Shown here: in pieces, positions 1 through 60,413 of the stretch
How positions within the stretch are numbered: position 1 is the stretch's first letter
How the letters are laid out: every line of letters starts with the position of its first letter
Assembly: GCA_031416075.1 (NCBI GenBank)
Contig: JANOSY010000008.1
Location: 1 to 60,413, forward strand
DNA: 60,413 nucleotides
From: Candidatus Tenderia sp.
GTDB taxonomy: Bacteria > Pseudomonadota > Gammaproteobacteria > Tenderiales > Tenderiaceae
Direction: 5' to 3'
Made by a program: the position numbers and the translations under genes
Notes under the pieces: model-generated
Databases searched by the model: none
Seen by the model: the letters and a program-made list of their open reading frames with translations, nothing else
Told to the model about the DNA's origin: nothing

Positions 1-2769
1 CGAAGCATATAATTCAGGGTCTTCGTCCATATTGATATTAATGATGTCACGGATTGCGTGTTCAACTTTTGCCGCTTTTGTTTCCTTGCGTTTTATTGCC
101 TTTACATTTTCAAAAAATTTGTCGTCAAGAATGGAAATAGGTTCAATTTTGGTCGTTATTCCTTTTGATTTCAGAAACTCATCTGTTACTTTCCTCAACT
201 TATCCGAAACACCTTTCATGCTCATTCGCCTGTCAAGGAAATGCTGCGATGCCAATGTGTTTATCTCTGCAAAGCGATTCAGGTCTTTCAAATAATTCAA
301 TGCTTCTTTTCTTGGAAACACATTGTCCATTGCTTTTGAAAACTTATTGAATGCCTCTGTAAAATCGTGTCGTATATCTTCATCGTAAAACAAATTGAAA
401 ATATCATCGGGATCGGAATACAAACTGATTCCCTGCCCTGTAAAAACTTTATTGAGTTCTTCGTGTGCCGATTTTAACTCTGCAAATAATTCTGCATTGT
501 CTTTTAAGCAACCTGTAATTTCCTGTTGTTCTTTTTCCCAATAAGCATCCAGCGCTTTTTTCATATGGTTGCCCATGCCTACATAATCTACTACAAAACC
601 AACTTGCTTTTGATCATCATACACACGATTCACACGGGCAATTGCCTGCAACAAATTATGATTCACAACTACTTTGTCTAAATACATCACCTGCTCAATG
701 GGCGCATCAAAGCCAGTCAGCAGCATGTCGCACACCACCAGAAAGGCGATGCCAGAATTAACTTTATCCGGATCATTAAAATCAAATGACTTGCAGAAGT
801 TGTCTACCGCACTCCCGGCCTTGGCCTGTTTGCGCGCCTCGGTAATATAGGCCGCTTCATTGGTGCCATCGCTGGAGATCACCACCGCCGCCTTTAAAAA
901 TCGCACTTTTCTGATCAGCTCAAAATCAGACATAGCGTCGGCCTCCAACGTGCGCACCGTATCGGCAAGCGCCTGATGAATGGCCTGCTGATAACGCACC
1001 GCCGCCAGCTTGGAGTGGCACACCACCTGCGCCTTAAAGCCGCTGGGGAAGATATGTTGCAGATAGTGCTTCACCATATCTTTGGCGATGGCGGCGATAC
1101 GCTGTTCGGCCTCCAGCAGGTCGCCGGTGGCACCGTATTTTTTCTTGATCGCCAGCAGCTCTTCCTCGCTGCGATCTTTAAACAGGTTTTCAAATCGGGT
1201 TTCAAAACCATGTTTGTCGTTCAGCGCGGTATCAGCGGTGCGTCCTTCATACAGAATCTGCAAGGTGGTGCCATCTTCCACCGCATCCATCAAACGGTAG
1301 GTGTCGATATAATCGCCAAAGCGCTTGATAGTCTTCTTCTCGCCGTGGCGCTCGGTAATCAGCGGCGTGCCGGTAAAGGCGATGCGCGCCGCATTGGGAA
1401 AGGCCTCAAAGATGTTATCGCCCAGGTCCGAGCCCTGGGTACGGTGCGCCTCGTCGATCATCAGCACAATGCGCGAAGAGTCATTCACCACGCCGAAGGT
1501 CTGGCTGGTGGGGATAGCCTGATAGGTGCCCAGCGCTTCGGCCACCTTCAGCGGCAGGCTCTGGTCGCACAGCTGGAACTTGTGCACCATCACCATATTG
1601 ATATCAGAACTATCCGTCGCCAGCTGCTCACGCAACGCCTTGCGGCTATCAATGCTGTGCACTCGGCCACCGATCAGGGTGGCGGTGGCGGCGAGTTGCT
1701 CTTCCAGGTCCACCCGGTCATTAATCAGCAGGATCTTGTAATCATTCAGGTCGCGAGAGACGCGCAGCATCCGCGCCACAAATACCATGGTCAGGCTCTT
1801 GCCGGAACCTTGCGTGTGCCAGACCACGCCGCTTTTTTCTTCGGCGGTTTTTCCATTGCGCAGCCGCTCGATGATCTTGTTGGCGGCACGAAACTGCTGA
1901 TAACGGCAGACCACCTTGATGCGCGGTCCACCATCGGTATCCATAAACACCGATGAGGTGCGCAGCATGCTCAGCAGATTGGCCTTATTGAGCATGCCGT
2001 TGATCAGCTGCTGTTGCTGATTCATCCCCTCGGCGACGCTATCGGGCTGCGGCCACTGGGTTTTCCACGGATAATAGTGCTCATCGCCGGAGGTGATGGT
2101 GCCGTAGTCCGCCTCCACACCACTGCTACGGATCAACAGCATGTTGCAATGGAATAGACGCGGCTCCCCCTCTTTCAGCCCCTGCTGCTGGGTCGCCTTG
2201 CGCTGATGGCTATAGCGCTGCAACTGCTCAAAGGCCTCGTTCATCGGGCTGGCGCAGGTCGGCCCACCCTTCTTGCACTCCACCACGATCAGCGGAATGC
2301 CATTCACGAACAGCACAATGTCGGGAATGATGAACTGCTTCACGCAACCCGGCGTGTCGATGAGGAATTGGTTGATGGCGAGAAAGTGGTTGTTGTCAGG
2401 ATTGGCAAAGTCGATCAGCCTCACCACCGGGTCCTGCTCACCAGTGGTTTCGTTCACATCCACCTGCGCCTTGAACAGCAGTTTCTGGATTGCCTCATTG
2501 GCCTCCAGCAACGTGCGATTGGGCTGGCGCAGAATCTGGTCCTGCAGGTCCTGCAGTTGTTTGGCCGTCAGCCATGGCCTCCCATCGGCAGTGGTGTTGA
2601 GTGCGGCGACGGATTTGGCAAACAGCTCCGGCAACAGCCACTGGCGGAAATTCAGCCGCTGGCTTTTACCGGGATCGGAGGGAATCTCCTGCCCCTGGTC
2701 GATAACATCCCAGCCTAAGCTTTGCAACTGCTGCAAGAAAGGCTGTTCGACTTCGGTGTATTCGCTCAT
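1..2769 (-). CDS. hsdR: Type I restriction endonuclease subunit R (3' end beyond the window)
   Basis: Absent from the ORF track because it has no stop in the window. Manual translation from ATG 2769 gives MSEYTEVEQPFLQQLQSLGW..., nuclease motif PDIVLFVNGIPLIVVECK, Walker A WHTQGSGKS, DEAH box, MLLTGFDAP and LLQAIARVNR. Frame checked at both ends. Lies downstream of hsdM/hsdS. Confidence 0.95.
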   Translation of the reverse strand, partial: MSEYTEVEQPFLQQLQSLGWDVIDQGQEIPSDPGKSQRLNFRQWLLPELFAKSVAALNTTADGRPWLTAKQLQDLQDQILRQPNRTLLEANEAIQKLLFKAQVDVNETTGEQDPVVRLIDFANPDNNHFLAINQFLIDTPGCVKQFIIPDIVLFVNGIPLIVVECKKGGPTCASPMNEAFEQLQRYSHQRKATQQQGLKEGEPRLFHCNMLLIRSSGVEADYGTITSGDEHYYPWKTQWPQPDSVAEGMNQQQQLINGMLNKANLLSMLRTSSVFMDTDGGPRIKVVCRYQQFRAANKIIERLRNGKTAEEKSGVVWHTQGSGKSLTMVFVARMLRVSRDLNDYKILLINDRVDLEEQLAATATLIGGRVHSIDSRKALREQLATDSSDINMVMVHKFQLCDQSLPLKVAEALGTYQAIPTSQTFGVVNDSSRIVLMIDEAHRTQGSDLGDNIFEAFPNAARIAFTGTPLITERHGEKKTIKRFGDYIDTYRLMDAVEDGTTLQILYEGRTADTALNDKHGFETRFENLFKDRSEEELLAIKKKYGATGDLLEAEQRIAAIAKDMVKHYLQHIFPSGFKAQVVCHSKLAAVRYQQAIHQALADTVRTLEADAMSDFELIRKVRFLKAAVVISSDGTNEAAYITEARKQAKAGSAVDNFCKSFDFNDPDKVNSGIAFLVVCDMLLTGFDAPIEQVMYLDKVVVNHNLLQAIARVNRVYDDQKQVGFVVDYVGMGNHMKKALDAYWEKEQQEITGCLKDNAELFAELKSAHEELNKVFTGQGISLYSDPDDIFNLFYDEDIRHDFTEAFNKFSKAMDNVFPRKEALNYLKDLNRFAEINTLASQHFLDRRMSMKGVSDKLRKVTDEFLKSKGITTKIEPISILDDKFFENVKAIKRKETKAAKVEHAIRDIININMDEDPELYAS

Positions 2770-2939
2770 TACTGAGCCTTAGGTGCATCTTCACCCACCT
2801 GAAACGGCTTGCCATCTTGCCAGACGACGGCGTACTGACCTAAGCGCTGCTTACGCTCAAGGCTTTTGCGCACGGCATCCTGCAACGCTTTGAGCATGGC
2901 TTGCGCCTGAGGCGAGGGCGGAACAGAAGTGATGTTCAT
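2769..2939 (-). CDS. Small hypothetical protein (56 aa, MNITSVPPSPQAQAMLKALQDAVRKSLERKQRLGQYAVVWQDGKP...)
   Basis: Read manually (below the track cutoff). ATGA overlap with the upstream gene and TAATG overlap with hsdR. Resembles small proteins often found beside zeta-toxin/AAA ATPases (from recall). Confidence 0.7.
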   Translation of the reverse strand: MNITSVPPSPQAQAMLKALQDAVRKSLERKQRLGQYAVVWQDGKPFQVGEDAPKAQ

Positions 2940-3187
2940 GTTGGGTACTTTATTTGTGCGTCAGGAATCCATCTCGCCTCAATGGTATCCAGTGAAAGAT
3001 CTGCTCCGCAGTCCCACTCAATGTAGTAGCCACCATTGTGAATGCGTGCGAACTCTCGACTATCTTTCAGTGGCGCAAAGGCTTCAGATTCAAAATAAGG
3101 ATTAACGTCAAACAGACCGGCTTTCCCTTCATCAGTTTTGATATAAAGTGTGCCATCTCCTTTCGGAACAACCTCTGTAATTCTCAT
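2936..3187 (-). CDS. DUF2442-family protein (putative antitoxin)
   Basis: 83 aa; ...F..LKD..EF......G..IEWDCGADLS pattern; coupled to the DUF4160 gene. Confidence 0.8.
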   Translation of the reverse strand: MRITEVVPKGDGTLYIKTDEGKAGLFDVNPYFESEAFAPLKDSREFARIHNGGYYIEWDCGADLSLDTIEARWIPDAQIKYPT

Positions 3188-3456
3188 TGATCCAGCCCTC
3201 GAATTGGAAAAGGTTTCTTGCCGTTAACCGCCAGATCCCAATCAGCAAATAAATCTTCTTGATGTATCTCGATCCACGCAACCACCAGCTTATGCTTTTT
3301 TGGCGGAAGCTCGCCCGCTAATACTGAGCCATCCTGAATAGAGTAAACGGCTGTGTGCCCCTGATATTCTGCATGGATGTGCGGCACATGATGCTTGTCG
3401 GTGTCATAAAAAAACATTCTGATCAGAATGCCAAAGAACATTGAAATTGTAGGCAC
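3184..3456 (-). CDS. DUF4160-family protein (putative toxin)
   Basis: MPTISMFFGILIRMF...HHVPHIHAEY...G.LP...KLVVAWIEIHQEDL..DW signature. Confidence 0.88.
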   Translation of the reverse strand: MPTISMFFGILIRMFFYDTDKHHVPHIHAEYQGHTAVYSIQDGSVLAGELPPKKHKLVVAWIEIHQEDLFADWDLAVNGKKPFPIRGLDQ

Positions 3457-3785
3457 TATAGACTCCCATGTTTGATTTTCAAATGTTGCGACAGCTGGGT
3501 TGCCGTAGCGGCGCGATCCAGATTATGCCCCCAGGGCAATTGTCCAACAGCCTGTTGGACAATTGCAAGATCGGGAAAGGCCGTGCGCAAATCATGCGCC
3601 AGCCGATCAATCACCTTGGCGCGCCAGATCTCGCTACCGATGCTCCAGTACAAACCCACCAGCTCACGGTTAACGGCGAGTGCTGCGCGCTGCTGGGCGG
3701 TGTGGATGCGCTGTTTCAGATCAAGCAGCCATTCGGCGTAACCGCTGGGCGGAGGCGTCAGGGATGCCGGGCGTTCGCTGCTCAT
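3456..3785 (-). pseudogene. Truncated, internally deleted DUF1016/YhcG N-terminal domain
   Basis: Y.EWLLDLKQRIHTAQQRAALAVNRELVGLYWSIG, VIDRLAHDLRTAFPD and QLPWGHN blocks are present, but intervening segments and the PD-(D/E)XK C-terminal domain are missing. Confidence 0.75.
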
Positions 3786-5056
3786 GCGCTTGCCTCCGTG
3801 TTGGGTTCGCTGAGCTGCACAGGGACTTTGCCGGTGAGCAGGTCGTGCATTAGGCCGGATTTTTGTTGGCGGAGTTTGGCGAGTTCTTGCCCCAATGAAT
3901 CAAGGCAACCATTGTGCGCAATAATCCTTGCCTCGATTCGCGCTTGCTCAATTGATGAAGGCAGCGCAACAGGAAACCGATTAAGTTGAGTGGAATTGAT
4001 GGATGCCAGATTGGTGGACTGCTTAGAGTTCAAAACAAAATACTTTTTCCCCATCTCCGACTGAGACCAAAATGCCAGAAAATAGGATCGCAGTTGACCA
4101 TCTCTAGGTCTGACGCGGAACACATGGTTTTGGTGAATGCACGGTTTTATCTCTTCCTGCCACACCGAACCACGTCCAAGCTTGTCGAAGTCACCGCCCT
4201 CATTCATGAGTACATCCCCGAATTGGAGCTGTAGTTTCTCAAGCTGAGTTCGGGACACACGGACGGTCTTCACCTCGGTGAGGTCAAGGTATCCATCCTG
4301 AACATTTGCCACTCGAAGGTAAGGCACCTCGATTTCATCGCTGATCTCGCCCTTCGCGCCCAGCGTGACACCGGATACGATTTCCGCCAAAACTCCAAGC
4401 AGTTTTACCTTCCACTCCTTCGGAATCCACCCAATCGGGGTGTGCTGGTACAGCTCTGGCGCTTGTTCGCGGGGTGGGCGCAGTTGGCCGTCGGCTGTGA
4501 CGCCACGGGTAAAGAGGTCGTGCATCAGCCCCGCTTTGATCTGCTGGTATTTTTCAATCAGCGCTTCGGTTTTTTCGATGGCTTGGTCGATGGTGCCTAA
4601 TATGAAACTTATCTTTTTCTGTTTTTCGTATGGAACCTCTGGGATCGGAAATATCTTGATGTCATTTGTTCCGATAGCCGAGAAGGTGGAACCTTGGCTG
4701 CGGCGGTGCAAGAAAGCTACATTTTGTTCTATTGAGTAACCCAAAAATCGTGTGTCAGAAATACCCGACTTCGCTTTGATCGCTCCCAATCCTCGACCGA
4801 TGCAATAACCTTGTTCGCCCCAATTCAATTTTCCAACTGGAGCCCGGACACTAATTAGTATCGAATCTGGTTTTGATGCTCGCAGAGGCTGAAGGCAATA
4901 GATTTCAGTAGATGGCGACTGCTTGCCAAACTCCGCACAACCTTGAAGAAAAGGCAGCCCGCGCTCATCAGTATTGCAGCTTGCAGAGTCAGGCGACTGA
5001 CCCATTGTGATGTCAGCAAGATCGCACAGTTGAAGAAATGTTTGAGGTTCACTCAT
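3782..5056 (-). CDS. hsdS: Type I R-M specificity subunit S
   Basis: Two TRDs with conserved coiled-coil spacers ([29 protein letters not shown]; [13 protein letters not shown]). True start is probably ATG 5056 overlapping the hsdM stop, not 5176. Confidence 0.93.
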
Positions 5057-7715
5057 ACCCCAGCTCCACCAAAAATGCCTGCAACTGTTGCGAGGCGGCA
5101 TCCCGCTCGGCCTCGATGGTCTTGGCGGTGACGGCGTATTTGCTCCACAGGTTTTCAATCGCCTTGATGCAAGCACGCTGGTCGGCGCGCAGGTAGGCGC
5201 GGTAGGTATCCATCAGCAACTGGCGCAGGCGCTCGATGATGACGGTGCGGGCTTCATCATTGGTGATTTTGGCACGGGCGCTTTGCACCAGTTCGTCGCG
5301 TTTGTCTGCTATGCCTTTGATGGTGGCGCGCAGGGTTTTGACTTCATCTTCCAGCGCCTTGTGGCGTTGCAGTTGCGCTTCGATCTGTTCGGCTTCGCGT
5401 TGCCATAGTTCGGCATCGCCCATGTTGTGGTCGCGCTTGCAGAGCTTGGCCATGCCTTTGGCCTCTTTGAGGCGGACCTTCAGCTCTTTGACCTGATCTG
5501 AATTCATCACGCCGGTGTCGTCTGCATCTTCAAACTCTTCTTCATCGGCGGCGGCGAACAGAGCTTGCAGTTCGGCGAGACGGGTTTGGGCATCTTCCTG
5601 TTCTTTCAATATTTCGGGAAACTGGCTTTGCAGTATCTCTTCGTCCGGGATCAGCTCCGGCCCCCAGCCGCTGGCGGCGATGGATTTGAAGTCGGCCTTG
5701 AGCAGATCGACATAGTTGGCAAAGGCACCGCGCACTTGGAACGGGGTGAGCAGATTCTGTCCTTGCTTACCTTCTTGGGCAAGCGCCTGTTCGATGCTGG
5801 CCAGCAAGCTGCTGCGCATGACGTAAACGTTGCGCGGTTTCGTCTCTTGAAGCTTATCTATTTCGGGGGCATCCGGTGCCAGTGCCTCGACGATGGGCAA
5901 GTTGGCCTGCCACCAGGCTTGCAGTATCTGCATGAATTGCGCGTGGCGGGTAGTGACGCTTTGGTGGCTACTCACAAAGTCGGCGATGTCGCGTTTGCTG
6001 GCGAGCACCGGGGCGAAGTCGAGATAGGCGTAGGTCGGGTTAGCGGCTTTATCGCGTAACCCGACATCTCCGAGCGCGTCTGATTCTGCGAATTGTCGGG
6101 TTACGCCCAAAAGCGGGCTAACCCGACCTACGGGAAGGCGGGGCACAAAGCAGCTTTCGCGCAAGCCGGCGTAGTTCTGCCAGAAAGGCGCTAGCGCATC
6201 AACCTCACAGACCGGCACACCGCCGTGCAGATGGGCGCGCACGTCGTGCGGCTCGGGTGGCGGGGCGTTGTCCACGTAGCGGCGGATGTTGCAGTTGTAC
6301 TCTTCGGCCACGATCTCGGCTTTGGGCACCAGGCGGGCGTAGCCGGGGAGTTCTCCGCCGTTGCGGTAGGCGTAGATGATCTTGTCGATATCTTCCGGGC
6401 GCAGGTGGTTTTGCGCCTTGCCTTCGCGGTATTCGCGGTCGGCATTGATGAAGAGCACATGGTCGCGCTGGGCTGCACCGGCCTTGTTCATCACCAGGAT
6501 GCAGGCCGGGATGCCGGTGCCATAAAAGAGATTGCCGGGCAGGCCGATGATCGCTTCCAGATAACCGTGCTCGATAAAGTGTTTACGCGCCTCGCGCTCT
6601 TCGCCGCCACGGAACAGCACGCCGTGGGGCATGACGGTGGCCATGCGGCCAGTGTGTTTGAGCACGGCCAGCATATGCTGGACAAACATCAGGTCGGCCT
6701 TTTTGCCCTTCTCCGGCATCATCACCGGGAAGCGCCCGGGAAATTTCAAATTATTCTTGATGTAGTTCTGGCTGAAGGGAGGATTAGCCACCACGCGGTC
6801 GAAGCGTTTGAGTTCGTTGGTGTCGTCCAGGTGTTGCGGTTCACGCAGGGTGTCTCCCTGTTCAATTTTGGCGTGAGAGATACCGTGCAGCAGCATGTTC
6901 ATTTTGCAGATGGACCAGGTGGTGCCCATCTTCTCCTGACCGAAGAGCGCCAGTTCATCGGCGCTACCGCCTTTTTCGCGCAGGTAGTCGCGCATCTGGA
7001 TCAACATGCCGCCGGAGCCGACGGTGGGGTCGTAGACACTCATGCCTTCTTCGGGGTTACAGATTTCTACGCAGATACGCACCACTTCGGCGGGGGTGTA
7101 AAACTCGCCGGCCTTTTTACCGGCGGAGTCGGCAAAGTATTTAATCAGCCATTCGTAGGCCGCACCGAGCAGGTCGGGGAATTCAAAGTCGCTGTCCTTG
7201 AGCGGGATCTTTTCGAAGTTCTGCACGAAGTCGGCCAGGGTGTCGTCATCCAGAGTGCGCTGGCCGATCTTGCGGTTGAAGTTGATGCCTTTGAGCACGT
7301 CCTGCAGGGCGTCCGGGTTGGCATCTTCGATCGCCTCCAGCGCTTTGTTCAAGGTGGTGCCGACGTTTTCTTTGACGTGTTTCAATGCCGGGCGTTGAAT
7401 GAGTTTTTTCTCGCCATCCACGACCACCTCCTCCACCCAACCCTGATTCCAGCGGGCGCGAGGCGGCACAAAGAAGTATTTGCCGGAGTAGTGATCTGAA
7501 TCTTTCAGCGCTTCTTCAATATCGGCGGGTGACATGCCCTGGGCGGCGAACTGCTTGCGCAGCTCGGCCTGGCGCTGATCGAACAGATCGCTGGCCCGTT
7601 TCAGGAACAACATGCCGAAGATGTATTCCTTGTATTCACTGGCATCCATGCTGCCGCGCAGGTCGTCGCAGGCGGTGAGCAGCAGGTTTTCGAGACGGGA
7701 TAACGTCAGTTTCAT
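5049..7715 (-). CDS. hsdM: Type I R-M N6-adenine methyltransferase subunit M (long form)
   Basis: [17 protein letters not shown] (motif I), VANPPF (motif IV), PHGVLFRGG, and a C-terminal helical extension. Confidence 0.96.
6030..6131. repeat. GTAG-type REP doublet (REPIN-like) inserted in frame in hsdM
   Basis: Perfect 15-bp terminal IR GTAGGTCGGGTTAGC/GCTAACCCGACCTAC and inner IR GCGTAACCCGACA/TGTCGGGTTACGC. Length 102 bp = 34 codons. Confidence 0.85.
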
Positions 7716-7924
7716 TAATGCTTCCTGCTCTTTTTATTGATTACCGGGCCTGTTGCGCGGCAGTGAGTGCTAAGTGGGGCATATAAACGTGGGCTAGAGA
7801 AAAAGATTAAACATGGTGCTAACCAGACCCTGCCCGCTCAATGACATCTCAAAATCTTTTGTGTTTTTATACGAACCGCGCGGCGTCTCTTCCATTCTGT
7901 GGTGAGCATATGTGCTCAGGGCTT

Positions 7925-7946
7925 GCCCCGCGCAATGCGCGGGCAC
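7925..7946 (-). terminator. GC-rich hairpin just after hemH
   Basis: TGCCCCGCGCAATGCGCGGGCA inverted repeat; U-tract weak. Confidence 0.35.
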
Positions 7947-7947
7947 C

Positions 7948-9060
7948 CTACCCCTTCGCCCCTAACGCCTTGGCACGCTGTTGCCGCAGCTCTGCCTCAC
8001 GATTGACATGGGAGACATTCCAGTCCACATCCAGCTCCTGCCACCCCTGCATGTGGCGCATGGCCAACTCGGCCATCGCCTCCATGTAGTCAGGGCGGTC
8101 ATTTAGGGCTGGAATGTAATGGTAGTTCTCGCCGCCTGCCTTAATGAACCGATCCCGATTTTCAACAGCGATCTCCTCAAGGGTTTCAAGACAGTCGGCG
8201 CTGAAGGCTGGGCAGACGATGGCGATGTTTTTGATTCCCTCTTTTGGCAGCTGCTCCAGCACGTGGTCGGTATAGGGTTTAAGCCATTCTTCACGACCGA
8301 CACGCGACTGGAAGGTGACTTGCCACTGATCGTCGCTCAACCCCAATTTAGCTACGGTAAGACGAGCAACTTTGTGGCACTGACAGAAGTAAGGGTCACC
8401 ATTGAGCAGGTAACGCTTGGGAATACCGTGGAAGGAGAAGATCAGCCGCTGCGGCTGGCCGTTGGCCTCGAACTGTTCCCGGATGCTGCTCACAAGTGAG
8501 TCGATGTAGCGTTCGTCATCGTGAAAGTGGTTGATGAGGCGCAGCTCGGGCATCCGACGCCAGGTTTTCAGCTCATCAAACACAGCATCAAAGATGGAGG
8601 CAGTGGTGGTACCTGAATATTGGGGATACATCGGCAGTATCAAAATACGCTGGGCATTGGCCTGGCGCAGCCGTTCCAGCGCAGCCGGGATGGAGGGATT
8701 GCCGTAACGCATCGCCATCTCGACCTTGACTGGCCCGGCCATGCGCTTTTCCAATAGCTGTTGCAGTGCGGCGGTCTGGCGTTTTGAGATGTTAATCAGC
8801 GGTGAACCCGCTTCGGTCCAGACCGACTGATAGGCGTGGGCGGAACGTTTGGGGCGGATGCGCAAGATGACGCCGTGCAGGATCAACCACCAGAGTGGCC
8901 GCGACATCTCAATCACTCGCGGATCCCAGAGGAACTGGTCCAGATAGCGACGTACCGCATCGGTTGTTGGCGCGTCAGGAGAGCCTAGATTGCAGAGCAA
9001 TACACCCGTGCACTCCATGGAGTTGTGGCTAAAGTTGGGGCTATTTTTATAACTGCTCAT
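7948..9060 (-). CDS. hemH: Ferrochelatase
   Basis: GVLLCNLGSPDAP, MRYGNPSI, PMYPQYSGTT, FSFHGIP, FQSRVGREEWLKPYT, ADCLETLEEI. Start probably 9060 (or 9069), not 9297. Confidence 0.96.
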   Translation of the reverse strand: MSSYKNSPNFSHNSMECTGVLLCNLGSPDAPTTDAVRRYLDQFLWDPRVIEMSRPLWWLILHGVILRIRPKRSAHAYQSVWTEAGSPLINISKRQTAALQQLLEKRMAGPVKVEMAMRYGNPSIPAALERLRQANAQRILILPMYPQYSGTTTASIFDAVFDELKTWRRMPELRLINHFHDDERYIDSLVSSIREQFEANGQPQRLIFSFHGIPKRYLLNGDPYFCQCHKVARLTVAKLGLSDDQWQVTFQSRVGREEWLKPYTDHVLEQLPKEGIKNIAIVCPAFSADCLETLEEIAVENRDRFIKAGGENYHYIPALNDRPDYMEAMAELAMRHMQGWQELDVDWNVSHVNREAELRQQRAKALGAKG

Positions 9061-9154
9061 GTTGGCCATCTTGGTTATCTGCTTAAACAGACACCCAGTA
9101 TACCCAACCGATTGATATCGTGAACAATAAAAAAGGGGGGTTAGTGAATAGCGC

Positions 9155-9775
9155 TCAACCGGGGCGTAACTGGTTTGTAGCTGTCTCAGAAACGGCACCA
9201 GTCGGGGTAAGATCAAGCCCAATCGCCTGAAACAGTGCTTTTTTATCAAATGGCTTGGCCAGGCATGTTTCAGCACCGGCCTGACGGATTTTGGCATTAT
9301 TTTCCGGGGTGAAATAACCGGTCATGGCAATCACACGAATGTGCTGTGTGGTTACATCCTCTTTAATCTGCTGACATACGGCAAAACCATCCAGCCCCGG
9401 CATTTTCAGATCCAGCAGCACCAGCTCAGGGGCAAACAGCTGTATCTTGCGGCCAGCATCAAAACCATCATGGGCAATATCAACATCAAGGGGAATATTT
9501 AGGGTTGCCAGAAGATCGACTAGATAACCGGCAAAAGAGCGGTTGTCATCAACAACCAGAATACGCATTGGGCCGGGGGGGATTATCTGCATACCACGCG
9601 CCTTGGCAAACGCGGCAACATCTTCGAACAGAAAACGACGGTGGCCACCGGCAGTGGTCACTGCCTTTAACCCACCTTTTTGGGCCCATTGTCTAACGGT
9701 AACGGGAGAGACCATGAGCAACTCAGCCACCTCGTTGGGGGTCATGTAGGCACGAAGGTGGCTGCGTTGCATCAC
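9155..9775 (-). CDS. Response regulator with N-terminal excisionase/BldC-like HTH and C-terminal receiver domain
   Basis: YMTPNEVAELLMVSPVTVRQWAQKG.L....TAGGHRRF followed by RILVVDD...LLDLKMPGLDG...MTG...KPFD. Confidence 0.88.
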   Translation of the reverse strand: MMQRSHLRAYMTPNEVAELLMVSPVTVRQWAQKGGLKAVTTAGGHRRFLFEDVAAFAKARGMQIIPPGPMRILVVDDNRSFAGYLVDLLATLNIPLDVDIAHDGFDAGRKIQLFAPELVLLDLKMPGLDGFAVCQQIKEDVTTQHIRVIAMTGYFTPENNAKIRQAGAETCLAKPFDKKALFQAIGLDLTPTGAVSETATNQLRPG

Positions 9776-9814
9776 AATTTCTCCCGTTAACGCGAGTGTA
9801 TATCAAACACAATC

Positions 9815-9850
9815 ATCGTTACAATCGATTTTATCGATTTAATCGGTTTT
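9815..9850. promoter_or_regulatory. Four direct repeats with exact 9-bp period upstream of the HTH-REC regulator
   Basis: ATCGTTACA ATCGATTTT ATCGATTTA ATCGGTTTT; ATCG starts at 9815, 9824, 9833 and 9842. Confidence 0.55.
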
Positions 9851-9929
9851 AGACGCTGCACCGGCCCCACCCTCAAAAAACCTCCAACCCAGCTGAACCC
9901 CACCCACCCCACCATACTGTAATCCTGAA

Positions 9930-10382
9930 TTAACCTAAATTGATCTGGGAAAACCGCTCACCCAACCGTAAACGCCGATAGTCCGCCACTATCCTGGCGT
10001 GATCAAATACCAACGGCTGGGGCAGCTCATCCAATTGACATATTACCAAATCTTTAGCGTCATCCTGCGCCCGTGGCTCGCCCGTGGCTTGGGCCACATA
10101 GACAATACTGATAGTATGGCCGCGGACATCACGCTCGGGGCTGGAATAGCAGCCAAGCAGGGCCGTAAGCGTAACAGTTAGCCCGGTCTCCTCCTGCGCT
10201 TCACGGATTGCGGCGGCCTCCACGGTTTCACCAACATCAACAAAACCACCAGGGATTGCCCAGCCATACGGCGGATTTAACCGCTCAATCAGGACAATGG
10301 GGTGATCAGGGCGATCAATCAACTCAATAATAATGTCCGCCGCCACGGCGGGGGTTACCGGCTTAGATTCAGATCTAGGCAC
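9930..10382 (-). CDS. NUDIX hydrolase
   Basis: Nudix box GGFVDVGETVEAAAIREAQEETGL; C-terminal FDH. Confidence 0.92.
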   Translation of the reverse strand: MPRSESKPVTPAVAADIIIELIDRPDHPIVLIERLNPPYGWAIPGGFVDVGETVEAAAIREAQEETGLTVTLTALLGCYSSPERDVRGHTISIVYVAQATGEPRAQDDAKDLVICQLDELPQPLVFDHARIVADYRRLRLGERFSQINLG

Positions 10383-10385
10383 ACC

Positions 10386-10784
10386 CTACTCCCGATCACG
10401 AATAAAACGGATGATATCGCGCCGCTCATGTTTGTTGGGACGATGCTCCGGCGCAGATCGGCCTGCGGACTGTAAACGGCGCTGTTCAGCAATCTTTTGG
10501 CGCGCCACCCGGCTCACCTCAGTTTCTGCATAGAGTGTTTGGGCGACAGATGCCGGGCCGCGTTTGTCAGAAAGCACCGCCACCACGACCACCATCTCAT
10601 CCTGGTCACGCTGGATTCGCAACTCATCGCCCACAGCAACCCCGCGCGACGGCTTGATACGACTACCGTTGAGGTGAATATGGCCACCATTAATAGCACT
10701 GCTAGCCAGGCCACGGGTTTTAAAAAAACGCGCCGCCCAGAGCCATTTGTCTATACGTACCTTATCGTCATCCACCGTTGTCAT
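10386..10784 (-). CDS. hslR: Ribosome-associated heat shock protein Hsp15 (S4 domain)
   Basis: VRIDKWLWAARFFKTR...KRGPASVAQTLYAET...RPNKHERR; start at ATG 10784. Confidence 0.92.
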   Translation of the reverse strand: MTTVDDDKVRIDKWLWAARFFKTRGLASSAINGGHIHLNGSRIKPSRGVAVGDELRIQRDQDEMVVVVAVLSDKRGPASVAQTLYAETEVSRVARQKIAEQRRLQSAGRSAPEHRPNKHERRDIIRFIRDRE

Positions 10785-10802
10785 AAGGGGAGAATTTAAC
10801 AC

Positions 10803-10838
10803 AAAAACAGAGGGCCGATGTTTGCACACCGGCCCTTC
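10803..10838 (-). terminator. Rho-independent terminator/attenuator after htpG
   Basis: AGGGCCG/CGGCCCT stem followed by CTGTTTTTGT on the minus strand. Confidence 0.55.
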
Positions 10839-10866
10839 ACACAGCAAAACAGTGGTGGTTGCTTAC

Positions 10867-12756
10867 TTATTTAGCCGCCACCGACAGTAGCAGATCATTC
10901 AAGCGTGAAACAAAGCTGGCCGGATCTTCCAGCTGGCCACCCTCGCTCAGCAGCGCCTGATCAAACAGCACATGGCTCCAGTCGCCAAAGCGCGCCTCAT
11001 CACCCTCGCTCTGCAACCGTACCACTAACGGATGATCGGTATTAATCTCCAGAATCGGTTCCACATTTGGCACGGCATGGCCCGCCTGTTTGAGGATCTT
11101 TTGCAGACTCACCGCCATATCCTGCTCTTCAACTACCAGGCATGAAGGTGACTTGGTAAGACGGTGACTGACACGCACCTCTTTCACCTTGCCGCCCAGC
11201 GCCTTCTGCATCCGCTCGACCAGATCCTTGTACTGGTCCGCCGCCTTTTTGACCTCCTCCTGCTCTGTTTCATCTTCGAGCTTACCGAGGTCGAGATCAC
11301 CCTTGGCGACCGACTGAAACTGCTTGCCATCGTATTCGCTGAGGTAGGACATCATCCATTCATCGACACGGTCGCTCATCAGCAGCACTTCGATGCCCTT
11401 CTTCTCAAACACTTCGAGATGCGGGCTGTTCTTGGCGGCAGCAAAGCTGTCGGCGGTGATGTAATAGAGCTTCTCTTGCCCCTCTTTCATGCGGCTGACG
11501 TATGCATCCAGCGAAACGCTCTGCTCACCACTCTTATCGTAGGTGGAGCTGAAGCGCAGCAGCTTGGCGATGCGCTCCTTGTTGGCGCTATCTTCAGCTG
11601 GCCCCTCCTTCATCACCTTGCCAAACTCACTCCAGAAAGTTTTGTACTTATCGGCATCATTCTTGGAGAGATTTTCCAGCAGGCCAAGTACACGCTTGAT
11701 AGAGGCGGCACGGATGGTGTCGATCTGTTTATTACGCTGCAGAATCTCGCGTGAGACGTTGAGTGGCAGGTCATCGGTATCGACAATGCCGCGCACAAAA
11801 CGCAGATAGGTCGGCATCAGCTGCTCGGCGTCATCCATAATAAAGACACGGCGCACGTAGAGTTTCACGCCATGGGCGCGGTCACGCTCCCACAGGTCGA
11901 ATGGGGCGCGTTTAGGAACATAGAAGAGTGTAGTGTAGTTGGTATTGCCCTCAACCTTGTTGTGGCTATAGGCCAGTGGGTCTTCGTAGTCGTGGCCAAC
12001 GTGTTTATAAAACTCGTTGTACTCCGCTTCAGTGATCTCATTTTTGGAGCGGGCCCAGAGTGCCGAGGCGCTATTCACCACCTCGTATTCATCTTTTTTA
12101 TCTTCAGCCAGCGCCTTCATCTGGATCGGCAGATTGATGTGATCAGAATATTTCTTAATAAGGGTACGCAGACGGTAAGGCTCAAGGAACTCATCTTCAC
12201 CCTCACGCAGATGCAGCACGATCTCGGTGCCACGGTCCGTCTTCGCAGCAGTCTCGATGGTGTATTCACCCTCTCCTGCCGACTCCCAGCGCACCCCGTG
12301 TCCAGTGCCGACACCGGCGCGGCGCGTGGTCAGAGTCACTTTATCCGCAATGATAAAGGCGGAGTAGAAACCGACACCAAACTGGCCGATCAGCTGTGAA
12401 TCCTTGGCCTGATCACCGCTCAATTTATCGAAGAAGGAACGGGTGCCGGACTTGGCGATAGTACCGATGTTATCCATCACCTCTTCACGGTTCATGCCGA
12501 TGCCGTTGTCGCGAAGGGTGATGGTGCGTTTCTCTTTATCCACGTCGATGCGGATCTTCAGCTCGCCATCATCTTCAAACAGGGCGTTGTCGGTCAGCGC
12601 CTCAAAACGCAGTTTGTCGCAGGCATCGGAGCCGTTGGAGATCAGCTCGCGCATAAAAATCTCTTTATTGGAGTAGAGCGAATGGATCATCAACTTGAGC
12701 AGCTGGCGCACTTCGGTCTGGAAACCAAGCGTCTCTTTATGGGCTTCTACGGACAT
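10867..12756 (-). CDS. htpG: Molecular chaperone HtpG (Hsp90)
   Basis: [39 protein letters not shown]. Confidence 0.98.
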
Positions 12757-12796
12757 TACTTTATTCTCCCTTTGTGGTCGTTGCGGTATGCGTGGA

Positions 12797-12825
12797 ATAA
12801 TGGGGATTAATATTTTGATTTCAAG
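12797..12825 (-). promoter_or_regulatory. Sigma32 (RpoH) promoter of htpG
   Basis: Minus strand CTTGAAA-N13-CCCCATTAT, matching the RpoH consensus, 40 nt upstream of htpG. Confidence 0.85.
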
Positions 12826-12831
12826 CCGTAG

Positions 12832-14487
<1,656 letters not shown>

Positions 14488-14500
14488 ACTCACTAACCAA

Positions 14501-14528
14501 TGTCCCCTCTCACTACAGGGAGGGGACA
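14501..14528 (+). terminator. Hairpin after pgm
   Basis: TGTCCCCTC/GAGGGGACA perfect 9-bp stem. Confidence 0.55.
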
Positions 14529-14643
14529 GATTAAATATTAAAAACATACCCCAATCGAAACAGGGAATGTTATCGAATGGCGCACTATAAACGATGCACC
14601 CCGTTTTAGATGGTTTTTCGCCTTAAGTAGGGGGAGCGAGCCG

Positions 14644-15093
14644 CTAACAAACCACTCCACCTCCTGAAACAATTTGGCGCAAACAGTTAGCGATAGGCTG
14701 ATTTTCGTGCTGGCGAGACACCTCATCAAGTGCCGAATTCAAGTAGTTGTCATACCCCTTGCTCACCTCATCCTGAATCTGTCGACCACGCTTGGTAATA
14801 ACGGCATAAACACCGCGTTTATCGTTGGGACAGACATCTCGGATCGTATAATCATTACGCTCCATTCGTTCAACCAACCGTGTCACGGAACTTTGATTCA
14901 AGCCGAGTTGACTGGCCAACTCCTGCATACGCAGTTCCGAGTTTGGTGCCTCCGCAAGTAACTGCAGCGCCCGATACTCGGACACACCTATTCCATGTAT
15001 CCGATACAGATCCTTCGCTACCTGGTTCTCCACCGATTCAAAGATATTTCTCATCTGCTTCCACGCTGACTGGAGGTTCATAGCTGTTCTCAC
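14644..15093 (-). CDS. MarR-family transcriptional regulator
   Basis: LRMQELASQLGLNQSSVTRLVERME...CPNDKRGVYAVITKRG winged helix; divergent from the biosynthetic operon. Confidence 0.92.
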   Translation of the reverse strand: MRTAMNLQSAWKQMRNIFESVENQVAKDLYRIHGIGVSEYRALQLLAEAPNSELRMQELASQLGLNQSSVTRLVERMERNDYTIRDVCPNDKRGVYAVITKRGRQIQDEVSKGYDNYLNSALDEVSRQHENQPIANCLRQIVSGGGVVC

Positions 15094-15131
15094 ATAATTG
15101 GGAGTGTTATCACTACCCTAGTCTATATTAG

Positions 15132-15149
15132 TACTTGCACATACATATA
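15132..15149. promoter_or_regulatory. Putative MarR operator next to marR
   Basis: TACTTGCACATACATATA matches the operator copy at 15417-15434 at 15/18 positions. Confidence 0.6.
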
Positions 15150-15362
15150 TGTGCCAGATATTAGATCTTAATGCCATAAAAAAATCACGGATTACGTAGA
15201 GGTCCGCGATAAATACATTAAAAATGTGACTTCACTAGCCTCCTTCGATCAGCACATCCGCTCTTGTCTGGATCGAAAATTATTCTATTTTTTATGGGAT
15301 TAACTCCGTATCAACGCCCGCTGTAACCATTTGGCAAGGAAGCTGACACAAATAATTCATAG

Positions 15363-15434
15363 TACATGTATGCGCAAGCATGTTGACGGGATGCAATATA
15401 CTGACTAGAGTTATATTGCTTGCGCATACATGTA
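15363..15434 (+). promoter_or_regulatory. Sigma70 promoter bracketed by a perfect 18-bp inverted operator pair
   Basis: TACATGTATGCGCAAGCA (15363-15380) and its exact reverse complement (15417-15434) flank TTGACG-N17-TAGAGT (15383-15411). Confidence 0.75.
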
Positions 15435-15465
15435 AATTGCTATCAGTCTTCTAATGGGGAACTTT

Positions 15466-16971
15466 ATGAAATTGCCATTACTGCTCAACTCACTTAGCAA
15501 CAGTGCAGCCCATTTTCCCGACAACGTGGCTATCGTCACTGACACTACCGCCTGGAACTACAAGCAGCTTTGGTCTCGAATAGCCCGATTTGAATCGGCA
15601 CTTACAGAGATTGCACTGCCCGCTCATGTGGCCGTAGCGGTCACTGCCCACAAGACAGTTGATACCCTGGCACTGATGCTTGCCTTGGGTAAGCAAGGCC
15701 ATACGCCACTCGCGGTCTCCCCCACCCTAGGCTCGATGGTCAAACCGATGATGTACAACACAGCCAGAGTATATTGCGAACTGGCAGCCGCAAATATCTC
15801 TGGCTGGCCAGTGGTTAACCTGGTGGCCCCCGACAAACGGCAAGCCAATGCTATACCTGACGCCGATCCAGCCAACACTTACCCACTCATGCTGACCACT
15901 TCGGGTTCGACCGGCATTCCCAAGGTGGTCAAGCTTCGCGCCGAAGGGGTCAGCGCTTTCTTTAACTGGGGGGCAGGGTATTTCCAGCTGACACGGGGCA
16001 GCCGCGTCCTTAGCTATGCCCCACTGAACTTCGATCTAAGCCTGCTCGAGATCTGGACGCCGTTAGCAAAAGGGGCCACGGTCATTCTGGCCGATACCGC
16101 TCGCGTCACACAGACCGACTACCTGCAGGCACTGATACGCCATAGTCGGCCAGACCTCATCCAAGCCGTTCCGATGTTCTACTCCCTACTCTGTCCAGAC
16201 TCAAACAGCTACAACGGGGTCATGGACGAGGTTCGCCACGTGGTATTCACCGGAGATACTACGCCCCAAAAGTTACGCGAACGGGTAGCAACTAGGTTTC
16301 CTCAGGCTACTTTTCACAACGTCTATGGCTGCACTGAAACCAACAACAGCTTTGTGTATTCGGCAGATGCCCAAACAATCGTTCGGCACGAGCGGCTGCC
16401 ATTAGGACGACCGATCAATGGGGCCTCCTACCGCATCATGACCGATGACGGTGTGGAACTAGATGGTGCTGGCGAAGGTGAGTTACATACGTCGACGCCA
16501 TTTCTTGCCCACGGCTACACAGATCCTAAACTGACAGCCAACGTGTTCTACACCGAGTATGGCAGTCATAGCCCCTATTATCGAACGGGCGACCGAGTCG
16601 TGCGTGATGAGCTTGGCCAACTGACCCTGGTTGGTCGCAACGATTTTATTGTCAAAGTTCGCGGCGTGCGCACCAACACTTTGGAGATCGAACAGATTCT
16701 GGCGAAGATGCCTACCGTCAAAAACGCTGTGGTGGTTCCTGTGAATGACGAGACGTGCGGTGCCGTCTTGCACGCCGTGGTTGAGCCAATGCAGGACCAA
16801 ATACCCGACGGCCTGACCATGCGCATGTTCTGCGCTCAACATCTGCCTCAGACCACCATTCCCCGACACTTTCATCTACATAAAAATCCATTGCCCACGA
16901 CCTCGACCGGTAAAACGGATCGAAACTCCATCGCCTTATTCATCCAACCACAAAGGAATGAACCAGCATGA
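15466..16971 (+). CDS. Stand-alone amino-acid adenylation enzyme (PltF/RedM-like AMP-binding protein)
   Basis: TTSGSTGIPK (A3), APLNFDLS (A4), NVYGCTETN (A5), YRTGD (A7), GRNDFIVKVRG (A8), LPTTSTGKTDR (A10). Alternative start 15454. Confidence 0.88.
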   Translation: MKLPLLLNSLSNSAAHFPDNVAIVTDTTAWNYKQLWSRIARFESALTEIALPAHVAVAVTAHKTVDTLALMLALGKQGHTPLAVSPTLGSMVKPMMYNTARVYCELAAANISGWPVVNLVAPDKRQANAIPDADPANTYPLMLTTSGSTGIPKVVKLRAEGVSAFFNWGAGYFQLTRGSRVLSYAPLNFDLSLLEIWTPLAKGATVILADTARVTQTDYLQALIRHSRPDLIQAVPMFYSLLCPDSNSYNGVMDEVRHVVFTGDTTPQKLRERVATRFPQATFHNVYGCTETNNSFVYSADAQTIVRHERLPLGRPINGASYRIMTDDGVELDGAGEGELHTSTPFLAHGYTDPKLTANVFYTEYGSHSPYYRTGDRVVRDELGQLTLVGRNDFIVKVRGVRTNTLEIEQILAKMPTVKNAVVVPVNDETCGAVLHAVVEPMQDQIPDGLTMRMFCAQHLPQTTIPRHFHLHKNPLPTTSTGKTDRNSIALFIQPQRNEPA

Positions 16972-17270
16972 ATAATGAACAGCGCATCAAGACTTACATC
17001 TGCGAAAAACTGGCACCGGATATCGATCCGATAACGTTGCCAACCGATATCGATCTGCTATCCAGTGGCGTCATCGATAGCCTCTCTCTGGTACGTCTTG
17101 TTGTCTGGATTGAGGAGGAGTAGGACATTCTGATGGGCGATATAGACATTGCACCGGAGGATTTCAGTACGGTCGAGATGATCAACGTTTTTATTAAACG
17201 CCACAGAATCTCCGGCGTCGCCAAAACCAGGTACGTCAACAACGAAGTTGAGTTTCTTTTACAACCTTAA
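16968..17270 (+). pseudogene. Acyl/peptidyl carrier protein interrupted by an in-frame TAG at 17121-17123
   Basis: Manual translation: MNNEQRIKTYICEKL...DLLSSGVIDSLSLVRLVVWIEEE*DILMGDIDIAPEDFSTVEMINVFI. Contains the GxxDSL Ppant motif; carrier-protein similarity continues past the stop; ATGA overlap with the adenylation gene. Confidence 0.85.
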
Positions 17271-17290
17271 ACCCATAAAGGAAAACCACC

Positions 17291-17668
17291 GTGTTCATAC
17301 GTAAACGTAACGAAATAGAAGGTATTCAATGGGGCAACGGCACCAGCCATAGAATGCTAACCGAAAAAGATGGCATGGGCTTCACGGTCGCGCATACCGT
17401 GGTTAATGCCGGCTCAGAGTCACGCCTGCAGTATCGACGTCATCTTGAGGCCTGCTACTGTATCTCCGGACGTGGCAACGTGATCTCGGCCGACGGCAGC
17501 GAACATCACGTTATCGAGCCGGGCTACATCTATGTTTTGGACAAACACTACCCCCACATATTACAGGCTGATGCTGATCAGGACTTGCACCTGATCAGCG
17601 TTTTCAATCCGCCGCTGACGGAGGAAGAAAATCATCAGCTAAGCGCGGATGGTTTTTCCCAATACTGA
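17291..17668 (+). CDS. ectC: Ectoine synthase-like cupin (orphan EctC family)
   Basis: W.NGTSHRMLTEKDGMGFT..HT....G....LQY..HLEACYCISG.G and Y.LDKH..H.L......HLISVFNPPL EctC signatures; no ectA/ectB in the window. Confidence 0.85.
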   Translation: MFIRKRNEIEGIQWGNGTSHRMLTEKDGMGFTVAHTVVNAGSESRLQYRRHLEACYCISGRGNVISADGSEHHVIEPGYIYVLDKHYPHILQADADQDLHLISVFNPPLTEEENHQLSADGFSQY

Positions 17669-17708
17669 GTTAAGCATACTACCCAGCCACCATTTATAAG
17701 GACGAATT

Positions 17709-19559
17709 ATGTATCACCATGATAAACAGATCGCCCAACAAGTCCGTGCTTCGATCGACTCCATTGCACACACCTTGGAGACCAAGAATTTTGCCGAGAA
17801 CAATTTCCCGCGTGAGAAGTGGCAGGAGGTATCCAGCACGGGGGGCTTCCGACGTGCCTGTAATGCCGCGTCCAAACGTGACGCAATCCTGTCAACCATG
17901 ATCGCGCTAGAACGGCTCGGCGAAATCTGCAAAGATTCTGGACTAACATTCTCTGTCGCCACTCACCTGGCCAGCACGATTACTGCCCTCGACAAATTCG
18001 GCAGTCCTGAGATCAAGTCACGATATATGGATGAATTGGTCTCTGGCAAGCTGATCGGTGCCCATGCCATCAGTGAACCCAATGCTGGGTCAGACGTCCT
18101 GAGCATGACCACCACCGCTCACGAAGAGGGTGACGACTTTGTCATCAATGGCCACAAGGCCTTCGTTACTAACGGCTCAGTGGCAGATGTGATAGTCGTC
18201 TATGCCAAGACCAATGAGGCAGCAACCGCCAACTGTGTTTCCGCCTTTCTGGTAGAAACTCGCACGCCAGGTGTGCATCTCGGCCCCACCATAGAGAAGA
18301 TCGGCTTGAGTACATCACCACTATGCGAGCTAACGCTCAAAAATTGCCGAGTACCGAAAAAAAATATGATTGGCCGACACGGTGCCGGATTTTTCGTTCT
18401 TAGCTACGTGATGCAGCGGGAAATTCTATACTCGTTCATCATCGGCGTCGGCGAGATGCATCAGCGCCTTACACGCTGCGTGAGTTACGCCAACACCCGA
18501 CACAAATTCGGATCGCCTATTGGCTCCTTCCAGTCGATTGCCAACAAGATCGCCGAAATGAAGATTAAATACGAATTGAGCCGACGGTGGCTATATCACG
18601 TTGCCGAACTCATGATCGCCAATAAAGACGTAACCAGCGAAGTTGCCATTGCCAAGGTATTTGTCAGCGAAAATGCCCTGGCCACCGCCATTGATGCACT
18701 GCATATTCATGGCGGGTACGGTTATGTCGCCTCGAATGGTTTAGGCACCGAGGTCTGCAACGCGCTAGCAGGCCCCATCTATTCGGGGACCAACGACATC
18801 CAACGCGGTCGAATTGCGGCCCTGCTGGGCATCAACCAGAATAAAACGAATCCAACCGCCAACAATACAAATCACAAAATTGTTCGCTCTGAGGTGCGCA
18901 CCTTTCGCAAGATGGATGTCGAGCCGACCCACAGCGAACTGTTTGACTTCATGCATGACGATGTGCAGAGCTTCGTCAACACCGCCCTGGCTGGTAAAAC
19001 GCTGGACGAGCGCGGGATAGCAGTGAAGCTCTACTACGCCGTGCGCGACAGTATCGCTTACGAAGTGTTTGATACTGACATTAGCGAGAAGGGGTTACGT
19101 GCAAGCCAGATCGTCAAGGAGCGCCGGGGATTCTGCCTCCACAAGGCCCTACTCTATGCTGCTGCCTGCCGATCACAAGGCCTAGCCTGCCGCGTGGTCG
19201 CCAGCCGTGTGACCAATCACATTGCCACTCAGGAATTACGGAGTTTAGTCGGCGGTGACATGTTCCTGCACTGGTACAACGAGGTAAATGTAGGCGACAC
19301 TTGGCTACAGGTCTCACCGGTGTTCAATAAGCTACTGTGCAAACTGTACGGCATTGAACCGCTGGAGTTTGATGGTTACAACAGCGCTATTCATCAACTA
19401 TTCAACGGGGAGTTATCAATGAACTACCTCGACGATCCAATAGTATTCACCGACCCCAACTACCATGAGCTGATCGAACTAATGAACACCCATCACCCAA
19501 AGATGATCATGCCGGGAGGCCGAATCCCACAAGCCAACGCCTTCAGAGCAACACTGTAA
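17709..19559 (+). CDS. Acyl-CoA/prolyl-carrier dehydrogenase-like domain fused to a transglutaminase-like domain
   Basis: N-terminal part: AISEPNAGSD, NGHKAFVTNG, FGSPIGSFQSI, IHGGYGY, IYSGTNDIQR. C-terminal ~220 aa: LYYAVRDSI.Y, GFCLHKALLYAAACR.QG, HWYNEV...W. Confidence 0.85.
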   Translation: MYHHDKQIAQQVRASIDSIAHTLETKNFAENNFPREKWQEVSSTGGFRRACNAASKRDAILSTMIALERLGEICKDSGLTFSVATHLASTITALDKFGSPEIKSRYMDELVSGKLIGAHAISEPNAGSDVLSMTTTAHEEGDDFVINGHKAFVTNGSVADVIVVYAKTNEAATANCVSAFLVETRTPGVHLGPTIEKIGLSTSPLCELTLKNCRVPKKNMIGRHGAGFFVLSYVMQREILYSFIIGVGEMHQRLTRCVSYANTRHKFGSPIGSFQSIANKIAEMKIKYELSRRWLYHVAELMIANKDVTSEVAIAKVFVSENALATAIDALHIHGGYGYVASNGLGTEVCNALAGPIYSGTNDIQRGRIAALLGINQNKTNPTANNTNHKIVRSEVRTFRKMDVEPTHSELFDFMHDDVQSFVNTALAGKTLDERGIAVKLYYAVRDSIAYEVFDTDISEKGLRASQIVKERRGFCLHKALLYAAACRSQGLACRVVASRVTNHIATQELRSLVGGDMFLHWYNEVNVGDTWLQVSPVFNKLLCKLYGIEPLEFDGYNSAIHQLFNGELSMNYLDDPIVFTDPNYHELIELMNTHHPKMIMPGGRIPQANAFRATL

Positions 19560-19594
19560 TTTCAAATTAATACGCGCCACTAGAGGTGAGTACA

Positions 19595-20200
19595 ATGACC
19601 AAAAAAATTACCATCTACACAGATTACGTCTGCCCCTATTGCCTGTTGGCAGAACAGATCATCGAAAATGTAACCCAGGGGCAAGACATCGAAATCCACT
19701 GGCAACCTTTTGAACTGCGGCCTGAGCCAGTGCCAACCCTGCGAGTCGAAGACCCTTATCTGCCACGTGTTTGGAAACAGTCGGTCTATCCGATGGCCGC
19801 GCGTCTGGGTGTGCCGATCAAATTGCCGGCCATCTCGCCACAACCGCGCACCGGCAAAGCCTTCGAAGTCTTCGCGATGGCGGATGAGCAAGGGCTGGGA
19901 CATCCGTTTTCGATGCGCGCCATGAGGGCCTTTTTCCAGGAGGAGAAGGATCTTGGCAACACAGAAGTTCTGGCCGACCTGGGGGCCGACGTGGGACTCG
20001 AACGCGAGGCTGTGCTGAACGCCCTGGCCAACAGTACTTACAGGGAGCGCCATCAAGAGGCGCTACGTCATGCCCACGAAGAGATGGGGATCACGTCTGT
20101 TCCCACCATCATTGTGGGCGATCAACTCTTCCGTGGAGTGCCATCGTACGATGCACTGCGAAGGGCAATCGACCACGCTGTGAGCGATACCGCTCTGTAA
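19595..20200 (+). CDS. DsbA/FrnE-family thiol oxidoreductase
   Basis: DYVCPYC, WQPFELRP, GITSVPT. Confidence 0.88.
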   Translation: MTKKITIYTDYVCPYCLLAEQIIENVTQGQDIEIHWQPFELRPEPVPTLRVEDPYLPRVWKQSVYPMAARLGVPIKLPAISPQPRTGKAFEVFAMADEQGLGHPFSMRAMRAFFQEEKDLGNTEVLADLGADVGLEREAVLNALANSTYRERHQEALRHAHEEMGITSVPTIIVGDQLFRGVPSYDALRRAIDHAVSDTAL

Positions 20201-20237
20201 GACTGCTCATTTAAACAACACTTAAGGAGAAAGAGAA

Positions 20238-20561
20238 ATGGAAAGCTGGCTATATCTTGGAATCGCTGTAATTTTTGAAATTGCAGTGGCAATCTCTGCC
20301 GGAAACGCGAAGGGATTTACTCATCTTTGGTGGACCATCGCTACCCTCGTCAGTGGTGCAATCGCTACTTATTTTCTTAGTCTCGCGCTTCTCGTTTTCG
20401 ACGTTGGCATTGGCTACTCAATCTGGACATCCGTTGCAGGCGTCGGGATTGTCATCTTGGGGGCGATGTTCTTCGGAGAACGACTGACCATGAAAAAGAC
20501 CTACGGAATTATTCTCGTCATCGGAGGCGTCATTGGCCTACGTCTCAGTGGAGCGGCATGA
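20238..20561 (+). CDS. SMR/DMT small multidrug exporter subunit
   Basis: 107 aa, four hydrophobic helices, W.YL.IA..FEI with membrane Glu, GIGYSIW. Confidence 0.88.
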   Translation: MESWLYLGIAVIFEIAVAISAGNAKGFTHLWWTIATLVSGAIATYFLSLALLVFDVGIGYSIWTSVAGVGIVILGAMFFGERLTMKKTYGIILVIGGVIGLRLSGAA

Positions 20562-20625
20562 AAGACTGCTAAAACACCCATCATATTCACCGTGTAATCA
20601 GTGTCCAACCTAACAGGAGATAGTT

Positions 20626-21000
20626 ATGACAACAGTAGCGGAAAAACAGACCAGCAATGAGCAAGCGTGGACCATGTTACTGCTCGCCGGGGGCTTTGAA
20701 ATCGTTTACGCACTCAGCGTAGCAGGCAGCGAAGCATTTACCGTGATGAGTTGGTCGATCTCTGCCGTGATTTTTTTCCTGCTCACCCTATTTGCACTGA
20801 GCGTTGCCCTGCGAACGATCGATGTCGGGATTGGGTACGCAGTCTGGGCGGGGATTGGTTCGATAGGTTCGGTGGTTTTTGGCAGCATACTGCTTGATCA
20901 ATCGCTCACATCAGTTCAAACGGTCTGGTTAGCAGTCATCATCATCGGTGTCATTTGGTTGAAGCTCGCCAGCAGCGACAAACTCCAAACCGATAGCTAA
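20626..21000 (+). CDS. SMR/DMT small multidrug exporter subunit (paired)
   Basis: W..LLLAGGFEI, IDVGIGYAVWAGIG. Confidence 0.88.
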   Translation: MTTVAEKQTSNEQAWTMLLLAGGFEIVYALSVAGSEAFTVMSWSISAVIFFLLTLFALSVALRTIDVGIGYAVWAGIGSIGSVVFGSILLDQSLTSVQTVWLAVIIIGVIWLKLASSDKLQTDS

Positions 21001-21139
21001 AACCTTGCTCTTCAACAAACCTATATCAACGCGAGAAAAAATACCTGACTACAGAAGCAACGCTTAATTTTTTCGCCTACACAAATCGCCCGTTTCTCAC
21101 GCTCTTGTGTAGGGTGATACAACCAGCCAGGAGACACCC

Positions 21140-21622
21140 ATGTCTAATACCTTTCCTGCCCACATCAACCAGATCATGGAGGAGGTAGTCGCCTACTCTA
21201 TAGAACATGTTCATGATGGTGGAGTCCCCTTCACCGCCTTTGTCGTAAGTGCCACAGGTATGATCCTGGGGCGCGGAGTCAACCGCGTTCTGGAACATCA
21301 TGATCCAACTGCACATGCAGAGGTCGAGGCGATCAGAGATGCCTGCCGTAGCGTCGGGACACACAGTTTGCCAGGGACAACACTCCTGGCGTCAGGCGAA
21401 CCCTGCGCTATGTGCTATTTGAATACCCTATACGCTGGCATCAACGAGGTGGTCTATGCGGTCGACCGGGACGACGCCGCCAAAGCAGGCTTCGATTACC
21501 GTGGATCGTATCGAATGCTGGCGCACTTCCCTGACCAGTGGCCAATGAACGTACACAAGTACGCTACTAGCCAAGCACTCGAACCTTTCAATCTCTGGAG
21601 AAAAAAAAGGAGTTTCCAATGA
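21140..21622 (+). CDS. Zn-dependent nucleoside/guanine deaminase (CDA fold)
   Basis: DPTAHAEVEAIR and EPCAMC zinc motifs. Confidence 0.9.
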   Translation: MSNTFPAHINQIMEEVVAYSIEHVHDGGVPFTAFVVSATGMILGRGVNRVLEHHDPTAHAEVEAIRDACRSVGTHSLPGTTLLASGEPCAMCYLNTLYAGINEVVYAVDRDDAAKAGFDYRGSYRMLAHFPDQWPMNVHKYATSQALEPFNLWRKKRSFQ

Positions 21623-22431
21623 GCACAATACAAACCCCGGTTCAAATCGAAAGCAGTGCCGCAGCGCTGTTCCGCCCCGACGGCTGGAACCGCTTGATCC
21701 GCATCGGTGCTGTGGTCCCCCACGCCGATGTTGGCCCGGAATCGGAGTTACAAGCGATGGCTACCAATAAGATCACCATTCACGGCAGCCGCCTCTATTT
21801 CTCCGCCATGCGTGCCGGTGGTGAGATGGATGAAAAAATTCCCCACGACCCGGTGGCTATGTTCGCCCTGCCACCCTACGTTGACGAAGCCGTGGAAAGC
21901 CTGGCAGCTTCGCCATTGGATGCCCTGTGTTTGGCGTTCACCAGCTCAGCCTACAAACATGGCCCCGATGGGGAGCGAGCACTGATTGAACGTCTACGCC
22001 CACGATCTCGAGACATCCCGATCGTTTCGACATGCCTGTCAGCGGAACGGGCATTGACACAATTAAACACTAAACGGCTAGCAATCATTAACCCCCCCTG
22101 GTTCGATGCCGACCTGGACGGGCTAGGGGCGGACTATTTCGAACAAGCGGGCTATCGCGTGGTTCACCATGCCCCGTGCGGGCTACAGAGCGGTCAAAAG
22201 TACATCACACCACAAAGCCTATACAACTGGGTCGACAAAGTAGTGGCCGAATCAAATGCGGACACTGTGTTTGTAGCTGGCAACAGTCAACGTTCAGTGG
22301 GCATTATCGACGCCGTGGAAAAGACCCTCGGTATATCAATGATCACCAGCAATCAGGTCATTCTCTGGGATGCACTACGCTCGATCAATGCCAGCGTTGA
22401 CATTAAGGGTTATGGAAAATTATTCAGCTGA
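21619..22431 (+). CDS. Maleate cis-trans isomerase/Asp-Glu racemase superfamily protein
   Basis: RIGAVVPHAD...ESE, A..LAASPLD....AFTSS, ITSNQVILW; ATGA overlap with the deaminase. Confidence 0.78.
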   Translation: MSTIQTPVQIESSAAALFRPDGWNRLIRIGAVVPHADVGPESELQAMATNKITIHGSRLYFSAMRAGGEMDEKIPHDPVAMFALPPYVDEAVESLAASPLDALCLAFTSSAYKHGPDGERALIERLRPRSRDIPIVSTCLSAERALTQLNTKRLAIINPPWFDADLDGLGADYFEQAGYRVVHHAPCGLQSGQKYITPQSLYNWVDKVVAESNADTVFVAGNSQRSVGIIDAVEKTLGISMITSNQVILWDALRSINASVDIKGYGKLFS

Positions 22432-22605
22432 CTCTTCCATTTATTCATAAAAAATTCACCGCTCAGGCATCCGGACCACCATGTTCGGACACTGGATATA
22501 GATACATAATAGTGATATCGATAGCGATAATGTCAATTTCGTTAAACAGATTCAAGAATGGTGATCCCGTTTTTAGCGCATTGGTGAACAGCAGGGAAAA
22601 AGAGG

Positions 22606-23645
<1,040 letters not shown>

Positions 23646-23744
23646 AACAACAGACCGCGAAAATTATTAAGCCATAAAACTCCCGCAGAGGCGCTGCTGG
23701 AAGCCGCTAGAAAAAATGGCGTTGCACTTCGAATTTGAATCCGC
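23646..23744 (+). mobile_element. IS30-family 3' remnant
   Basis: Manual translation NNRPRKLLSHKTPAEALLEAARKNGVALRI*, followed by GTTGCACTTCGAATTTGAATCCGC, typical of IS30 C-termini and right ends. Confidence 0.78.
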
Positions 23745-23907
23745 GGATACATCTTTTACTATAAATAAATATTTATCAGCCAACCTTGTTAGCCCTGAAC
23801 GCATCTGCACTCAAACAATTATAGAGGTTCCTTAGCACCAACAGCATCTAACCCATAAAATCAGGCAATCTGTTACGACCCAATCTATCAGCAACAAGTT
23901 CACACCA

Positions 23908-24423
23908 TCAATTAAGTACAATCCACTTAGAATTCGGAACCTCTATTGCTTGTTCGCCTACAAACAAAACCAAATTAGAAAAAACCTCATAACGCCCCGG
24001 TTGTAACAGAACATCCTCATTATCCTTGCCAGACCATTTGGCAGTAAATATTAAAGAGTCATTTGGAGCTATTTTCCCAACAGTCATCGCTTGCATAAAC
24101 ATCATGCCATTATGTTGAGACCAAATCTCCTCTCCTTCTTTTTTAACAATAAATGAGTTTATCGGGGGGGTTGCCTGATAGGCAACATCAACTTCGCTGA
24201 TATTTTTAATATCGAGTTCAAAACTAATTTCATCTCCCACAATAAAAACATCCGCTTCCTGATCAAATTTATCCTTGATCAAAAAATGACTCTTCAGTGG
24301 CGCTGACAAAACATCGCTGTTAGTTGATTGCCTGTTTTGATTTTTTATCTGGCTTGTGTCTGTATATGAACCATCACATCCCATGATGAGCACACTCACT
24401 AATAGAACATATATTCTGCACAT
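23908..24423 (-). CDS. Putative lipoprotein with BsuPI-like Ig-fold domain
   Basis: Lipobox-like LIMGC after a hydrophobic stretch; IWSQHNGMMFMQAM....IAP......WSG.......LQPGRY pattern; RBS GGAGG before ATG 24423. Confidence 0.6.
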   Translation of the reverse strand: MCRIYVLLVSVLIMGCDGSYTDTSQIKNQNRQSTNSDVLSAPLKSHFLIKDKFDQEADVFIVGDEISFELDIKNISEVDVAYQATPPINSFIVKKEGEEIWSQHNGMMFMQAMTVGKIAPNDSLIFTAKWSGKDNEDVLLQPGRYEVFSNLVLFVGEQAIEVPNSKWIVLN

Positions 24424-24461
24424 ATCCCCTCCCAATAATCGTCTAATAAAACGACAATATA

Positions 24462-25211
24462 TCACCTCACTTCAATATTCAACAATCGACTCATCACCCC
24501 GAACGCCCCGATCTGTTTATGCTGCATACGCCATTGGAATGGGTATATACCAACCTCAGAAGGAGCTTGAATATCAAAATTAAATGTCTGAAATCCTTCT
24601 GGCGGAACAGTGATACTAGGCCCCATATCCACCACATCAACAGTCCATGCCAAGTCATTCCCCGTAGTGCTGACAAGTTGATACTGACCAGATGTCCAGA
24701 CTGTTTCACCTATATTTTTAAATTGCAGGGTAGCGTTATAACTCTGCCCAGCCATCATGACCAAAGGCACATCTTGAAAAACAAACTCCGAATGACTCAG
24801 CGGAATAAGTGATCCGACAACATGAACTTTAACCAAACTGGTCTTATCGCCAAAGGCGCTCTGTCCCTGACGCATTTGCCACTGCAACGGATATTCACCC
24901 GGCACCATCGGCGCACTCAGTTTTGGTCTAACTGTTAAAATCTGACCAGGGGCAATACTGCCACCGAATTCCACTCGGTAGCTATCCCATGGCTGCGAAG
25001 TCAATACAAAAAGCGAATAATCACCAGCCGATGACCATGTACTATTACCTGTGTTTTTTACCTGAATAACCGCACTAAACTCTTTGCCTGTCGCCACATG
25101 ATCTGGAACCAGTTGTGTCACTACCTTAGCATCATTCTCCACTGCCAAGGCCAACGACGATGCCAGTACTTGGCCTAACAAGGTGATAAGTAACTTCCTA
25201 AAACAGACCAT
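24462..25211 (-). CDS. Secreted protein with two NBR1-type Ig-like domains
   Basis: Signal peptide (SLALA|VEN); two repeats of KN.G...W...Y.L...AP...G.YP.QW.M. Confidence 0.75.
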   Translation of the reverse strand: MVCFRKLLITLLGQVLASSLALAVENDAKVVTQLVPDHVATGKEFSAVIQVKNTGNSTWSSAGDYSLFVLTSQPWDSYRVEFGGSIAPGQILTVRPKLSAPMVPGEYPLQWQMRQGQSAFGDKTSLVKVHVVGSLIPLSHSEFVFQDVPLVMMAGQSYNATLQFKNIGETVWTSGQYQLVSTTGNDLAWTVDVVDMGPSITVPPEGFQTFNFDIQAPSEVGIYPFQWRMQHKQIGAFGVMSRLLNIEVR

Positions 25212-25376
25212 GAGATCACCTTTTTTAATACGGGAACTATAACCACACCTATCACATTTATCGCCATACCATTAGTTCACACTAAAAACAACAGCTTACG
25301 CATATATCTGGTACCCAGCTCTATATTAATTCACTTTTTAAATAAGCATGAGTTTTCTGAAAATGAGATCAATCCG

Positions 25377-25384
25377 CTACCGCC
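25377..25384 (-). promoter_or_regulatory. ops-like element (GGCGGTAGCG), distal copy
   Basis: Minus strand GGCGGTAGCGGA, intergenic; 10/12 match to ops GGCGGTAGCGTG. Confidence 0.45.
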
Positions 25385-25388
25385 ATCT

Positions 25389-25419
25389 CAATCAAACAAT
25401 CAAACAATCAAACAATCAA
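25389..25419. repeat. 8-bp tandem repeat (CAATCAAA) x ~3.9
   Basis: Directly visible in the intergenic sequence. Confidence 0.85.
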
Positions 25420-25440
25420 TTCGAATCTAAAACCACCCAA

Positions 25441-27591
25441 TTAATAGAATTTCATGACCGTGATAATGAAAAATATCCCCAGTATGCTAGGCCAGTAGAT
25501 AACTTTTGGAATCAACCCATCTTTATAACTAAATATCTTGCTAGGAATTTTTAATGCCACCCTGAATGCATTTATTGGCACAGCCAAAATTGCAAAATAA
25601 ATAACAAAGAATATATATTCCAAATAAAATATCTCTCCAATCGCAATGTTTCTTCGAATCGCCAGATGCGAAAATACGACCACAAAAAACACAGACACAC
25701 AAATTCCAAGAAGCCTGCTAATATCGATGTCCAGTGGCAACAACAATAATGAAAAAAGTATAATTGCCACAACAATTAATGGTGTTAAATTAGAGATGAA
25801 CGCATCAACAAATATGCGCTTAACTCCTATTTCATAATTAAGATAGGGGAATCTTTCCTGATCAAAATTCCGTTCAATACCAAAATTTGTATTTTCATCA
25901 TTACTTTTCAGCATAAAAAACGTGTCTGTTATCTCCCATCCAGGAACAAAAAGATTAACATCCAGCCCCGGTTTTTGTGTTGGCGTTATCATTTTATATG
26001 AAGCGATATCTGGCACCATGAATATATTACGGCTGCTGCTTTGTGGCCGGAGCTGTATTCCTATATGTTCCGTCTCTAGCGGATATCGGGAGTAATCAAA
26101 CTTCGTATTAATCTCTGCTTGAAAACGCCAACGTACCACCTCACTTCTTTCCAGATGACGACGATCTACTTCTACAATTTTTGTGTTTTTAGCACTGGCT
26201 ATCTGGAAACCCTTTTGAATATCACCAGGAAAATTCAAAGGATACTCCTGCCATACCTGCCCTGTTACTGACACAATATTAGAACCATCCAGTTCCATAG
26301 CATCGATATAGATACCGGTTGGAATATAGATTGGCAGAGGCAATGATTTCTTGGCAGTCTCGTCATCATATCGATTCATTAATGTATCCAACACCAATCT
26401 ATCTGACACTTTAACACCAGCATCACTATCTGCTTCACTACCAAAAGCACGTACCTGAGCATGATAAGACAAGGCCAAATTCCACACCACACCAATACCT
26501 GCCAGCAATAGTAACGAAATAAGAACAGAGGCGATCCAGATGCTAACAGACTGCCCCTTGTGAACTCGCAATAACAACATACTCAGACTAGCCAAAAAGA
26601 GAATAACGATAATAGTTATGAAAATAATCTGTTGTCGTAACGTATCAACGTCTACCTGCAGGTCATCTTTAATAAATGTATTTTGCAGTGACCAGCCAGA
26701 AATTGGGATTGGTGCAAATATTAGCCACGATGCCTGCCCGGTCGTGGTACTTACATGATCTATCACTCCAGACTCACCACGCTCTACACGCATAGCAAGC
26801 TCCAATCTATCAGGATCACCTTTCTCATCCGCAATATCCAGAATGCTCTTATGTGACAATACATAACTGCTATTTGGGTGGTAAAGATAGCTTCCATCCC
26901 GTGTTGTTAATGCACCAAATCCACTTGGACCAATATTAAGCGACTCAATGATATTTTTAATCTGCTTCATTGATATATCGATGGTAACAACACCATTTTT
27001 ATACCGCTCACCGTTCGTTGGGTCTATCTTATAAAACAGTGCCGAATAGGTAATCATATAAGTTTTTCCCGCCTCATCCCAATAAGGCTCACTCCAACCG
27101 TTACCATCCTGCATAGGCCTAACATACCAATCATAATCGGGACTAGTGTAATCATATATTTTATCAAGACGACTGTACCTTAATTCACCATTCACTCCCG
27201 ATTTTGAATAATATACGGAATAAAGATTGGTATCAGAAGCGTAACCATAAGGTTTAAAAGTAACGGTTCCGCCATGATAATTTCCATTTATTTCCAATAT
27301 TTTTTTTAGTTCTGAGGCTATGTCTTTCGCCCTAACATCAGCAACCGTGATTCTCTCTGCCAGTCCTTCTGCAGAAGAAATCGCCTGGGCAAGAACTTTA
27401 TTAATTTCAGCCGCCGCAGAAAGTGTTAACCTCTGCAGCTCTTGTTGAGATATTTCATACATATCATTTTTATAGATAACATGCTTATATATTTGAAAGA
27501 CGCCAATCACAAGTGAAATAAGACACATTAACACCAAAACAATTTTTATTTTTCTGGTTGGCACAATAATTAAAATAGAATCGAACCTCAC
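25441..27591 (-). CDS. Membrane protein: periplasmic dCache domain plus pentameric ligand-gated ion channel-like module
   Basis: TM, then YDWY..P.....WSEPYWDEAG...MITYS...GVVTIDIS (Cache), two TMs, a beta-rich domain with G.VW and FDYSRYPLE...PGW.I, and four terminal TM helices. Confidence 0.7.
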   Translation of the reverse strand: MRFDSILIIVPTRKIKIVLVLMCLISLVIGVFQIYKHVIYKNDMYEISQQELQRLTLSAAAEINKVLAQAISSAEGLAERITVADVRAKDIASELKKILEINGNYHGGTVTFKPYGYASDTNLYSVYYSKSGVNGELRYSRLDKIYDYTSPDYDWYVRPMQDGNGWSEPYWDEAGKTYMITYSALFYKIDPTNGERYKNGVVTIDISMKQIKNIIESLNIGPSGFGALTTRDGSYLYHPNSSYVLSHKSILDIADEKGDPDRLELAMRVERGESGVIDHVSTTTGQASWLIFAPIPISGWSLQNTFIKDDLQVDVDTLRQQIIFITIIVILFLASLSMLLLRVHKGQSVSIWIASVLISLLLLAGIGVVWNLALSYHAQVRAFGSEADSDAGVKVSDRLVLDTLMNRYDDETAKKSLPLPIYIPTGIYIDAMELDGSNIVSVTGQVWQEYPLNFPGDIQKGFQIASAKNTKIVEVDRRHLERSEVVRWRFQAEINTKFDYSRYPLETEHIGIQLRPQSSSRNIFMVPDIASYKMITPTQKPGLDVNLFVPGWEITDTFFMLKSNDENTNFGIERNFDQERFPYLNYEIGVKRIFVDAFISNLTPLIVVAIILFSLLLLPLDIDISRLLGICVSVFFVVVFSHLAIRRNIAIGEIFYLEYIFFVIYFAILAVPINAFRVALKIPSKIFSYKDGLIPKVIYWPSILGIFFIITVMKFY

Positions 27592-27684
27592 TCAAACACC
27601 TCGAAAAATATACCGACACCCTTACCCGTAATATCTCATTAATCAATAATTTCACAAACACTCATCTACAATCCGTACCAAGAT

Positions 27685-29961
<2,277 letters not shown>

Positions 29962-29969
29962 AAGCGTCC

Positions 29970-31319
29970 TTAAATCGTTTTGCCTTCTTTTCGCAACTCT
30001 TTAGCAATACCGTCAATCAGATCATTTTGACAAATTTTCTGCCGCTCTAACTTTAGGGCATTAATCGCACCATAACGAACCACATTGGCGATTGCACCAC
30101 CGGATAGCTCATGTTTATCCGCCAATACCTTAAGATCAACATCATCAGCCAACCGACTACTATCATTAAGCGCTCCACACCATAGTTTAAATCTCTGTTC
30201 CGCATCGGGCATAGAAAAATAGACTAACGATTGAAAACGACGAGCAAATGCCTCATCAATGTTCGCCTTTAAATTGGTAGCAAGAACTACAACGCCAGGA
30301 AAATCTTCAACTCTCTGCAACAGGTACGAGATCTCTTGATTAGCATAACGATCATTAGAGTTCGAGGTTTGAGTACGCTTTCCGAACAGTGCATCTGCCT
30401 CATCAAAAAACAGTATCCAGTTTCTGTTTTGTGCTTGGTCGAATACATTTGCAAGATTCTTTTCTGTTTCACCAATATATTTAGATACAACCATAGATAA
30501 ATCAATACGGTAAACATCGGCCCCCACCGCATTGCCTATCAAAGTGGCCGTTAATGTTTTTCCAGTCCCCGGAGGCCCATAAAAAAGTGCGCGATAACCT
30601 GGCTTTATATTTTTAGCCAACCCCCATACATTCATAATAGTATTTGAATGCTTAATCCATGCAGTTACATTCTCTATCTCGCTCAACACTGATGAGCTTA
30701 ATACCAGATCTTGCCAGGCCAATCGGGTACTAATTCGTTTAGCAGGGAACGTGGTGCTATAATCAGGCAACTGACGTATTCCTGTCGTACACAAATTAAG
30801 ATATTCATTAGACACCATCAAAGCACCACTAAAAAATGGTTGGCCATTGCCTTGATGCTCTACTTTGATGATGCCATTGGTAAGCAACACACTGTTTGAC
30901 TCAAACAGTGCCAAAATATCCAGTCGCCGTGCCAGATCACCGCCAGCCAGAATAAATGCTGCTGTTTCACATGTGGGCAAGAAGCCGCCATGAGTACTTC
31001 CTTTCCATCCACCAAATTCGGTATAACCACGATCAAGATTTTTGTTTCTAATAAAAAGAAGGTCAAGCACCTGGGGGCGAAGATGCGGTATCAACGCTAA
31101 AATGAGAATCACCCTTTCATCAAAAGTCAAAGAGAGTCTTTTGATTAAACTTGCATATTCAGACTTATCCTCATTTAAATCCGGTGGAATAAACATATCA
31201 ATATTACGAATATGAGGCGCCTGTTCAAAATAGAGATTAATGCGTTGTTCTATCACCTGCGCAAACCATGCAATCTCTTGTTCAAGCGTAACGGCGTTAA
31301 TATTAATTAATGACGTCAC
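29970..31319 (-). CDS. eCIS AAA+ ATPase (Afp15/Pvc15-like)
   Basis: GPPGTGKT, DLSMVVSKYIGETEKNL, LFFDEADALFGKRT, DRYANQEISYLLQR; at the distal end of the CIS operon. Confidence 0.92.
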   Translation of the reverse strand: MTSLININAVTLEQEIAWFAQVIEQRINLYFEQAPHIRNIDMFIPPDLNEDKSEYASLIKRLSLTFDERVILILALIPHLRPQVLDLLFIRNKNLDRGYTEFGGWKGSTHGGFLPTCETAAFILAGGDLARRLDILALFESNSVLLTNGIIKVEHQGNGQPFFSGALMVSNEYLNLCTTGIRQLPDYSTTFPAKRISTRLAWQDLVLSSSVLSEIENVTAWIKHSNTIMNVWGLAKNIKPGYRALFYGPPGTGKTLTATLIGNAVGADVYRIDLSMVVSKYIGETEKNLANVFDQAQNRNWILFFDEADALFGKRTQTSNSNDRYANQEISYLLQRVEDFPGVVVLATNLKANIDEAFARRFQSLVYFSMPDAEQRFKLWCGALNDSSRLADDVDLKVLADKHELSGGAIANVVRYGAINALKLERQKICQNDLIDGIAKELRKEGKTI

Positions 31320-31334
31320 AGTGAACCCACTATT

Positions 31335-34300
31335 TTAACGCCACTCAACATGAATAACCGTCTCCATCCAAGGCTGCTTAATGAGTGAAAAACTCCAAGG
31401 CAACTGGTCCAGTAACATATCGTAAGAACGAGCCTGAACCAGCAAATACCAGCCTTTTTCGTTGCGCTGTAAACGCCCTTCACGTTGTAAAAATGATTGT
31501 CGAAAACCCAATACAGAAGTATTTCCTATCGCTTTCCAGTTTTGAATCATCCCTTCCAGTAAACTATTAACAAGCGTACGTTCACTCTCACTAATGATCA
31601 CAGATCTAACAATAGGAATTCCTGTTTTTACACCGCATAAAATTTTATTTAAAACTAGCTGATACTCTGGTGCATCACAGTTCTCATCCACAAGATACTG
31701 CAATATATGTACCCCACGCTCAGCCGCTGCTGAATCTTTAAACTTAAAATTCTTCATCAAACCCAACATTTCAAACAGCCTGGATAAATATGGTGAAACC
31801 AATACCTGGCCGGCGTTTATAATATAAATATTTTCTATATTACGGTCATCCCGATCTACATCCACATGCGTTTTTTCATACTCCTCTACCAATGGGGAGG
31901 GTATTGTACGCACCATGTCCATTGAGTTATTCATCGCCTTGGCAATTTCTTGGTAAATTTTAGGGCCAGAACCACCAATATTAAGAATCAATACTTGCAA
32001 TATCTCTGAGGAAAAAGAAGCTCTATTACGCCTGCCAAGACTCTCCTCAAGACACAAGAAGTATTCTCGAATAAATCTATCTTTATTAAATAAAAACCCC
32101 TTTACAAAAATAAAATTAAAAATAAACCTCCACATCTCTTGACGTAACGTAACGGAAGAAACATCACTGCTAAGACCATAACAGGCTGTCGTCATCGCCT
32201 CAGCATAAGTCAAAATAGATTCACATGATATTTTCTGCAATATATACAATAACCTACACAATAGCCGATCGGGCAATAATATAGACAATGCCCACCCTGC
32301 ATTGGCATCAGGAAGAGCATCAATAAGATACCTTCTTAATTTAATCGAATCATTTTCAATCAACCATTCCGTCACTTCAATAAAACGGTTAGAATTCATT
32401 TTTTCTACACTATCTAGCTCAATTATAAAAATAAACTCATCTAATAGTGACTTTTTTTTATCAACATAACAATTTATAACACCTGAATCATAATCTTTTT
32501 CAAAAAACCCAATATCATTACCATAATTAACTACATTACTCTTAAAAGACTCATCAAAAATAATCGTCTCATCTCTTATAAGGAACTCAAAAATATCAAT
32601 GTAATATTTTCTTTTGTTTACTATTCTCCGTGAAAATTTATCAATTCTTTGTAGAAACCCATTTATATCAGTTGGGTTTATCGCTACAAAAACTGAATGG
32701 ACAAGTGATCTCAATCCTGAAATAGAAAATCTTGAGTTACGAATACTTTTTAACACTTCAAAAACTTGATTTCCAATCTGAATACCTGAAGTTTTATTCA
32801 ATATATATTCTTTCAATATACATAGATTATTCTCATAAATATCTTCTGATAATTTAATCATATCGACAACATTAATTTTCGACGCACCACCCGATTTAAT
32901 AAGAAATATAAATTCTGATATTAACAACTCTGTTTTATTGATCAGAGCATAATTTTCGTCTGCATCGGATGATATTTTATAAAAATCATTAACATTACCC
33001 CCATCTTCCTCCGACATTGATATTGAAAACACTAACTTCTCGAAATCAATTACCCTATCACTTATCAGATGCCAAAGAACCTGAGAGTAATAGTCTCTTT
33101 TATTCTTTGACCGTCGAGAAAAAGCATCCATGGCTTGTAAAAAATCCACTCCTGAAACATCCGAAACATTGGTTACAGAAAACACCGAGCGGATAAAAGT
33201 ATTCAATGCCAATACAGATAATTTTGATGTCACAGAACCAAAATCAACACCACCACTCTGCAAATCTCTATAAAATCTTAAAAATAACATTGGATGATTA
33301 TCAACCAATGTTTCAATCATTAATGAAAAACTATCATTAACTTCTTTACCATTGACGTATGAAATCTCACTTCGCAGGTCATTATCAATATCATATCCTA
33401 TAAAAAAATCGGGTTTATGGCTAAAGTGATTGGATAATAATCCATCATTATAGAAAAGTTCATTTTTTACATCTACGCTGTTTGATAGTTCAAACTCATT
33501 TTTTTCTAAATATCCCGCATATATATAATTATTCTCAGCATCAAGTGACTCACGAAGAAGATGTTTCGGTATATATCGTTTTATAAATTGATGGCTAACT
33601 TTTACATAATTGTCAACATTCGGGGGATAACCTCCACCATTTTCAACAGCATTAAAAATATGGGGTAACATTTTTATATTTTTACAGTACGAAAACCGTG
33701 ATGGCCTCATTACAGTATCATTAGACTCATTTAGCAATTCAATACAAACATTCAGAATACTACTTACGTCTTCTTTGTGATGACTATCACGGCTCATTTT
33801 TGAGATCACCACTTTTAGAAGGGCGCTATAACTGCGATCATCATAATCCGATAACATAGCCATAATGATATCGATACATATTTTCAATGTTGATGATATA
33901 TTTTTGTGAACAAATAGATACCTCAGCAGTAATTCGTTAAAAATATGCTGTCGTGTATTTACTGAAACATAGCCAACTCCTGATGACAAAGTATTAAAAT
34001 ATTTCTCAATAAATAAAAAATTATGCATGGATGAGGGAGCCACCAGATTTACTATATCCGTCAACATTATCCTATCAACCACTTTTGAAAAAATCTTTAT
34101 ATTCTTTACTAGAGATAGCTGATCTTTTAGAGTATTAACCAAAAACTCAGGATCATTAGACAGTATAAAACCCCAGTATTTTCTATCTTTATCAATCTCC
34201 CTCCCAGAAATAATAGATATCAACCGTATTTTTTTATTTTCTAATTCCATATCTTTAGTGTTAAAAAACGTTAGATAGCCTGAGCTATCAATATCATCTA

Positions 34301-35612
34301 TAATTTTTATCACGCTTTCTTTATCATACATTTCATACCCTGAGGAGATATCTGACAGTTCGTTTAAACTGTGTTTAATGATTTTAATGTTATTAATAAA
34401 ACTATCACCACCTCCACTACCCAACAATATGGCTAGATAATGGTGCTTATTAAAATCACCGCCACCATTTTTTGTAAGATAGGTAAGTGTTGAGACCCAA
34501 AACTGTGAGTCCGTCATCACTTGAGTTTTTTTTTGATTCAGAGAAAACAGAACATTCAATAGATTGATATAACCGACAGACTCAGGGGAAAGAATCTTAG
34601 AGATCTCTTTAAGCATAAAAAGTGGCAATACGCTGCACAAACGACTCCATCCTCTATTATCTAGACCATGTTCAAATATTAGCTGTTTCAGAGTTTCTGG
34701 AGTCCTTTTAATCAGTTCTGTCCACAAGGACGTAAACTCATCACAACCCCCATCTTTCATAGCCATGATTAATCGGTCACACATATCCTCAACAGAAGAT
34801 GGAAAAATATTATCAACATCATTTTTATATGTCGACCTATTAAGCGAATCTATCTCGGCATCGAGCATCTGTATAAATCGGCTCCATACTGGCAATGGTA
34901 GGTTGTTCTTTATCAATTGGTTAAACAGATAAGACCATATAACTTCTCTGAATTTTTTACCATCATTCGCTGAAATAACTCTAGAACTCACTTTTTCCTC
35001 TATCAGCTGCCGTAGTCGGACGGGGCGCCCATCAGTAGTAAAAAAAAGAGAAACGACCGTGTCAGACAGAAGAGCATCTGATAATTGTCGTATCAGTCTC
35101 AATAAGAGATGTTGGCAGTTGCTAGAGTGTTTTAGGTAATTGCGAAACAATAACGCATGTGAGAGAAGGACTTTTTTTAGAATATCTTCAATTGTTGCGG
35201 TGGATAAGCTATTGCTATTCCAAGGAAGAACACCATAGACAAGAAAATATTTTAGCTTCTCAAAATCAGCTTCTTGATTATCAACAGGACACCCCGTATC
35301 GCCACGCTCCCGACGGGGAGATACACTATATTCTTCCAATGCTTCTTTAAGCCTTTCTCGCAACCTAACCTCAAGCTCCTCATGTAGATGGGCATATGCA
35401 ATCACTCCAAGGTCAAGTTCCAGCCGCTCAATCGTACAGACGTCACCGGGGAAAAATTTTTTATTAGAAAAACTGGTAAACACCTCATCAACAATCGTTG
35501 ATAACCTATTTTTAAAAAGTATAGATAATTCACTGTTTTGATAAAGTGCGGCTTCCTCATCTGTAAAGTTAAGTTCCAGAGAAGTAGTTTCGATAATATG
35601 CCGATAGACCAC
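31335..35612 (-). CDS. eCIS tape-measure protein (Afp14-like)
   Basis: N-terminal IERLELDLG.I and FL..GVLPW; C-terminal NAG.VL..PYL..LF..LGL...LQYL...EYQL.LNKILCG...FLQREG.L...DMLLDQLPW. Confidence 0.85.
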   Translation of the reverse strand: MVYRHIIETTSLELNFTDEEAALYQNSELSILFKNRLSTIVDEVFTSFSNKKFFPGDVCTIERLELDLGVIAYAHLHEELEVRLRERLKEALEEYSVSPRRERGDTGCPVDNQEADFEKLKYFLVYGVLPWNSNSLSTATIEDILKKVLLSHALLFRNYLKHSSNCQHLLLRLIRQLSDALLSDTVVSLFFTTDGRPVRLRQLIEEKVSSRVISANDGKKFREVIWSYLFNQLIKNNLPLPVWSRFIQMLDAEIDSLNRSTYKNDVDNIFPSSVEDMCDRLIMAMKDGGCDEFTSLWTELIKRTPETLKQLIFEHGLDNRGWSRLCSVLPLFMLKEISKILSPESVGYINLLNVLFSLNQKKTQVMTDSQFWVSTLTYLTKNGGGDFNKHHYLAILLGSGGGDSFINNIKIIKHSLNELSDISSGYEMYDKESVIKIIDDIDSSGYLTFFNTKDMELENKKIRLISIISGREIDKDRKYWGFILSNDPEFLVNTLKDQLSLVKNIKIFSKVVDRIMLTDIVNLVAPSSMHNFLFIEKYFNTLSSGVGYVSVNTRQHIFNELLLRYLFVHKNISSTLKICIDIIMAMLSDYDDRSYSALLKVVISKMSRDSHHKEDVSSILNVCIELLNESNDTVMRPSRFSYCKNIKMLPHIFNAVENGGGYPPNVDNYVKVSHQFIKRYIPKHLLRESLDAENNYIYAGYLEKNEFELSNSVDVKNELFYNDGLLSNHFSHKPDFFIGYDIDNDLRSEISYVNGKEVNDSFSLMIETLVDNHPMLFLRFYRDLQSGGVDFGSVTSKLSVLALNTFIRSVFSVTNVSDVSGVDFLQAMDAFSRRSKNKRDYYSQVLWHLISDRVIDFEKLVFSISMSEEDGGNVNDFYKISSDADENYALINKTELLISEFIFLIKSGGASKINVVDMIKLSEDIYENNLCILKEYILNKTSGIQIGNQVFEVLKSIRNSRFSISGLRSLVHSVFVAINPTDINGFLQRIDKFSRRIVNKRKYYIDIFEFLIRDETIIFDESFKSNVVNYGNDIGFFEKDYDSGVINCYVDKKKSLLDEFIFIIELDSVEKMNSNRFIEVTEWLIENDSIKLRRYLIDALPDANAGWALSILLPDRLLCRLLYILQKISCESILTYAEAMTTACYGLSSDVSSVTLRQEMWRFIFNFIFVKGFLFNKDRFIREYFLCLEESLGRRNRASFSSEILQVLILNIGGSGPKIYQEIAKAMNNSMDMVRTIPSPLVEEYEKTHVDVDRDDRNIENIYIINAGQVLVSPYLSRLFEMLGLMKNFKFKDSAAAERGVHILQYLVDENCDAPEYQLVLNKILCGVKTGIPIVRSVIISESERTLVNSLLEGMIQNWKAIGNTSVLGFRQSFLQREGRLQRNEKGWYLLVQARSYDMLLDQLPWSFSLIKQPWMETVIHVEWR

Positions 35613-35618
35613 GCTTTT

Positions 35619-38066
35619 TTAAACTCGATGCTGAACAAGAAAACTGGTCAGGTCAATAGCCAACTCATCACACGCCTTTGGGTCGGCGGCTTGACGACGC
35701 TTTAAATAGCCCCACTTCTCGTAAATCCTTTCAAATTCACCCAACGCATCAAACTCTAGCCAGTAAAATTCAGGATAAACATGTGCAGGACAGCTCTCTC
35801 TAAGTGTCAATTCTGCAAGGTGTCGAAAATGTTTGTCTCGACTTCGAAGAGTCCATGCCGGTAATAAAATGGAAATCCTGAAATCATAAAATCCCTGCTC
35901 TTTCCACTCCAGAGTAGAGGCGCTCTGGGTGCTTGTGGGCATTAGTAAAACATGTTCCAGCAGGTAAATTCCTTCGCTTTCTATATTCAGCCGCAATATA
36001 AACTGCTGAAAATTATTTATTGAATGAATAGCACTCTCTGTATCGGTATATGTGCCCATGTACCATCCAGTGCTGCCATTATCAATCACAACAAATGCAT
36101 CAATCTTCTGACAATCATTCCGATTTATCAGTCGATATTGGTTGATGTTAACGCCAACATGTAACAATAGCTCACTAATCATCCCCGTTTGCAGAGGAAC
36201 AACATCACGCAACTGATTATACAACGCAGTCAAAGAGATATTCTTATCAATATTGACCACTGGCACTATTTTATACGGTACATGAAGGTTATTTATATTA
36301 ACCAAACGGTAACCATCATTGTCTTTATTTAATGCCAGGTAATAGTCGTGTGATACCAGTGCGATGTTTTGCGTGGAAAATGGTGCTGTCAACAATCTAG
36401 GGTGGTGTAGTTTAAAACCCAGCTGCCGACTCGCCCGTTGCTGAAGCCCTGAGACATTATTAACGTCATCCCACATGTCAAGCGTGTAATCGATTCCCGC
36501 ACCACGATCACGGCCAATTTTAATGATATGTCTAAGATAATCTATCTTGCTACTTACTATGTATTGACACAACTCATCATCACTGTAGTAGTGATTAAAA
36601 TGACGCAAAGCGTCCAATGTTAACCGCTCGCCATAAAGTGCCAAGAGGTAATCAAGAACACGGCTCTTTCGTTCAACTGAATTGTCGTAACATGAAATTA
36701 AATCGGCAATAATTTCTGATGGATTATCTGGATATATTTTTCCCACATCACGAATCACAGTTTCATTCAGCAACGTAGATGAGTACGAATGCTCTCCACT
36801 GTTTAGTGAGAATAGGTCACCGACGGAGCTAAAGTTAGCCATTGAATTGGCCATCAGCTGTTCAAATAGGAGTAGATAGCCTTTAAGTTGCAGAACCTTT
36901 GCTTTAACATCACTGCCTGCAGACTCCGGAACCCCATAACGGTTCACCCCATAAACATTAGGAAAATGATTCTGGATTGAGTAATAGTCCGCAATATTAC
37001 GAAAGGCTCCTTGTGGAGCTTTAACAACTTCACCACTGCTATATACTCTAGAGCGGGCAATTTTATGCTGATGTGTCAACTCCTGATAACGATCGCATAA
37101 ATCACTCAGAACAACCGATATGGACATGCGACTTTCGCTTAAACGAATACCCATTTCGGCATTTGTCGTTGGTAAATGCAGTCGAAGTGTCGCCTGAGGT
37201 ATCTGATGTGTTTCCGTTTTAGAATACAACTCACGATCATAATTCAGATATAAGCTTTTGATGTGATCAACACCCTCAATGCCATTAATAATTTCAAACA
37301 ATGAAGATACTAGTAACTCACCATGATCTCCATCCAGGTCTTGATCATCAATATAGCCGTGATGCGTCCATGGACCACAAAAAAGTTCGTCAAGTGTCAG
37401 CCCTTTCTGAAGCAGCAGGTCATAAGAGCCAGGGGTAATGCAACCACCAATATATTTTGAGCAACGATAGTATATTTCGGCCATTATCTCAGCCGCTGAG
37501 CGGCCACGCTTAACTTCGATTGCCGCATTCAAACTGCAATCAACTTCGCGCATAATCACAATTTCTTGTACATCTTCAGACAGATTTCGTTGTTGTAAAT
37601 AAGCACAACGAACTTTCTCAATCACCACTCCATACTGTTCCAGGGCCAACGGCTCGCACAATCTGACCGCTATCCGATATAACCCCCGCCCTGCGCTAGC
37701 GTGGCTAATCCAGACATTATCTATCTCCATCACCACATCAAGTATTACCTTGCGGTAATCTTGTTCCGTTGTCGCACGGCTGGGATAGATCTGCTCAGGG
37801 CTAAACAGCGCCAGTCTCTCGTAATCGATCCTACCATTTTCGTCGACCAGACAATCTTCAACATCAAAACCGGCACGATAGATCAGATCTGTAAGTGCAT
37901 AACAGAGCTGTTCCAGAATCGTAATTCCTGGATCATGGGGGTTATAGTCTGTCCAACGCAGGCCCGATAACCGTTGAATCGCATCAATGCCTTCACGACG
38001 CAAGCTCTCGTAGCTATTGTTATCATCTTTGCTATTGCGCCGCTTTATAGAGACAGCATCAGTCAT
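35619..38066 (-). CDS. eCIS baseplate wedge protein (Afp12-like)
   Basis: WTDYNPHDPGITILEQLCYALTDL.YR, YYSIQNHFP..YG, QLKGYLLLFEQL, LEHVLL...PAHV. Confidence 0.88.
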   Translation of the reverse strand: MTDAVSIKRRNSKDDNNSYESLRREGIDAIQRLSGLRWTDYNPHDPGITILEQLCYALTDLIYRAGFDVEDCLVDENGRIDYERLALFSPEQIYPSRATTEQDYRKVILDVVMEIDNVWISHASAGRGLYRIAVRLCEPLALEQYGVVIEKVRCAYLQQRNLSEDVQEIVIMREVDCSLNAAIEVKRGRSAAEIMAEIYYRCSKYIGGCITPGSYDLLLQKGLTLDELFCGPWTHHGYIDDQDLDGDHGELLVSSLFEIINGIEGVDHIKSLYLNYDRELYSKTETHQIPQATLRLHLPTTNAEMGIRLSESRMSISVVLSDLCDRYQELTHQHKIARSRVYSSGEVVKAPQGAFRNIADYYSIQNHFPNVYGVNRYGVPESAGSDVKAKVLQLKGYLLLFEQLMANSMANFSSVGDLFSLNSGEHSYSSTLLNETVIRDVGKIYPDNPSEIIADLISCYDNSVERKSRVLDYLLALYGERLTLDALRHFNHYYSDDELCQYIVSSKIDYLRHIIKIGRDRGAGIDYTLDMWDDVNNVSGLQQRASRQLGFKLHHPRLLTAPFSTQNIALVSHDYYLALNKDNDGYRLVNINNLHVPYKIVPVVNIDKNISLTALYNQLRDVVPLQTGMISELLLHVGVNINQYRLINRNDCQKIDAFVVIDNGSTGWYMGTYTDTESAIHSINNFQQFILRLNIESEGIYLLEHVLLMPTSTQSASTLEWKEQGFYDFRISILLPAWTLRSRDKHFRHLAELTLRESCPAHVYPEFYWLEFDALGEFERIYEKWGYLKRRQAADPKACDELAIDLTSFLVQHRV

Positions 38067-38869
38067 TTTTGATTCATGCCTGAATCCACTGGACGCGGTA
38101 TGGAGCCGCTCATGACATTATCAAACCAAAGGTTGGTAATGTAATAACGAATCTGGCAATCATTACCATAATTACTACGTGACCGTAACTGTAAATAATA
38201 CTCTGTTCCCGTACCCACCCAGCGCAATTTTAGTCGGTTCCCCATAGCATTGTAGTATGCATGGTGATATTTAACTCTTTTTTTAAAATTCAAAAAATTA
38301 AAAAATATTCCTTTTGGGTTAAATGTATTCATCGCAATTGCATGCATAAGTGCATACCGACCTGTCCCCTTATTTCCCGCGCCCGCCATCACTTCAAATG
38401 CGTGACAACCGCTGAGTGGACCAGTGATCGTGTGCCACACTCCATCAGCAGGGATAGTCGGCTGATTTTCCAACGCTACGCCAATCCGGCCTTGCGAGCG
38501 GACTACTCCATCAACATCCAGATCCCATTCAGGGTCTTTTTTATTAATCCCCACTTTTTTATCCGGAGTCATCACCAAAACAGGCGCTGCCTTTTTGTCT
38601 TCATCCAACTTATTAAAAATCAGCTTATTTTGATCACGATCGTAACTGATCGACCATAGCGGACTGTCTGGGGAGCTGTTTCTAAGAAAACTCACCAAAG
38701 TATCATGAACGCCAATAGAGGATATTTCAAAGCCATTTTCAAGAGACTTGTCAAATCCCTCATCAATTGTATTGAGTGATGAGTCGATGAGATCCCCAAA
38801 CTGATCTGCAGAAGGCAGAGCGCCCTCACGAAAAAAATTTTTTAATGTGCTTCTGTTTCGCTTAGCCAC
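38063..38869 (-). CDS. eCIS short tail-fibre/adhesin (Afp13-like N-terminus)
   Basis: RSTLKNFF..GALPS..QFGDLIDS.LN shoulder motif and a VGIN...P...LDVDG fibre repeat. Confidence 0.72.
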   Translation of the reverse strand: MAKRNRSTLKNFFREGALPSADQFGDLIDSSLNTIDEGFDKSLENGFEISSIGVHDTLVSFLRNSSPDSPLWSISYDRDQNKLIFNKLDEDKKAAPVLVMTPDKKVGINKKDPEWDLDVDGVVRSQGRIGVALENQPTIPADGVWHTITGPLSGCHAFEVMAGAGNKGTGRYALMHAIAMNTFNPKGIFFNFLNFKKRVKYHHAYYNAMGNRLKLRWVGTGTEYYLQLRSRSNYGNDCQIRYYITNLWFDNVMSGSIPRPVDSGMNQK

Positions 38870-41800
38870 AACGATGGGTTCCGTTAATTATAAAGGTGCT
38901 GCCAATCTCAATTTCACCAATGCCAGTGGGCTCTGCATCAATGTGTCTTATTTTATTTATTGTCTCGATATAGTGATTCCGAGTGGGCACCGCCAGACTC
39001 CAAGGATAACTTGGTGTGATTCTGTCATCATTATCAACACCTAACAAAGGGGACCAGGCTACATCATCACCCGGTTTATACGCCATTGTTGAGCGTGCAG
39101 TATCCCCCAACACAAAACTATCACAGCCCTCTTCTGTGATATGAAGCATAGAAAAGTTGGTGACATAATCAACATAGTCGAGGGTGCGGATGTACGATTC
39201 AATATCTTCGCTACGAATCGCCCAGCCAAATTTTGCTTGGTACCCACTTTTTTTCCAGGGACAAATATAGTTCGTAATATCATTATCAAGTCGCGTGGTA
39301 TAGAGTCCATTTAATTGAGAGTTTCTAAATTTTACCGTACAACGCACTTGAATTCGTTCATACACGGGATTGCGCACTTCAATAGTGGCAAAAGATGATG
39401 ATAGCTGGCGCACGTAGAGCGCAATTTTTTCCAACTCAACTGCATTGATCATCGATGCAGAACAGCCATCTTTCTCTGAATCTAGCAGGTAAGGGACGAC
39501 TACCACCAGTAAATGGCCTGGTCGTGGATTTTTATTTGCTGAGTTCATATGGCTAAAACATTTAACCTTGAACACAGAAGGAAAATGCTCCATCACAAGG
39601 TGTTCATAATCCCAGGCTGTCGTGGCACGTTGCTTGTGGCGCAACCGTTCACTCATTCGAACTTTCAGTTGTATAGAATCTTCATACTGTCTACCTGCTA
39701 AAACAGCACCAATTTGAGTTATTTTCCCTAGCCCCGTTATTGAGGACATCGGTTGCCAGGCTCGTATTACACCTCCACTAGACTCACTATTATCACTGCG
39801 TCGTACACGTAACGCGTGTGTATGAACTGCACGAAGATTACAAAAAGCGCTTAATTCCCCACTACTGGATACCCTTAACCAATAAAATCCTTTTGGCATA
39901 ATGGTGTTTTCTTTGCTGATCTCATCAGGGAGGTTAAGCGTGATAATACCTGATGATAAAAAACCATTTGTTGTATCAGCTACCAGCTCTGATTGTATTA
40001 ACGGATGCCAACGGTTATTAGCCAAATAAGACCAGTGCAATTCAGGTGCATGATTAATAATTGTACGCAACGAGTCTTCAGAAAGATCAAAAAAAAGTGT
40101 GATCAATCCATTGATATTGGTTGCGGATAATCCTATATGGAGATGTCCATCATGATGATAGGTAGGCAATAAAGGACATCCTGCCTCAATCATCGTTGTC
40201 TCAATTCTTTCAATGCCAAAAGGGTGAAGGTGAAAAAATTTATCCACCACATCATCATCAACAGATGTCACAATATCCACACCAATAATACTACTGGCAC
40301 GATAATTTAGTGTCATCTGGTTGATCAGTGGTACATAGGGGGGATTGGGGATTGGCTTAGGTTTTTTGGAACGGGAATTTTGCGATAAAATACGTGTCAG
40401 AAGCGCGGAATAACTACTGTAGCCAAATGGATCCGTCGCCCCCGCCAACATCAAGCGATACAGGCCGCTCCGGCTTTTACTATTAAGTGAGAATTCATCT
40501 TCGCTAACAGCAGCCGAAATAGGTTTGGCGTAACTCAGAACACTGATATTCAAGTGTCTAATCTCAGATAAATGGTCTGACATTAACTCGCTTTCAAATA
40601 GTGGTGTCTGGTATTTTTTGTCACCCTGTTCTGGCCACCAGCGCCCATTTTGTAGAACAGCAATATCGGCGAAAAAACCACCATTATAATAAACATCATC
40701 ATACCCATCGTAGTGTGATGTAAACCCACCCTTGCCACGTGGCAAACCACCCCATTCAACATTAATCCTCATATATTGAATATTTTTTATAGCCACTTCA
40801 TGGCTACCAAATGAAAAATAGGCGCTTACATTTGGAATTGGGCCAAAAGGATTAAAGGGCTTGCTAATATCAACTTGTCCATAACTGTTATATCCCAGTA
40901 TATTTCTAACTCCCTCAACGTCGACCTCTATTTTAATCTCTTTAAATAAAAACTCATCAAACAGTGAGTAGGGGTAAAAATTGGCTCGCGGATTCACATG
41001 CAACTGCATAACAGGCAAAACTGTTCGCCATTTATCCCCATGAATTTTTTTATCACATGGGATAATCGGCTCGACATCTGGCCCAAGCATCATCACAATC
41101 TGACATCCGTTTTCTATGTGATTAGCGAGCGCAAAAGCGGGGGTCACAATGCAATCTGTTAACTGGTGCCAACCCTTTTCCGTTGTTAAAGTGATATTAA
41201 ACATCTGTTTTGTTAATTTATAAAACAGAGTACTTCGATCTTGACTCAGTAGATCATGTATTACTGTAGATGATTCTATTGAGAGTAATTGGCGCGCAGA
41301 TGCCATGATAATCTGTTTTTGATCTTCATCCAGCCACTGCTGCTGACTTAAAAGATAACGACTAAAGATTCGCCCAAAGTAACGCATAAACCGTACTTCA
41401 GAGTCTGAACACTGCAGACAGGCCAGCAGGTAAAGTTTATAGATCAGACTACGCTGCACATTTATATCGCCACTGGCTATCTCTTGCAGCTGTGTTATTG
41501 CCACGGTCGCAGTCAATGCTTTCGCCCTATCAGCCTGACGAATACGTTCAACACGATCTGTGGGGCGAGCCTCTAGCGACAAAAAATGGCTAAAGAGATG
41601 AATAAAAAGCTTTTCAGTTTGATCAGATGCGTCGGTGGCGGCCACGTTGGCACTCATATAATCACGAAAAGCTGCCAGTCCCATCCCCAAATTAACCGGA
41701 TCATCCAGTGTTATTGTTAATGTAATCTTTCGCCGCCCCTCTTTCAACATCAACACAGATGAGGCAACAGCAAAACCCAGTGTTGCATTCTCTGCAGCGC

Positions 41801-42977
41801 CAGCGGCGGTACCTCGTGAAGACGAGCCAAAAATAGGCCACGCAATAGGTCGATCATCCGACATAACCATCTGCGCTGACGGCAACGTATGTGCTTTAAT
41901 TCGTGTTACATAATTCAGTTCGTGCTCTGGTGATATTAAAGTATCACGCTCAAGATAGAGTGTATTAACGATACTGACACGGGCGTCGGTTACCGTCAGC
42001 ATGTTATCTGCCAGATAGATAATATCCTGAAGCTTCTGGTCCTTTCCTGCGCTAAACTCCATACCTTGTGGAATCACAACAGTACTGCTGTTACCTTCTG
42101 TGGTGAAAAGCAAATGGGCACTATCCGGCACCCGCTCACGGACCACTGCATGCAGTACCTGTCCATAATAAAAGTCCAGATGGCGTTGGGTAAAGCTATT
42201 TATCCTATTCTGCAAACACCGGAACAGTTGCAAAAAAGTAATGAACAGCCCCAACGCTGGATCATGGCTCTGGCTCTTTAAACTTGCATCCAGTGCCGCT
42301 GCAGCCATCTCTTTTAATTGGCTTATGCCATTCAAAAGTGAATAGAAAGCAGTACGCAGTACCATGTCAAGCTTTGCACTATCCTGCATTGAAAAATAGC
42401 GGGCACGTGAAAATGAGTAACCCTGTTCGAGTTTCACAACGCCCCACTCCAAAGAGAACTGCTCATAATCAATAGACACAGTAGCAACACCTTCTGTGCG
42501 CAGATGCTCTGCTATCGTCGCTATGTCATGAAGGTTATCTGCCAACCGCGTACTAATCATCGCGGCTAATTTTTTACCCAGCATTACTCCTGAGTCATGT
42601 TCCGCCAATTTTAGCCGTTGATGCCAACGGTCAATCTCTCTGATCAACATTAAGAGAATCGCCACACGTTCGGTATAGTCCTGTTCTCTATAACGCAGAT
42701 ATTCCGATTCACTGCGACCCGTATCTTTACTCAGGATAAGCGCCATAATCACCGCCTCATCCCGCATAAACAGCTCACCCCAATGACCATTTTCTTTATT
42801 TTCAAGGTCATAAAAGCGCAGTACGGATGCAAGCTCTGACGAGAACGCCAGCATCTTTTCAAAACCCAGCTCATCGACATTAAAATAATCAGTCATCAAT
42901 GCAATGGGTAAGCGGTGCTCCTGATCAGGACCATCCCCCGTCATCAAATCCTGCCAGTTATTAATAGTGATGCTCAT
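38862..42977 (-). CDS. eCIS baseplate J/gp47-like protein (Afp11-like)
   Basis: DPALGLFITFL.L......N.FTQRHLDFYY..VL; RMSERLRHKQRA...WDYEHLV...FP. Confidence 0.9.
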   Translation of the reverse strand: MSITINNWQDLMTGDGPDQEHRLPIALMTDYFNVDELGFEKMLAFSSELASVLRFYDLENKENGHWGELFMRDEAVIMALILSKDTGRSESEYLRYREQDYTERVAILLMLIREIDRWHQRLKLAEHDSGVMLGKKLAAMISTRLADNLHDIATIAEHLRTEGVATVSIDYEQFSLEWGVVKLEQGYSFSRARYFSMQDSAKLDMVLRTAFYSLLNGISQLKEMAAAALDASLKSQSHDPALGLFITFLQLFRCLQNRINSFTQRHLDFYYGQVLHAVVRERVPDSAHLLFTTEGNSSTVVIPQGMEFSAGKDQKLQDIIYLADNMLTVTDARVSIVNTLYLERDTLISPEHELNYVTRIKAHTLPSAQMVMSDDRPIAWPIFGSSSRGTAAGAAENATLGFAVASSVLMLKEGRRKITLTITLDDPVNLGMGLAAFRDYMSANVAATDASDQTEKLFIHLFSHFLSLEARPTDRVERIRQADRAKALTATVAITQLQEIASGDINVQRSLIYKLYLLACLQCSDSEVRFMRYFGRIFSRYLLSQQQWLDEDQKQIIMASARQLLSIESSTVIHDLLSQDRSTLFYKLTKQMFNITLTTEKGWHQLTDCIVTPAFALANHIENGCQIVMMLGPDVEPIIPCDKKIHGDKWRTVLPVMQLHVNPRANFYPYSLFDEFLFKEIKIEVDVEGVRNILGYNSYGQVDISKPFNPFGPIPNVSAYFSFGSHEVAIKNIQYMRINVEWGGLPRGKGGFTSHYDGYDDVYYNGGFFADIAVLQNGRWWPEQGDKKYQTPLFESELMSDHLSEIRHLNISVLSYAKPISAAVSEDEFSLNSKSRSGLYRLMLAGATDPFGYSSYSALLTRILSQNSRSKKPKPIPNPPYVPLINQMTLNYRASSIIGVDIVTSVDDDVVDKFFHLHPFGIERIETTMIEAGCPLLPTYHHDGHLHIGLSATNINGLITLFFDLSEDSLRTIINHAPELHWSYLANNRWHPLIQSELVADTTNGFLSSGIITLNLPDEISKENTIMPKGFYWLRVSSSGELSAFCNLRAVHTHALRVRRSDNSESSGGVIRAWQPMSSITGLGKITQIGAVLAGRQYEDSIQLKVRMSERLRHKQRATTAWDYEHLVMEHFPSVFKVKCFSHMNSANKNPRPGHLLVVVVPYLLDSEKDGCSASMINAVELEKIALYVRQLSSSFATIEVRNPVYERIQVRCTVKFRNSQLNGLYTTRLDNDITNYICPWKKSGYQAKFGWAIRSEDIESYIRTLDYVDYVTNFSMLHITEEGCDSFVLGDTARSTMAYKPGDDVAWSPLLGVDNDDRITPSYPWSLAVPTRNHYIETINKIRHIDAEPTGIGEIEIGSTFIINGTHRCG

Positions 42978-43007
42978 GCGACCCTACCTGGAACATTGGC
43001 TGTGCAA

Positions 43008-43433
43008 TTAGAGACGAACATTGGACCCTTCAAGCATATAGAATGGGTAGACAATATTACTGCGGGTATTGGTTGTCCTAATGGTGTAGTCCAGCTTAAC
43101 TTTGATCACACCATCATAGATCTCCTCATCATCCACCTCGACGCTGTTAACGCTAATCCGCGGTTCAAAAAAGAGCACAGCTCTTTCAACCACATCTTTA
43201 ATCTCTGTGACTGTGCTCTCGTTAATATGTTCGAATACCAATGACTTCAAACGGCAACCATAAGAGGGGTTCATCACCCGTTCACCAGGTGCGGTGGAAA
43301 ACAAAATATTCAAACTTTGACGAATATCTTCATCTTCAGTCACCATTTGCGCTCCTTTATTACGGTTGCTGAACTCAGGAGGAAATGACCAGCCTTTACC
43401 CAAAAACGCTTTATCAAGTGTCTCATTTACCAT
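43008..43433 (-). CDS. GPW/gp25-family baseplate protein (Afp9-like)
   Basis: FLGKGWSFPPEF, DIRQSL.IL..T.PGERVM.P.YG, FEPRI, TNTRSNIVYPFY. Confidence 0.93.
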   Translation of the reverse strand: MVNETLDKAFLGKGWSFPPEFSNRNKGAQMVTEDEDIRQSLNILFSTAPGERVMNPSYGCRLKSLVFEHINESTVTEIKDVVERAVLFFEPRISVNSVEVDDEEIYDGVIKVKLDYTIRTTNTRSNIVYPFYMLEGSNVRL

Positions 43434-43437
43434 TTTA

Positions 43438-43737
43438 TTACCCCCCTATTATCACTGTTGGGCAACCTAATACCACCGTACCACCATGTGCAGTAGTATC
43501 ACCCAATCTAGCCGCTGGCTTACCTCCTATCATCACTGTCATTGACCCTTTCACAATAGTGTCTGGTGGACCAACACATACACAGCTATCACCCACCACA
43601 GCAGCAGGCAACTTGCCAATCAGCACTGTTGGCACACCGGGTCCCACCACTGGCCCACCTACATGGGGGATAGGAGGGAGCCCCGGCGTCACCATCGGAC
43701 AGACATGCATATCAGTGATTCTGGAAGCAGGTGGCAT
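43438..43737 (-). CDS. PAAR spike-tip protein (Afp10-like)
   Basis: MPPASRITDMHVCP, GKLPAAVVGD, GGKPAARLGD..AHGG. Confidence 0.95.
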   Translation of the reverse strand: MPPASRITDMHVCPMVTPGLPPIPHVGGPVVGPGVPTVLIGKLPAAVVGDSCVCVGPPDTIVKGSMTVMIGGKPAARLGDTTAHGGTVVLGCPTVIIGG

Positions 43738-43771
43738 TTATCTATCCTTGCTTGTCATAACAACAATCGTA

Positions 43772-45562
43772 TCAATTAATCATTACCATCGCGCCCTTTA
43801 CCGTCGTCTGCCCCGAGGCAGAGAGCTCAGCAGAGGCGCTGCCCTTAGCAACAAAACCGATTTTTGCGGTGTGATTAACATTCATTCCCTCAACGGCCAC
43901 ATCTGCTTTTGAGGTCATACGAATTGTACCTACCGCATCAATCGTTACCTTGCCCTTGGCACTAATTTTAATATCCTTGGGACTATCAAGCACAATACCA
44001 TCCGGACCCAGCTCAACTTTATTATCATTCTGATCCTGCAACAGAATAGATTTATCCTTATCGCTGATAATAACTCTGTTATTTTCCGGCGTGGTCAATG
44101 TGATCACCTTATTTTCATCATCAAACTCCAGCTTTAAATTACTTTTAGTCACCAATGCTTTAATAAAATTATCCGCTGTTAATTCATATGGGGGCTTGCG
44201 GCTACTACTATAAAGACTACCCAGTATTACAGGACTAGAGGGATCGTTATTAAAATAGCCCAATACAACCTCATCACCAATCTCCGGCACAAAAAAAGCA
44301 CCTATACCAAGTGAACCATAAAAACTCAATAACCGCGCCCATACTCCTTCCGTTGTCGCCTGCATAACCGGCACGGTCACCTGTACTTTGTACTGCCCGT
44401 CAGGGTCTTCATCGAGTTTTTTAACCACCCCTATCTGTAAACCCTCAACACCTGGCAAAATACCAGCCGCCGCCGGAGCAACCACATCAGGCTGGTCAGT
44501 TAACCACTCTGGAGACATGCCAAATTCAGCCTCAGTAATCCAATTTCCATTGGCAATTTCATGCTTGACTGCCGTGGTAAAAACAGCCCCATTAAATCGC
44601 TTGCCAACCCCCTCCAGTTCAATCAAGGATCCTGGCAATGCCTTGGCACTGCCTTGAAATTTCATACGGCCACAAATACGCGACAGGCCTGCTTTAAGCT
44701 GCTGACCACCCGCCCACTGCTTAAGTGCCGCTTTATCCATCGGCGCAACGGTTTGAAGACGGAACGATTTCAGATCAATAACTCCGGCCAATGTGGCCGA
44801 GTCAAGATCTCCTTGTTCATTAAGCGTTGCTGGACCAACCGGCTCTTCAATCACCGCTTGAGTTTTTACATCCCATGAGACTCCCTTCACTTCAGCAAGC
44901 TGATGTCGGGAATCCAGATCGGCTTGAAACTCAATCAGGTCAGCGCCATAGGTAACTTTAAGCTCTGCGGCAATACTCATCTGTGGTGGCTTAACAGTCA
45001 CCTTACCTGCAGCCACACTTACCAACAGACCATTCACTTCAGCGCGCGACAACATGAAATCCCAATCGGTACAGTAATACTGCACCAGCTCTTTATACTC
45101 AATCGTGGTTGCCTCCACATCAGTGGTAAGACCGGCATAATTTGAGATCAGAGCAGTGATAACGTCACTATCTTTTGAATCAATATAATTGGCATTTTTG
45201 CGCCCCACCGTCATTGCTACCGCCTTATCACGGCACTCTATTACCAGACGAGACTCATTATCCCCCAATACTTTAATGCCATGTTTAATCACTACACCTT
45301 CAAAAATGGTATTTTCATCCGCATCGTAACCGGCGTTAATTTTGATAGCTGCACCTGGTTTAAACGTATCTTCATTGCTAAGCGGAAAATCCTGACCAGG
45401 CATATCACCATCCAAAACCACAATTTTAGCGGATGGAATTTTATTTAATATATTTTTAACTGAAACAGAGACAATCTGGATCGTCTCATCCAGTTGCTGT
45501 CCATCACTAAAAAGCGTTAACTTAATAGCACCACTGCTACCAACGCTGGGAGAGTCGGCCAT
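43772..45562 (-). CDS. vgrG: VgrG-like central spike (Afp8-like)
   Basis: QYYCTDWDFMLSRAE, GLQIGVV...DP, WARL...G.FFVPEIGDEV..G...DP..PVILGSLY, terminal KGAMVMIN. Confidence 0.93.
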   Translation of the reverse strand: MADSPSVGSSGAIKLTLFSDGQQLDETIQIVSVSVKNILNKIPSAKIVVLDGDMPGQDFPLSNEDTFKPGAAIKINAGYDADENTIFEGVVIKHGIKVLGDNESRLVIECRDKAVAMTVGRKNANYIDSKDSDVITALISNYAGLTTDVEATTIEYKELVQYYCTDWDFMLSRAEVNGLLVSVAAGKVTVKPPQMSIAAELKVTYGADLIEFQADLDSRHQLAEVKGVSWDVKTQAVIEEPVGPATLNEQGDLDSATLAGVIDLKSFRLQTVAPMDKAALKQWAGGQQLKAGLSRICGRMKFQGSAKALPGSLIELEGVGKRFNGAVFTTAVKHEIANGNWITEAEFGMSPEWLTDQPDVVAPAAAGILPGVEGLQIGVVKKLDEDPDGQYKVQVTVPVMQATTEGVWARLLSFYGSLGIGAFFVPEIGDEVVLGYFNNDPSSPVILGSLYSSSRKPPYELTADNFIKALVTKSNLKLEFDDENKVITLTTPENNRVIISDKDKSILLQDQNDNKVELGPDGIVLDSPKDIKISAKGKVTIDAVGTIRMTSKADVAVEGMNVNHTAKIGFVAKGSASAELSASGQTTVKGAMVMIN

Positions 45563-45565
45563 ACA

Positions 45566-46261
45566 TTACCTCAGCGGTGGAAAGTGGAGCTTAAGCCCCG
45601 GCGTAAGATTACGGAAATTAGTGAGACTATTCGCACGTGCCACTTCCAAATAATAAGAGCTGTCTTTATATATTCGATAACAGAGTAGTGGCAATGTATC
45701 CCCTGCCTTCACTTCAACGATATGACTAAGATCCGGTGATGAGCGATTGGCCCTAAGCGCCTCCTCCTCCTTAGTGATAAAGGCAACAAAAGAGAGCTTC
45801 AACTTTGCACGTAACGGTTCACCACTCGGTTTAAAAAGGGTGTATTCGATAGACATCGACTCAAGGCGACCAAAAAATATCAAACTACCCCATAAAAGAC
45901 GAACAGGGTCAGGCTGATGGTCAGAGCCATCATAGGTATAGATGATGTCGCTAAGCTGTTTAATCTGGGTTTTAACATCAGGGGAGCCTACACCAGGGAT
46001 CGGTAAATTCACCACCCCGGTACCATCAATCACAATGTCAAAGCTGATTTTCTCGGGATTAATTGCATCAAACTTCGAATCCGAACCCAACTGCCCCAAC
46101 GCTTTACTTTTACTGTAACTTACAGTGTGCTGATGGTTATAACTGGCAGGATTAAGCATCACATCAAACTTATCACTCTCTACCGTTAAACTGCCATCGC
46201 TCTCAATCGTGCATGGAGAGATAGAGAGTTTCTTTTTTAATCCAGTGCTTAATCCAGCCAT
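45566..46261 (-). CDS. eCIS tube initiator with C-terminal LysM (Afp7-like)
   Basis: MLNPASY, LLWGSL.F.G.L......YTLF...GEPLRA, SPDLSH..EVKAGDTLPLLC. Confidence 0.9.
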   Translation of the reverse strand: MAGLSTGLKKKLSISPCTIESDGSLTVESDKFDVMLNPASYNHQHTVSYSKSKALGQLGSDSKFDAINPEKISFDIVIDGTGVVNLPIPGVGSPDVKTQIKQLSDIIYTYDGSDHQPDPVRLLWGSLIFFGRLESMSIEYTLFKPSGEPLRAKLKLSFVAFITKEEEALRANRSSPDLSHIVEVKAGDTLPLLCYRIYKDSSYYLEVARANSLTNFRNLTPGLKLHFPPLR

Positions 46262-46432
46262 TTATCGCTCACGGGCCTCCGCCATCACATTGGCAATCAG
46301 ACGCTGACACTCTTCCAAAATACTCTGCTTTAACGCATCCAGATCAGCCACATCGAATGCTTGCCGCACCTGCGACTCTGAAACACTCTGAACCGTAGAT
46401 TTAATCACCAGCTGCCTAACCTCAATCGTCAT
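46262..46432 (-). CDS. eCIS spike plug (Afp6/DUF5908-like, 56 aa)
   Basis: Read manually: MTIEVRQLVIKSTV...LKQSILEECQRLIANVMAEARER*; canonical position between tube and initiator genes. Confidence 0.85.
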   Translation of the reverse strand: MTIEVRQLVIKSTVQSVSESQVRQAFDVADLDALKQSILEECQRLIANVMAEARER

Positions 46433-46437
46433 GATAG

Positions 46438-46911
46438 TTAAATAATCCTGTTTGAATAGTTATAACTGAGTTCAATTTTCTCAATAGCCACTTCGTTTTT
46501 AGTCGAATTAAAAGCGTCTACTTCCCAATTAACCGGATAGGCATTTGCAAACGACCAGGCACGAATCGGGATTCCATTTTCATTCAGAAGAAACACCAAA
46601 ATGGGCATCGGCACAATGGGGATAATAAATCCCGCTTCCATCACAGAACGACACCAGATTACCAATGGTGAACTCATTTTTGCGATACCACGTTTTAGCA
46701 CTAACTTGGGGTGTTTAATGCCTTTGGGCAACCGATGCACATAACGGTTTTCACCACCCTCGACCACATCCTCTGTCTCAACCTCTGAACCAATACCAGA
46801 AACCTCCTGAAATGAGGTATCTGTCATACCCGCTGTTGCAGAAAAGACCACTTTAAAATGAAAAGCGGCGGGTTGATAACCATCAGATTTTAAAATATTC
46901 AGATCAACCAT
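46438..46911 (-). CDS. Tail tube protein, gp19 family (Afp5-like)
   Basis: FQEVSGI, EGGENRYVHRLP, LVLKRG, WSFANAYPV.W, AIEKIELSY. Confidence 0.93.
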   Translation of the reverse strand: MVDLNILKSDGYQPAAFHFKVVFSATAGMTDTSFQEVSGIGSEVETEDVVEGGENRYVHRLPKGIKHPKLVLKRGIAKMSSPLVIWCRSVMEAGFIIPIVPMPILVFLLNENGIPIRAWSFANAYPVNWEVDAFNSTKNEVAIEKIELSYNYSNRII

Positions 46912-46928
46912 AAAATTTTCACCATAAC

Positions 46929-46971
46929 GCTATCCCTGAGCGAGGGGGATAGCACCACTCTCTCAGGGATA
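46929..46971 (-). other. Overlapping alternative RNA hairpins between the two tube genes
   Basis: GCTATCCC(46929)/GGGATAGC(46946) and TATCCCTGAG(46931)/CTCAGGGATA(46962) share one arm. Confidence 0.45.
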
Positions 46972-46982
46972 ATCAAACATTA

Positions 46983-47441
46983 TCAGGCATTATCGATAAT
47001 GATGCCCTCATGGGCGATTTCGATTGACTCGATCGCCACTTCATTTGAATCCGACTTCAAGTCAGTGCCTGTGATTTTTGTTGGCCACGCATTGGCCAAT
47101 GTCCAGACCATCGTGGGGGCACCCGCCTCATCCAGCAAACTAATAGTGACTGGCACACGCTTAACGGTATTCATCTTTACCTGACTAAACCAGGTCCAGA
47201 ACTTGTTATCCGATTTATAGACACCTTTTTTCATAGTGACATTGCTGGATTTTTTAATGCCTGGCATCTTGATCGTAGAGAACTCTGGACTATCCCCATG
47301 CCGGTATTCAATCGGCTGCGCCTCGATATCAAGACCCGATATCTCTTGGAAAGACATAACTTCTGAATCCCATTTCACCTGGAAATAGAATTTTGGCATG
47401 GGCCATACATTTGCAGATTGTGCTGAACCGTCATCGGCCAT
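46983..47441 (-). CDS. Major tail tube protein, gp19 family (Afp1-like)
   Basis: WPMPKFYFQV.W, FQEISGL, IEYRHG, KMPG, W.LANAWP.K, EVAIE..EIAHEG. Confidence 0.95.
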   Translation of the reverse strand: MADDGSAQSANVWPMPKFYFQVKWDSEVMSFQEISGLDIEAQPIEYRHGDSPEFSTIKMPGIKKSSNVTMKKGVYKSDNKFWTWFSQVKMNTVKRVPVTISLLDEAGAPTMVWTLANAWPTKITGTDLKSDSNEVAIESIEIAHEGIIIDNA

Positions 47442-47496
47442 AATAGATCTCCCTTATTTAAAAATAAACTTTCTGAAGCAAATGGTAAAACACTAT

Positions 47497-47515
47497 GGGG
47501 GCTACACTAGCCCCC
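47497..47515. terminator. Hairpin between sheath and tube genes
   Basis: GGGGGCTA-CAC-TAGCCCCC perfect stem. Confidence 0.5.
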
Positions 47516-47519
47516 TAAC

Positions 47520-49046
47520 TTATGATTTCTGCATCTGTTGCTGGAATGTGATCTCGATGAACTCAGCCGGACGAGAGATGGCCACCAACACAGTGATATT
47601 CAATATTCCTTCAAGAATGTCTTCTGAAGTCATCGTCTCGCCTAACCCCACATGCACACTAAAAGCATCATCCGGGCTTGCACCGGCTAAACCACCACGC
47701 TTCCAGATACCGGTAAGGAAATTGCGAATCATACTCTTCATGGTTACCCATGTATTGGCATTATTAGGCTCAAACACGTACGCCTTTGAAGCCAGTTTGA
47801 TGGACTCTTCCAACATGATCATAGTACGACGCACATTAATATAGCGCCAATCCAGACTATTACCATCCAGTGTTCGCGCGCCCCAAACCAGCGTCCCTTC
47901 ACCGATAAATGAACGAATAGCATTCACCGATTTACCTTGAGTACTGACATTCAGATTTTCTTGTTCTTCATGAGAGATGCTTACTGCCGGCGAGATAACA
48001 CCATTAAGGCTCACATTGGCCGGCGCTTTCCAAACACCTCGCGCATTATCAACCATGGTATAGACTCCTGCCATCGCTGCACTCGGTGGTAACAGGTTAA
48101 GCTGCGCTTTCATCTCAGTCACAACCGTTTTATACAGCGGACTCATAACAGAGAGAATTTTTTTAATCTCACTCGGTGCCAGGCTACCTGGCTTTATCGC
48201 ATCGCCATCCGCCGGCTTATCTGCTATTTCAGCAATAATCTCTTTAAGCTCACTCTTTTTTGCATCAGGCACCAGTGGATTGGTATCAACATCCGCCTCA
48301 AGCATCGTCTTAAACGCAGCAATATCTGTCATATTGTCGTAGGACAACTCTGAATCCTGCACTACCGAGGTATTGATCCAGGGATAGTACGCCGCACCAT
48401 AATCCAGATTATTGGTGCCCAGCTTACTTCTGAATACCTCAACACATCCATCTTTACCCTTGGACTCTTTAGAACCACCATGGATATCGAGCACCGCAAA
48501 GCGGTTTCTCATCGTGATGCCACAGTGGCTTAATGAGGCCTGCTGTACAGCAATGCAATCATCCAGTGCCAACTGAACCGCTTCAGGAATCACCACCATG
48601 GTAGGTTCCTGTTCTTTCTTAAGCGCCTCTATCCCGCCCATCAAACTTGGCGAGGCAATATCATCACCATAGTTTCCGACAGAGACGATATAGCAGGGGC
48701 CACCACCATTCTGGAAAAATGACAACATACTAAAATAAAGAATGTACTCTCCTCCATCACGTGCCAACAGATACTCTTTTTTCTCTAGCGTAAACGCTGA
48801 TTCATCAGCCGAGTCCGCACCCTTCTCTGCAATTGTAAAAAGCGCCTTAGGTGCACCACCAAAATAACTGCGAAACTTAGCCATAGAGGTGATCCGCCAT
48901 GGCTTGTTACGCAAGGTTTTGCCTTTGTTGTCAGCACGCTCTGTATAACCAACAAATGCTGGAACAGCTGTTGCCACCTCAACAACAGAGTTTGGAAAAG
49001 CGCTTTTCTCTACGATATAAACGCCTGGTGTTTTCATTGCTCCCAT
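47520..49046 (-). CDS. Contractile tail sheath protein (Afp2/3/4-like)
   Basis: KTPGVYIVE, TAVPAFVGYTE, AAYYPW, RGVWKAPAN, WGARTL, WRYINVRR, RPAEFI. Confidence 0.96.
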   Translation of the reverse strand: MGAMKTPGVYIVEKSAFPNSVVEVATAVPAFVGYTERADNKGKTLRNKPWRITSMAKFRSYFGGAPKALFTIAEKGADSADESAFTLEKKEYLLARDGGEYILYFSMLSFFQNGGGPCYIVSVGNYGDDIASPSLMGGIEALKKEQEPTMVVIPEAVQLALDDCIAVQQASLSHCGITMRNRFAVLDIHGGSKESKGKDGCVEVFRSKLGTNNLDYGAAYYPWINTSVVQDSELSYDNMTDIAAFKTMLEADVDTNPLVPDAKKSELKEIIAEIADKPADGDAIKPGSLAPSEIKKILSVMSPLYKTVVTEMKAQLNLLPPSAAMAGVYTMVDNARGVWKAPANVSLNGVISPAVSISHEEQENLNVSTQGKSVNAIRSFIGEGTLVWGARTLDGNSLDWRYINVRRTMIMLEESIKLASKAYVFEPNNANTWVTMKSMIRNFLTGIWKRGGLAGASPDDAFSVHVGLGETMTSEDILEGILNITVLVAISRPAEFIEITFQQQMQKS

Positions 49047-49058
49047 AATTTTTCCCTC

Positions 49059-50006
49059 TTAGCAGTTAACATAAATTTCCGACACTACCACATCATTTCC
49101 CTCTACAACATCTCTATTGCTACCATTCACAGAAGCCACCGGCAGCTGCTTAACCAGCATATCCCCACCGTTACGTCCCAACCGTTTTAACTGTAATCGC
49201 ACAGCTGGCCATTTTTGCATGGGCAGCGGTTTTTTTGATCTAAACGTGATGGCACGCTGCTTATCCGACAGCCACTCTTCACCCACATGCTCAAACTCAA
49301 CCTGCTTCTCAGGATCTGAAATACTAAGCTCCTCGGCACGGTAATCACCCAGAATATAATACTTCCAGAAACTGGTTTTTGTATCAAAATTCAGTAGGTA
49401 TTGCCTATATTGAGGTTGCATCTCCGCGTCAAATAGCGCACCACGTGTCACCGATGAAGAGAGCACCATATTGATTAAAGCAACAGGGCGTGACAACCGC
49501 TGCCGTTCATCAGAGAACCCAGACAAAGGCAACGTATCAAGGGTATAAAAGCGATAGTACTTTCTGGCCTGATTAAGTTTCTTTACGTCCTTGGGACCCT
49601 TAAAACCAGCAATTCGTCTAAAGTCTTGGCCCATTACAAACGGATCTTGATGCAGCCTCAGCATTCCATCTTGATGAGAGACCACCCGACTGTTATCAAA
49701 GTAGAGCATCGCATCTTTTCGATAGGTCGTCGGCTCTGTATAACTACCAAAGGCAGGATCATCGACATAGAGACAAAACCCAAGCAATAACAATTCCGGG
49801 CCGTTTTTTATCTGATCTTGAAGCAGTTCTAACTGCGCATCATTATAAAAAATAGCAACACCGCCTTCCACTTGGCGCACCATCAGATCAAAATTTCCCA
49901 TCAATCTGGCACTCTGAACGTTGGGTACCCACTTGAGCCCCGGCACTTTTCCATCCACAAAGTATGAGTGGTTAAGGAATACACTAAAAAGAGGGTAATA
50001 AGCCAT
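49059..50006 (-). CDS. eCIS-associated hypothetical protein (possible cap adaptor)
   Basis: Tightly coupled between the DUF4255 and sheath genes; Y.PLF.V...H.YF start and T.WKYY motif. Function inferred from position only. Confidence 0.6.
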   Translation of the reverse strand: MAYYPLFSVFLNHSYFVDGKVPGLKWVPNVQSARLMGNFDLMVRQVEGGVAIFYNDAQLELLQDQIKNGPELLLLGFCLYVDDPAFGSYTEPTTYRKDAMLYFDNSRVVSHQDGMLRLHQDPFVMGQDFRRIAGFKGPKDVKKLNQARKYYRFYTLDTLPLSGFSDERQRLSRPVALINMVLSSSVTRGALFDAEMQPQYRQYLLNFDTKTSFWKYYILGDYRAEELSISDPEKQVEFEHVGEEWLSDKQRAITFRSKKPLPMQKWPAVRLQLKRLGRNGGDMLVKQLPVASVNGSNRDVVEGNDVVVSEIYVNC

Positions 50007-50010
50007 TTTA

Positions 50011-50583
50011 TTATTTCAATAAAGTTTCCGGTTTCCGCAGTGTGGCCACCCGCTCTTTAACAGAACCCGAATCAAACGCCACCATCCGAACTTTATAAAG
50101 AATAGAGGGTAGGTATCTACCACTCATGATCCCCCACAGGTTACTCAACTCCTGAAAACTCATATTTTCAATATCCAATACCAATCTATCTATGCGCCTA
50201 TCCAGGTCTGGGGTATTCAAATGGTCAAAACTCGGCTGTCCTTGGAAATAGCTGATAGTGCTCGAAATAAACTTCAGCGCCTCAGGATAATTACTGCCAC
50301 TGAAACATGCCGATACCAATAGATAGATATTAAAATAGAGAGGGGGGGCATTAATAACAGCCCTGTTTTGCAAGGCGTTAGAGGTTGCTGACTGACGAAG
50401 GGGCGTGGTCTCTTTTTCAAGATTAACCAGCGAGATAACTACTTTATTATTAACATCGGCAACAACAGTGCCATCCTGCTCCAGAAGGTTGGATATCACC
50501 ACAATATCCTCAGGCAGATCAAACGACCTTTTCAGATTTTGATTCAGCTGACTGGCAATGTGGCTGATGGCTGAATCGATCAT
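50011..50583 (-). CDS. DUF4255/Afp16-like tube-sheath cap protein
   Basis: ISLVNLEKE, PLYFNIYLL, Y.EALK.IS..I.YFQ, LWG.MSG.YLPS..YKVR; first gene of the operon. Confidence 0.88.
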   Translation of the reverse strand: MIDSAISHIASQLNQNLKRSFDLPEDIVVISNLLEQDGTVVADVNNKVVISLVNLEKETTPLRQSATSNALQNRAVINAPPLYFNIYLLVSACFSGSNYPEALKFISSTISYFQGQPSFDHLNTPDLDRRIDRLVLDIENMSFQELSNLWGIMSGRYLPSILYKVRMVAFDSGSVKERVATLRKPETLLK

Positions 50584-50624
50584 AATCGTATCTGGCTCTC
50601 CCGGCCTAAAAAACTACAAAATTT

Positions 50625-50636
50625 ACCACTACCGCC
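50625..50636 (-). promoter_or_regulatory. ops-like (RfaH-loading) element in the eCIS leader
   Basis: Minus strand GGCGGTAGTGGT about 45 nt before the first start codon; Afp/PVC operons are known RfaH-family targets. Confidence 0.6.
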
Positions 50637-50793
50637 ATACCAACCGCTCTGAGAAAACGGCTGCACACCACAACGGGCTCAAGACACCTATACACCTTTA
50701 ACCAGCCCATGCCATAAAAAGCCTGCGGTTGCACCTGTGGCTTTTACCTATAAAAACAGGGATAGATTACCGATCAGAGATACATAGCGTGAG

Positions 50794-50823
50794 AGTATAG
50801 GACAGTGTGTTACAGATTGTAAA
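50794..50823 (-). promoter_or_regulatory. Possible sigma70/sigmaS promoter of the eCIS operon
   Basis: Minus strand TTTACA-N18-TATACT. Confidence 0.3.
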
Positions 50824-51010
50824 CTTAACAGGGAAAGAGACAAAAATTGTCACCTCACTCCATCATTGCACCAAAATCGTGCTGGCCAACCGGTTAAATC
50901 AACAACGATCCCAGCAGATGGCAACTTATACCTTAAACAGCCAAACACCGAGAACGGAGTATTGCCAAAAATACCAAGGGAGGTTATTCAAATACACTAA
51001 ACACAAACAG

Positions 51011-51043
51011 AAAAACCGGAAAGCCACGATAGCGTCCCGGCTT
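51011..51043 (-). terminator. Rho-independent terminator after the MCP
   Basis: AAGCCGGGACGC-loop-GCTTTCCGGTTT followed by a T-rich run on the minus strand. Confidence 0.6.
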
Positions 51044-51066
51044 ATTGGGCACTTATTTGAGTACAG

Positions 51067-52938
51067 TTAAACTTTAAAATGGGCAACCAATTGCTGTAAC
51101 TCAGCAGCCAACTGAGCCAACTCATCACTACTTGCTGCGGTCTTTTCTGCAGCGGCGGCAGAAAAACCGGCCAGATCATTAACACTCACAATATTCTTAT
51201 TGACCTCTTCTGATACGGCGCTCTGCTCTTCCGCCGCCGCCGCTATCTGCTCATTCATTGAAACAATCGTACCTACTGCAGCAGTAATCGTGATCAATGC
51301 CTGCTCCGCATTACCTGCTTTCTCCATGCTCTCTTGCGCTGCGGCATGGCCACCCGCCATCGTTTTTACGGCATTGGCCGCACTCGATTGAAGTCGCTCA
51401 ACAATCTTACGAATCTCCAACGTTGAGGCCTGTGTCCGACTCGCCAAACTACGCACCTCATCAGCAACCACAGCAAAACCACGCCCCATCTCGCCGGCAC
51501 GGGCCGCTTCAATAGCCGCATTCAACGCCAACAGATTGGTCTGTTCCGCAATATCACGTATGACACCCAAGACCGTTCCAACACTCGTGGCATCGGCCTC
51601 AAGCGTGCCAATCACATGGCTTGCCCGCTCAACCTCCAGCGCAAGATGTTTCATGGCCTTAATGGATTCACTCACAATGTTACGTCCTTGAGAAGCGACC
51701 TCATCAGCCTCCTGTGCTGCCGCAGCAGCAGTTGTGGCATTGTTTGCAACATCAGCGGCGGTCGCTGACATTTCGTTCACTGCAGCGGCCATTTGATTGC
51801 TCTCATGTTGCTGCTGGTTGGCCGCATTCCGGGTCTCTTCAGTCACCGCCGCCAATTTTTTAGCCGCTGCGGCCAATGCCACTGAATTACTAGAAATGGA
51901 CGTCACTTGATCACGTAGCTTTTGCACTAACGTTGCTAGCGCACCGCCAAACATTACAAGCTCACTAAGCCCGCTGCTCTCCACGTTAATACTCAAATCA
52001 CCTTCAGCCGTCTGTCCCATCTGACTTAACAACACTTTCATAGGTGCAAATAGATGGCGTGATAACAACCAAAGACTAATGCCTATACAAACCAACATAA
52101 GAATAATAAAAGCTACAACAATAAGGGTACGAGTCTTAGAGAGGTCATCATAAAAGCCTTGCATATCCTCTAGCATAACCAGCTTGAGCATAGGCTCCTC
52201 TTCAGACGACATCAGCTCATACTCAATGGGAAGGGTAGTGGGACTCTGCTTCTCTTTCCACCCTTCACTCTGGAAAATCTGTTTCCCGCCATTGTCCAAA
52301 ATAGTCAACGGAAGATTAATAATATCTGCCACATCCACCAGGTTATGGGCTGGATTTACTACCAACTCAAGATAACCATTCACAGCCAAACCACCCAAAG
52401 GGGTCAACACAGAAAACATCGCCCCCTGTTCTGACATCCAGAGTGTGCTTAAAGCTTTGAGTCGATCAGAGCCTTCCCGAGGCTGAGCCTTATCAAGTAT
52501 CAATTTTGGCAGCCCCGCAGGTAAACCCACAGCACCTTCCTGGCTCTCCATTATCAGATTAAAATTGAGGTCATATGCCCGCAACTTCTTTACATCTAAA
52601 ATACCTGCTGTCACAAAACGTTGATGGAACTGTTGATTCAATGCTGTTGCCAACTCGTTTTTAGCCGTCTCATCCGAAGAGTCACGAACAAACACTGAGA
52701 ACGGCGAACTCACCTCACTCTTGGCACCACGTCCCATATCCAACACATTAGCCTCCAACACATCCATGGACTGCCGCGCCGAAAGTGCCACAATACGAGA
52801 CAACGTCTGTTCCTGGGACAAAAGGGCTGCATCCCTGAACAGGGATGCACTAATCACTGATAACGAAATGGCACATACACCCAAAAATACCAGCAGGGTT
52901 ACAGTAAGTTGTTTGATTGAAATATGACCGCTCGACAT
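51067..52938 (-). CDS. Methyl-accepting chemotaxis protein
   Basis: Two TMs, [41 protein letters not shown]. Confidence 0.95.
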
Positions 52939-52970
52939 AATCCCTGTTTTCCTTAAACGTCCATCTCCTA

Positions 52971-52997
52971 CCCCCCCCTCATAGATAGAGGAGGGGG
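52971..52997. other. Intergenic hairpin between rhodanese and MCP genes
   Basis: CCCCCCCCTC-ATAGATA-GAGGAGGGGG. Confidence 0.4.
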
Positions 52998-53019
52998 AAA
53001 TACCATCCTGCCAACTTAT

Positions 53020-53445
53020 CTACTTGGCAACAGGAAAACCCTTAGCAGTCCACTCCTCCCAGCCGCCTCTGAACCAATAAATTTTGCTGTAACCGGCACC
53101 CGCTGCCACTTTGGCAGAGTTAACACTGCGGCCACACTTAACCCCATTGCAATAAAACACCACCGGGGCCGCTTTATTAGGGGCAACCTTTGCCAAACTG
53201 TCCGCGGTGGTATCGGTATCAACCAGTGCCACAGAGCCTTCAATATATCCCTTTGCCCTATCGCTTGGTTTGCGAGCATCAATCATGATCAGATTAGAAT
53301 GTTTCTGCACCAGATCAATCAACTGCTCTGCTGATACTTTTGTGGTTCCAGGAACAGTATCAGGCACATCTTCTGCCGCATATACAGACGATGCCATCGC
53401 TATAGAAAAAGCAATTGTTAACAGACTTTTAAACAGTACTCTCAT
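53020..53445 (-). CDS. Periplasmic rhodanese-like protein
   Basis: Signal peptide (VYA|AED), IDAR....R..GYI.GS, FYCNGVKCGRS, YWFRGGWEEW. Confidence 0.88.
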   Translation of the reverse strand: MRVLFKSLLTIAFSIAMASSVYAAEDVPDTVPGTTKVSAEQLIDLVQKHSNLIMIDARKPSDRAKGYIEGSVALVDTDTTADSLAKVAPNKAAPVVFYCNGVKCGRSVNSAKVAAGAGYSKIYWFRGGWEEWTAKGFPVAK

Positions 53446-53505
53446 TTTTTATGCATCCTTAAAATTAACGTTAATAAAAAGACAGAACATCTCTTTCACA
53501 ACCAG

Positions 53506-53532
53506 ATATCGACGCCTTCGAATCAATCTTTA
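53506..53532 (-). promoter_or_regulatory. Sigma28 (FliA) promoter for rhodanese-MCP
   Basis: Minus strand TAAA-N15-GTCGATAT (consensus TAAA-N15-GCCGATAA). Confidence 0.65.
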
Positions 53533-53584
53533 CCTGTTTACACGTAGTTTAAAAAATATTTTGTCTAAAAATGATACCGATAAA

Positions 53585-55225
53585 TCACACCTTAAACTGC
53601 ACCACCATCGCTTTAAGACGATCAGCCATTACTGCAATATTGTCACTGGCATCCCCTAACGAGAGCGCCTCACGTGCTGTTCCCTCAGATATTTCGCTCA
53701 CCTCTAATACGTTGCGGTTCATACGATCAAAAACAGAGAGCTGCTCTTCAATAGAGTTTGATATCTGTTCATTCATGTTGGATATTGTATTTACCCCCGC
53801 CGCAATCAGCAGCAGCGAGTCACCTGCCAGCGATGCCTGGTTCGATGTTCCCGTCGCCTTCTCCTGCCAGCGCAACATCGCCTGGGCAGCACTGACCGAT
53901 CCCGACTGTACTCGCTCAATCACACTGCGTATCTCCTGGGTTGACTCCTGGGTTCTTTTGGCAAGTGTGCGCACCTCATCGGCCACCACGGCAAAACCTC
54001 TGCCCTGATCACCTGCACGTGCCGCCTCTATCGCTGCGTTTAATGCCAGCAAATTAGTTTGATCGGCTATGCCACGAATCACATCCAGAATGCCACCGAT
54101 GCTCTCACTGTCCTCCTCAAGGTCCTTAAAGATTGTTGCCGTTGCATTAATAGCCCCCACCAGCTCATCGACCGAGATCAAGGTCTTTTGCACCATGCTG
54201 CTCCCTTTTGCGGCCTCTTTATCTGTCTCTGCAGAGGCGTCTGCGGCCACATCCACATCATGAGAGACACTTTTTACCGACTCTGTCATGTGTGTCATCG
54301 CCATTGCCAGCTGATTGATGCGTTCACGCTGTTTGCTCATGGCAATGTTTGTATTTTTAACAATGCTGCCGGTACGAACAGACTCCTCCGTCAACGAGTA
54401 GACAGAGTTAGATACCTCTGAGATAGCATTATGAATTTTTTCCATCACTTGATTAAAATAGAGACCTAATCTATCAAGAGAATCTTGACCATGAACAACA
54501 ACACGCATGGTTAAATCAGCATCACCTTCAGCAATATCTCTAAATCTCTCCTCCAATGAACTCAGCCTGCTGGCAATAAGAGAACGGAATAAAAAATGGA
54601 CCAGTAGTGCCACCGCACCGGCAATAATTATCATCATCAACGTCATACTGGCTAAAGAACTGACAATAGAGCTGCTCAGCCCATCTGCCATCGCCTGCGT
54701 CCGTTCCGAATTTTTACTCTCTGCCGCAGCAATATATGTATTGATCGGCTCTCTGTTATATCCAATAGTGACATTACCTAATACTGCCCCTTCATAAACA
54801 ATCGGCTGTACAATTAACAGCTCTTCTCCGAGCCCTTCTTTGTTGCCTGTTGCGGCAAGTTCTTTACCATTTTTATTTGAGATAGAGGCGTAGGCTATGG
54901 AAGGGTCATCAGCAATGACATTGACATAATCAGATAATACAGATAGCTCAAATCCTGCCACAGCCTCCGGAGAGATCTGGGCAATCAATTTGGCAGATTG
55001 CAATATTCCTGACCGCTCCCTCGCCTCACGCTCCTTAATCTGCTCCGAAAACATATCTGCCACTACATCACGGGAATTTTCTAACATGCCTTCCATGGCA
55101 ATACGCTGCTGCCCAAGAATAACCAATGCACCCAATGTAAAAAGCACAGCCAATCCTAAACATATATAAGCTGTAAATTTTCCTGCTACATCCAGGACAC
55201 CTAATTTTCTAGTAACGTTACGCAT
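53585..55225 (-). CDS. Methyl-accepting chemotaxis protein
   Basis: Two TMs, [41 protein letters not shown]. Confidence 0.95.
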
Positions 55226-55283
55226 ATCGTATGCTCATACTGTAATGACAAATAGTTTCTTTACACCCATTCACATCAATTTT

Positions 55284-56153
55284 TTAATTGGCAAAAGGGG
55301 CAACCTTCAACGCCTTCAACGCGGCTTCCAGTTTATCCAGGCTGATGGGTTCTACAAAACCATCAATGCCGGCCTCTTTAGCTGCACCATCACCCGACTT
55401 AAGCGCCAAAATAGCGGTTTTTACTTTTTCCGCCAGATCACTGGGTATTTTTTTCGATGAAACCATAAACCATTCTGGGTATAGATCTGTACTATGTACA
55501 AATGGCAACTCATCTTTTTTCTCATCAACGATGATGAAATCACTAATGGCTAGCTTCCCTTCTTTCTGCATTGCCTCCAATACACCGGTGCGAACAAACC
55601 CCACCTCTACAACACCCGCTTTCACCGCTAACGGAATATCATCCTGCTTTTTAGATTCTGTAAATGAGGCAAACTCTGATGAATTAACGCCGGCCTGTAA
55701 AACGTGATATGTCTGAAACACCCAGGCGCCCGCAGAGACACCAAACTGATAGGCCATAACGCTTTTCCCTTTCAGATCCGCCGACTTTTTAATACCGCTG
55801 CCACTTTTAGATATGATGGCCCCGGCAAATTTTGGCGTGCCCTTGGCGCTCATTGTAGCTAAGGGTTTAGCACCTGCTTTTTTCATTACAATCACTGCTG
55901 AAACTGGATTTACCAGGGCAAAATCGACATCACCACTCTCGACTGCATCATCTATCTTTGCGGGCGGTAGTGGCACCAGTTCAATCGATTTTCCTACTGC
56001 CGCGCTCATATACCCTGTTAATGCCTCCCATTTTTTTGCCTCCAGCGGTCCACGGGGCGCATTGACACCAAAACGCAGATCGGCAGCATGGCCCGCCACA
56101 GAAAACAGCAATGCACCAACGCCCACAGCCCTTAACCAGATATTTTTACGCAT
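55284..56153 (-). CDS. PhnD-like periplasmic binding protein (phosphate/phosphonate-binding fold)
   Basis: Signal peptide (GHA|ADL), W..L..Y.....G, VDFALVNP, DLKGK, ST.LYPEW; no permease or ATPase adjacent. Alternative start 56165. Confidence 0.8.
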   Translation of the reverse strand: MRKNIWLRAVGVGALLFSVAGHAADLRFGVNAPRGPLEAKKWEALTGYMSAAVGKSIELVPLPPAKIDDAVESGDVDFALVNPVSAVIVMKKAGAKPLATMSAKGTPKFAGAIISKSGSGIKKSADLKGKSVMAYQFGVSAGAWVFQTYHVLQAGVNSSEFASFTESKKQDDIPLAVKAGVVEVGFVRTGVLEAMQKEGKLAISDFIIVDEKKDELPFVHSTDLYPEWFMVSSKKIPSDLAEKVKTAILALKSGDGAAKEAGIDGFVEPISLDKLEAALKALKVAPFAN

Positions 56154-56230
56154 AGATACCCTCATATACTTACAGTCATTATTCGGCGCTTATTAACAAA
56201 ACTTAAATAAGCAACATTCATCACTAGGGA

Positions 56231-56258
56231 GTAACGGCGGAAGGAGGTTTTTTCTTTA
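56231..56258 (-). promoter_or_regulatory. Possible sigma28 promoter for binding protein-MCP
   Basis: Minus strand TAAA-N16-GCCGTTAC. Confidence 0.45.
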
Positions 56259-56422
56259 AACGGGGAGAGGCTATTTGTATTACAGCGCTAACAGGTCTGT
56301 TATGGCGGGGGATCAAAAAGTGGAAGGGGGGCTAAATCACCAACGGGGCCGTTCAACCATCCAGTGTATTAATCAGCGTGGCAAGCCTGGCTATCATGCG
56401 TGGAGATGCCCCTATATAAATG

Positions 56423-56449
56423 AAGGGGGTGCATCACACACCCCTTTTT
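56423..56449. terminator. Hairpin after the DUF455 gene
   Basis: AAGGGGGTG-loop-CACCCCTTTT. Confidence 0.5.
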
Positions 56450-56459
56450 ACACAAAACG

Positions 56460-57263
56460 CTACGTTACCTTTGGCAAGAGATGAAACGACGCCAATTCGG
56501 CAGCAGTAAACCCTGCCTGTAACCGGGCCGCCTCATTAAACGGCCCACGCATATTGACCCGGTACTGCTCAATCAGCCCGGCAAAGGTTGTTTGCACATT
56601 CAGGCCGTGCTGATCGCAAAAATGTTTGAACCAGTACGACCCTATCTCCACATGAAAAACTTCATCATGGAGAATGGTCTCCAGGACGGCAACACTCTTC
56701 TCATCACCCAGGTGATGCAGTTTTTGAATCATGCCAGGGGTGACATCCAGCCCACGCGCCTCCAGCACCCTGGGTACCAGCGCCATGCGCACCATCGGGT
56801 CGAAGGCGGTTTTGGCTGCCATCTCCCACAGTCCGTTATGGGCGGGCAGATCGCCATACTCGTAGCCAAGCTCACGCAACCGCTGTTGTAACAGACCAAA
56901 GTGGCGCGCCTCTTCATCGGCCACCCGCACCCAGTCATGGTAGTACTGCAGTGGCAAATCACGAAATCGATAGGCGGCATCCCACGCCAGGTTGATGGCA
57001 TTAAATTCGATATGGGCAACGGCGTGCAGCAGCGCCATACGCCCCTCTGGGGTCCCCAGCCGCCGTCGCGGCACTGCACTCGGTGCCACCAGCACTGGCC
57101 GGTCGGGCCGCCCCGGTTCAGCGATGGGTTCTGGAGGTATCGCCGACTCTAATGACAGCAGGCCATCACGCCACGCCTGCGCGGTTGCATGGGTTAGCGC
57201 TAACTTCTCCTCCACACTGGTGGCGGCAAGACAGGCGGCAACACGTTCAAAAAGGGTCTCCAT
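56460..57263 (-). CDS. Ferritin-like DUF455 protein
   Basis: LLHAVAHIEFNAINLAWD, DEEARHF, AHNGLW, VLEARGLD, DEVFHV..G..WF. Confidence 0.9.
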   Translation of the reverse strand: METLFERVAACLAATSVEEKLALTHATAQAWRDGLLSLESAIPPEPIAEPGRPDRPVLVAPSAVPRRRLGTPEGRMALLHAVAHIEFNAINLAWDAAYRFRDLPLQYYHDWVRVADEEARHFGLLQQRLRELGYEYGDLPAHNGLWEMAAKTAFDPMVRMALVPRVLEARGLDVTPGMIQKLHHLGDEKSVAVLETILHDEVFHVEIGSYWFKHFCDQHGLNVQTTFAGLIEQYRVNMRGPFNEAARLQAGFTAAELASFHLLPKVT

Positions 57264-58957
57264 TACTCGCCCCCTTTCTGACCATCAGCACGCAAATCCT
57301 GTAGCGCTGTCACCATGCGCTCAACTAACACTGGCCACGGTTCACCCAACTGCTGCCGGAACAGCCGCGCGCTGGGATACCACGGCGAATCTTCACGCCC
57401 TAACAACCAGCGCCACTCGGGGGATGAGTAGATCAAGATCCAGACCGGTACACCCAGGGCACCGGCGAGGTGGGCCACGGAGGTATCCACCGTAACCACC
57501 AGATCCAGATTGGCGATGACCGCCGCTGTCTCATCAAAGTTGTACAGCGCCGGCCCCAGATCCACCACCCCCCACTGCGCCATCAGCTCACTGCCCGCCG
57601 CCTCATCCTTTTGCAGACTATATATAGTGGTGTCTGGCATTGCGGCCAGTGCGGCAAACGCCGCCAAGGTGGTTGAACGCATCCGGTTGGCCACATTTTT
57701 TGCCGCCCCCGCCCATACCAGACCAACCCTGAACCCTTTTTGAGTAATGCGATCACGCCAGGCGGCCACCCGCCCGACATCGGTTTGCAGATAAGCGCGT
57801 GCCGTCGGAATAGTCTCCAGCGTTGTGCCCATGATATGGGGCAGACTCATCAACGGGATGTGGAAATCAAACGTCTGCTGCAATGCCAATTCATAATCAC
57901 GCGCCACCACCTCAATCCCCGCCATGCGACTAAACAACTCTACCAGCCCCTCCATGCAGTGAAAAATCACCCGCGCCCCCTGCGCCAGCAACAGTGGCAA
58001 GTAGCGGCCAAACTGAATCGTATCGCCAAACCCCTGTTCGGCGTAGACCAAAATAGTGCGCCCGCTTATCGGCTCCCCCGCCCACAATGGCTGAACAAAC
58101 CTGCCCGGCCACATCTGCACCAGCCACTCATCACGGCGGCGACGCCACTCATACTCTTCCCACCCCACGGTGAACTCTCCCAACAGCAGCTGTACCAGCG
58201 CACGGTTCCAGTGGCCATTCACAGATCCCGGCTTTGCTGCCACCAACTGGTTGTAACACTCCAGCGCCTCGGTATACCGCTCCTGTTCGGCGTACAGTAC
58301 CCCCAGGCTCAGCAGATATCCCTCCCGCTCCTGGGGTGCCACCGCAATCAACTGCTGATAACAGTGCAGCGCCTCTTCATAGCGGGACTGCTCCTTATGG
58401 ATATGACCCAGCTCCTGGTAGGCCAGCCCCGCGCTACCATCCAGCTGCAACGCCCGCTCACACAACTCCGTTGCCGCCGTGTACTCCTGCTTCAACCGCA
58501 ACAGCCGCGCCAGGCCGATACAGATTCCCGCACTCGCCTCCTCCAGAGACAACGCGGCACGATAGACCTGCTCCGCCGCCCCCTGATCAGCCAACGCTTC
58601 ATGGGTATGGCCCAACTGATAATAACCATCCAACGATTTTGGTTTTAAAGCGATGTAGTGCTGATAATGGGGCACTGCCTCCTGCAAACGTCCCTGCAAT
58701 ACCAGCAACCGGGCCAGATTCATCTGCGCCTGTGACAACCGCGGATTCAATACCAGCACCCGTCGAAACGCCCCCTCCGCCTCATCCAAACGGCCCAACA
58801 TACCGGCAATCGCCCCCAGATTCAGCCACGTCTCGGCATCCGCCGGGGCCTGGCGGCTGATACGCTCGTACGCCGCCTTCGCCTCCTCCAGACGGTCTGC
58901 CTGCAACAGCTGCCCCGCCTTCTGCTTCGCCTTAATAATCGTATGCGATTTTTTCAT
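57263..58957 (-). CDS. TPR-repeat glycosyltransferase (GT9-like C-terminus)
   Basis: Multiple TPRs, then GWEEYEWR, EQGFGDTIQF.RY, VGLVWAG, DLVVTVDTSVAHLAGALG, WRW...REDSPWYPS.RLFRQ. Confidence 0.88.
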   Translation of the reverse strand: MKKSHTIIKAKQKAGQLLQADRLEEAKAAYERISRQAPADAETWLNLGAIAGMLGRLDEAEGAFRRVLVLNPRLSQAQMNLARLLVLQGRLQEAVPHYQHYIALKPKSLDGYYQLGHTHEALADQGAAEQVYRAALSLEEASAGICIGLARLLRLKQEYTAATELCERALQLDGSAGLAYQELGHIHKEQSRYEEALHCYQQLIAVAPQEREGYLLSLGVLYAEQERYTEALECYNQLVAAKPGSVNGHWNRALVQLLLGEFTVGWEEYEWRRRRDEWLVQMWPGRFVQPLWAGEPISGRTILVYAEQGFGDTIQFGRYLPLLLAQGARVIFHCMEGLVELFSRMAGIEVVARDYELALQQTFDFHIPLMSLPHIMGTTLETIPTARAYLQTDVGRVAAWRDRITQKGFRVGLVWAGAAKNVANRMRSTTLAAFAALAAMPDTTIYSLQKDEAAGSELMAQWGVVDLGPALYNFDETAAVIANLDLVVTVDTSVAHLAGALGVPVWILIYSSPEWRWLLGREDSPWYPSARLFRQQLGEPWPVLVERMVTALQDLRADGQKGGE

Positions 58958-59239
58958 AACCACTCTCAAACCACCCCATCTGGTCTATAGTAAACGGCAG
59001 AAAGCCTGCCACACCATGCACCAATACCACACGTTTAACCGCCCAATATCAGCAAATTCTGACAACCGCGCCAATCGTAAAACAATGTAATACCCCTACA
59101 ATCAATCCTTGAACCATCGAGCCATACACTATAAAGTGCGCGGCACAACGAATAACCAACAGCGCGGGTCGTTTATCGCAACATCATGACACACACTGCT
59201 GGCTAACCTTTTCTCTGCCACCCTCAGGAGCAAAAAACA

Positions 59240-60037
59240 ATGACTGCAAAAAAACCTTTTCACCTCATCCCCACCCTCTTCCTGGTCGCCTCCTTCCTGA
59301 CCATCAGCGCCTGCTCAAAATCTGATACTGATACCGTGCAGGAAGAGACAACCTCCATGGTCGACGATGCCATTAACCAGACCGAACAGGCCACAAAAGA
59401 TGCCGCAACCATGGCCGAAGAGAGCGCCGAAACCGTCACTGACGCAGCCAGCAGTGCCGCAGAAAACATAGAAGAAGGCACCAGTGACGCCGTAGAAAGC
59501 ATAAAAGAGACCACCAGTAGCGCCGCAGAAAGCACCACCAGCGCCGTAAAAGATAGCGCCGCTGCTGCCAGCAAACTGGCCGCAACCACCGCCAAAACCG
59601 TCACCGACAAAACATCATCCATGGCCGCCAGCGCTAAGACCAGCGTTGCAGAAACCAGCGCCAAAGTAGTTGAAAGTGGTAGCAACGCCGTTAAAGCCAC
59701 CACCGAAAAGGCCGCTGAAGCCAAAGCCGCCGTCACCAGCAAAATCGCAGCGGTTGCCCCCGCAGCCAGCAACAACAATCAGGTAGAGATGTTGGAACTG
59801 GCTAAAAAGAGCGGCTGCCTCTCCTGCCACTCAATCGAGAAAAAGATCGTCGGTCCAGCCTGGCGTGATGTAGCCGCCAAATACCGCGGTCAGAGCGATG
59901 CAAAACCCAACATCATCAACAGCATCACCAACGGCAGCACCGGCAAATGGGGCACCTTCGCCATGCCTGCCAACTCGCCACGGGTCTCTGATGAAAATAT
60001 CGCCACCCTGGCAGGGTTTGTGCTCTCGCTCGAATAA
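59240..60037 (+). CDS. Lipid-anchored c551/c552-type cytochrome c with a long Ala/Thr/Ser-rich linker
   Basis: Lipobox ISAC, about 150 aa low-complexity segment, CLSCH haem motif, VGPAWRDVA, WG..AMPAN axial Met. Confidence 0.88.
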   Translation: MTAKKPFHLIPTLFLVASFLTISACSKSDTDTVQEETTSMVDDAINQTEQATKDAATMAEESAETVTDAASSAAENIEEGTSDAVESIKETTSSAAESTTSAVKDSAAAASKLAATTAKTVTDKTSSMAASAKTSVAETSAKVVESGSNAVKATTEKAAEAKAAVTSKIAAVAPAASNNNQVEMLELAKKSGCLSCHSIEKKIVGPAWRDVAAKYRGQSDAKPNIINSITNGSTGKWGTFAMPANSPRVSDENIATLAGFVLSLE

Positions 60038-60064
60038 AACAGCGAGTTCAAACTTCACCCCTTC

Positions 60065-60103
60065 AAAACAGATGGGCGCCCTGCGGTGCCCATCTGTTTT
60101 TTT
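60065..60103 (+). terminator. Rho-independent terminator
   Basis: AAAACAGATGGGCGCC-CTGC-GGTGCCCATCTGTTTTTTT. Confidence 0.85.
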
Positions 60104-60276
60104 GAACGTGAAAATATTTTTCTCATGAATGTAGCCGTTTCACCATAATGCCGCGCAGCGGCTTCAAAACGACGTAGTGTGATAATAAAAAACCTAACCC
60201 CGTTTTTTGCATCCGGCAACGTAATGCGGGCGTGGCATGGCAGACTCCGGCGACTTGAGGACGGACAAGGCAAACT

Positions 60277-60413
60277 AGTGTACTGTAACAAATAGTGTGA
60301 TCATATATAATAGCGCTACTCCTTCCTTATTTTCTGGTGCGCTGACTATGCCTGTCCCCGTTGCTATCTCACTCACAGAAGAAGAACGCCAAGAATTTCA
60401 TCGCTGTTGTCGT
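60277..60413 (+). mobile_element. Probable left end and first 22 codons of an IS630-family element
   Basis: CTAG/TA-flanked end (TAGTGTACTGTAACA) followed by ATG 60348 MPVPVAISLTEEERQEF..., an I.LT.EER start typical of IS630 transposases; cut by the window edge. Confidence 0.5.

Follow-up and report, generated by a model that had tools for sequence, protein, structure and literature searches.

The window, by which we mean the whole 60,413-nucleotide stretch of the Candidatus Tenderia contig that we analysed, carries nine co-oriented open reading frames (ORFs) and a divergent marR gene between positions 14644 and 22431. The ORF list and Pfam and NCBIfam matches recovered the nine-gene run beside marR at the same coordinates as an earlier note on this DNA, and the motifs quoted there (NFDLSLLEIW, TTSTGKTDR, GVIDSLSL and PIYSGTND) are all in the translations. 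The features of the region are as follows.

14644–15093, minus strand: MarR-family regulator (Pfam MarR/MarR_2)
15135–15431, no strand: intergenic control region with repeats and a promoter-like site
15454–16971, plus strand: stand-alone adenylating (A) enzyme (Pfam AMP-binding and AMP-binding_C)
16968–17270, plus strand: PP-binding carrier gene of 100 codons, with Ser38 in GVIDSLSL (Pfam)
17291–17668, plus strand: solitary EctC-type cupin (Pfam Ectoine_synth, 6.7e-33)
17709–18833, plus strand: acyl-CoA dehydrogenase (ACAD) domain (residues 1–375), AnaB/PigA/RedW-like, of the carrier-dependent dehydrogenase type
18939–19559, plus strand: transglutaminase-like (TGase-like) Cys-His domain, residues ~411–616 (Pfam Transglut_core, 1.8e-13)
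19586–20200, plus strand: DsbA-family thioredoxin-fold protein (Pfam DSBA, 5.6e-28)
20238–20561 and 20626–21000, plus strand: pair of SMR transporter genes (Pfam Multi_Drug_Res, both)
21140–21622, plus strand: zinc deaminase of the cytidine-deaminase fold, CMP/dCMP-type (Pfam dCMP_cyt_deam_1)
21619–22431, plus strand: Amdase/maleate-isomerase/EutA-like protein of the Asp/Glu-racemase superfamily (Pfam Amdase, 1.1e-12)
22619–23236, minus strand: DDE_Tnp_1 transposase fragment, outside the cassette
23191–23604, plus strand: rve transposase fragment, outside the cassette

Gene order and content were kept at six out of six metagenome loci (four complete and two truncated by contig ends), across which the fusion protein is 52–80% identical, and conservation gene for gene was also found in a genome of the same genus (G003) and in a replicon of Vibrio sp. 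THAF191d. All ten gene families recur, at 39–64% identity, on a plasmid of Streptomyces sp. 2P-4. G003 aligned with the window as a single 7.87-kb BLASTN block (window positions 14640–22495, 93.7% identity) with flanks that are unrelated between the two. The block is thus a real, discrete small-molecule gene cassette, more than a chance arrangement and widely conserved, and the idea of a carrier-protein pathway that has no PKS or NRPS module was borne out, as was the conserved synteny that had been suggested as a check. Transposase remnants lie just past the cassette, and the homology to G003 stops at 22495.

MarR control of the run, as first suggested in the earlier note, is plausible, in that conserved repeats surround the promoter-like site. 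The element TTGCRCATACAT occurs three times (15135–15146, plus strand; 15366–15377, minus strand; 15420–15431, plus strand) and has no further match in the 60-kb window. Its second and third copies form an inverted pair flanking the promoter-like site at 15383–15411, and the copies sit in conserved columns of a six-locus alignment (A3). The count by itself is not significant, as 13 of 100 shuffles reached three copies; we infer that the repeats may act as an operator. The marR gene adjoins the operon at loci L010, L011, L012, L014 and L015 and at the Vibrio locus L039, and its orthologue in Streptomyces sp. 2P-4 is 45% identical.

The A enzyme belongs to the amino-acid-activating (PltF/DltA-like) type to which it had been assigned, as judged from Pfam and NCBIfam matches and from its PDB relatives, which are NRPS A domains, DltA and PltF; it scored 231.7 bits against the NCBIfam amino-acid adenylation domain, under the cut-off of 317.4. 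We converted pocket positions to a ten-residue code by GrsA numbering, which we take to assign them correctly, and obtained DLLQVTVNSK for the window. Gammaproteobacteria, Burkholderia and Streptomyces all share the pattern DLLQVT[VIL][DN]SK, with Asp at the eighth position in seven and Asn in two of the nine loci with a readable pocket, a residue choice that would suit an amidinium group on the substrate. Alignment with PltF, which reads D-L-L-Y-L-A-L-V-C, did not reveal a proline-type pocket: the A4-motif residues D, L and L are common to both enzymes, but six of the nine compared positions differ. Because these six positions carry polar residues (Q, T, N/D, S) that are retained from phylum to phylum, proline, the substrate of the systems with which the cluster had been compared, is unlikely here.

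The carrier frame is cut in the window by an in-frame TAG at 17121–17123 (codon 52), whereas it is uninterrupted in seven out of seven relatives (L010–L016). G003 reads TAC at this codon, and two other studies have contigs with C at 17123; what is probably the source run gave a contig with G (word depth 26), and that contig is not independent of the window. Because of the nonsense codon, the pathway is probably inactive in this genome. The broken gene was counted against our best explanation, as was the one PPTase-domain match in the genome, an open frame of 137 amino acids that we took to be AcpS-sized.

The ACAD and transglutaminase named in the earlier note are both present, but as parts of one 616-amino-acid ORF (17709–19559; three ACAD domain matches plus Transglut_core) rather than as separate genes. 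The closest solved relatives of the ACAD domain are AnaB (4irn, 9.8e-73), 6cxt and PigA (5zw0), with which it has YSGT/FSGT in common, and both E238 and YSGT are invariant in alignment A1; its scores fell under the cut-offs of the NCBIfam equivalogs for PigA (314.4 bits, cut-off 500) and RedW (286.9 bits, cut-off 650). The cassette very probably does load and oxidise a cyclic amino acid, as had been supposed. The stand-alone A enzyme, the small carrier and the ACAD with YSGT for YEGT resemble PltF/PltL/PltE, RedM/O/W, PigI/G/A and AnaC/D/B, but in the cassette, unlike in those prolyl systems, they never come without an EctC-type cyclase and a TGase-like release domain.

Within the second half of the fusion protein, the TGase-like domain was modelled at a pLDDT of 92.4 and the linker (residues 336–407) at below 50. 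Alignments of 21 fused and 46 domain sequences show no variation at C476 or H521, N503 and H504 are likewise invariant, and the third-acid position after the His (WLQVSP) is Ser or Ala in fused forms, where the canonical Asp is absent. Foldseek matched the domain to TGase-like cysteine proteases and arylamine N-acyltransferases (TM 0.4–0.49). A separate adjacent gene encodes it in L016, S. xanthii, Burkholderia stagnalis and Streptomyces sp. 2P-4. We propose that the domain takes the acyl group off the carrier, probably by hydrolysis. One paper (PMC7898593) describes how the TGases AdmF (andrimid) and CtaJ (closthioamide) turn substrates held on a carrier into amides or thioamides; they likewise place a TGase-core Cys-His enzyme on a carrier-bound thioester; compared by description, they differ from the domain studied here, which is fused to an ACAD and does not conserve the triad Asp position.

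The cupin scored 135.5 bits against NCBIfam NF009806, the ectoine-synthase subfamily, over the cut-off of 128. Like EctC, it has the cupin fold, the Glu/Tyr/His metal ligands (E53, Y81 and H89) and equivalents of Trp-21, Arg-25, Thr-40 and Tyr-52. Unlike EctC, it lacks Asn-38, the carboxylate and proton-relay residue for N-gamma-acetyl-diaminobutyrate (N-gamma-ADABA), and has Ala34 at that position; across its subfamily the Asn-38 position is Ala, Cys or Thr and the Cys-104 position is Ser. None of the 120 listed close homologues of the Streptomyces sp. 2P-4 cupin has Asn there, and those of the 120 that are named carry the label 'ectoine synthase'. The gene is solitary and always lies beside the A, carrier and ACAD genes, unlike in an EctABC pathway: it does not lie in an ect cluster, not all six N-gamma-ADABA-contacting residues are kept, and a PF06339 search of the genome returned no second EctC-type gene. 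With Asn-38 absent, the cupin is probably not the EctC-like enzyme making an ectoine-like amidine that had been envisaged. For H. elongata EctC, the relevant part of one paper (PMC5924519) describes a reversible conversion of L-glutamine to ADPC (5-amino-3,4-dihydro-2H-pyrrole-2-carboxylate, or 2-amino-1-pyrroline-5-carboxylate) with an equilibrium on the glutamine side. We propose that the cupin is a glutamine cyclodehydratase producing this compound, and ATP-driven loading followed by oxidation would pull the equilibrium forward.

Downstream of the fusion gene, the DsbA-like protein has a CPYC motif that is invariant in eight loci and a 53% identical orthologue in Streptomyces sp. 2P-4. The two SMR proteins, ~33% identical to each other, both keep the membrane Glu (FEI/FEV) and probably form a heterodimeric exporter; SugE, the top NCBIfam match of the second, scored 60.6 bits, under the 126 cut-off. 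The deaminase, with invariant HAEVEAI and PCAMC, has B. subtilis guanine deaminase as its closest solved relative (PDB 1wkq, 1.4e-22) and homologues in the B. stagnalis and Streptomyces clusters. Translationally coupled to it is the gene for the Amdase-like protein (61 bits against NCBIfam EutA, under the cut-off of 318), which gave weak PDB matches to arylmalonate decarboxylase and maleate isomerase and has homologues in B. stagnalis (24% identity) and Streptomyces sp. 2P-4 (56%). The catalytic Cys residues of those two enzymes are absent, with Phe107 and Gly221 aligning instead in a weak alignment (E 0.006), and this Phe107/Gly221 state is conserved in seven loci.

A link to showdomycin-type chemistry came from a B. 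stagnalis plasmid that encodes homologues of the A, carrier, EctC-like, ACAD and TGase-like proteins (38–59% identity), followed directly by a PF04227 protein (3.8e-94) of the pseudouridine-5'-phosphate-glycosidase (C-glycosidase) type, a HAD hydrolase (phosphatase), an MFS transporter, and Amdase-like and deaminase genes. The passages of a review that treat showdomycin (PMC8724604) describe a comparable series, in which the cyclase SdmE converts L-glutamine to 2-amino-1-pyrroline-5-carboxylate, SdmC activates it, the carrier SdmD holds it for oxidation and hydrolysis to the free acid, and the C-glycosynthase SdmA and phosphatase SdmB act last. Those passages call the pathway 'proposed' and 'incompletely understood', name no enzyme families, and describe the decarboxylation and deamination as non-enzymatic (PMC8724604). 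In the cassette, the A, carrier, ACAD and TGase-like genes lie together, are conserved and can be assigned to steps in the published order. The cupin has an intact metal site, and one EctC has been reported to carry out the glutamine-to-ADPC reaction. The sdm cluster (Streptomyces showdoensis, MIBiG BGC0001778), whose early steps yield 2-amino-1H-pyrrole-5-carboxylic acid, matches the five core families in how many steps it has and in their sequence, by published description only. Palmu et al. are said to have found in 2017 that SdmE is an EctC homologue.

The cassette departs from sdm in several respects. It lacks counterparts of the C-glycosidase SdmA and the phosphatase SdmB, the ACAD is joined to the TGase-like domain in one protein, and there are additional genes for MarR, the two SMR proteins and the DsbA-like protein with its CPYC motif. 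The hosts of the cassette are Gammaproteobacteria, together with a Streptomyces plasmid bearing the same gene set. PF04227 was absent from the 99.98%-complete genome, in a search whose control matched in four of 14 control genomes, and from the complete cassettes of L011, L012, L014, L015, Vibrio and Streptomyces sp. 2P-4. Because of the B. stagnalis linkage and the showdomycin step order, the core probably does match a known product. The earlier note's statement that it recognised no characterised cluster with this combination thus holds for the cassette as a whole and probably fails for its core: the cassette is probably a showdomycin-type aminopyrrole core without the glycosidase and with different downstream genes.

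What we observed is confined to the genes present, the families to which they belong, the catalytic residues that are conserved and the retention of the gene set across phyla. From these we consider it reasonably probable that the cassette directs a thiotemplated conversion of L-glutamine into a 2-aminopyrrole acid, of the kind seen in the first steps of showdomycin, with other downstream genes. Steps 1–4 draw on homology and published chemistry, and steps 5 and 6 on inference only. The cupin would cyclodehydrate L-glutamine to ADPC (step 1), the A enzyme would activate this cyclic amidine amino acid and load it onto Ser38 of the carrier (step 2), the ACAD domain would oxidise it to 2-amino-1H-pyrrole-5-carboxyl-S-carrier (step 3), and the fused TGase-like domain would accept the acyl group and hydrolyse it to the free acid (step 4). 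In step 5 the guanine-deaminase-like enzyme might deaminate the free aminopyrrole acid, while the Amdase-like protein, oxygen or both might bring about decarboxylation or tautomerisation, to leave a small, thiol-reactive heterocycle of the maleimide type. In step 6 the SMR pair would export the product, with the CPYC DsbA-like protein and MarR contributing redox handling or self-protection, and control. The corresponding showdomycin reactions are described as non-enzymatic, which makes the parts assigned to the deaminase and the Amdase-like protein conjectural. Because neither cassette nor genome contains a C-glycosidase, the product would be a non-ribosylated compound of the aminopyrrole or maleimide type, and the cassette would also supply the genes to export it and to protect the cell.

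More tentatively, the ten-gene set could be a factory for a free maleimide electrophile, essentially the showdomycin base without its ribose. The Cys-less Amdase-like protein and the guanine-deaminase-like enzyme would then catalyse the decarboxylation and deamination that are reported to be spontaneous for showdomycin, and the producer would protect itself by a circuit of the SMR pair, the DsbA-like protein with its CPYC motif and a MarR that senses electrophiles, in a gene set common to aquatic Gammaproteobacteria and Streptomyces plasmids.

An alternative that we regard as unlikely keeps the same core and has the TGase-like domain move the aminopyrrole-carbonyl group to an amine, giving an aminopyrrole or pyrrolinone carboxamide. 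The candidate amines are a polyamine, an amino acid or a second monomer, and neither a free acid nor a maleimide would result. The two thiotemplate TGases that have been characterised both act as transferases, as far as the relevant passages go (PMC7898593), the nearest folds include arylamine N-acyltransferases, and fusion to the ACAD suggests direct channelling. However, the tethered showdomycin intermediate is described as freed by hydrolysis (PMC8724604, in part), an orthologous TGase-like gene lies in the C-nucleoside-type cluster of B. stagnalis, and the cassette has no amine-supplying gene.

It is quite unlikely that a plain cyclic amino acid, whether proline or a different one, is converted to a pyrrolyl-S-carrier, amidated onto a diamino acid by the TGase and closed by the EctC-like enzyme to a 2-substituted ectoine-like amidine. 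The six polar, cross-phylum-conserved pocket positions unlike those of PltF, a cupin without the Asn-38 that binds the substrate carboxylate, the failure of the PF06339 search to find a second EctC-type gene in the genome, and the use of the same core to feed a C-glycosidase cluster in B. stagnalis all speak against it, although the top relatives of the ACAD are prolyl-carrier dehydrogenases, the A4-motif D, L and L are as in PltF, AdmF and CtaJ form amides or thioamides from carrier-bound substrates (PMC7898593, in part), and the cupin exceeds the NCBI ectoine-synthase cut-off.

We find it very improbable that the cassette serves to degrade, or to render harmless, a cyclic amidine or an osmolyte-like compound taken up by the cell, and that MarR and the two SMR proteins act as a resistance unit. 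The EctC reaction is indeed described as reversible (PMC5924519, in part), EutA-like and deaminase families occur in catabolic pathways, and more distant TGase-like homologues lie in CoA-ligase/thioesterase clusters, but the combination of an ATP-dependent A enzyme, its own carrier and a dehydrogenase of the carrier type marks assembly rather than breakdown, and the cassette has neither an importer nor downstream genes of central metabolism. That showdomycin or another C-nucleoside is made with a glycosidase encoded elsewhere is scarcely credible, despite the homology of the core to the B. stagnalis cluster, given the lack of PF04227 in the 99.98%-complete genome and in the complete orthologous cassettes.

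For the favoured glutamine-to-aminopyrrole route, the conserved cassette context of the solitary EctC-type cupin points to glutamine cyclisation, and a simple signature (Cys, Ala or Thr at the Asn-38 position and Ser at the Cys-104 position) marks the subfamily. Because all 120 listed homologues carry the change at the Asn-38 position and the named ones are labelled 'ectoine synthase', counts of ectoine producers in genome mining may be inflated; if the free-maleimide reading is true, a large share of the 'solitary EctC-type' genes under that label would gain a function. A small heterocycle that reacts with thiols, if that is what the cassette makes, would stand out as a diffusible antibiotic or signal of unusual simplicity, with a protection system to match. 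The module for aminopyrrole formation, known from a single C-nucleoside of Streptomyces, would be a portable unit that is continued in at least three ways: by C-ribosylation in B. stagnalis, by a TrpD/F/C/A-like set in S. xanthii, and by the export and thiol-redox set described here.

The gene run that the earlier note had described, together with every motif that it quoted, was recovered by ORF listing and family scans, which gave the following features:

14644-15093, minus strand: MarR regulator, divergent from the nine plus-strand genes
15454-16971, plus strand: adenylating enzyme (A enzyme) of amino-acid type, 505 aa
from 16968, plus strand: carrier protein
17291-17668, plus strand: EctC-type cupin, 125 aa
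17709-19559, plus strand: acyl-CoA dehydrogenase (ACAD) fused to a transglutaminase-core (TGase) domain, 616 aa
19586-20200, plus strand: DsbA-family CPYC protein
20238-20561 and 20626-21000, plus strand: two small transporters (SMR pair)
21140-21622, plus strand: deaminase of cytidine-deaminase fold
21619-22431, plus strand: Amdase/EutA-like protein

The intergenic region contains three copies of TTGCRCATACAT, with no others in the window. Two of the three form an inverted pair flanking a promoter-like site, and the copies fall in conserved columns of the alignment; the copy count by itself is not significant.

Comparison with G003, a genome of the same genus, by BLASTN gave one block of homology (window 14640-22495, 93.7% identity). 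Its neighbors differ between the two genomes: in the window it lies between a phosphoglucomutase gene and transposase remnants, and in G003 between genes for RdgC with an ABC transporter and genes for an HTH/Usp protein with a P-type ATPase. Among 41 relatives the fused ACAD–TGase gene was present in G000 and G003 only, and when 400 scored genomes were sampled evenly across the class, these two were again its sole holders; a genome-contig search with a single protein matched only the G003 contig. The other 20 matching genomes of the class sample carry a different, mostly stand-alone TGase-like family (32–39% identity), and 18 short loci from them contained no EctC-like or carrier match, with one weak ACAD-like match in L030 and one weak A-like match in each of L026 and L029. 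A profile scan of metagenome contigs yielded six loci (four complete, two cut by contig ends) with fusion proteins of 52–80% identity. Co-occurrence of the genes is conserved, as gene content and gene order were unchanged in all six loci, and also in a replicon of Vibrio sp. THAF191d, which carries the whole cassette. Fused proteins made up 28 of the best 120 protein matches, the named ones coming from Modicisalibacter, Alteromonas, Grimontia and Vibrio. A plasmid of Streptomyces sp. 2P-4 has all ten window families (MarR, A, carrier, EctC-like, ACAD, TGase-like, DsbA-family, two SMR and deaminase) at 39–64% identity, with transposases adjacent; its Amdase-like orthologue is annotated 'maleate cis-trans isomerase'. 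The cassette is a discrete, mobile and conserved unit. In the most distant metagenome locus (L016, 1379-3105) the ACAD and TGase-like parts lie in different frames ~50 bases apart, which is a split form or a frameshift; the other gammaproteobacterial loci have the two parts fused. Literature searches, on ectoine synthase together with transglutaminase, ACAD and carrier and on EctC-like proteins, found no description of the cassette.

In this genome the carrier frame is interrupted by a TAG at codon 52 (17121-17123), with loss of the C-terminal half. The same codon is TAC in G003, and the frame is open in all seven relatives' loci (L010-L016). At base 17123, contigs from two other studies have C (contigs rather than raw reads were compared). 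The probable source run's contig (word depth 26) has G there, a reading that is not independent of the window. The genome has a single PPTase-domain match, in a 137-aa open frame, which we take to be AcpS-sized. Because of the nonsense codon and this lone match, the cassette of this genome is probably silent; close strains carry intact versions.

We read the substrate pocket of the A enzyme from an ungapped alignment to PltF (6o6e), assigning positions by the GrsA numbering. The residues are D-L-L-Y-L-A-L-V-C in PltF and D-L-L-Q-V-T-V-N-S in the window, followed by the Lys of TGKTDR; six of the nine compared positions differ, each by a change to a smaller or polar residue. The resulting code, DLLQVT[VIL][DN]SK, is kept in the metagenome loci, Vibrio, Streptomyces xanthii, Burkholderia stagnalis and Streptomyces sp. 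2P-4, which points to a shared substrate that is polar or cationic and is not proline. Proline, the substrate in the route that the earlier note drew on, is unlikely.

The closest solved relatives of the ACAD are AnaB (9.8e-73), 6cxt and PigA, and its scores for the PigA and RedW NCBIfam models are under their cut-offs. Its invariant E238 aligns to an AnaB residue that we take to be the catalytic base. Residues C476, H521, N503 and H504 of the TGase domain are likewise invariant. Because the model of the full 616-aa fusion was only moderate (pLDDT 73.7, with residues 336-407 below 50), the fold search used the TGase domain model alone (pLDDT 92.4), and this predicted model matched TGase-like cysteine proteases and arylamine N-acyltransferases with TM scores of 0.4–0.49; a PDB sequence search with the TGase part gave no match. 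Both kinds of enzyme form acyl-Cys intermediates from thioesters. According to a 2020 paper (PMC7898593), AdmF and CtaJ were at that time the only thiotemplate TGases known. The nearest solved relative of the deaminase is B. subtilis guanine deaminase, and its zinc motifs are intact. The Amdase-like protein has weak solved relatives only and lacks Cys at their catalytic positions, and an Atlas search with it repeated the family name and gave nothing further.

Aligned to the EctC of P. lautus (5onn), the cupin keeps the metal ligands E53, Y81 and H89 and the equivalents of W21, S23, R25, T40, Y52, H55 and F106, and has Ala34 at the position of Asn-38, a residue described in PMC6344544 as binding the substrate carboxylate and placed there in the proton relay. 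The close homologues listed for the Streptomyces orthologue, all 120 of them, have Cys, Ala or Thr at the Asn-38 position and 117 of 120 have Ser at that of Cys-104, so these proteins (P0255-P0374) may, to judge by their residues, not be ectoine makers. They are mostly actinobacterial, from genera including Streptomyces, Kitasatospora, Kribbella, Micrococcus, Brevibacterium and Corynebacterium, and all named ones among the matches listed are called 'ectoine synthase'. The cupin gene is the only one of EctC type in the 99.98%-complete genome.

Stand-alone homologues of the TGase domain numbered 92 short proteins among the matches listed, several of them on contigs whose recorded length equals that of contigs bearing ACAD homologues. 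The TGase domain had matches in 94 plasmid records, six of which we inspected. Four of these carry a core of A, carrier, 'ectoine synthase', ACAD and TGase-like genes: Vibrio sp. THAF191d (H1), S. xanthii (H4), B. stagnalis (H5) and Streptomyces sp. 2P-4 (H6). The other two, from Rhodococcus (L043) and Polaromonas (L044), have TGase-like homologues of 34–40% identity in clusters with CoA ligases, PaaI thioesterases and dehydrogenases and without an EctC-like gene, contexts that hint that the family acts on thioesters more generally. On the S. xanthii plasmid (L040, NZ_CP061282, 4718-12056) the core is interleaved with TrpD-like (Glycos_transf_3), TrpA-like, TrpF-like and TrpC-like genes, which suggests use of an aminopyrrole acid as an anthranilate surrogate for building a fused heterocycle. 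After the core, the B. stagnalis plasmid carries genes for a PF04227 pseudouridine-5′-phosphate-glycosidase-type protein (3.8e-94) and a HAD hydrolase, and then for an MFS transporter, an Amdase-like protein and a deaminase; this cluster follows YeiN-type C-nucleoside gene logic.

SdmE of the showdomycin pathway is said, in work by Palmu in 2017 and Ren in 2021, to be an EctC homologue, the pathway reportedly giving 2-amino-1H-pyrrole-5-carboxylic acid, which readily autoxidizes to a maleimide imine. According to a review (PMC8724604), the cyclase SdmE converts L-glutamine to 2-amino-1-pyrroline-5-carboxylate, which SdmC activates and loads onto the carrier SdmD; oxidation and hydrolysis of the tethered intermediate follow, SdmA C-ribosylates the free acid, SdmB removes the phosphate, and non-enzymatic decarboxylation, deamination and redox steps lead to the maleimide nucleoside. 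One EctC is recorded in a second review (PMC5924519) to interconvert L-glutamine and 5-amino-3,4-dihydro-2H-pyrrole-2-carboxylate, with the equilibrium toward glutamine, and the two names in these reviews denote the same compound. On the strength of these two descriptions, the five core families map one-to-one onto five published steps, so the core, which the earlier note matched to no characterized cluster, has a probable counterpart, by its described chemistry, in the early steps to showdomycin. Of the prolyl-type pathway ending in an ectoine-like amidine, the oxidation of a carrier-bound cyclic amino acid is supported; our reading departs from it in substrate, in step order and in what the EctC-like enzyme does. 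Showdomycin-like matches in Gammaproteobacteria are already on record, without comment, in PMC13739741, whose Extended Data Table 3 enters an 11-gene antiSMASH region of an Endozoicomonas MAG as 60% similar to the showdomycin cluster BGC0001778. No S. showdoensis protein was among the listed TGase-like, ACAD or EctC-like matches or their clusters, and a literature search for SdmF/SdmG or the name of the aminopyrrole acid found nothing.

Unlike the showdomycin system, this cassette has no PF04227 glycosidase; neither it nor the 99.98%-complete genome encodes such a protein, and the complete orthologous cassettes have none either. Kept across two phyla in this glycosidase-free form, the ten-family set is a unit of its own and not a showdomycin cluster in decay. 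We also dropped a tetrahydropyrimidine (ectoine ring) on the carrier and capreomycidine-like substrates, since B. stagnalis and the review favor a five-membered amidine. Starting from such an amidine, the released aminopyrrole acid would undergo deamination and decarboxylation, giving a small thiol-reactive product of the maleimide type. Export could be the task of the SMR pair, and the CPYC protein and MarR may provide redox handling or self-protection, and control.

Elsewhere in the window, an extracellular contractile injection system is encoded on the minus strand by a low-GC island (27685-50583; 31–46%, the flanks having 52–58%), its recognized parts being Pvc16_N, a sheath, two gp19 tube proteins, CIS_tube, a VgrG-like spike, gp25, a CIS tape-measure protein and an AAA ATPase; large ORFs of the island at 27685-29961, 35619-38066, 38063-38869 and 38862-42977 had no Pfam match. 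Positions 1-7715, also on the minus strand, hold a type I restriction-modification system comprising HsdR (open at the window edge), HsdS and HsdM.

What the first reader, a model, noticed from the sequence alone, without database searches (positions are those of the whole stretch)
25441..27591. Cache-fused pentameric ligand-gated ion channel-like gene at the end of a contractile injection operon
Seen: a dCache sensor, two extra TMs, a beta-sandwich with a Pro-loop-like FDYSRYPLE, and four TMs with the M1 proline (NLTPLI) and a post-M2 FYLEY. Known: prokaryotic pLGICs (ELIC/GLIC family) are sporadic, some carry Cache domains, and their physiological roles are mostly unknown. The dCache has Y..WY and Y.D...D residues reminiscent of amino-acid/amine-binding Cache domains. 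Inference: a chemosensory channel co-oriented 93 bp behind the eCIS-linked gene could couple a host or prey cue to ion flux and CIS deployment.
Basis: partly seen in the sequence, partly recalled or inferred. Interest (0 to 1): 0.75.

Follow-up and report, generated by a model that had tools for sequence, protein, structure and literature searches.

The report
Cache-fused ion channel beside injection machine
This gene encodes a bacterial relative of neurotransmitter-gated ion channels fused to a chemical-sensor domain, and in one lineage it is consistently encoded next to a membrane-associated phage-tail-like injection machine, which makes it a candidate for that machine's unknown trigger.

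Summary
Window 25441..27591 (-) is an intact 716-aa gene under strong purifying selection. It encodes TM1, a periplasmic dCache_1 sensor, a two-helix membrane hairpin, and a complete pentameric-ligand-gated-ion-channel (pLGIC) module. The evidence is an AlphaFold model with TM-score 0.71-0.73 to GLIC, profile hits to GLIC, an invariant Pro-loop proline, the pre-M1 Arg and the M1 Pro.

Cache-fused prokaryotic pLGICs were already described in silico in 2004, so the architecture is not new. Pfam does not recognise the channel half of this large family (1570 representative clusters).

New here:
- The adjacent 758-aa gene is a homologue of SalCis20, the inner-membrane peptidoglycan-hydrolase protein of the membrane-associated SalCIS.
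- The window's sheath is a close SalCIS relative.
- 13 of 78 homologous loci carry CIS structural genes and 6 more carry only CIS-associated accessory genes. All 16 CIS-linked loci placed on the tree fall in one clade spanning Gammaproteobacteria and Bacteroidota, and the channel co-diverges with the SalCis20-like gene there.
- Related loci add one or two further pLGIC paralogues.

Most of the family is not CIS-linked. Functional coupling to the injection machine is inferred from synteny only. The Cache pocket lacks the amino-acid-binding arginine and looks amine-type.

The parts
25441..27591 (-). Complete gene for the 716-aa dCache-fused pLGIC (called T in this report; protein P0001)
   Evidence: ORF and translation. 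GAGGTG upstream of the GTG start. dN/dS 0.071 against L006. AlphaFold model with pLDDT 82.9 and pTM 0.69.
27472..27558 (-). TM1 (about residues 12-40), an N-terminal membrane anchor that continues into the Cache stalk helix
   Evidence: Helix 12-82 in the model. Hydrophobic window 5-40.
26686..27465 (-). Periplasmic dCache_1 sensor (residues 43-302)
   Evidence: Pfam PF02743 at E 2.5e-16, above its cut-off. PDB 3lic at E 2e-12 for the single sequence and 7.2e-24 for the profile. Foldseek to 3lic gives TM-score 0.81. Pocket residues Y148, W155, Y156, W166, Y170 and D205 are conserved in 50-62 of 62 sequences.
26467..26649 (-). Two-helix transmembrane hairpin (residues 315-375). It returns the chain to the periplasm before the channel's extracellular domain.
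   Evidence: Helices 315-340 and 348-375. Hydrophobic windows. W370 is invariant; W352, A373 and L374 are nearly invariant in 62 sequences.
25816..26415 (-). pLGIC extracellular beta-sandwich domain (residues 393-592). It carries the Pro-loop Y503-P504, the loop-B G551-W552 and the pre-M1 R592.
   Evidence: Strands 421-592. The profile aligns LDYSRYPLE on GLIC LDFRRYPFD and PGW on GLIC TGW. Y503, P504, G551 and W552 are present in 62 of 62 sequences. R592 is R in 58 and K in 4.
25447..25812 (-). pLGIC transmembrane domain M1-M4 (residues 594-715) with a short M3-M4 loop
   Evidence: Four helices at 594-617, 624-648, 651-680 and 693-715. Foldseek matches whole GLIC chains. M1 P604 is present in 58 of 62 sequences. 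H642, R646, Y656 and E658 are invariant.
27685..29961 (-). Upstream neighbour (758 aa): a SalCis20-like inner-membrane protein with a PG-binding-like N-terminus, a Pro-Ala/Pro-Glu linker, a GH18/SleL-like domain and C-terminal TM helices
   Evidence: PDB 9r9a_B at E 4.8e-19 for the single sequence and 5.5e-31 for the profile. hhalign to the GH18-bearing Bacteroidota counterpart gives 94% probability. 9R9A is identified as SalCis20 in PMC13266070.
29970..50583 (-). SalCIS-type contractile injection gene cluster. In order of transcription: Pvc16_N cap, 315-aa ORF, sheath, two gp19 tube genes, CIS_tube, spike, baseplate genes, tape measure, AAA ATPase.
   Evidence: Pfam hits. The sheath matches the SalCIS sheath 9r9h at E 3e-210 over its full length.
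23908..25211 (-). Two small downstream co-oriented genes (NBR1-type Ig-like, 249 aa; BsuPI-like, 185 aa) that end the low-GC island
   Evidence: Pfam. Both are conserved downstream of T in L006; only the Ig-like gene is also found in L028. GC rises from about 0.38 to above 0.5 at roughly 23,600-23,850.

Best explanation
What it is. The gene encodes a seven-helix inner-membrane protein. It is a prokaryotic pentameric ligand-gated ion channel subunit: a beta-sandwich extracellular domain plus M1-M4. Its N-terminus carries a periplasmic double-Cache sensor, joined to the channel through an extra transmembrane hairpin.

How it most likely works (inferred):
- It assembles as a pentamer.
- It binds a small amine-like periplasmic ligand in the membrane-distal Cache pocket, which has an aromatic cage plus D205 and no carboxylate-binding Arg.
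- It converts that binding into opening or modulation of a probably cation-conducting pore. The Cache signal would reach the channel through the TM2-TM3 hairpin packed against the channel's transmembrane domain, through Cache-to-extracellular-domain contacts, or both.

Role in this lineage. The channel belongs to the accessory module of a SalCIS-type, inner-membrane-associated contractile injection system. It is encoded directly after the SalCis20-like membrane peptidoglycan hydrolase. Its most likely role there is to supply a chemical input (local ion flux, depolarisation or a conformational signal) to anchoring, cell-wall remodelling or firing of that machine.

Shown: fold, domain order, conserved motifs, purifying selection, and conserved co-diverging synteny.

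Inferred: pentamer, ligand class, ion selectivity, and any coupling to the CIS.

My confidence is about 0.95 for the identity as a Cache-pLGIC and about 0.4 for a functional link to the CIS. The overall figure reflects the combined statement.
For: Identity:
- dCache_1 is above the Pfam cut-off.
- The AlphaFold model has pLDDT 82.9. Its N-half matches 3lic (TM-score 0.81) and its C-half matches whole GLIC chains (TM-score 0.70-0.73, E about 2e-10).
- Family profiles hit GLIC chains at E 4.6e-5 to about 1e-3, with the Pro-loop, loop-B GW and pre-M1 Arg in register.
- P504, Y503 and W552 are invariant in 62 of 62 sequences. R592 is R58/K4. P604 is present in 58 of 62.
- dN/dS is 0.071.

Ligand class:
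- The alignment to PctB places Y148, W155, Y156, Y170 and D205 on PctA Y121, W128, Y129, Y144 and D173. PctA R126 corresponds to Y153. Arg is not among the four commonest residues at that position in 62 sequences.
- 3lib is reported as a methylamine binder (PMC10589655). The family profile matches it over the whole sensor at E 1.4e-17.

Cation lead: position 623, at the cytoplasmic mouth of M2, is D or E in 55 of 62 sequences. The profile alignment places it near GLIC E222.

CIS link:
- The gene is co-oriented 93 nt behind a SalCis20 homologue. It lies inside one low-GC island with the CIS genes.
- The sheath matches the SalCIS sheath at E 3e-210.
- Of 78 homologous loci, 13 hold CIS structural genes and 6 more hold only SalCis20-like, DUF4157 or TPR accessory genes.
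- Of 45 loci with at least 5 kb upstream and a called gene, 11 have tape measure, AAA or baseplate-region genes upstream in the same order.
- All 16 CIS-linked tree rows, the window's included, fall in one 26-row clade (SH-aLRT 90) holding Bacteroidota and Gammaproteobacteria.
- The SalCis20-like tree shows the same four groups.
- In L003 the channel pair sits on the 5' side of a CIS operon instead.
- SalCIS activation conditions are stated to be unknown (PMC13266070, section 14).
Against: - Most of the family is not CIS-linked. The 35 tree rows outside the clade show no CIS gene. Inside the clade, L012, L015, L026, L037 and L057 have 5-10 kb upstream without CIS structural genes.
- Negative loci were tested only with the window's own CIS proteins (tblastn and phmmer) and with Pfam or PHROGs on cluster representatives. 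Divergent CIS genes could have been missed, and flanks stop at 10 kb.
- On the tree the linkage is compatible with a single origin followed by co-inheritance, so it counts as few independent events.
- Geller et al. found dCache_1 7 times in eCIS operons (odds ratio 0.81, q = 1) and Neur_chan_LBD 0 times (supplementary table).
- The window itself lacks the second pLGIC gene (c1), the TPR gene and any DUF4157 gene that accompany the channel in most linked loci.
- No promoter or terminator signal beyond chance bears on co-transcription.
- Pfam Neur_chan models do not match.
- The Asp after the Pro-loop proline is Glu in 54 of 62 sequences.
- The M2 register, and hence the pore lining and selectivity, is uncertain.
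- The five-fold symmetry of a pLGIC does not obviously match a six-fold baseplate.
Confidence: 0.45

Rival explanations
1. Passenger sensor. The protein is a genuine Cache-gated ion channel that serves the cell's general chemosensing or ion homeostasis. It merely travels inside the same horizontally acquired island as the CIS, with no functional coupling.
For: - About three quarters of the loci show no CIS gene within 10 kb.
- Other family members pair with unrelated partners. Peripla_BP_6 proteins lie next to the channel in 6 of 7 loci of that cluster. An unknown 360-aa protein lies directly downstream in 8 loci. GGDEF response regulators occur in 12 loci.
- PBP partners were already noted for prokaryotic LGICs in 2004 (PMC549065).
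- The gene has its own ribosome-binding site after a 93-nt gap.
- dCache_1 is not enriched in eCIS operons in Geller's table.
- The linkage may be one ancestral event.
Against: - The linkage persists over divergence to about 40% identity and across two phyla. The gene order is the same: tape measure, then the SalCis20-like gene, then DUF4157 or TPR genes, then the channel, then the second pLGIC.
- The channel and the SalCis20-like gene show the same tree groups.
- The channel is embedded between CIS accessory or effector genes rather than at the island edge in L005, L007, L008 and L011.
- L023 keeps a DUF4157 gene directly upstream even without CIS structural genes in view.
Confidence: 0.35
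2. Non-conducting scaffold. The pLGIC module has been recruited as a pentameric membrane platform or adaptor that helps dock or organise the CIS at the inner membrane. The Cache domain would be a regulatory or structural periplasmic element and ion flow would play no role.
For: - SalCIS-type systems are proposed to be inner-membrane associated and to use membrane proteins encoded in the operon (PMC13266070).
- A membrane protein, CisA, is required for firing of the Streptomyces CIS (PMC12237407; title and start of abstract seen in the listing).
- M2 carries unusual invariant residues (F635/F636, H642, R646) whose role in a pore is unclear.
Against: - M2, the M2-M3 junction, the Pro-loop and the pre-M1 Arg are the gating elements of pLGICs. 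They are the most conserved parts of the protein across CIS-linked and unlinked members alike. This argues for a conserved channel or gating function that predates recruitment.
- Five-fold versus six-fold symmetry mismatch.
- No interaction was tested.
Confidence: 0.07
3. Effector-related protein. The gene lies in the 3' region where CIS cargo is usually encoded. It could be a delivered pore-forming toxin or an immunity protein.
For: - It sits after the AAA ATPase, where cargo genes usually lie (PMC8213781).
- It is adjacent to DUF4157 (eCIS_core) genes in related loci.
Against: - A 716-aa protein with seven membrane helices and a periplasmic sensor is built for insertion into the producer's own inner membrane.
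- The family is mostly found without any CIS.
- It has no DUF4157 domain of its own.
- It has no adjacent toxin in the window.
Confidence: 0.03

Closest known systems
MCP-N/Cache-fused prokaryotic ligand-gated ion channels predicted by Tasneem, Iyer, Jakobsson and Aravind 2004 (PMC549065; passages read)
   Same: The domain logic is the same: an N-terminal Cache-type sensor ahead of the ligand-binding domain and a 4-TM channel. It has a patchy distribution across distant prokaryotes (they list Methanosarcina, Cytophaga and Microbulbifer). [quoted passage not shown] Cellvibrionaceae members of the present family exist (L023, L026).
   Different: They describe the extra domains as lying between a signal peptide and the ligand-binding domain. 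The passages I read do not mention a transmembrane hairpin or a link to contractile injection systems. They proposed a chemotaxis role.
GLIC (Gloeobacter proton-gated channel) and other solved prokaryotic pLGICs
   Same: Same whole-chain fold (TM-score 0.70-0.73). The Pro-loop, loop-B GW, pre-M1 Arg, M1 Pro and short M3-M4 loop are in register.
   Different: Foldseek identity is only 16-19%. Pfam Neur_chan models do not match. Glu replaces Asp after the Pro-loop proline. There are three extra TM helices and a 260-residue Cache sensor. M2 has an F-F-V-x-V-F-S-H motif.
DeCLIC (Desulfofustis pLGIC with an N-terminal domain; PMC9897478, passages read)
   Same: A multidomain prokaryotic pLGIC in which an extra periplasmic N-terminal domain is thought to modulate gating.
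   Different: The DeCLIC N-terminal domain is two jelly-roll lobes joined directly to the extracellular domain. It is not a Cache sensor separated from the channel by a membrane hairpin. No CIS context is mentioned in the passages read.
Amine-sensing dCache_1AM domains (for example the M. mazei sensor 3LIB; PMC10589655, passages read)
   Same: The aromatic pair, the Tyr equivalent to PctA Y144 and the Asp equivalent to D173 are conserved. The carboxylate-binding Arg is absent. The profile matches 3lib over its full length at E 1.4e-17.
   Different: The full AM_motif is defined in a figure I could not see, so membership is not established. The output module here is an ion channel. The passages I read describe dCache_1AM in kinases, chemoreceptors, second-messenger (cyclic-nucleotide) enzymes and phosphatases, and 'ion channel' occurs 0 times in the main text.
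SalCIS and its membrane protein SalCis20 (PMC13266070; passages and sections 10 and 14 read)
   Same: The window's sheath (E 3e-210) and the 758-aa neighbour (E 4.8e-19 to 9r9a) are homologues of SalCIS parts. The cluster is therefore of the proposed inner-membrane-associated subtype.
   Different: The word 'channel' occurs 0 times in that paper's main text. Its supplementary operon tables could not be opened.
CisA, the membrane protein required for firing of the Streptomyces coelicolor CIS (PMC12237407; only title and start of abstract seen)
   Same: A precedent for a membrane protein encoded with a cytoplasmic CIS that is needed for its function and firing.
   Different: No sequence comparison with CisA was made here.

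Membership tests
pLGIC (Pro-loop receptor) superfamily | Extracellular beta-sandwich followed by four transmembrane helices M1-M4 | tested here: met
   AlphaFold secondary structure. Foldseek to whole GLIC chains gives TM-score 0.70-0.73 and E about 2e-10.
pLGIC (Pro-loop receptor) superfamily | Loop-7 (Pro-loop) proline, the one residue reported as absolutely conserved in the superfamily (PMC4795631) | tested here: met
   P504 is present in 62 of 62 family sequences. It aligns on the proline of GLIC's YPFD.
pLGIC (Pro-loop receptor) superfamily | Asp two residues after that proline, paired with a conserved pre-M1 Arg | tested here: inconclusive
   The position is E in 54, D in 7 and M in 1 of 62 sequences. 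The pre-M1 position 592 is R in 58 and K in 4. The acidic/basic pair is kept but Asp is mostly replaced by Glu. The stand-alone paralogue in L002, L005, L007 and L008 has YPFD.
pLGIC (Pro-loop receptor) superfamily | Conserved proline in M1 and aromatic loop-B residue | tested here: met
   P604 is present in 58 of 62 sequences. G551-W552 is present in 62 of 62 and aligns to GLIC TGW. That these are family hallmarks is from my own knowledge.
pLGIC (Pro-loop receptor) superfamily | Match to the curated family models (Pfam Neur_chan_LBD / Neur_chan_memb) | tested here: not met
   No hit at E <= 1. Homology is seen only with family profiles against solved pLGICs (E 4.6e-5 to about 1e-3) and marginally with the single sequence (E 0.028).
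pLGIC (Pro-loop receptor) superfamily | Pentameric assembly around a central pore | not tested
Five copies exceed the tool's size limit.
pLGIC (Pro-loop receptor) superfamily | Ligand-gated ion conduction | not testable with these tools
   Needs electrophysiology or flux assays.
dCache_1 extracytoplasmic sensors | Double PDC (Cache) fold flanked by membrane helices | tested here: met
   Pfam PF02743 scores 60.4 bits against a cut-off of 45. Foldseek to 3lic gives TM-score 0.81. Flanking helices are at 12-82 and 315-340.
dCache_1AA (universal amino-acid sensor) | Arg equivalent to PctA R126, which binds the ligand carboxylate (PMC10589655) | tested here: not met
   The aligned position is Y153. 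Its four commonest residues are Y43, H5, F4 and T2 of 62; Arg is not among them.
dCache_1AM (amine sensor) | AM_motif: shared aromatic pair, Asp equivalent to D173, hydrophobic and Ser positions, R103/D133 insertion | tested here: inconclusive
   The shared positions are conserved: W155 in 61 of 62, Y156 as Y50/F12, Y170 in 60 of 62, D205 in 60 of 62, M179 in 53 of 62, T181 in 59 of 62. The full motif is defined in a figure I could not see, and the insertion was not checked.
Accessory gene of a SalCIS-type contractile injection system | Encoded co-oriented within the CIS cluster, next to the SalCis20 homologue | tested here: met
Accessory gene of a SalCIS-type contractile injection system | Linkage conserved in homologues beyond close relatives | tested here: met
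   13 of 78 loci have CIS structural genes and 6 more have accessory genes only. All 16 linked rows, the window's included, fall in one 26-row clade spanning two phyla. The linkage is not met for the rest of the family.
Accessory gene of a SalCIS-type contractile injection system | Co-transcription and functional or physical interaction with CIS parts | not testable with these tools
   The consensus scans are uninformative: 22 promoter-like sites against 23.3 expected, and 8 terminator-like sites against 6.4 expected.

The most novel reading that the evidence does not exclude
In SalCIS-type, inner-membrane-associated contractile injection systems of Gammaproteobacteria and Bacteroidota, a dedicated set of pentameric ligand-gated ion channels forms the missing activation sensor. 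The set comprises the Cache-fused subunit found here plus one or two stand-alone paralogues in related loci. A periplasmic amine-like cue would open the channel. The resulting local ion flux or depolarisation would license peptidoglycan remodelling by the SalCis20-like protein and anchoring or firing of the machine. This would be the first physiological role for a prokaryotic pLGIC and the first chemical trigger for a contractile injection system.
Probability: 0.27. Interest if true: 0.85.

Novelty: new variant of a known kind. Interest (0 to 1): 0.62.

Why it matters
Prokaryotic pLGICs such as GLIC and ELIC are the structural models for human neurotransmitter receptors. The role of extra N-terminal domains is called unclear in the DeCLIC papers.

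A channel family that is conserved, co-diverging and embedded among the accessory genes of exactly this CIS subtype gives both fields a concrete hypothesis that can be tested genetically. It also supplies a defined ligand-binding domain to screen.

Apart from any CIS link, the work shows that a large pLGIC subfamily is invisible to Pfam's channel models. It has 1570 representative clusters, seven TM helices and a Cache sensor, and the source names seen are 'hypothetical' or 'cache domain-containing protein'.

Tried and rejected
- Pfam on the channel half gave no Neur_chan hit at E <= 1. NCBIfam gave nothing meaningful for the protein.
- The partner clusters c1, c9 and c11 were tested for mutual homology by hhalign and none was found (probabilities 0.1-0.6). 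c9 and c11 are also unrelated to the channel module.
- I planned a Pfam/PHROGs scan of all 410 remaining neighbour proteins of the CIS-negative loci. The first batch exceeded the residue limit. I dropped the plan as too costly for what it would add. Negative loci therefore rest on tblastn and phmmer with the window's CIS proteins and on cluster representatives.
- PHROGs on the unknown neighbours of the Desulfobulbales-type loci found no phage-tail-like protein, only an endolysin-like PG-binding protein.
- Consensus promoter and terminator scans, and folding of the 246-nt stretch downstream of the gene, were uninformative. No tRNA genes were found in the window.
- tblastn against the plasmid collection gave only partial, distant matches and no CIS context.
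- Complex prediction (two copies of the channel module): the queue was full at every attempt, so the job never ran.
- A Pfam call that included window 42977-43780 was rejected for in-frame stops and was not repeated.
- Literature searches for a printed link found nothing relevant. 'Pentameric ligand-gated ion channel' + Cache + prokaryotic returned 4 papers, none relevant by title or abstract. 'Extracellular contractile injection' + 'ligand-gated ion channel' returned 0. eCIS + 'Cache domain' returned 0. The terms Cache, ion channel, ligand-gated, membrane protein and chemotaxis each occur 0 times in the main text of PMC11297309.
- A toxin or immunity reading was considered and rejected on topology and family distribution.


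Full report
OBSERVATION. Window 25441..27591 (minus strand) is one uninterrupted ORF of 716 codons with a GTG start. GAGGTG lies about 6 nt upstream. The motifs it quoted are present: FDYSRYPLE at residues 498-506, NLTPLI at 601-606 and FYLEY at 655-659. The gene is real and constrained. Its closest relative (locus L006, 84% identity) differs mainly at synonymous sites, with dN/dS 0.071.

THE SENSOR HALF. Pfam finds dCache_1 at residues 43-302 (E 2.5e-16, 60.4 bits against a cut-off of 45). A profile of 62 family members (A1) matches solved Cache sensor domains: 3lic at 7.2e-24, 3lib at 1.4e-17, and PctA/PctB at about 2e-12. The AlphaFold model superposes on 3lic with TM-score 0.81.

In the profile alignment to PctB, family positions Y148, W155, Y156, Y170 and D205 fall on PctA Y121, W128, Y129, Y144 and D173. 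These are conserved in 50-62 of 62 sequences. The position of PctA R126 is Tyr here; its four commonest residues are Y43, H5, F4 and T2, and Arg is not among them. [quoted passage not shown] The same paper reports 3LIB as a methylamine binder. I therefore read the pocket as amine-type rather than amino-acid-type. The paper defines the full amine motif in a figure I could not see, so this remains a lead.

THE CHANNEL HALF. Pfam's Neur_chan models do not match at E <= 1. The single sequence reaches a GLIC/GABA-A chimera only at E 0.028. Profiles do better. A1 hits GLIC chains at 4.7e-5 to about 2e-3. A profile of the last 340 residues of 55 sequences (A2) hits 69 distinct pLGIC sequences at E <= 0.01, the best at 4.6e-5.

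The printed alignment puts LDYSRYPLE on GLIC's LDFRRYPFD (the Pro-loop). It puts PGW on GLIC's TGW (loop B). It puts the Lys-Arg before M1 on GLIC's pre-M1 Ser-Arg.

The AlphaFold model built on A1 has mean pLDDT 82.9 and pTM 0.69. It shows one helix, a beta-rich domain (strands 421-592) and four helices at 594-617, 624-648, 651-680 and 693-715. Foldseek aligns this half with whole GLIC chains at TM-score 0.70-0.73 over about 320 columns (E about 2e-10). Y503, P504, G551 and W552 are invariant. R592 is R58/K4 and M1 P604 is present in 58 of 62. One departure is that the acidic residue after the proline is Glu in 54 and Asp in 7 of 62. A feature-based atlas search of residues 377-716 also lists clusters partly annotated Neur_chan_LBD, at scores of 0.90-0.91.

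TOPOLOGY. Hydrophobic windows and model helices give seven membrane spans: TM1 (about 12-40), TM2 and TM3 (315-340, 348-375), and M1-M4. With the Cache domain and the channel's extracellular domain both periplasmic, the TM2-TM3 hairpin is what makes the fusion topologically possible. The hairpin is conserved across the family (W370 invariant; W352, A373 and L374 nearly so). M2 and the start of M3 are the most conserved stretch of the protein: C631, F635, F636, V637, F640, H642, I645, R646, I649, F655, Y656, L657, E658 and Y659. Position 623, at the cytoplasmic mouth of M2, is Asp or Glu in 55 of 62. The profile alignment places it next to GLIC's E222. This is a lead for cation selectivity. The M2 register is uncertain, so I do not assign pore-lining residues.

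HOW COMMON, AND WHAT IS IN PRINT. The word-indexed search found 161 homologues (E <= 0.001) and listed the 120 best, mostly about 700 aa. All listed ones carry PF02743, and the few source names seen are 'hypothetical protein' or 'cache domain-containing protein'. The exhaustive search with the channel half found 1570 representative clusters at E <= 0.001, 806 of them at <= 1e-30. Most listed representatives are about 700 aa, with some of 300-400 aa.

The architecture is not new. Tasneem et al. (2004) described bacterial and archaeal LGICs fused to MCP-N plus Cache domains in Methanosarcina, Cytophaga and Microbulbifer. They also described operons with periplasmic binding proteins and proposed a chemotaxis role (PMC549065, passages). 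Jaiteh et al. (2016) deliberately trimmed such extra domains and noted that these associations are known only at the genome level (PMC4795631, passages). The only multidomain prokaryotic pLGIC with a structure is stated to be DeCLIC, whose N-terminal domain is of a different fold (PMC9897478, passages). None of the passages I read mentions the extra membrane hairpin.

THE NEIGHBOURHOOD IN THE WINDOW. Upstream on the same strand lies a full contractile-injection cluster: Pvc16_N, sheath, two gp19 tube genes, CIS_tube, spike, baseplate genes, a 1425-aa CIS_TMP and an AAA ATPase. The sheath matches the SalCIS sheath (PDB 9r9h) at E 3e-210 over its whole length, ahead of AlgoCIS and the Anabaena system.

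The 758-aa gene directly upstream of the channel matches PDB 9r9a chain B at E 4.8e-19. The match includes the C-terminal membrane region. A profile of 13 homologues reaches 5.5e-31. 9R9A is SalCis20, an inner-membrane homodimer with three TM helices and a SleL-like hydrolase domain. Its authors propose that it helps SalCIS associate with the inner membrane. [quoted passage not shown]

The channel, the SalCis20-like gene, two small downstream genes and the CIS genes share one low-GC island (about 0.31-0.48, against about 0.5-0.58 in most flanking windows), which ends near 23,600-23,850.

COMPARATIVE GENOMICS. One scan of the species-representative genome collection returned 78 loci with up to 10 kb on each side. 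I called ORFs crudely and clustered them. I searched the loci with the window's CIS proteins and annotated cluster representatives.

- CIS structural genes occur in 13 of 78 loci: L002, L003, L004, L005, L006, L007, L013, L014, L017, L018, L020, L031 and L053.
- Four further loci with short flanks (L008-L011) carry only the SalCis20-like, TPR or DUF4157 accessory genes.
- L023 and L024 carry only a DUF4157 (eCIS_core) gene. All 9 tested members of that cluster have PF13699.
- Among the 45 loci with at least 5 kb upstream and a called channel gene, 11 have tape-measure, AAA or baseplate-region genes upstream in the same order as the window.
- Five loci had no channel gene in my crude calls and show no CIS hit.

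The four Prolixibacteraceae (Bacteroidota) loci have this order: tape measure, a GH18-bearing SalCis20-like protein, DUF4157 gene(s), the channel, and a second pLGIC. The GH18-bearing protein relates to the window's neighbour family at hhalign probability 94%.

On a maximum-likelihood tree of 61 channel proteins, all 16 linked rows (the window's included) lie in one 26-row clade (SH-aLRT 90). That clade is made of a Bacteroidota branch and a mostly gammaproteobacterial branch. The other 35 rows have none. Within the clade, four unlinked rows have under 2.1 kb upstream and cannot be judged. L012, L015, L023, L026, L037 and L057 can be judged and lack structural genes. A tree of the SalCis20-like proteins shows the same four groups, so the two genes have been inherited together. 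In L003 the channel pair lies about 5.4 kb upstream of the 5' end of a CIS operon (Pvc16_N, a 259-aa ORF, sheath), with a sigma-54 activator between them. This is a different arrangement of the same linkage.

MORE CHANNELS IN THE LINKED LOCI.
- The gene directly downstream of the channel in 17 loci (c1, about 367 aa, no Pfam hit) is itself a pLGIC. hhalign to the channel profile gives 97.4% (E 1.3e-11, 213 columns). Its profile hits GLIC and GABA-A chains at down to 2e-9. NCBIfam LIC matches at E 1e-5, below cut-off. Its AlphaFold model is weak (pLDDT 64) but has the right secondary-structure order.
- Five loci also carry a third paralogue of about 385 aa, without Cache, 31-34% identical to the channel half. 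In four of the five it has a canonical YPFD loop.
- The window has neither of these, nor any DUF4157 or TPR companion.

EVIDENCE AGAINST A FUNCTIONAL LINK.
- Most of the family is unlinked and has other neighbours: Peripla_BP_6 proteins, an unknown 360-aa protein, GGDEF regulators, and DUF2589 proteins with an endolysin-like PG-binding protein.
- The linkage is compatible with one origin.
- Geller et al.'s enrichment table lists dCache_1 7 times in eCIS operons (odds ratio 0.81, q = 1) and Neur_chan_LBD 0 times. One listed operon (Candidatus Tenderia electrophaga) has a 2085-nt dCache_1 gene right after a DUF4157 gene, unremarked.
- Promoter and terminator scans are at chance level.

MECHANISM. 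Shown: the fold, topology, conserved gating elements, conserved Cache pocket, and conserved co-diverging synteny with a SalCIS-type cluster.

Inferred: a pentameric, probably cation-conducting channel that is gated or modulated by an amine-like periplasmic ligand. The Cache signal would pass through the TM2-TM3 hairpin or through periplasmic contacts. In this lineage the channel would act as a chemical input to the membrane-associated injection machine.

A precedent for a membrane protein being required for CIS firing exists in Streptomyces (CisA, PMC12237407; only title and start of abstract seen). I put the identity at about 0.95 and the functional link at about 0.4. The main rival is a passenger sensor (0.35).

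NOVELTY. My three literature searches for a printed link between pLGIC or Cache proteins and contractile injection systems found nothing relevant. The main texts of PMC8213781, PMC11297309 and PMC13266070 do not mention one. I class the finding as a new variant of a known kind. The Cache-pLGIC fusion is known. The seven-helix form, its invisibility to Pfam's channel models, the multi-paralogue clusters and the SalCIS-type context are new.

LEFT OPEN.
- Supplementary files of PMC13266070 could not be opened, and figures are not held.
- The oligomer prediction never ran because the queue was full at all 14 attempts.
- Model coordinates are not exposed, so pore geometry and Cache-channel contacts could not be inspected.

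Noticed in passing
L004:12099-13199 and the same position in 16 other loci (L001-L003, L005, L007-L011, L013, L017, L018, L020, L031, L053, L063); absent from the window: The gene directly downstream of the Cache-pLGIC (about 367 aa, no Pfam hit) is a second, divergent stand-alone pLGIC. hhalign gives 97.4% and its profile hits PDB pLGICs down to 2e-9. This suggests heteromeric or paired channels in the CIS-linked clade.
   Followed up: yes
L002:8574-9755, L005:13957-15126, L007:13894-15066, L008:8094-9236, L011:6959-8104: A third pLGIC paralogue (about 385 aa, no Cache). It has a canonical YPFD Pro-loop in four of the five loci (NYDLYPFD in L011). It lies among DUF4157 effector-type genes, a methyltransferase and an Omp85/TamA-like gene.
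   Followed up: partly
window 27685-29961 (-): The SalCis20-like neighbour has a long Pro-Ala then Pro-Glu dipeptide repeat linker (residues about 231-286) between a PG-binding-like N-terminal region and the GH18/SleL-like domain.
   Followed up: partly
window 51067-52938 (-) and 53585-55225 (-): Two methyl-accepting chemotaxis protein genes lie immediately upstream of the first CIS gene (Pvc16_N), inside the low-GC island. L004 also has an MCP gene just after the channel pair. Geller's tables show MCPsignal next to afp16 in Shewanella denitrificans.
   Followed up: no
window about 25390-25420 (intergenic, downstream of the channel gene): A short tandem run of GATTGTTT units (about four copies on the gene's strand) lies in the 229-nt gap before the next gene. 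The gap as a whole is not more structured than shuffles (z = +1.07).
   Followed up: no
window about 23,850-56,000: A low-GC island (0.31-0.48, against about 0.5-0.58 in most flanking windows) holds the MCP genes, the CIS cluster, the SalCis20-like gene, the channel and two small genes. No tRNA gene is in the window.
   Followed up: partly
window 23908-25211 (-): Two small genes lie downstream of the channel: an NBR1-type Ig-like protein with a signal peptide, and a BsuPI (protease-inhibitor fold) protein with a lipoprotein-like N-terminus. Both are conserved after the channel in L006; the Ig-like gene alone is also found in L028. They replace the second pLGIC seen elsewhere.
   Followed up: no
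L003:523-12503: Here the channel pair lies on the 5' side of a CIS operon. It is separated from Pvc16_N and the sheath by a TPR-PDZ protein, a sigma-54-dependent activator and a PEP-CTERM protein.
   Followed up: partly
L025, L043, L044, L046, L047, L049, L062 (Desulfobulbales-type loci): In most of these loci the channel follows a conserved block of two DUF2589 proteins, an endolysin-like PG_binding_1 protein and several unknown small proteins. In all seven, and in L052, an unknown 360-aa protein follows it. No phage-tail-like genes were detected. A peptidoglycan-binding neighbour thus recurs in a second, CIS-free context.
   Followed up: partly
L063:726-4275: The channel gene is split by an IS200-like (Y1_Tnp) transposase gene, with the second pLGIC still downstream.
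   Followed up: no
L065, L066, L068, L075, L077 (directly downstream) and L076 (upstream, opposite strand): Distant members of the family pair with a Peripla_BP_6 periplasmic binding protein. This echoes the PBP operons noted for prokaryotic LGICs in 2004.
   Followed up: no

Follow-up and report, generated by a model that had tools for sequence, protein, structure and literature searches.

The window, an entire contig of 60,413 nt to which every absence reported below is confined, encodes what is, judged by its genes, a complete single-sheath contractile injection system (CIS). We read it, with a probability of roughly 0.6, as a CIS of the SalCIS type (eCIS clade Ib), with its tail docked inside the cell and without an adjacent DUF4157 cargo gene. 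SalCIS is the system of Salmonella enterica subsp. salamae (Ejaz et al., Nat Commun 2026, PMC13266070; PDB 9R9H, 9R9I, 9R9N, 9RCE, 9R9A), and the locus is unusual beside it in two respects: the contig holds no DUF4157 cargo gene, and a gene for a ligand-gated ion channel lies next to that of the membrane protein Cis20.

Fifteen CIS genes, all intact, run on the minus strand from 50583 to 29970 (Table 1) with spacings of -8 to +78 nt and in the order given by the initial annotation, whose complete, tightly packed single-sheath set was recovered in full (15/15). The extent it had drawn, 29970..50583, holds for these fifteen genes and stops short of the Cis20 gene, which lies just outside and also belongs to the system. 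Pfam names the Pvc16_N cap, the sheath, two gp19 tubes, CIS_tube, the VgrG OB domain, PAAR and gp25, as well as Baseplate_J (in Cis11, weakly), CIS_TMP and AAA. The gene order recurs among the 73 related loci that form the comparison set, most fully among the proteobacterial ones; homologues of Cis12 number 988 at E<=1e-10, and there are close relatives with 78% and 63% Cis12 identity.

Table 1. Features of the locus and its flanks, in window coordinates, with the match or remark on which each name rests.
Feature	Size	Position	Strand	Basis or remark
Upstream intergenic region, likely promoter region	483 nt	50584..51066	-	one sigma-70-like site
Cap protein Cis16a	190 aa	50011..50583	-	Pfam Pvc16_N E=1.9e-32
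Cap adaptor Cis16b	315 aa	49059..50006	-	family-profile matches to cap structures
Single sheath Cis2	508 aa	47520..49046	-	PDB 9R9H
Inner tube Cis1	152 aa	46983..47441	-	Pfam Phage_T4_gp19 E=1.1e-48
Second tube-like Cis5	157 aa	46438..46911	-	Pfam Phage_T4_gp19 E=1.6e-37
Plug Cis6	56 aa	46262..46432	-	Pfam DUF5908 E=6.3e-10
Tube initiator Cis7	231 aa	45566..46261	-	Pfam CIS_tube E=1.2e-43
Spike VgrG (Cis8)	596 aa	43772..45562	-	Pfam Phage_base_V; NCBIfam vgr_GE E=4.3e-55
PAAR tip (Cis10)	99 aa	43438..43737	-	Pfam PAAR_motif E=6.3e-25
gp25-like wedge (Cis9)	141 aa	43008..43433	-	Pfam GPW_gp25 E=3.6e-27
Baseplate cage protein Cis11	1371 aa	38862..42977	-	PDB 9RCE_A
Short fibre-like protein (Cis13-like)	268 aa	38063..38869	-	conserved in related loci
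Baseplate protein Cis12	815 aa	35619..38066	-	PDB 9RCE_B
Tape measure protein (TMP, Cis14), 826-aa insert	1425 aa	31335..35612	-	Pfam CIS_TMP
AAA+ ATPase (Cis15)	449 aa	29970..31319	-	Pfam AAA E=2.9e-29
Cis20 homologue	758 aa	27685..29961	-	SalCis20 structure 9R9A
dCache_1 sensor + pentameric ligand-gated ion channel (pLGIC) fusion	716 aa	25441..27591	-	candidate accessory gene
Protein with NBR1-like Ig domains and BsuPI-like lipoprotein	249 aa and 185 aa	23908..25211	-	CIS membership doubtful
Two transposase fragments, downstream edge of low-GC island		22619..23604		DDE_Tnp_1 C-terminal; rve/rve_3

The likeness to SalCIS extends from the cap to the baseplate. The sheath matches that of SalCIS end to end (residues 1-508 against 1-519, E=3e-210), the runners-up in the PDB being AlgoCIS of Algoriphagus machipongonensis (clade Ib; 7ADZ, 7AEB; 2.1e-113) and the thylakoid-anchored tCIS of Anabaena (7B5H, 7B5I; 4.7e-105), to which Cis11, Cis12 and the cap adaptor are likewise homologous. 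Cis11 aligns with its SalCIS counterpart in one collinear stretch of ~1345 aa (21-1365 against 6-1309, E=4.8e-164); against AlgoCIS and tCIS the alignment covers mainly the C-terminal ~450 aa, for AlgoCIS in three stretches of which the best is 826-1279 (2.8e-91). Cis12 finds SalCis12 at E=2.1e-75 and Alg12 at 3.6e-68. The gene behind the cap, present but left as an unknown by the initial annotation, can now be named the cap adaptor Cis16b: as a single sequence it matches nothing in Pfam or the PDB, while a profile of its family (7 homologues) reaches SalCis16b (9R9N_C) at E=9.7e-21, tCIS All3326 at 2.5e-12 and the AlgoCIS adaptor at 4.8e-5. Window and SalCIS further have in common a single sheath, a double cap (16a, 16b) whose Cis16a opens the operon, as described in PMC13266070, a plug, a large Cis11, a compact Cis12, a short Cis13-like gene and a spike of VgrG and PAAR without extensions. 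That neither spike protein carries a C-terminal extension had been claimed from the sequence, and follows from their lengths, which equal the medians of 41 complete VgrG and 22 PAAR homologues.

The tape measure and ATPase complete the operon. The CIS_TMP profile is split across the tape measure, positions 1-238 falling on aa 4-254 and positions 139-463 on aa 1081-1424, and the insert between them (aa 255-1080) has a GC of 0.313; at 1425 aa the protein lies near the homologue median of 1402 (range 529-2517, n=45), a length consistent with the 600-nm tails described for SalCIS (PMC13266070). Homologues of the ATPase, 38-69% identical, occur in 45/73 loci. It stands between tape measure and Cis20 in the window, in the three nearest comparable loci (L003, L004 and L005) and in the majority of the 29 loci with both genes, whereas in Salmonella it belongs to a separate, oppositely oriented unit together with the effectors.

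Directly behind the ATPase comes the homologue of SalCis20, the inner-membrane protein by which the SalCIS class is defined. Compared singly with 9R9A the window protein is distant (E=4.8e-19); its family profile matches SalCis20 in one stretch (9-758 against 23-860, E=1.4e-86), and the transmembrane (TM) layout agrees. An N-terminal signal/TM segment is followed by a peptidoglycan-binding-like segment, an AP/EP repeat linker that distinguishes it from SalCis20, a periplasmic domain and, at the C-terminus, three TM helices (hydrophobic segments 10-34, 667-690, 699-726 and 726-752). PG_binding_1 is found in 6/16 family members, and a Pfam scan of the window protein returned no hydrolase family; we take it for a membrane-anchored, putative peptidoglycan hydrolase that is part of the system and its sole candidate cell-wall enzyme. 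Cis20-like genes occur in 30/73 related loci, and in a Cis12 tree of 48 of these (a quick search with a midpoint root) all Cis20-bearing loci fall within one 27-row clade with 99% support; no Cis20-like gene was detected in Bacteroidota loci reaching past the ATPase. Because sheath, Cis11, Cis12, cap adaptor and this 758-aa membrane protein all match SalCIS, the suggestion that the locus is an undescribed variant has to be given up: PMC13266070, which appeared in April 2026, already describes a cell-retained, inner-membrane-associated CIS with matching gene content. The companion suggestion, that the downstream membrane genes matter, has fared better, one being the SalCis20 homologue and the other a sensor-channel fusion syntenic across the subclade.

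How would such a machine act? If the Salmonella system is a guide, a tail with a probable length of several hundred nm would be built in the cytoplasm; Cis13 and Cis20 would dock its baseplate on the inner membrane, Cis20 would remodel peptidoglycan locally, and contraction would push tube and spike out through the cell's own envelope in the manner of a T6SS, with no release by lysis. For SalCIS itself, PMC13266070 describes no detectable release of sheath or tube and tomograms that place tails near the inner membrane; anchoring there is proposed and not resolved, and its authors do not exclude regulated release. The same account names two further clade Ib systems, the Aureispira ixotrophy CIS and the T6SS subtype iv of Amoebophilus asiaticus, as attached to a membrane, equipped with SalCis13-like proteins and similar in the geometry of the baseplate; their likeness to the window is taken from that description. 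The cell-retained tCIS, also clade Ib, is anchored via baseplate-protein extensions (PMC8894136). SalCis12, the window's closest Cis12 match, has no such large extension according to PMC13266070, and the window offers Cis20 in place of a thylakoid context.

An ordinary released eCIS, with producer lysis freeing particles that act on other cells and with cargo and lysis genes elsewhere in the genome, is an unlikely alternative. Clade Ib does include AlgoCIS, which shares plug and spike-cage architecture with the window and is described as released with two DUF4157 cargo proteins in its tube lumen (PMC8894135), not every relative has an adjacent DUF4157 gene, and most of the genome lies outside a single 60-kb contig. 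Yet there is no receptor-binding long tail fibre: the sole fibre-like gene encodes 268 aa, with no Pfam or NCBIfam family, and is putatively Cis13-like. Its labelled homologues, 29-67% identical, form 45 ORFs in 45/73 loci of both main Cis12-tree clades; 43/45 are genes of their own, 243-329 aa in length, that lie upstream of Cis12. Moreover, Cis20 is encoded within the operon, the nearest characterised system, SalCIS, showed no release, and neither the roughly 26 kb that follow the cluster nor the 10 kb that precede it contain a holin or endolysin. No scanned ORF of the window belongs to a holin, endolysin or TssJ/L/M family, which upholds the earlier statement that a TssJLM membrane complex is missing, as it is from SalCIS. 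Together these points support the conclusion that the locus is not a released eCIS of the Afp/PVC type.

The docked SalCIS-type tail that we favour comes without its expected cargo. The earlier claim that toxin, DUF4157 and lysis genes are lacking is borne out within the contig by profile, HExxH and Pfam scans. A DUF4157 profile that recovers 20 ORFs in related loci found nothing in the six-frame translation of the window (best E=6, a repeat artefact), and HExxH occurs in no real gene of the whole window, only in two non-genic stop-to-stop frames (of at least 50 codons). PMC13266070 regards the DUF4157/HExxH gene as the class's core effector, represented in SalCIS by SalCgo1 and SalCgo2, and says that a SalCgo2 homologue is present in all operons; since the contig contains none, the locus lacks one stated feature of the class. 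DUF4157 genes adjoin Cis20 in all three nearest comparable loci, where their products are 50-56% identical to one another over about 250 aa and 43-67% identical, across 97-270 aa, to their counterparts in another four Cis20 loci. Among the Cis20 loci whose sequence runs 1.5 kb or more past the last CIS gene, DUF4157 is found in 8/14 and a pLGIC in 4/14, so neither is universal within reach.

The 3' flank bears on how this came about. L005 carries its DUF4157 gene downstream of the channel; that position is occupied in the window by two unrelated exported beta-sandwich proteins (Pfam N_BRCA1_IG, E=5.9e-16; BsuPI, E=2.7e-12), which have signal-peptide-like N-termini, share the strand and low GC of the island and find no homologues in the 73 related loci, and by transposase fragments 300-1300 nt past the last island gene. 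There GC climbs from about 0.39 to about 0.5 and the low-GC island ends, about 6 kb downstream of the cluster. That an IS-associated rearrangement removed DUF4157 and left a decaying or cargo-less copy, firing empty as a mere puncturing device or no longer used, would account for these traces and for the absence of a gene that all three testable nearest loci have; we consider it more doubtful still than release, because neither frameshift nor stop interrupts any of the 15 structural genes, Cis20 or the channel gene, which argues against long disuse. On the SalCIS-type reading the most likely history is that the DUF4157 gene was lost or relocated, and the payload would be encoded elsewhere or consist of spike and ejected tape measure only.

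The second peculiarity starts 93 nt past Cis20 on the same strand. Its product joins a sensor module (Pfam dCache_1 and MCP-like_PDC_1, aa 43-302), through two extra TM helices, to a C-terminal module of 337 aa whose profile matches GLIC from the extracellular domain through M3 (124-326 against 104-290, E=3.8e-9) and whose hydrophobic segments fit M1-M4, although Pfam Neur_chan does not match the protein even at E<=0.1. The dCache_1 module and the extra helices set it apart from the prokaryotic pLGICs GLIC and DeCLIC. Extra N-terminal periplasmic domains are known among prokaryotic pLGICs, as in DeCLIC.

Whether the channel serves the CIS or merely adjoins it, as one member of a large family of membrane receptors, is close to an even bet. 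With 1570 representatives at E<=1e-3, mostly of about 700 aa, the family is far too large for all of them to be CIS-linked; a pLGIC appears in only 4/73 loci, the 18-ORF Salmonella operon is described without a channel (PMC13266070), and 93 nt separate the gene from Cis20. Against mere adjacency, a pLGIC is present in 4/4 testable members of the 8-row gammaproteobacterial Cis12 clade to which the window belongs, on the same strand and within about 1.6 kb of Cis20, and it adjoins Cis20 in L003, L004, L005 and the more distant betaproteobacterial L026. Its order relative to DUF4157 is shuffled: it directly follows Cis20 in the window and L005, and is separated from it by a single DUF4157 gene in L003 and L004. 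There are also two channel lineages, window/L003 (47% identical) and L004/L005 (69%), with ~30% between the pairs. Starred branches in the channel tree, another quick, midpoint-rooted search, separate these pairs, whereas in the Cis12 tree L003 clusters with L004 and L005 and not with the window, a mismatch consistent with repeated recruitment or replacement. The fusion may pass a chemical signal into the CIS; this sensor-coupled reading is a lead drawn from conserved gene neighbourhood, and the literature searched yielded no paper connecting such channels to CIS.

Upstream of the cap gene, a sigma-70-like site (TTTACA-18-TATACT) lies at 50823-50794 in a region whose count of such sites is not above shuffles (6 vs 4.1 +/- 2.0) and which matched no Rfam family. 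The gaps that separate the ATPase, Cis20 and channel genes contain no terminator-like site, and all promoter and terminator counts but one equal those of shuffles, so that the scans are uninformative on operon limits.

Among the smaller tail parts, Cis5 scores below the cut-off of NCBIfam CIS5_fam. The initiator role assigned to Cis7 stands, and the LysM domain attributed to it is weak, its C-terminal 77 aa reaching LysM2_NFP (E=0.054) and Phage_tail_X (E=0.12) below cut-off. The inner tube protein Cis1 falls in a 90% cluster of 172 members that includes a Chromatiales MAG and a hydrothermal-vent metagenome.

Structurally, the contractile injection system (CIS) of this contig very probably belongs with SalCIS, the clade Ib system of Salmonella enterica subsp. 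salamae (PMC13266070), as judged from the homology of its parts. The gene inventory of the initial annotation was right, because Pfam, PDB and profile matches identify its members and put a name to the one that had been left as unknown, with all 15 ORFs in place. Pfam recognises a Pvc16_N cap (E=1.9e-32), the C-terminal domains of the sheath, two gp19 tubes, CIS_tube, the VgrG OB domain, PAAR, gp25, CIS_TMP and an AAA ATPase, together with a weak Baseplate_J in the 1371-aa protein and DUF5908 in a 56-aa ORF (E=6.3e-10), and assigns no family to the proteins of 315, 268 and 815 aa. The last of these resembles SalCis12 (E=2.1e-75) and Alg12; the conserved 268-aa gene, situated between Cis11 and Cis12, is the sole fibre-like gene. 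As a single sequence the 315-aa protein had no match in the structure database, and a profile of seven homologues (A5) matches SalCis16b (9R9N_C, E=9.7e-21), All3326 of tCIS (2.5e-12) and the AlgoCIS cap adaptor (4.8e-5). By this homology it is the cap adaptor Cis16b, and with the Pvc16_N protein, Cis16a, the double cap is present. The proposed LysM initiator held in part: the CIS_tube protein is there, but LysM is only weakly detectable in the 231-aa protein (E=0.054). VgrG and PAAR equal the median lengths of their homologues (596 aa, n=41 complete sequences, and 99 aa, n=22), in agreement with the earlier view that they lack C-terminal extensions; an effector extension is absent from both. 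The tape measure protein (1425 aa against a homologue median of 1402, range 529-2517, n=45) has its CIS_TMP domain interrupted by an 826-aa insert rich in Asn, Ile, Ser, Lys and Asp, without a family match and with the lowest GC in the window (0.313); an internal duplication suspected by eye was not borne out by self-BLASTP at E<=1e-3.

Coordinates of the injection-system locus and its flanking features in the window
Feature	Position	Strand	Remark
15 CIS genes	50583-29970	minus	all intact; intergenic spacing -8 to +78 nt
Tape measure insert	32373-34850	minus	aa 255-1080
Cis20 homologue, 758 aa	27685-29961	minus	begins 8 nt past ATPase gene
Cis20 AP/EP run	29100-29270		aa ~234-286
Cis20 C-terminus	27685-27720
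Two beta-sandwich genes	23908-25211		exported; overlapping; downstream of channel gene
Two transposase fragments	22619-23604	DDE_Tnp_1 C-terminal part minus, IS3-like rve part plus	past beta-sandwich genes
Deaminase	21140-21622	opposite to CIS	high-GC flank
Genes upstream of cap gene	51067-56165	as CIS	GC 0.47 (intermediate)
DUF455 protein	56460-57263
Type I restriction-modification system	1-7715		HsdR (cut by contig end), HsdS, HsdM
Region counted for terminator-like sites	49900-53100

There is one sheath gene, and by comparison of E-values SalCis2 is its nearest relative: the protein aligns end to end with the SalCIS sheath (9R9H, E=3e-210), followed by the sheaths of AlgoCIS (2.1e-113) and tCIS (4.7e-105), and reaches only 1e-40 to 1e-56 against those of Afp and PVC. 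Cis11 matches SalCis11 in a single collinear stretch (21-1365 against 6-1309, E=4.8e-164) that, judged by the match ends, would take in a counterpart of the extended domain IV of the Salmonella protein (residues 419-549). SalCIS is described with one sheath protein, a double cap and tails of ~600 nm, its SalCis20 is an integral inner-membrane protein with a SleL-like periplasmic domain, and the short SalCis13, a predicted trimer, is suggested to connect baseplate and SalCis20 (PMC13266070). The likeness of our locus to SalCIS lies in the single sheath nearest to SalCis2 by E-value, in Cis20, in the double cap and in the lack of TssJ, TssL and TssM; none of these three Pfam families occurs among the ORFs scanned across the window, which upholds the initial annotation in seeing no type VI membrane complex. 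The released systems of clade Ia, Afp and PVC, differ on each of the points that can be compared: they have several sheath paralogues where the window has one sheath gene, long Afp13 tail fibres where its only fibre-like gene encodes 268 aa, and 3'-end toxins with release by lysis where it has neither a toxin nor a lysis gene.

The class-defining membrane protein Cis20 is present, because a profile of 16 family members matches SalCis20 (9R9A) in one stretch across both proteins (9-758 against 23-860, E=1.4e-86); the window protein alone gives three collinear pieces (E=4.8e-19). Its layout agrees with that of SalCis20, which has a Sec-type N-terminus, a large periplasmic domain and three C-terminal TM helices: a hydrophobic segment at the N-terminus (10-34) precedes a PG-binding-like part and an (AP)n(EP)n linker, and three more such segments (667-690, 699-726 and 726-752) lie towards the C-terminus. 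PG_binding_1 was recognised in 6 of the 16 family members. A search with this protein was flooded by matches to its AP repeat, and by our judgement only 4 of 15 (P0005-P0008) look like true homologues. Cis20 is thus best described as a membrane-anchored putative cell-wall enzyme, and the earlier statement that lysis genes are lacking needs dividing: a holin-endolysin cassette is indeed absent, but a putative enzyme of the cell wall is encoded. The periplasmic domain carries a conserved motif, DGVT(L/I)YFD (residues ~466-473 of the window protein in the family alignment), which we take to resemble the active-site strand of glycoside hydrolase 18 minus its acidic residues, and the putative enzyme may be divergent or inactive. 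Between the PG-binding-like N-terminus and this main domain lie some 21 AP and five EP dipeptides, a run with a weak TonB-like NCBIfam match (E=8.6e-4) that could be a rigid, periplasm-spanning spacer. At the other end, a terminal LP after a WRY-like motif is conserved, P758 being found in at least 90% of the 16 homologues, and this predicted cytoplasmic tail is a candidate contact for Cis13 or the baseplate. With sheath and Cis20 so close to a kind of system already published in 2026, the suggestion of an undescribed system had to be given up; new here are the missing SalCgo2 homologue and a predicted ligand-gated channel as neighbour, and the operon lists of the class paper may include such loci.

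What sequence comparison establishes is the parts list of a CIS and its homology to SalCIS, Cis20 included. If the parts work as the SalCIS paper suggests (PMC13266070), a long tail would be assembled in the cytoplasm, dock on the inner membrane via Cis13 and Cis20, remodel the cell wall locally, and fire outward without lysis. We put the probability of this explanation as a whole at about 0.6. Tomograms of SalCIS place its tails near the inner membrane, with release undetectable (PMC13266070), and by analogy there is about an even chance that the present system, too, is retained in the cell. A released particle whose cargo and lysis genes lie at a distance is improbable, at something like half that weight: the window itself offers neither kind of gene, as such a particle would have it, and on the other side stand the lack of a long tail fibre, the undetected release of the nearest characterised system and the membrane-anchored Cis20.

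Homologues of Cis12 number 988 at E<=1e-10; the top two are 78% and 63% identical and the rest at most 42%. A contig scan with the Cis12 alignment gave 685 pattern matches, at least 629 of which code for a relative, and the best 80 of these yielded 73 loci, with a Cis12 identity of up to 42% among the matches listed. In these loci tblastn with the window proteins found the gene order repeated; 45 of the 73 have the ATPase and 30 a Cis20-like gene. A quick tree of 49 rows, the window plus the 48 loci whose Cis12 is one ORF of 700-1000 aa (25 loci with truncated or split ORFs, L026 among them, are left out), gathers every Cis20-bearing locus into one 27-row clade with 99% SH-aLRT support, composed of Pseudomonadota and Nitrospirota with one Bacteroidales and one SAR324 row. 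The remaining 22-row clade holds Bacteroidota, Acidobacteriota and one MAG titled Roseobacteraceae, and Cis20 in none. The window falls in a 95%-supported clade of eight with L001 and L003-L008, all Gammaproteobacteria-type MAGs. A class defined in 2026 on one Salmonella system is now seen in environmental Pseudomonadota and Nitrospirota. Elsewhere among these loci, four carry a class I SAM methyltransferase after Cis20 (L013:21211-21870, L016:17843-18448, L030:21601-22248 and L034:20893-21552), and in two Bacteroidota loci without Cis20 a Bestrophin-like membrane protein and such a methyltransferase follow the ATPase (L046:18094-19487 and L048:18028-19544), which is another recurrent accessory pair.

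The clearest departure from SalCIS concerns cargo. SalCIS has two HExxH effectors, and homologues of one of them, SalCgo2, are reportedly present in all operons of the cluster (PMC13266070); the window, which spans the entire contig, differs in having no such homologue, so that one stated feature of the class fails here, and HExxH occurs in no gene of the 60 kb. DUF4157 proteins are tube-lumen cargo in AlgoCIS (PMC8894135), and the domain is treated as a core eCIS marker by Geller et al. (PMC8213781). A profile built from 16 DUF4157 ORFs of related loci recovered 20 ORFs in 18 loci, four of them outside the training set, but had no match in the window translated in six frames. Nor did Pfam detect toxin, holin or endolysin families among the scanned window ORFs, and the earlier statement that the window has no recognisable toxin or DUF4157 gene stands. 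Two candidates were set aside: a His/Gln-rich match to the profile is AP-repeat DNA read in another frame, and the deaminase, considered as a toxin, has the general cytidine/dCMP deaminase family as its best Pfam match and lies on the opposite strand in the high-GC flank.

Among the relatives the picture is different in the nearest loci. Of 147 candidate accessory ORFs, the 54 that carry HExxH or follow the ATPase or Cis20 were sent to Pfam, and PF13699, the 'eCIS core domain' (DUF4157), was found in 18. The nearest listed loci that reach far enough have the order Cis20 - DUF4157 - channel (L003, L004), and L005 has Cis20 - channel - DUF4157; their DUF4157 proteins are 50-56% identical to one another over ~250 aa and 43-67% identical over 97-270 aa to those of four other Cis20 loci. 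Among the loci listed, 14 with Cis20 extend 1.5 kb or more past the last CIS gene, and 8 of these carry such a protein. Loss or relocation of a cargo gene is the simplest reading of its absence here. That an IS-linked rearrangement removed it from this copy, which is compatible with the other readings, is rather doubtful, a shade more so than release: transposase fragments do lie downstream, where GC climbs from the low-GC locus to flank level, and all 15 structural genes are intact. If the locus is a natural class member without the 'core effector' of the class paper, the payload that it delivers becomes directly testable. Two relatives have nuclease toxin domains close to DUF4157 or joined to it (WHH/colicin-DNase at L012:21718-22362; EndoU fused to DUF4157 at L042:18302-19522), an example of the variety of effectors that is usual in the wider group.

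The second difference from SalCIS is the predicted ligand-gated channel gene beside Cis20. Its 716-aa product has a dCache_1 domain (Pfam, aa 43-302) and no Neur_chan family in Pfam. The last 337 aa form a channel module with 1570 representatives at E<=1e-3, mostly ~700 aa long. As a single sequence it matches GLIC, the proton-gated channel of Gloeobacter, weakly (E=0.028); a profile of 16 sequences (A2: the window module, 14 short stand-alone representatives from 150 listed, and the L005 ORF) does so at E=3.8e-9 from the extracellular domain through M3 (124-326 against 104-290), and 69 PDB sequences score E<=1, every one of the 60 listed being a GLIC chain. The module is a predicted homologue of GLIC/ELIC-type pentameric ligand-gated ion channels, in which an extracellular beta-sandwich domain precedes four TM helices, and the hydrophobic segments (592-647, 649-682 and 692-715) fit a topology of periplasmic Cache, two transmembrane helices, periplasmic channel domain and M1-M4. 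Fusion to Cache domains occurs among prokaryotic members of this family, and the channels of the window and L003 both carry a periplasmic dCache module, a putative chemosensor.

By profile search the channel occurs in four of the 73 loci listed (L003, L004, L005 and L026), and within the eight-row Cis12 clade every member with enough flank has it, the other four contigs ending too early. In a quick tree of 79 modules (every second of the 150 listed representatives plus four CIS-linked ones) the window and L003 fall in a 98% clade of eight, and the opposite half contains L004 paired with L005 at 100%. The fragment in L026 belongs with the L004/L005 lineage, to which it is 42-52% identical against 27-37% to window and L003. 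In the Cis12 tree L003 goes with L004 and L005, apart from the window. Two channel lineages thus appear to share one neighbourhood; repeated recruitment would fit this better than passive co-inheritance. That the channel is a mere neighbour is nevertheless an even bet, given its few occurrences against the recurrence of two lineages beside Cis20; should it have no role and the cargo be encoded elsewhere, the locus would simply add to a class already known. That it serves this gammaproteobacterial subclade as a dedicated input, a periplasmic small molecule opening the channel and ion flux or contact with Cis20 controlling tail assembly or firing, is the least likely of the readings weighed here, yet the recurrent gene is a concrete candidate trigger. 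Were it true, this would be the first chemically gated CIS, perhaps without the usual DUF4157 lumen cargo; among the papers searched, none pairs a CIS with a ligand-gated ion channel or a Cache domain.

Of the two beta-sandwich proteins beyond the channel, one combines a signal peptide with a pair of NBR1-like Ig domains; the other is BsuPI-like, of a protease-inhibitor family, and bears a LIMGC box resembling that of lipoproteins. Homologues of either are absent from the 73 loci listed. Upstream of the cap gene are two methyl-accepting chemotaxis protein genes, a rhodanese and a phosphonate-type periplasmic binding protein. The DUF455 protein has a counterpart at least 90% identical on a 31,821-nt contig, and if the 78% Cis12 relative is on that contig it shares this flank. 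Rfam and tRNA scans of the window found nothing, and promoter counts and the terminator count of the first region examined were at shuffle level; the region around the cap gene listed in the table has eight terminator-like sites, against 2.8 +/- 1.5 in shuffles.
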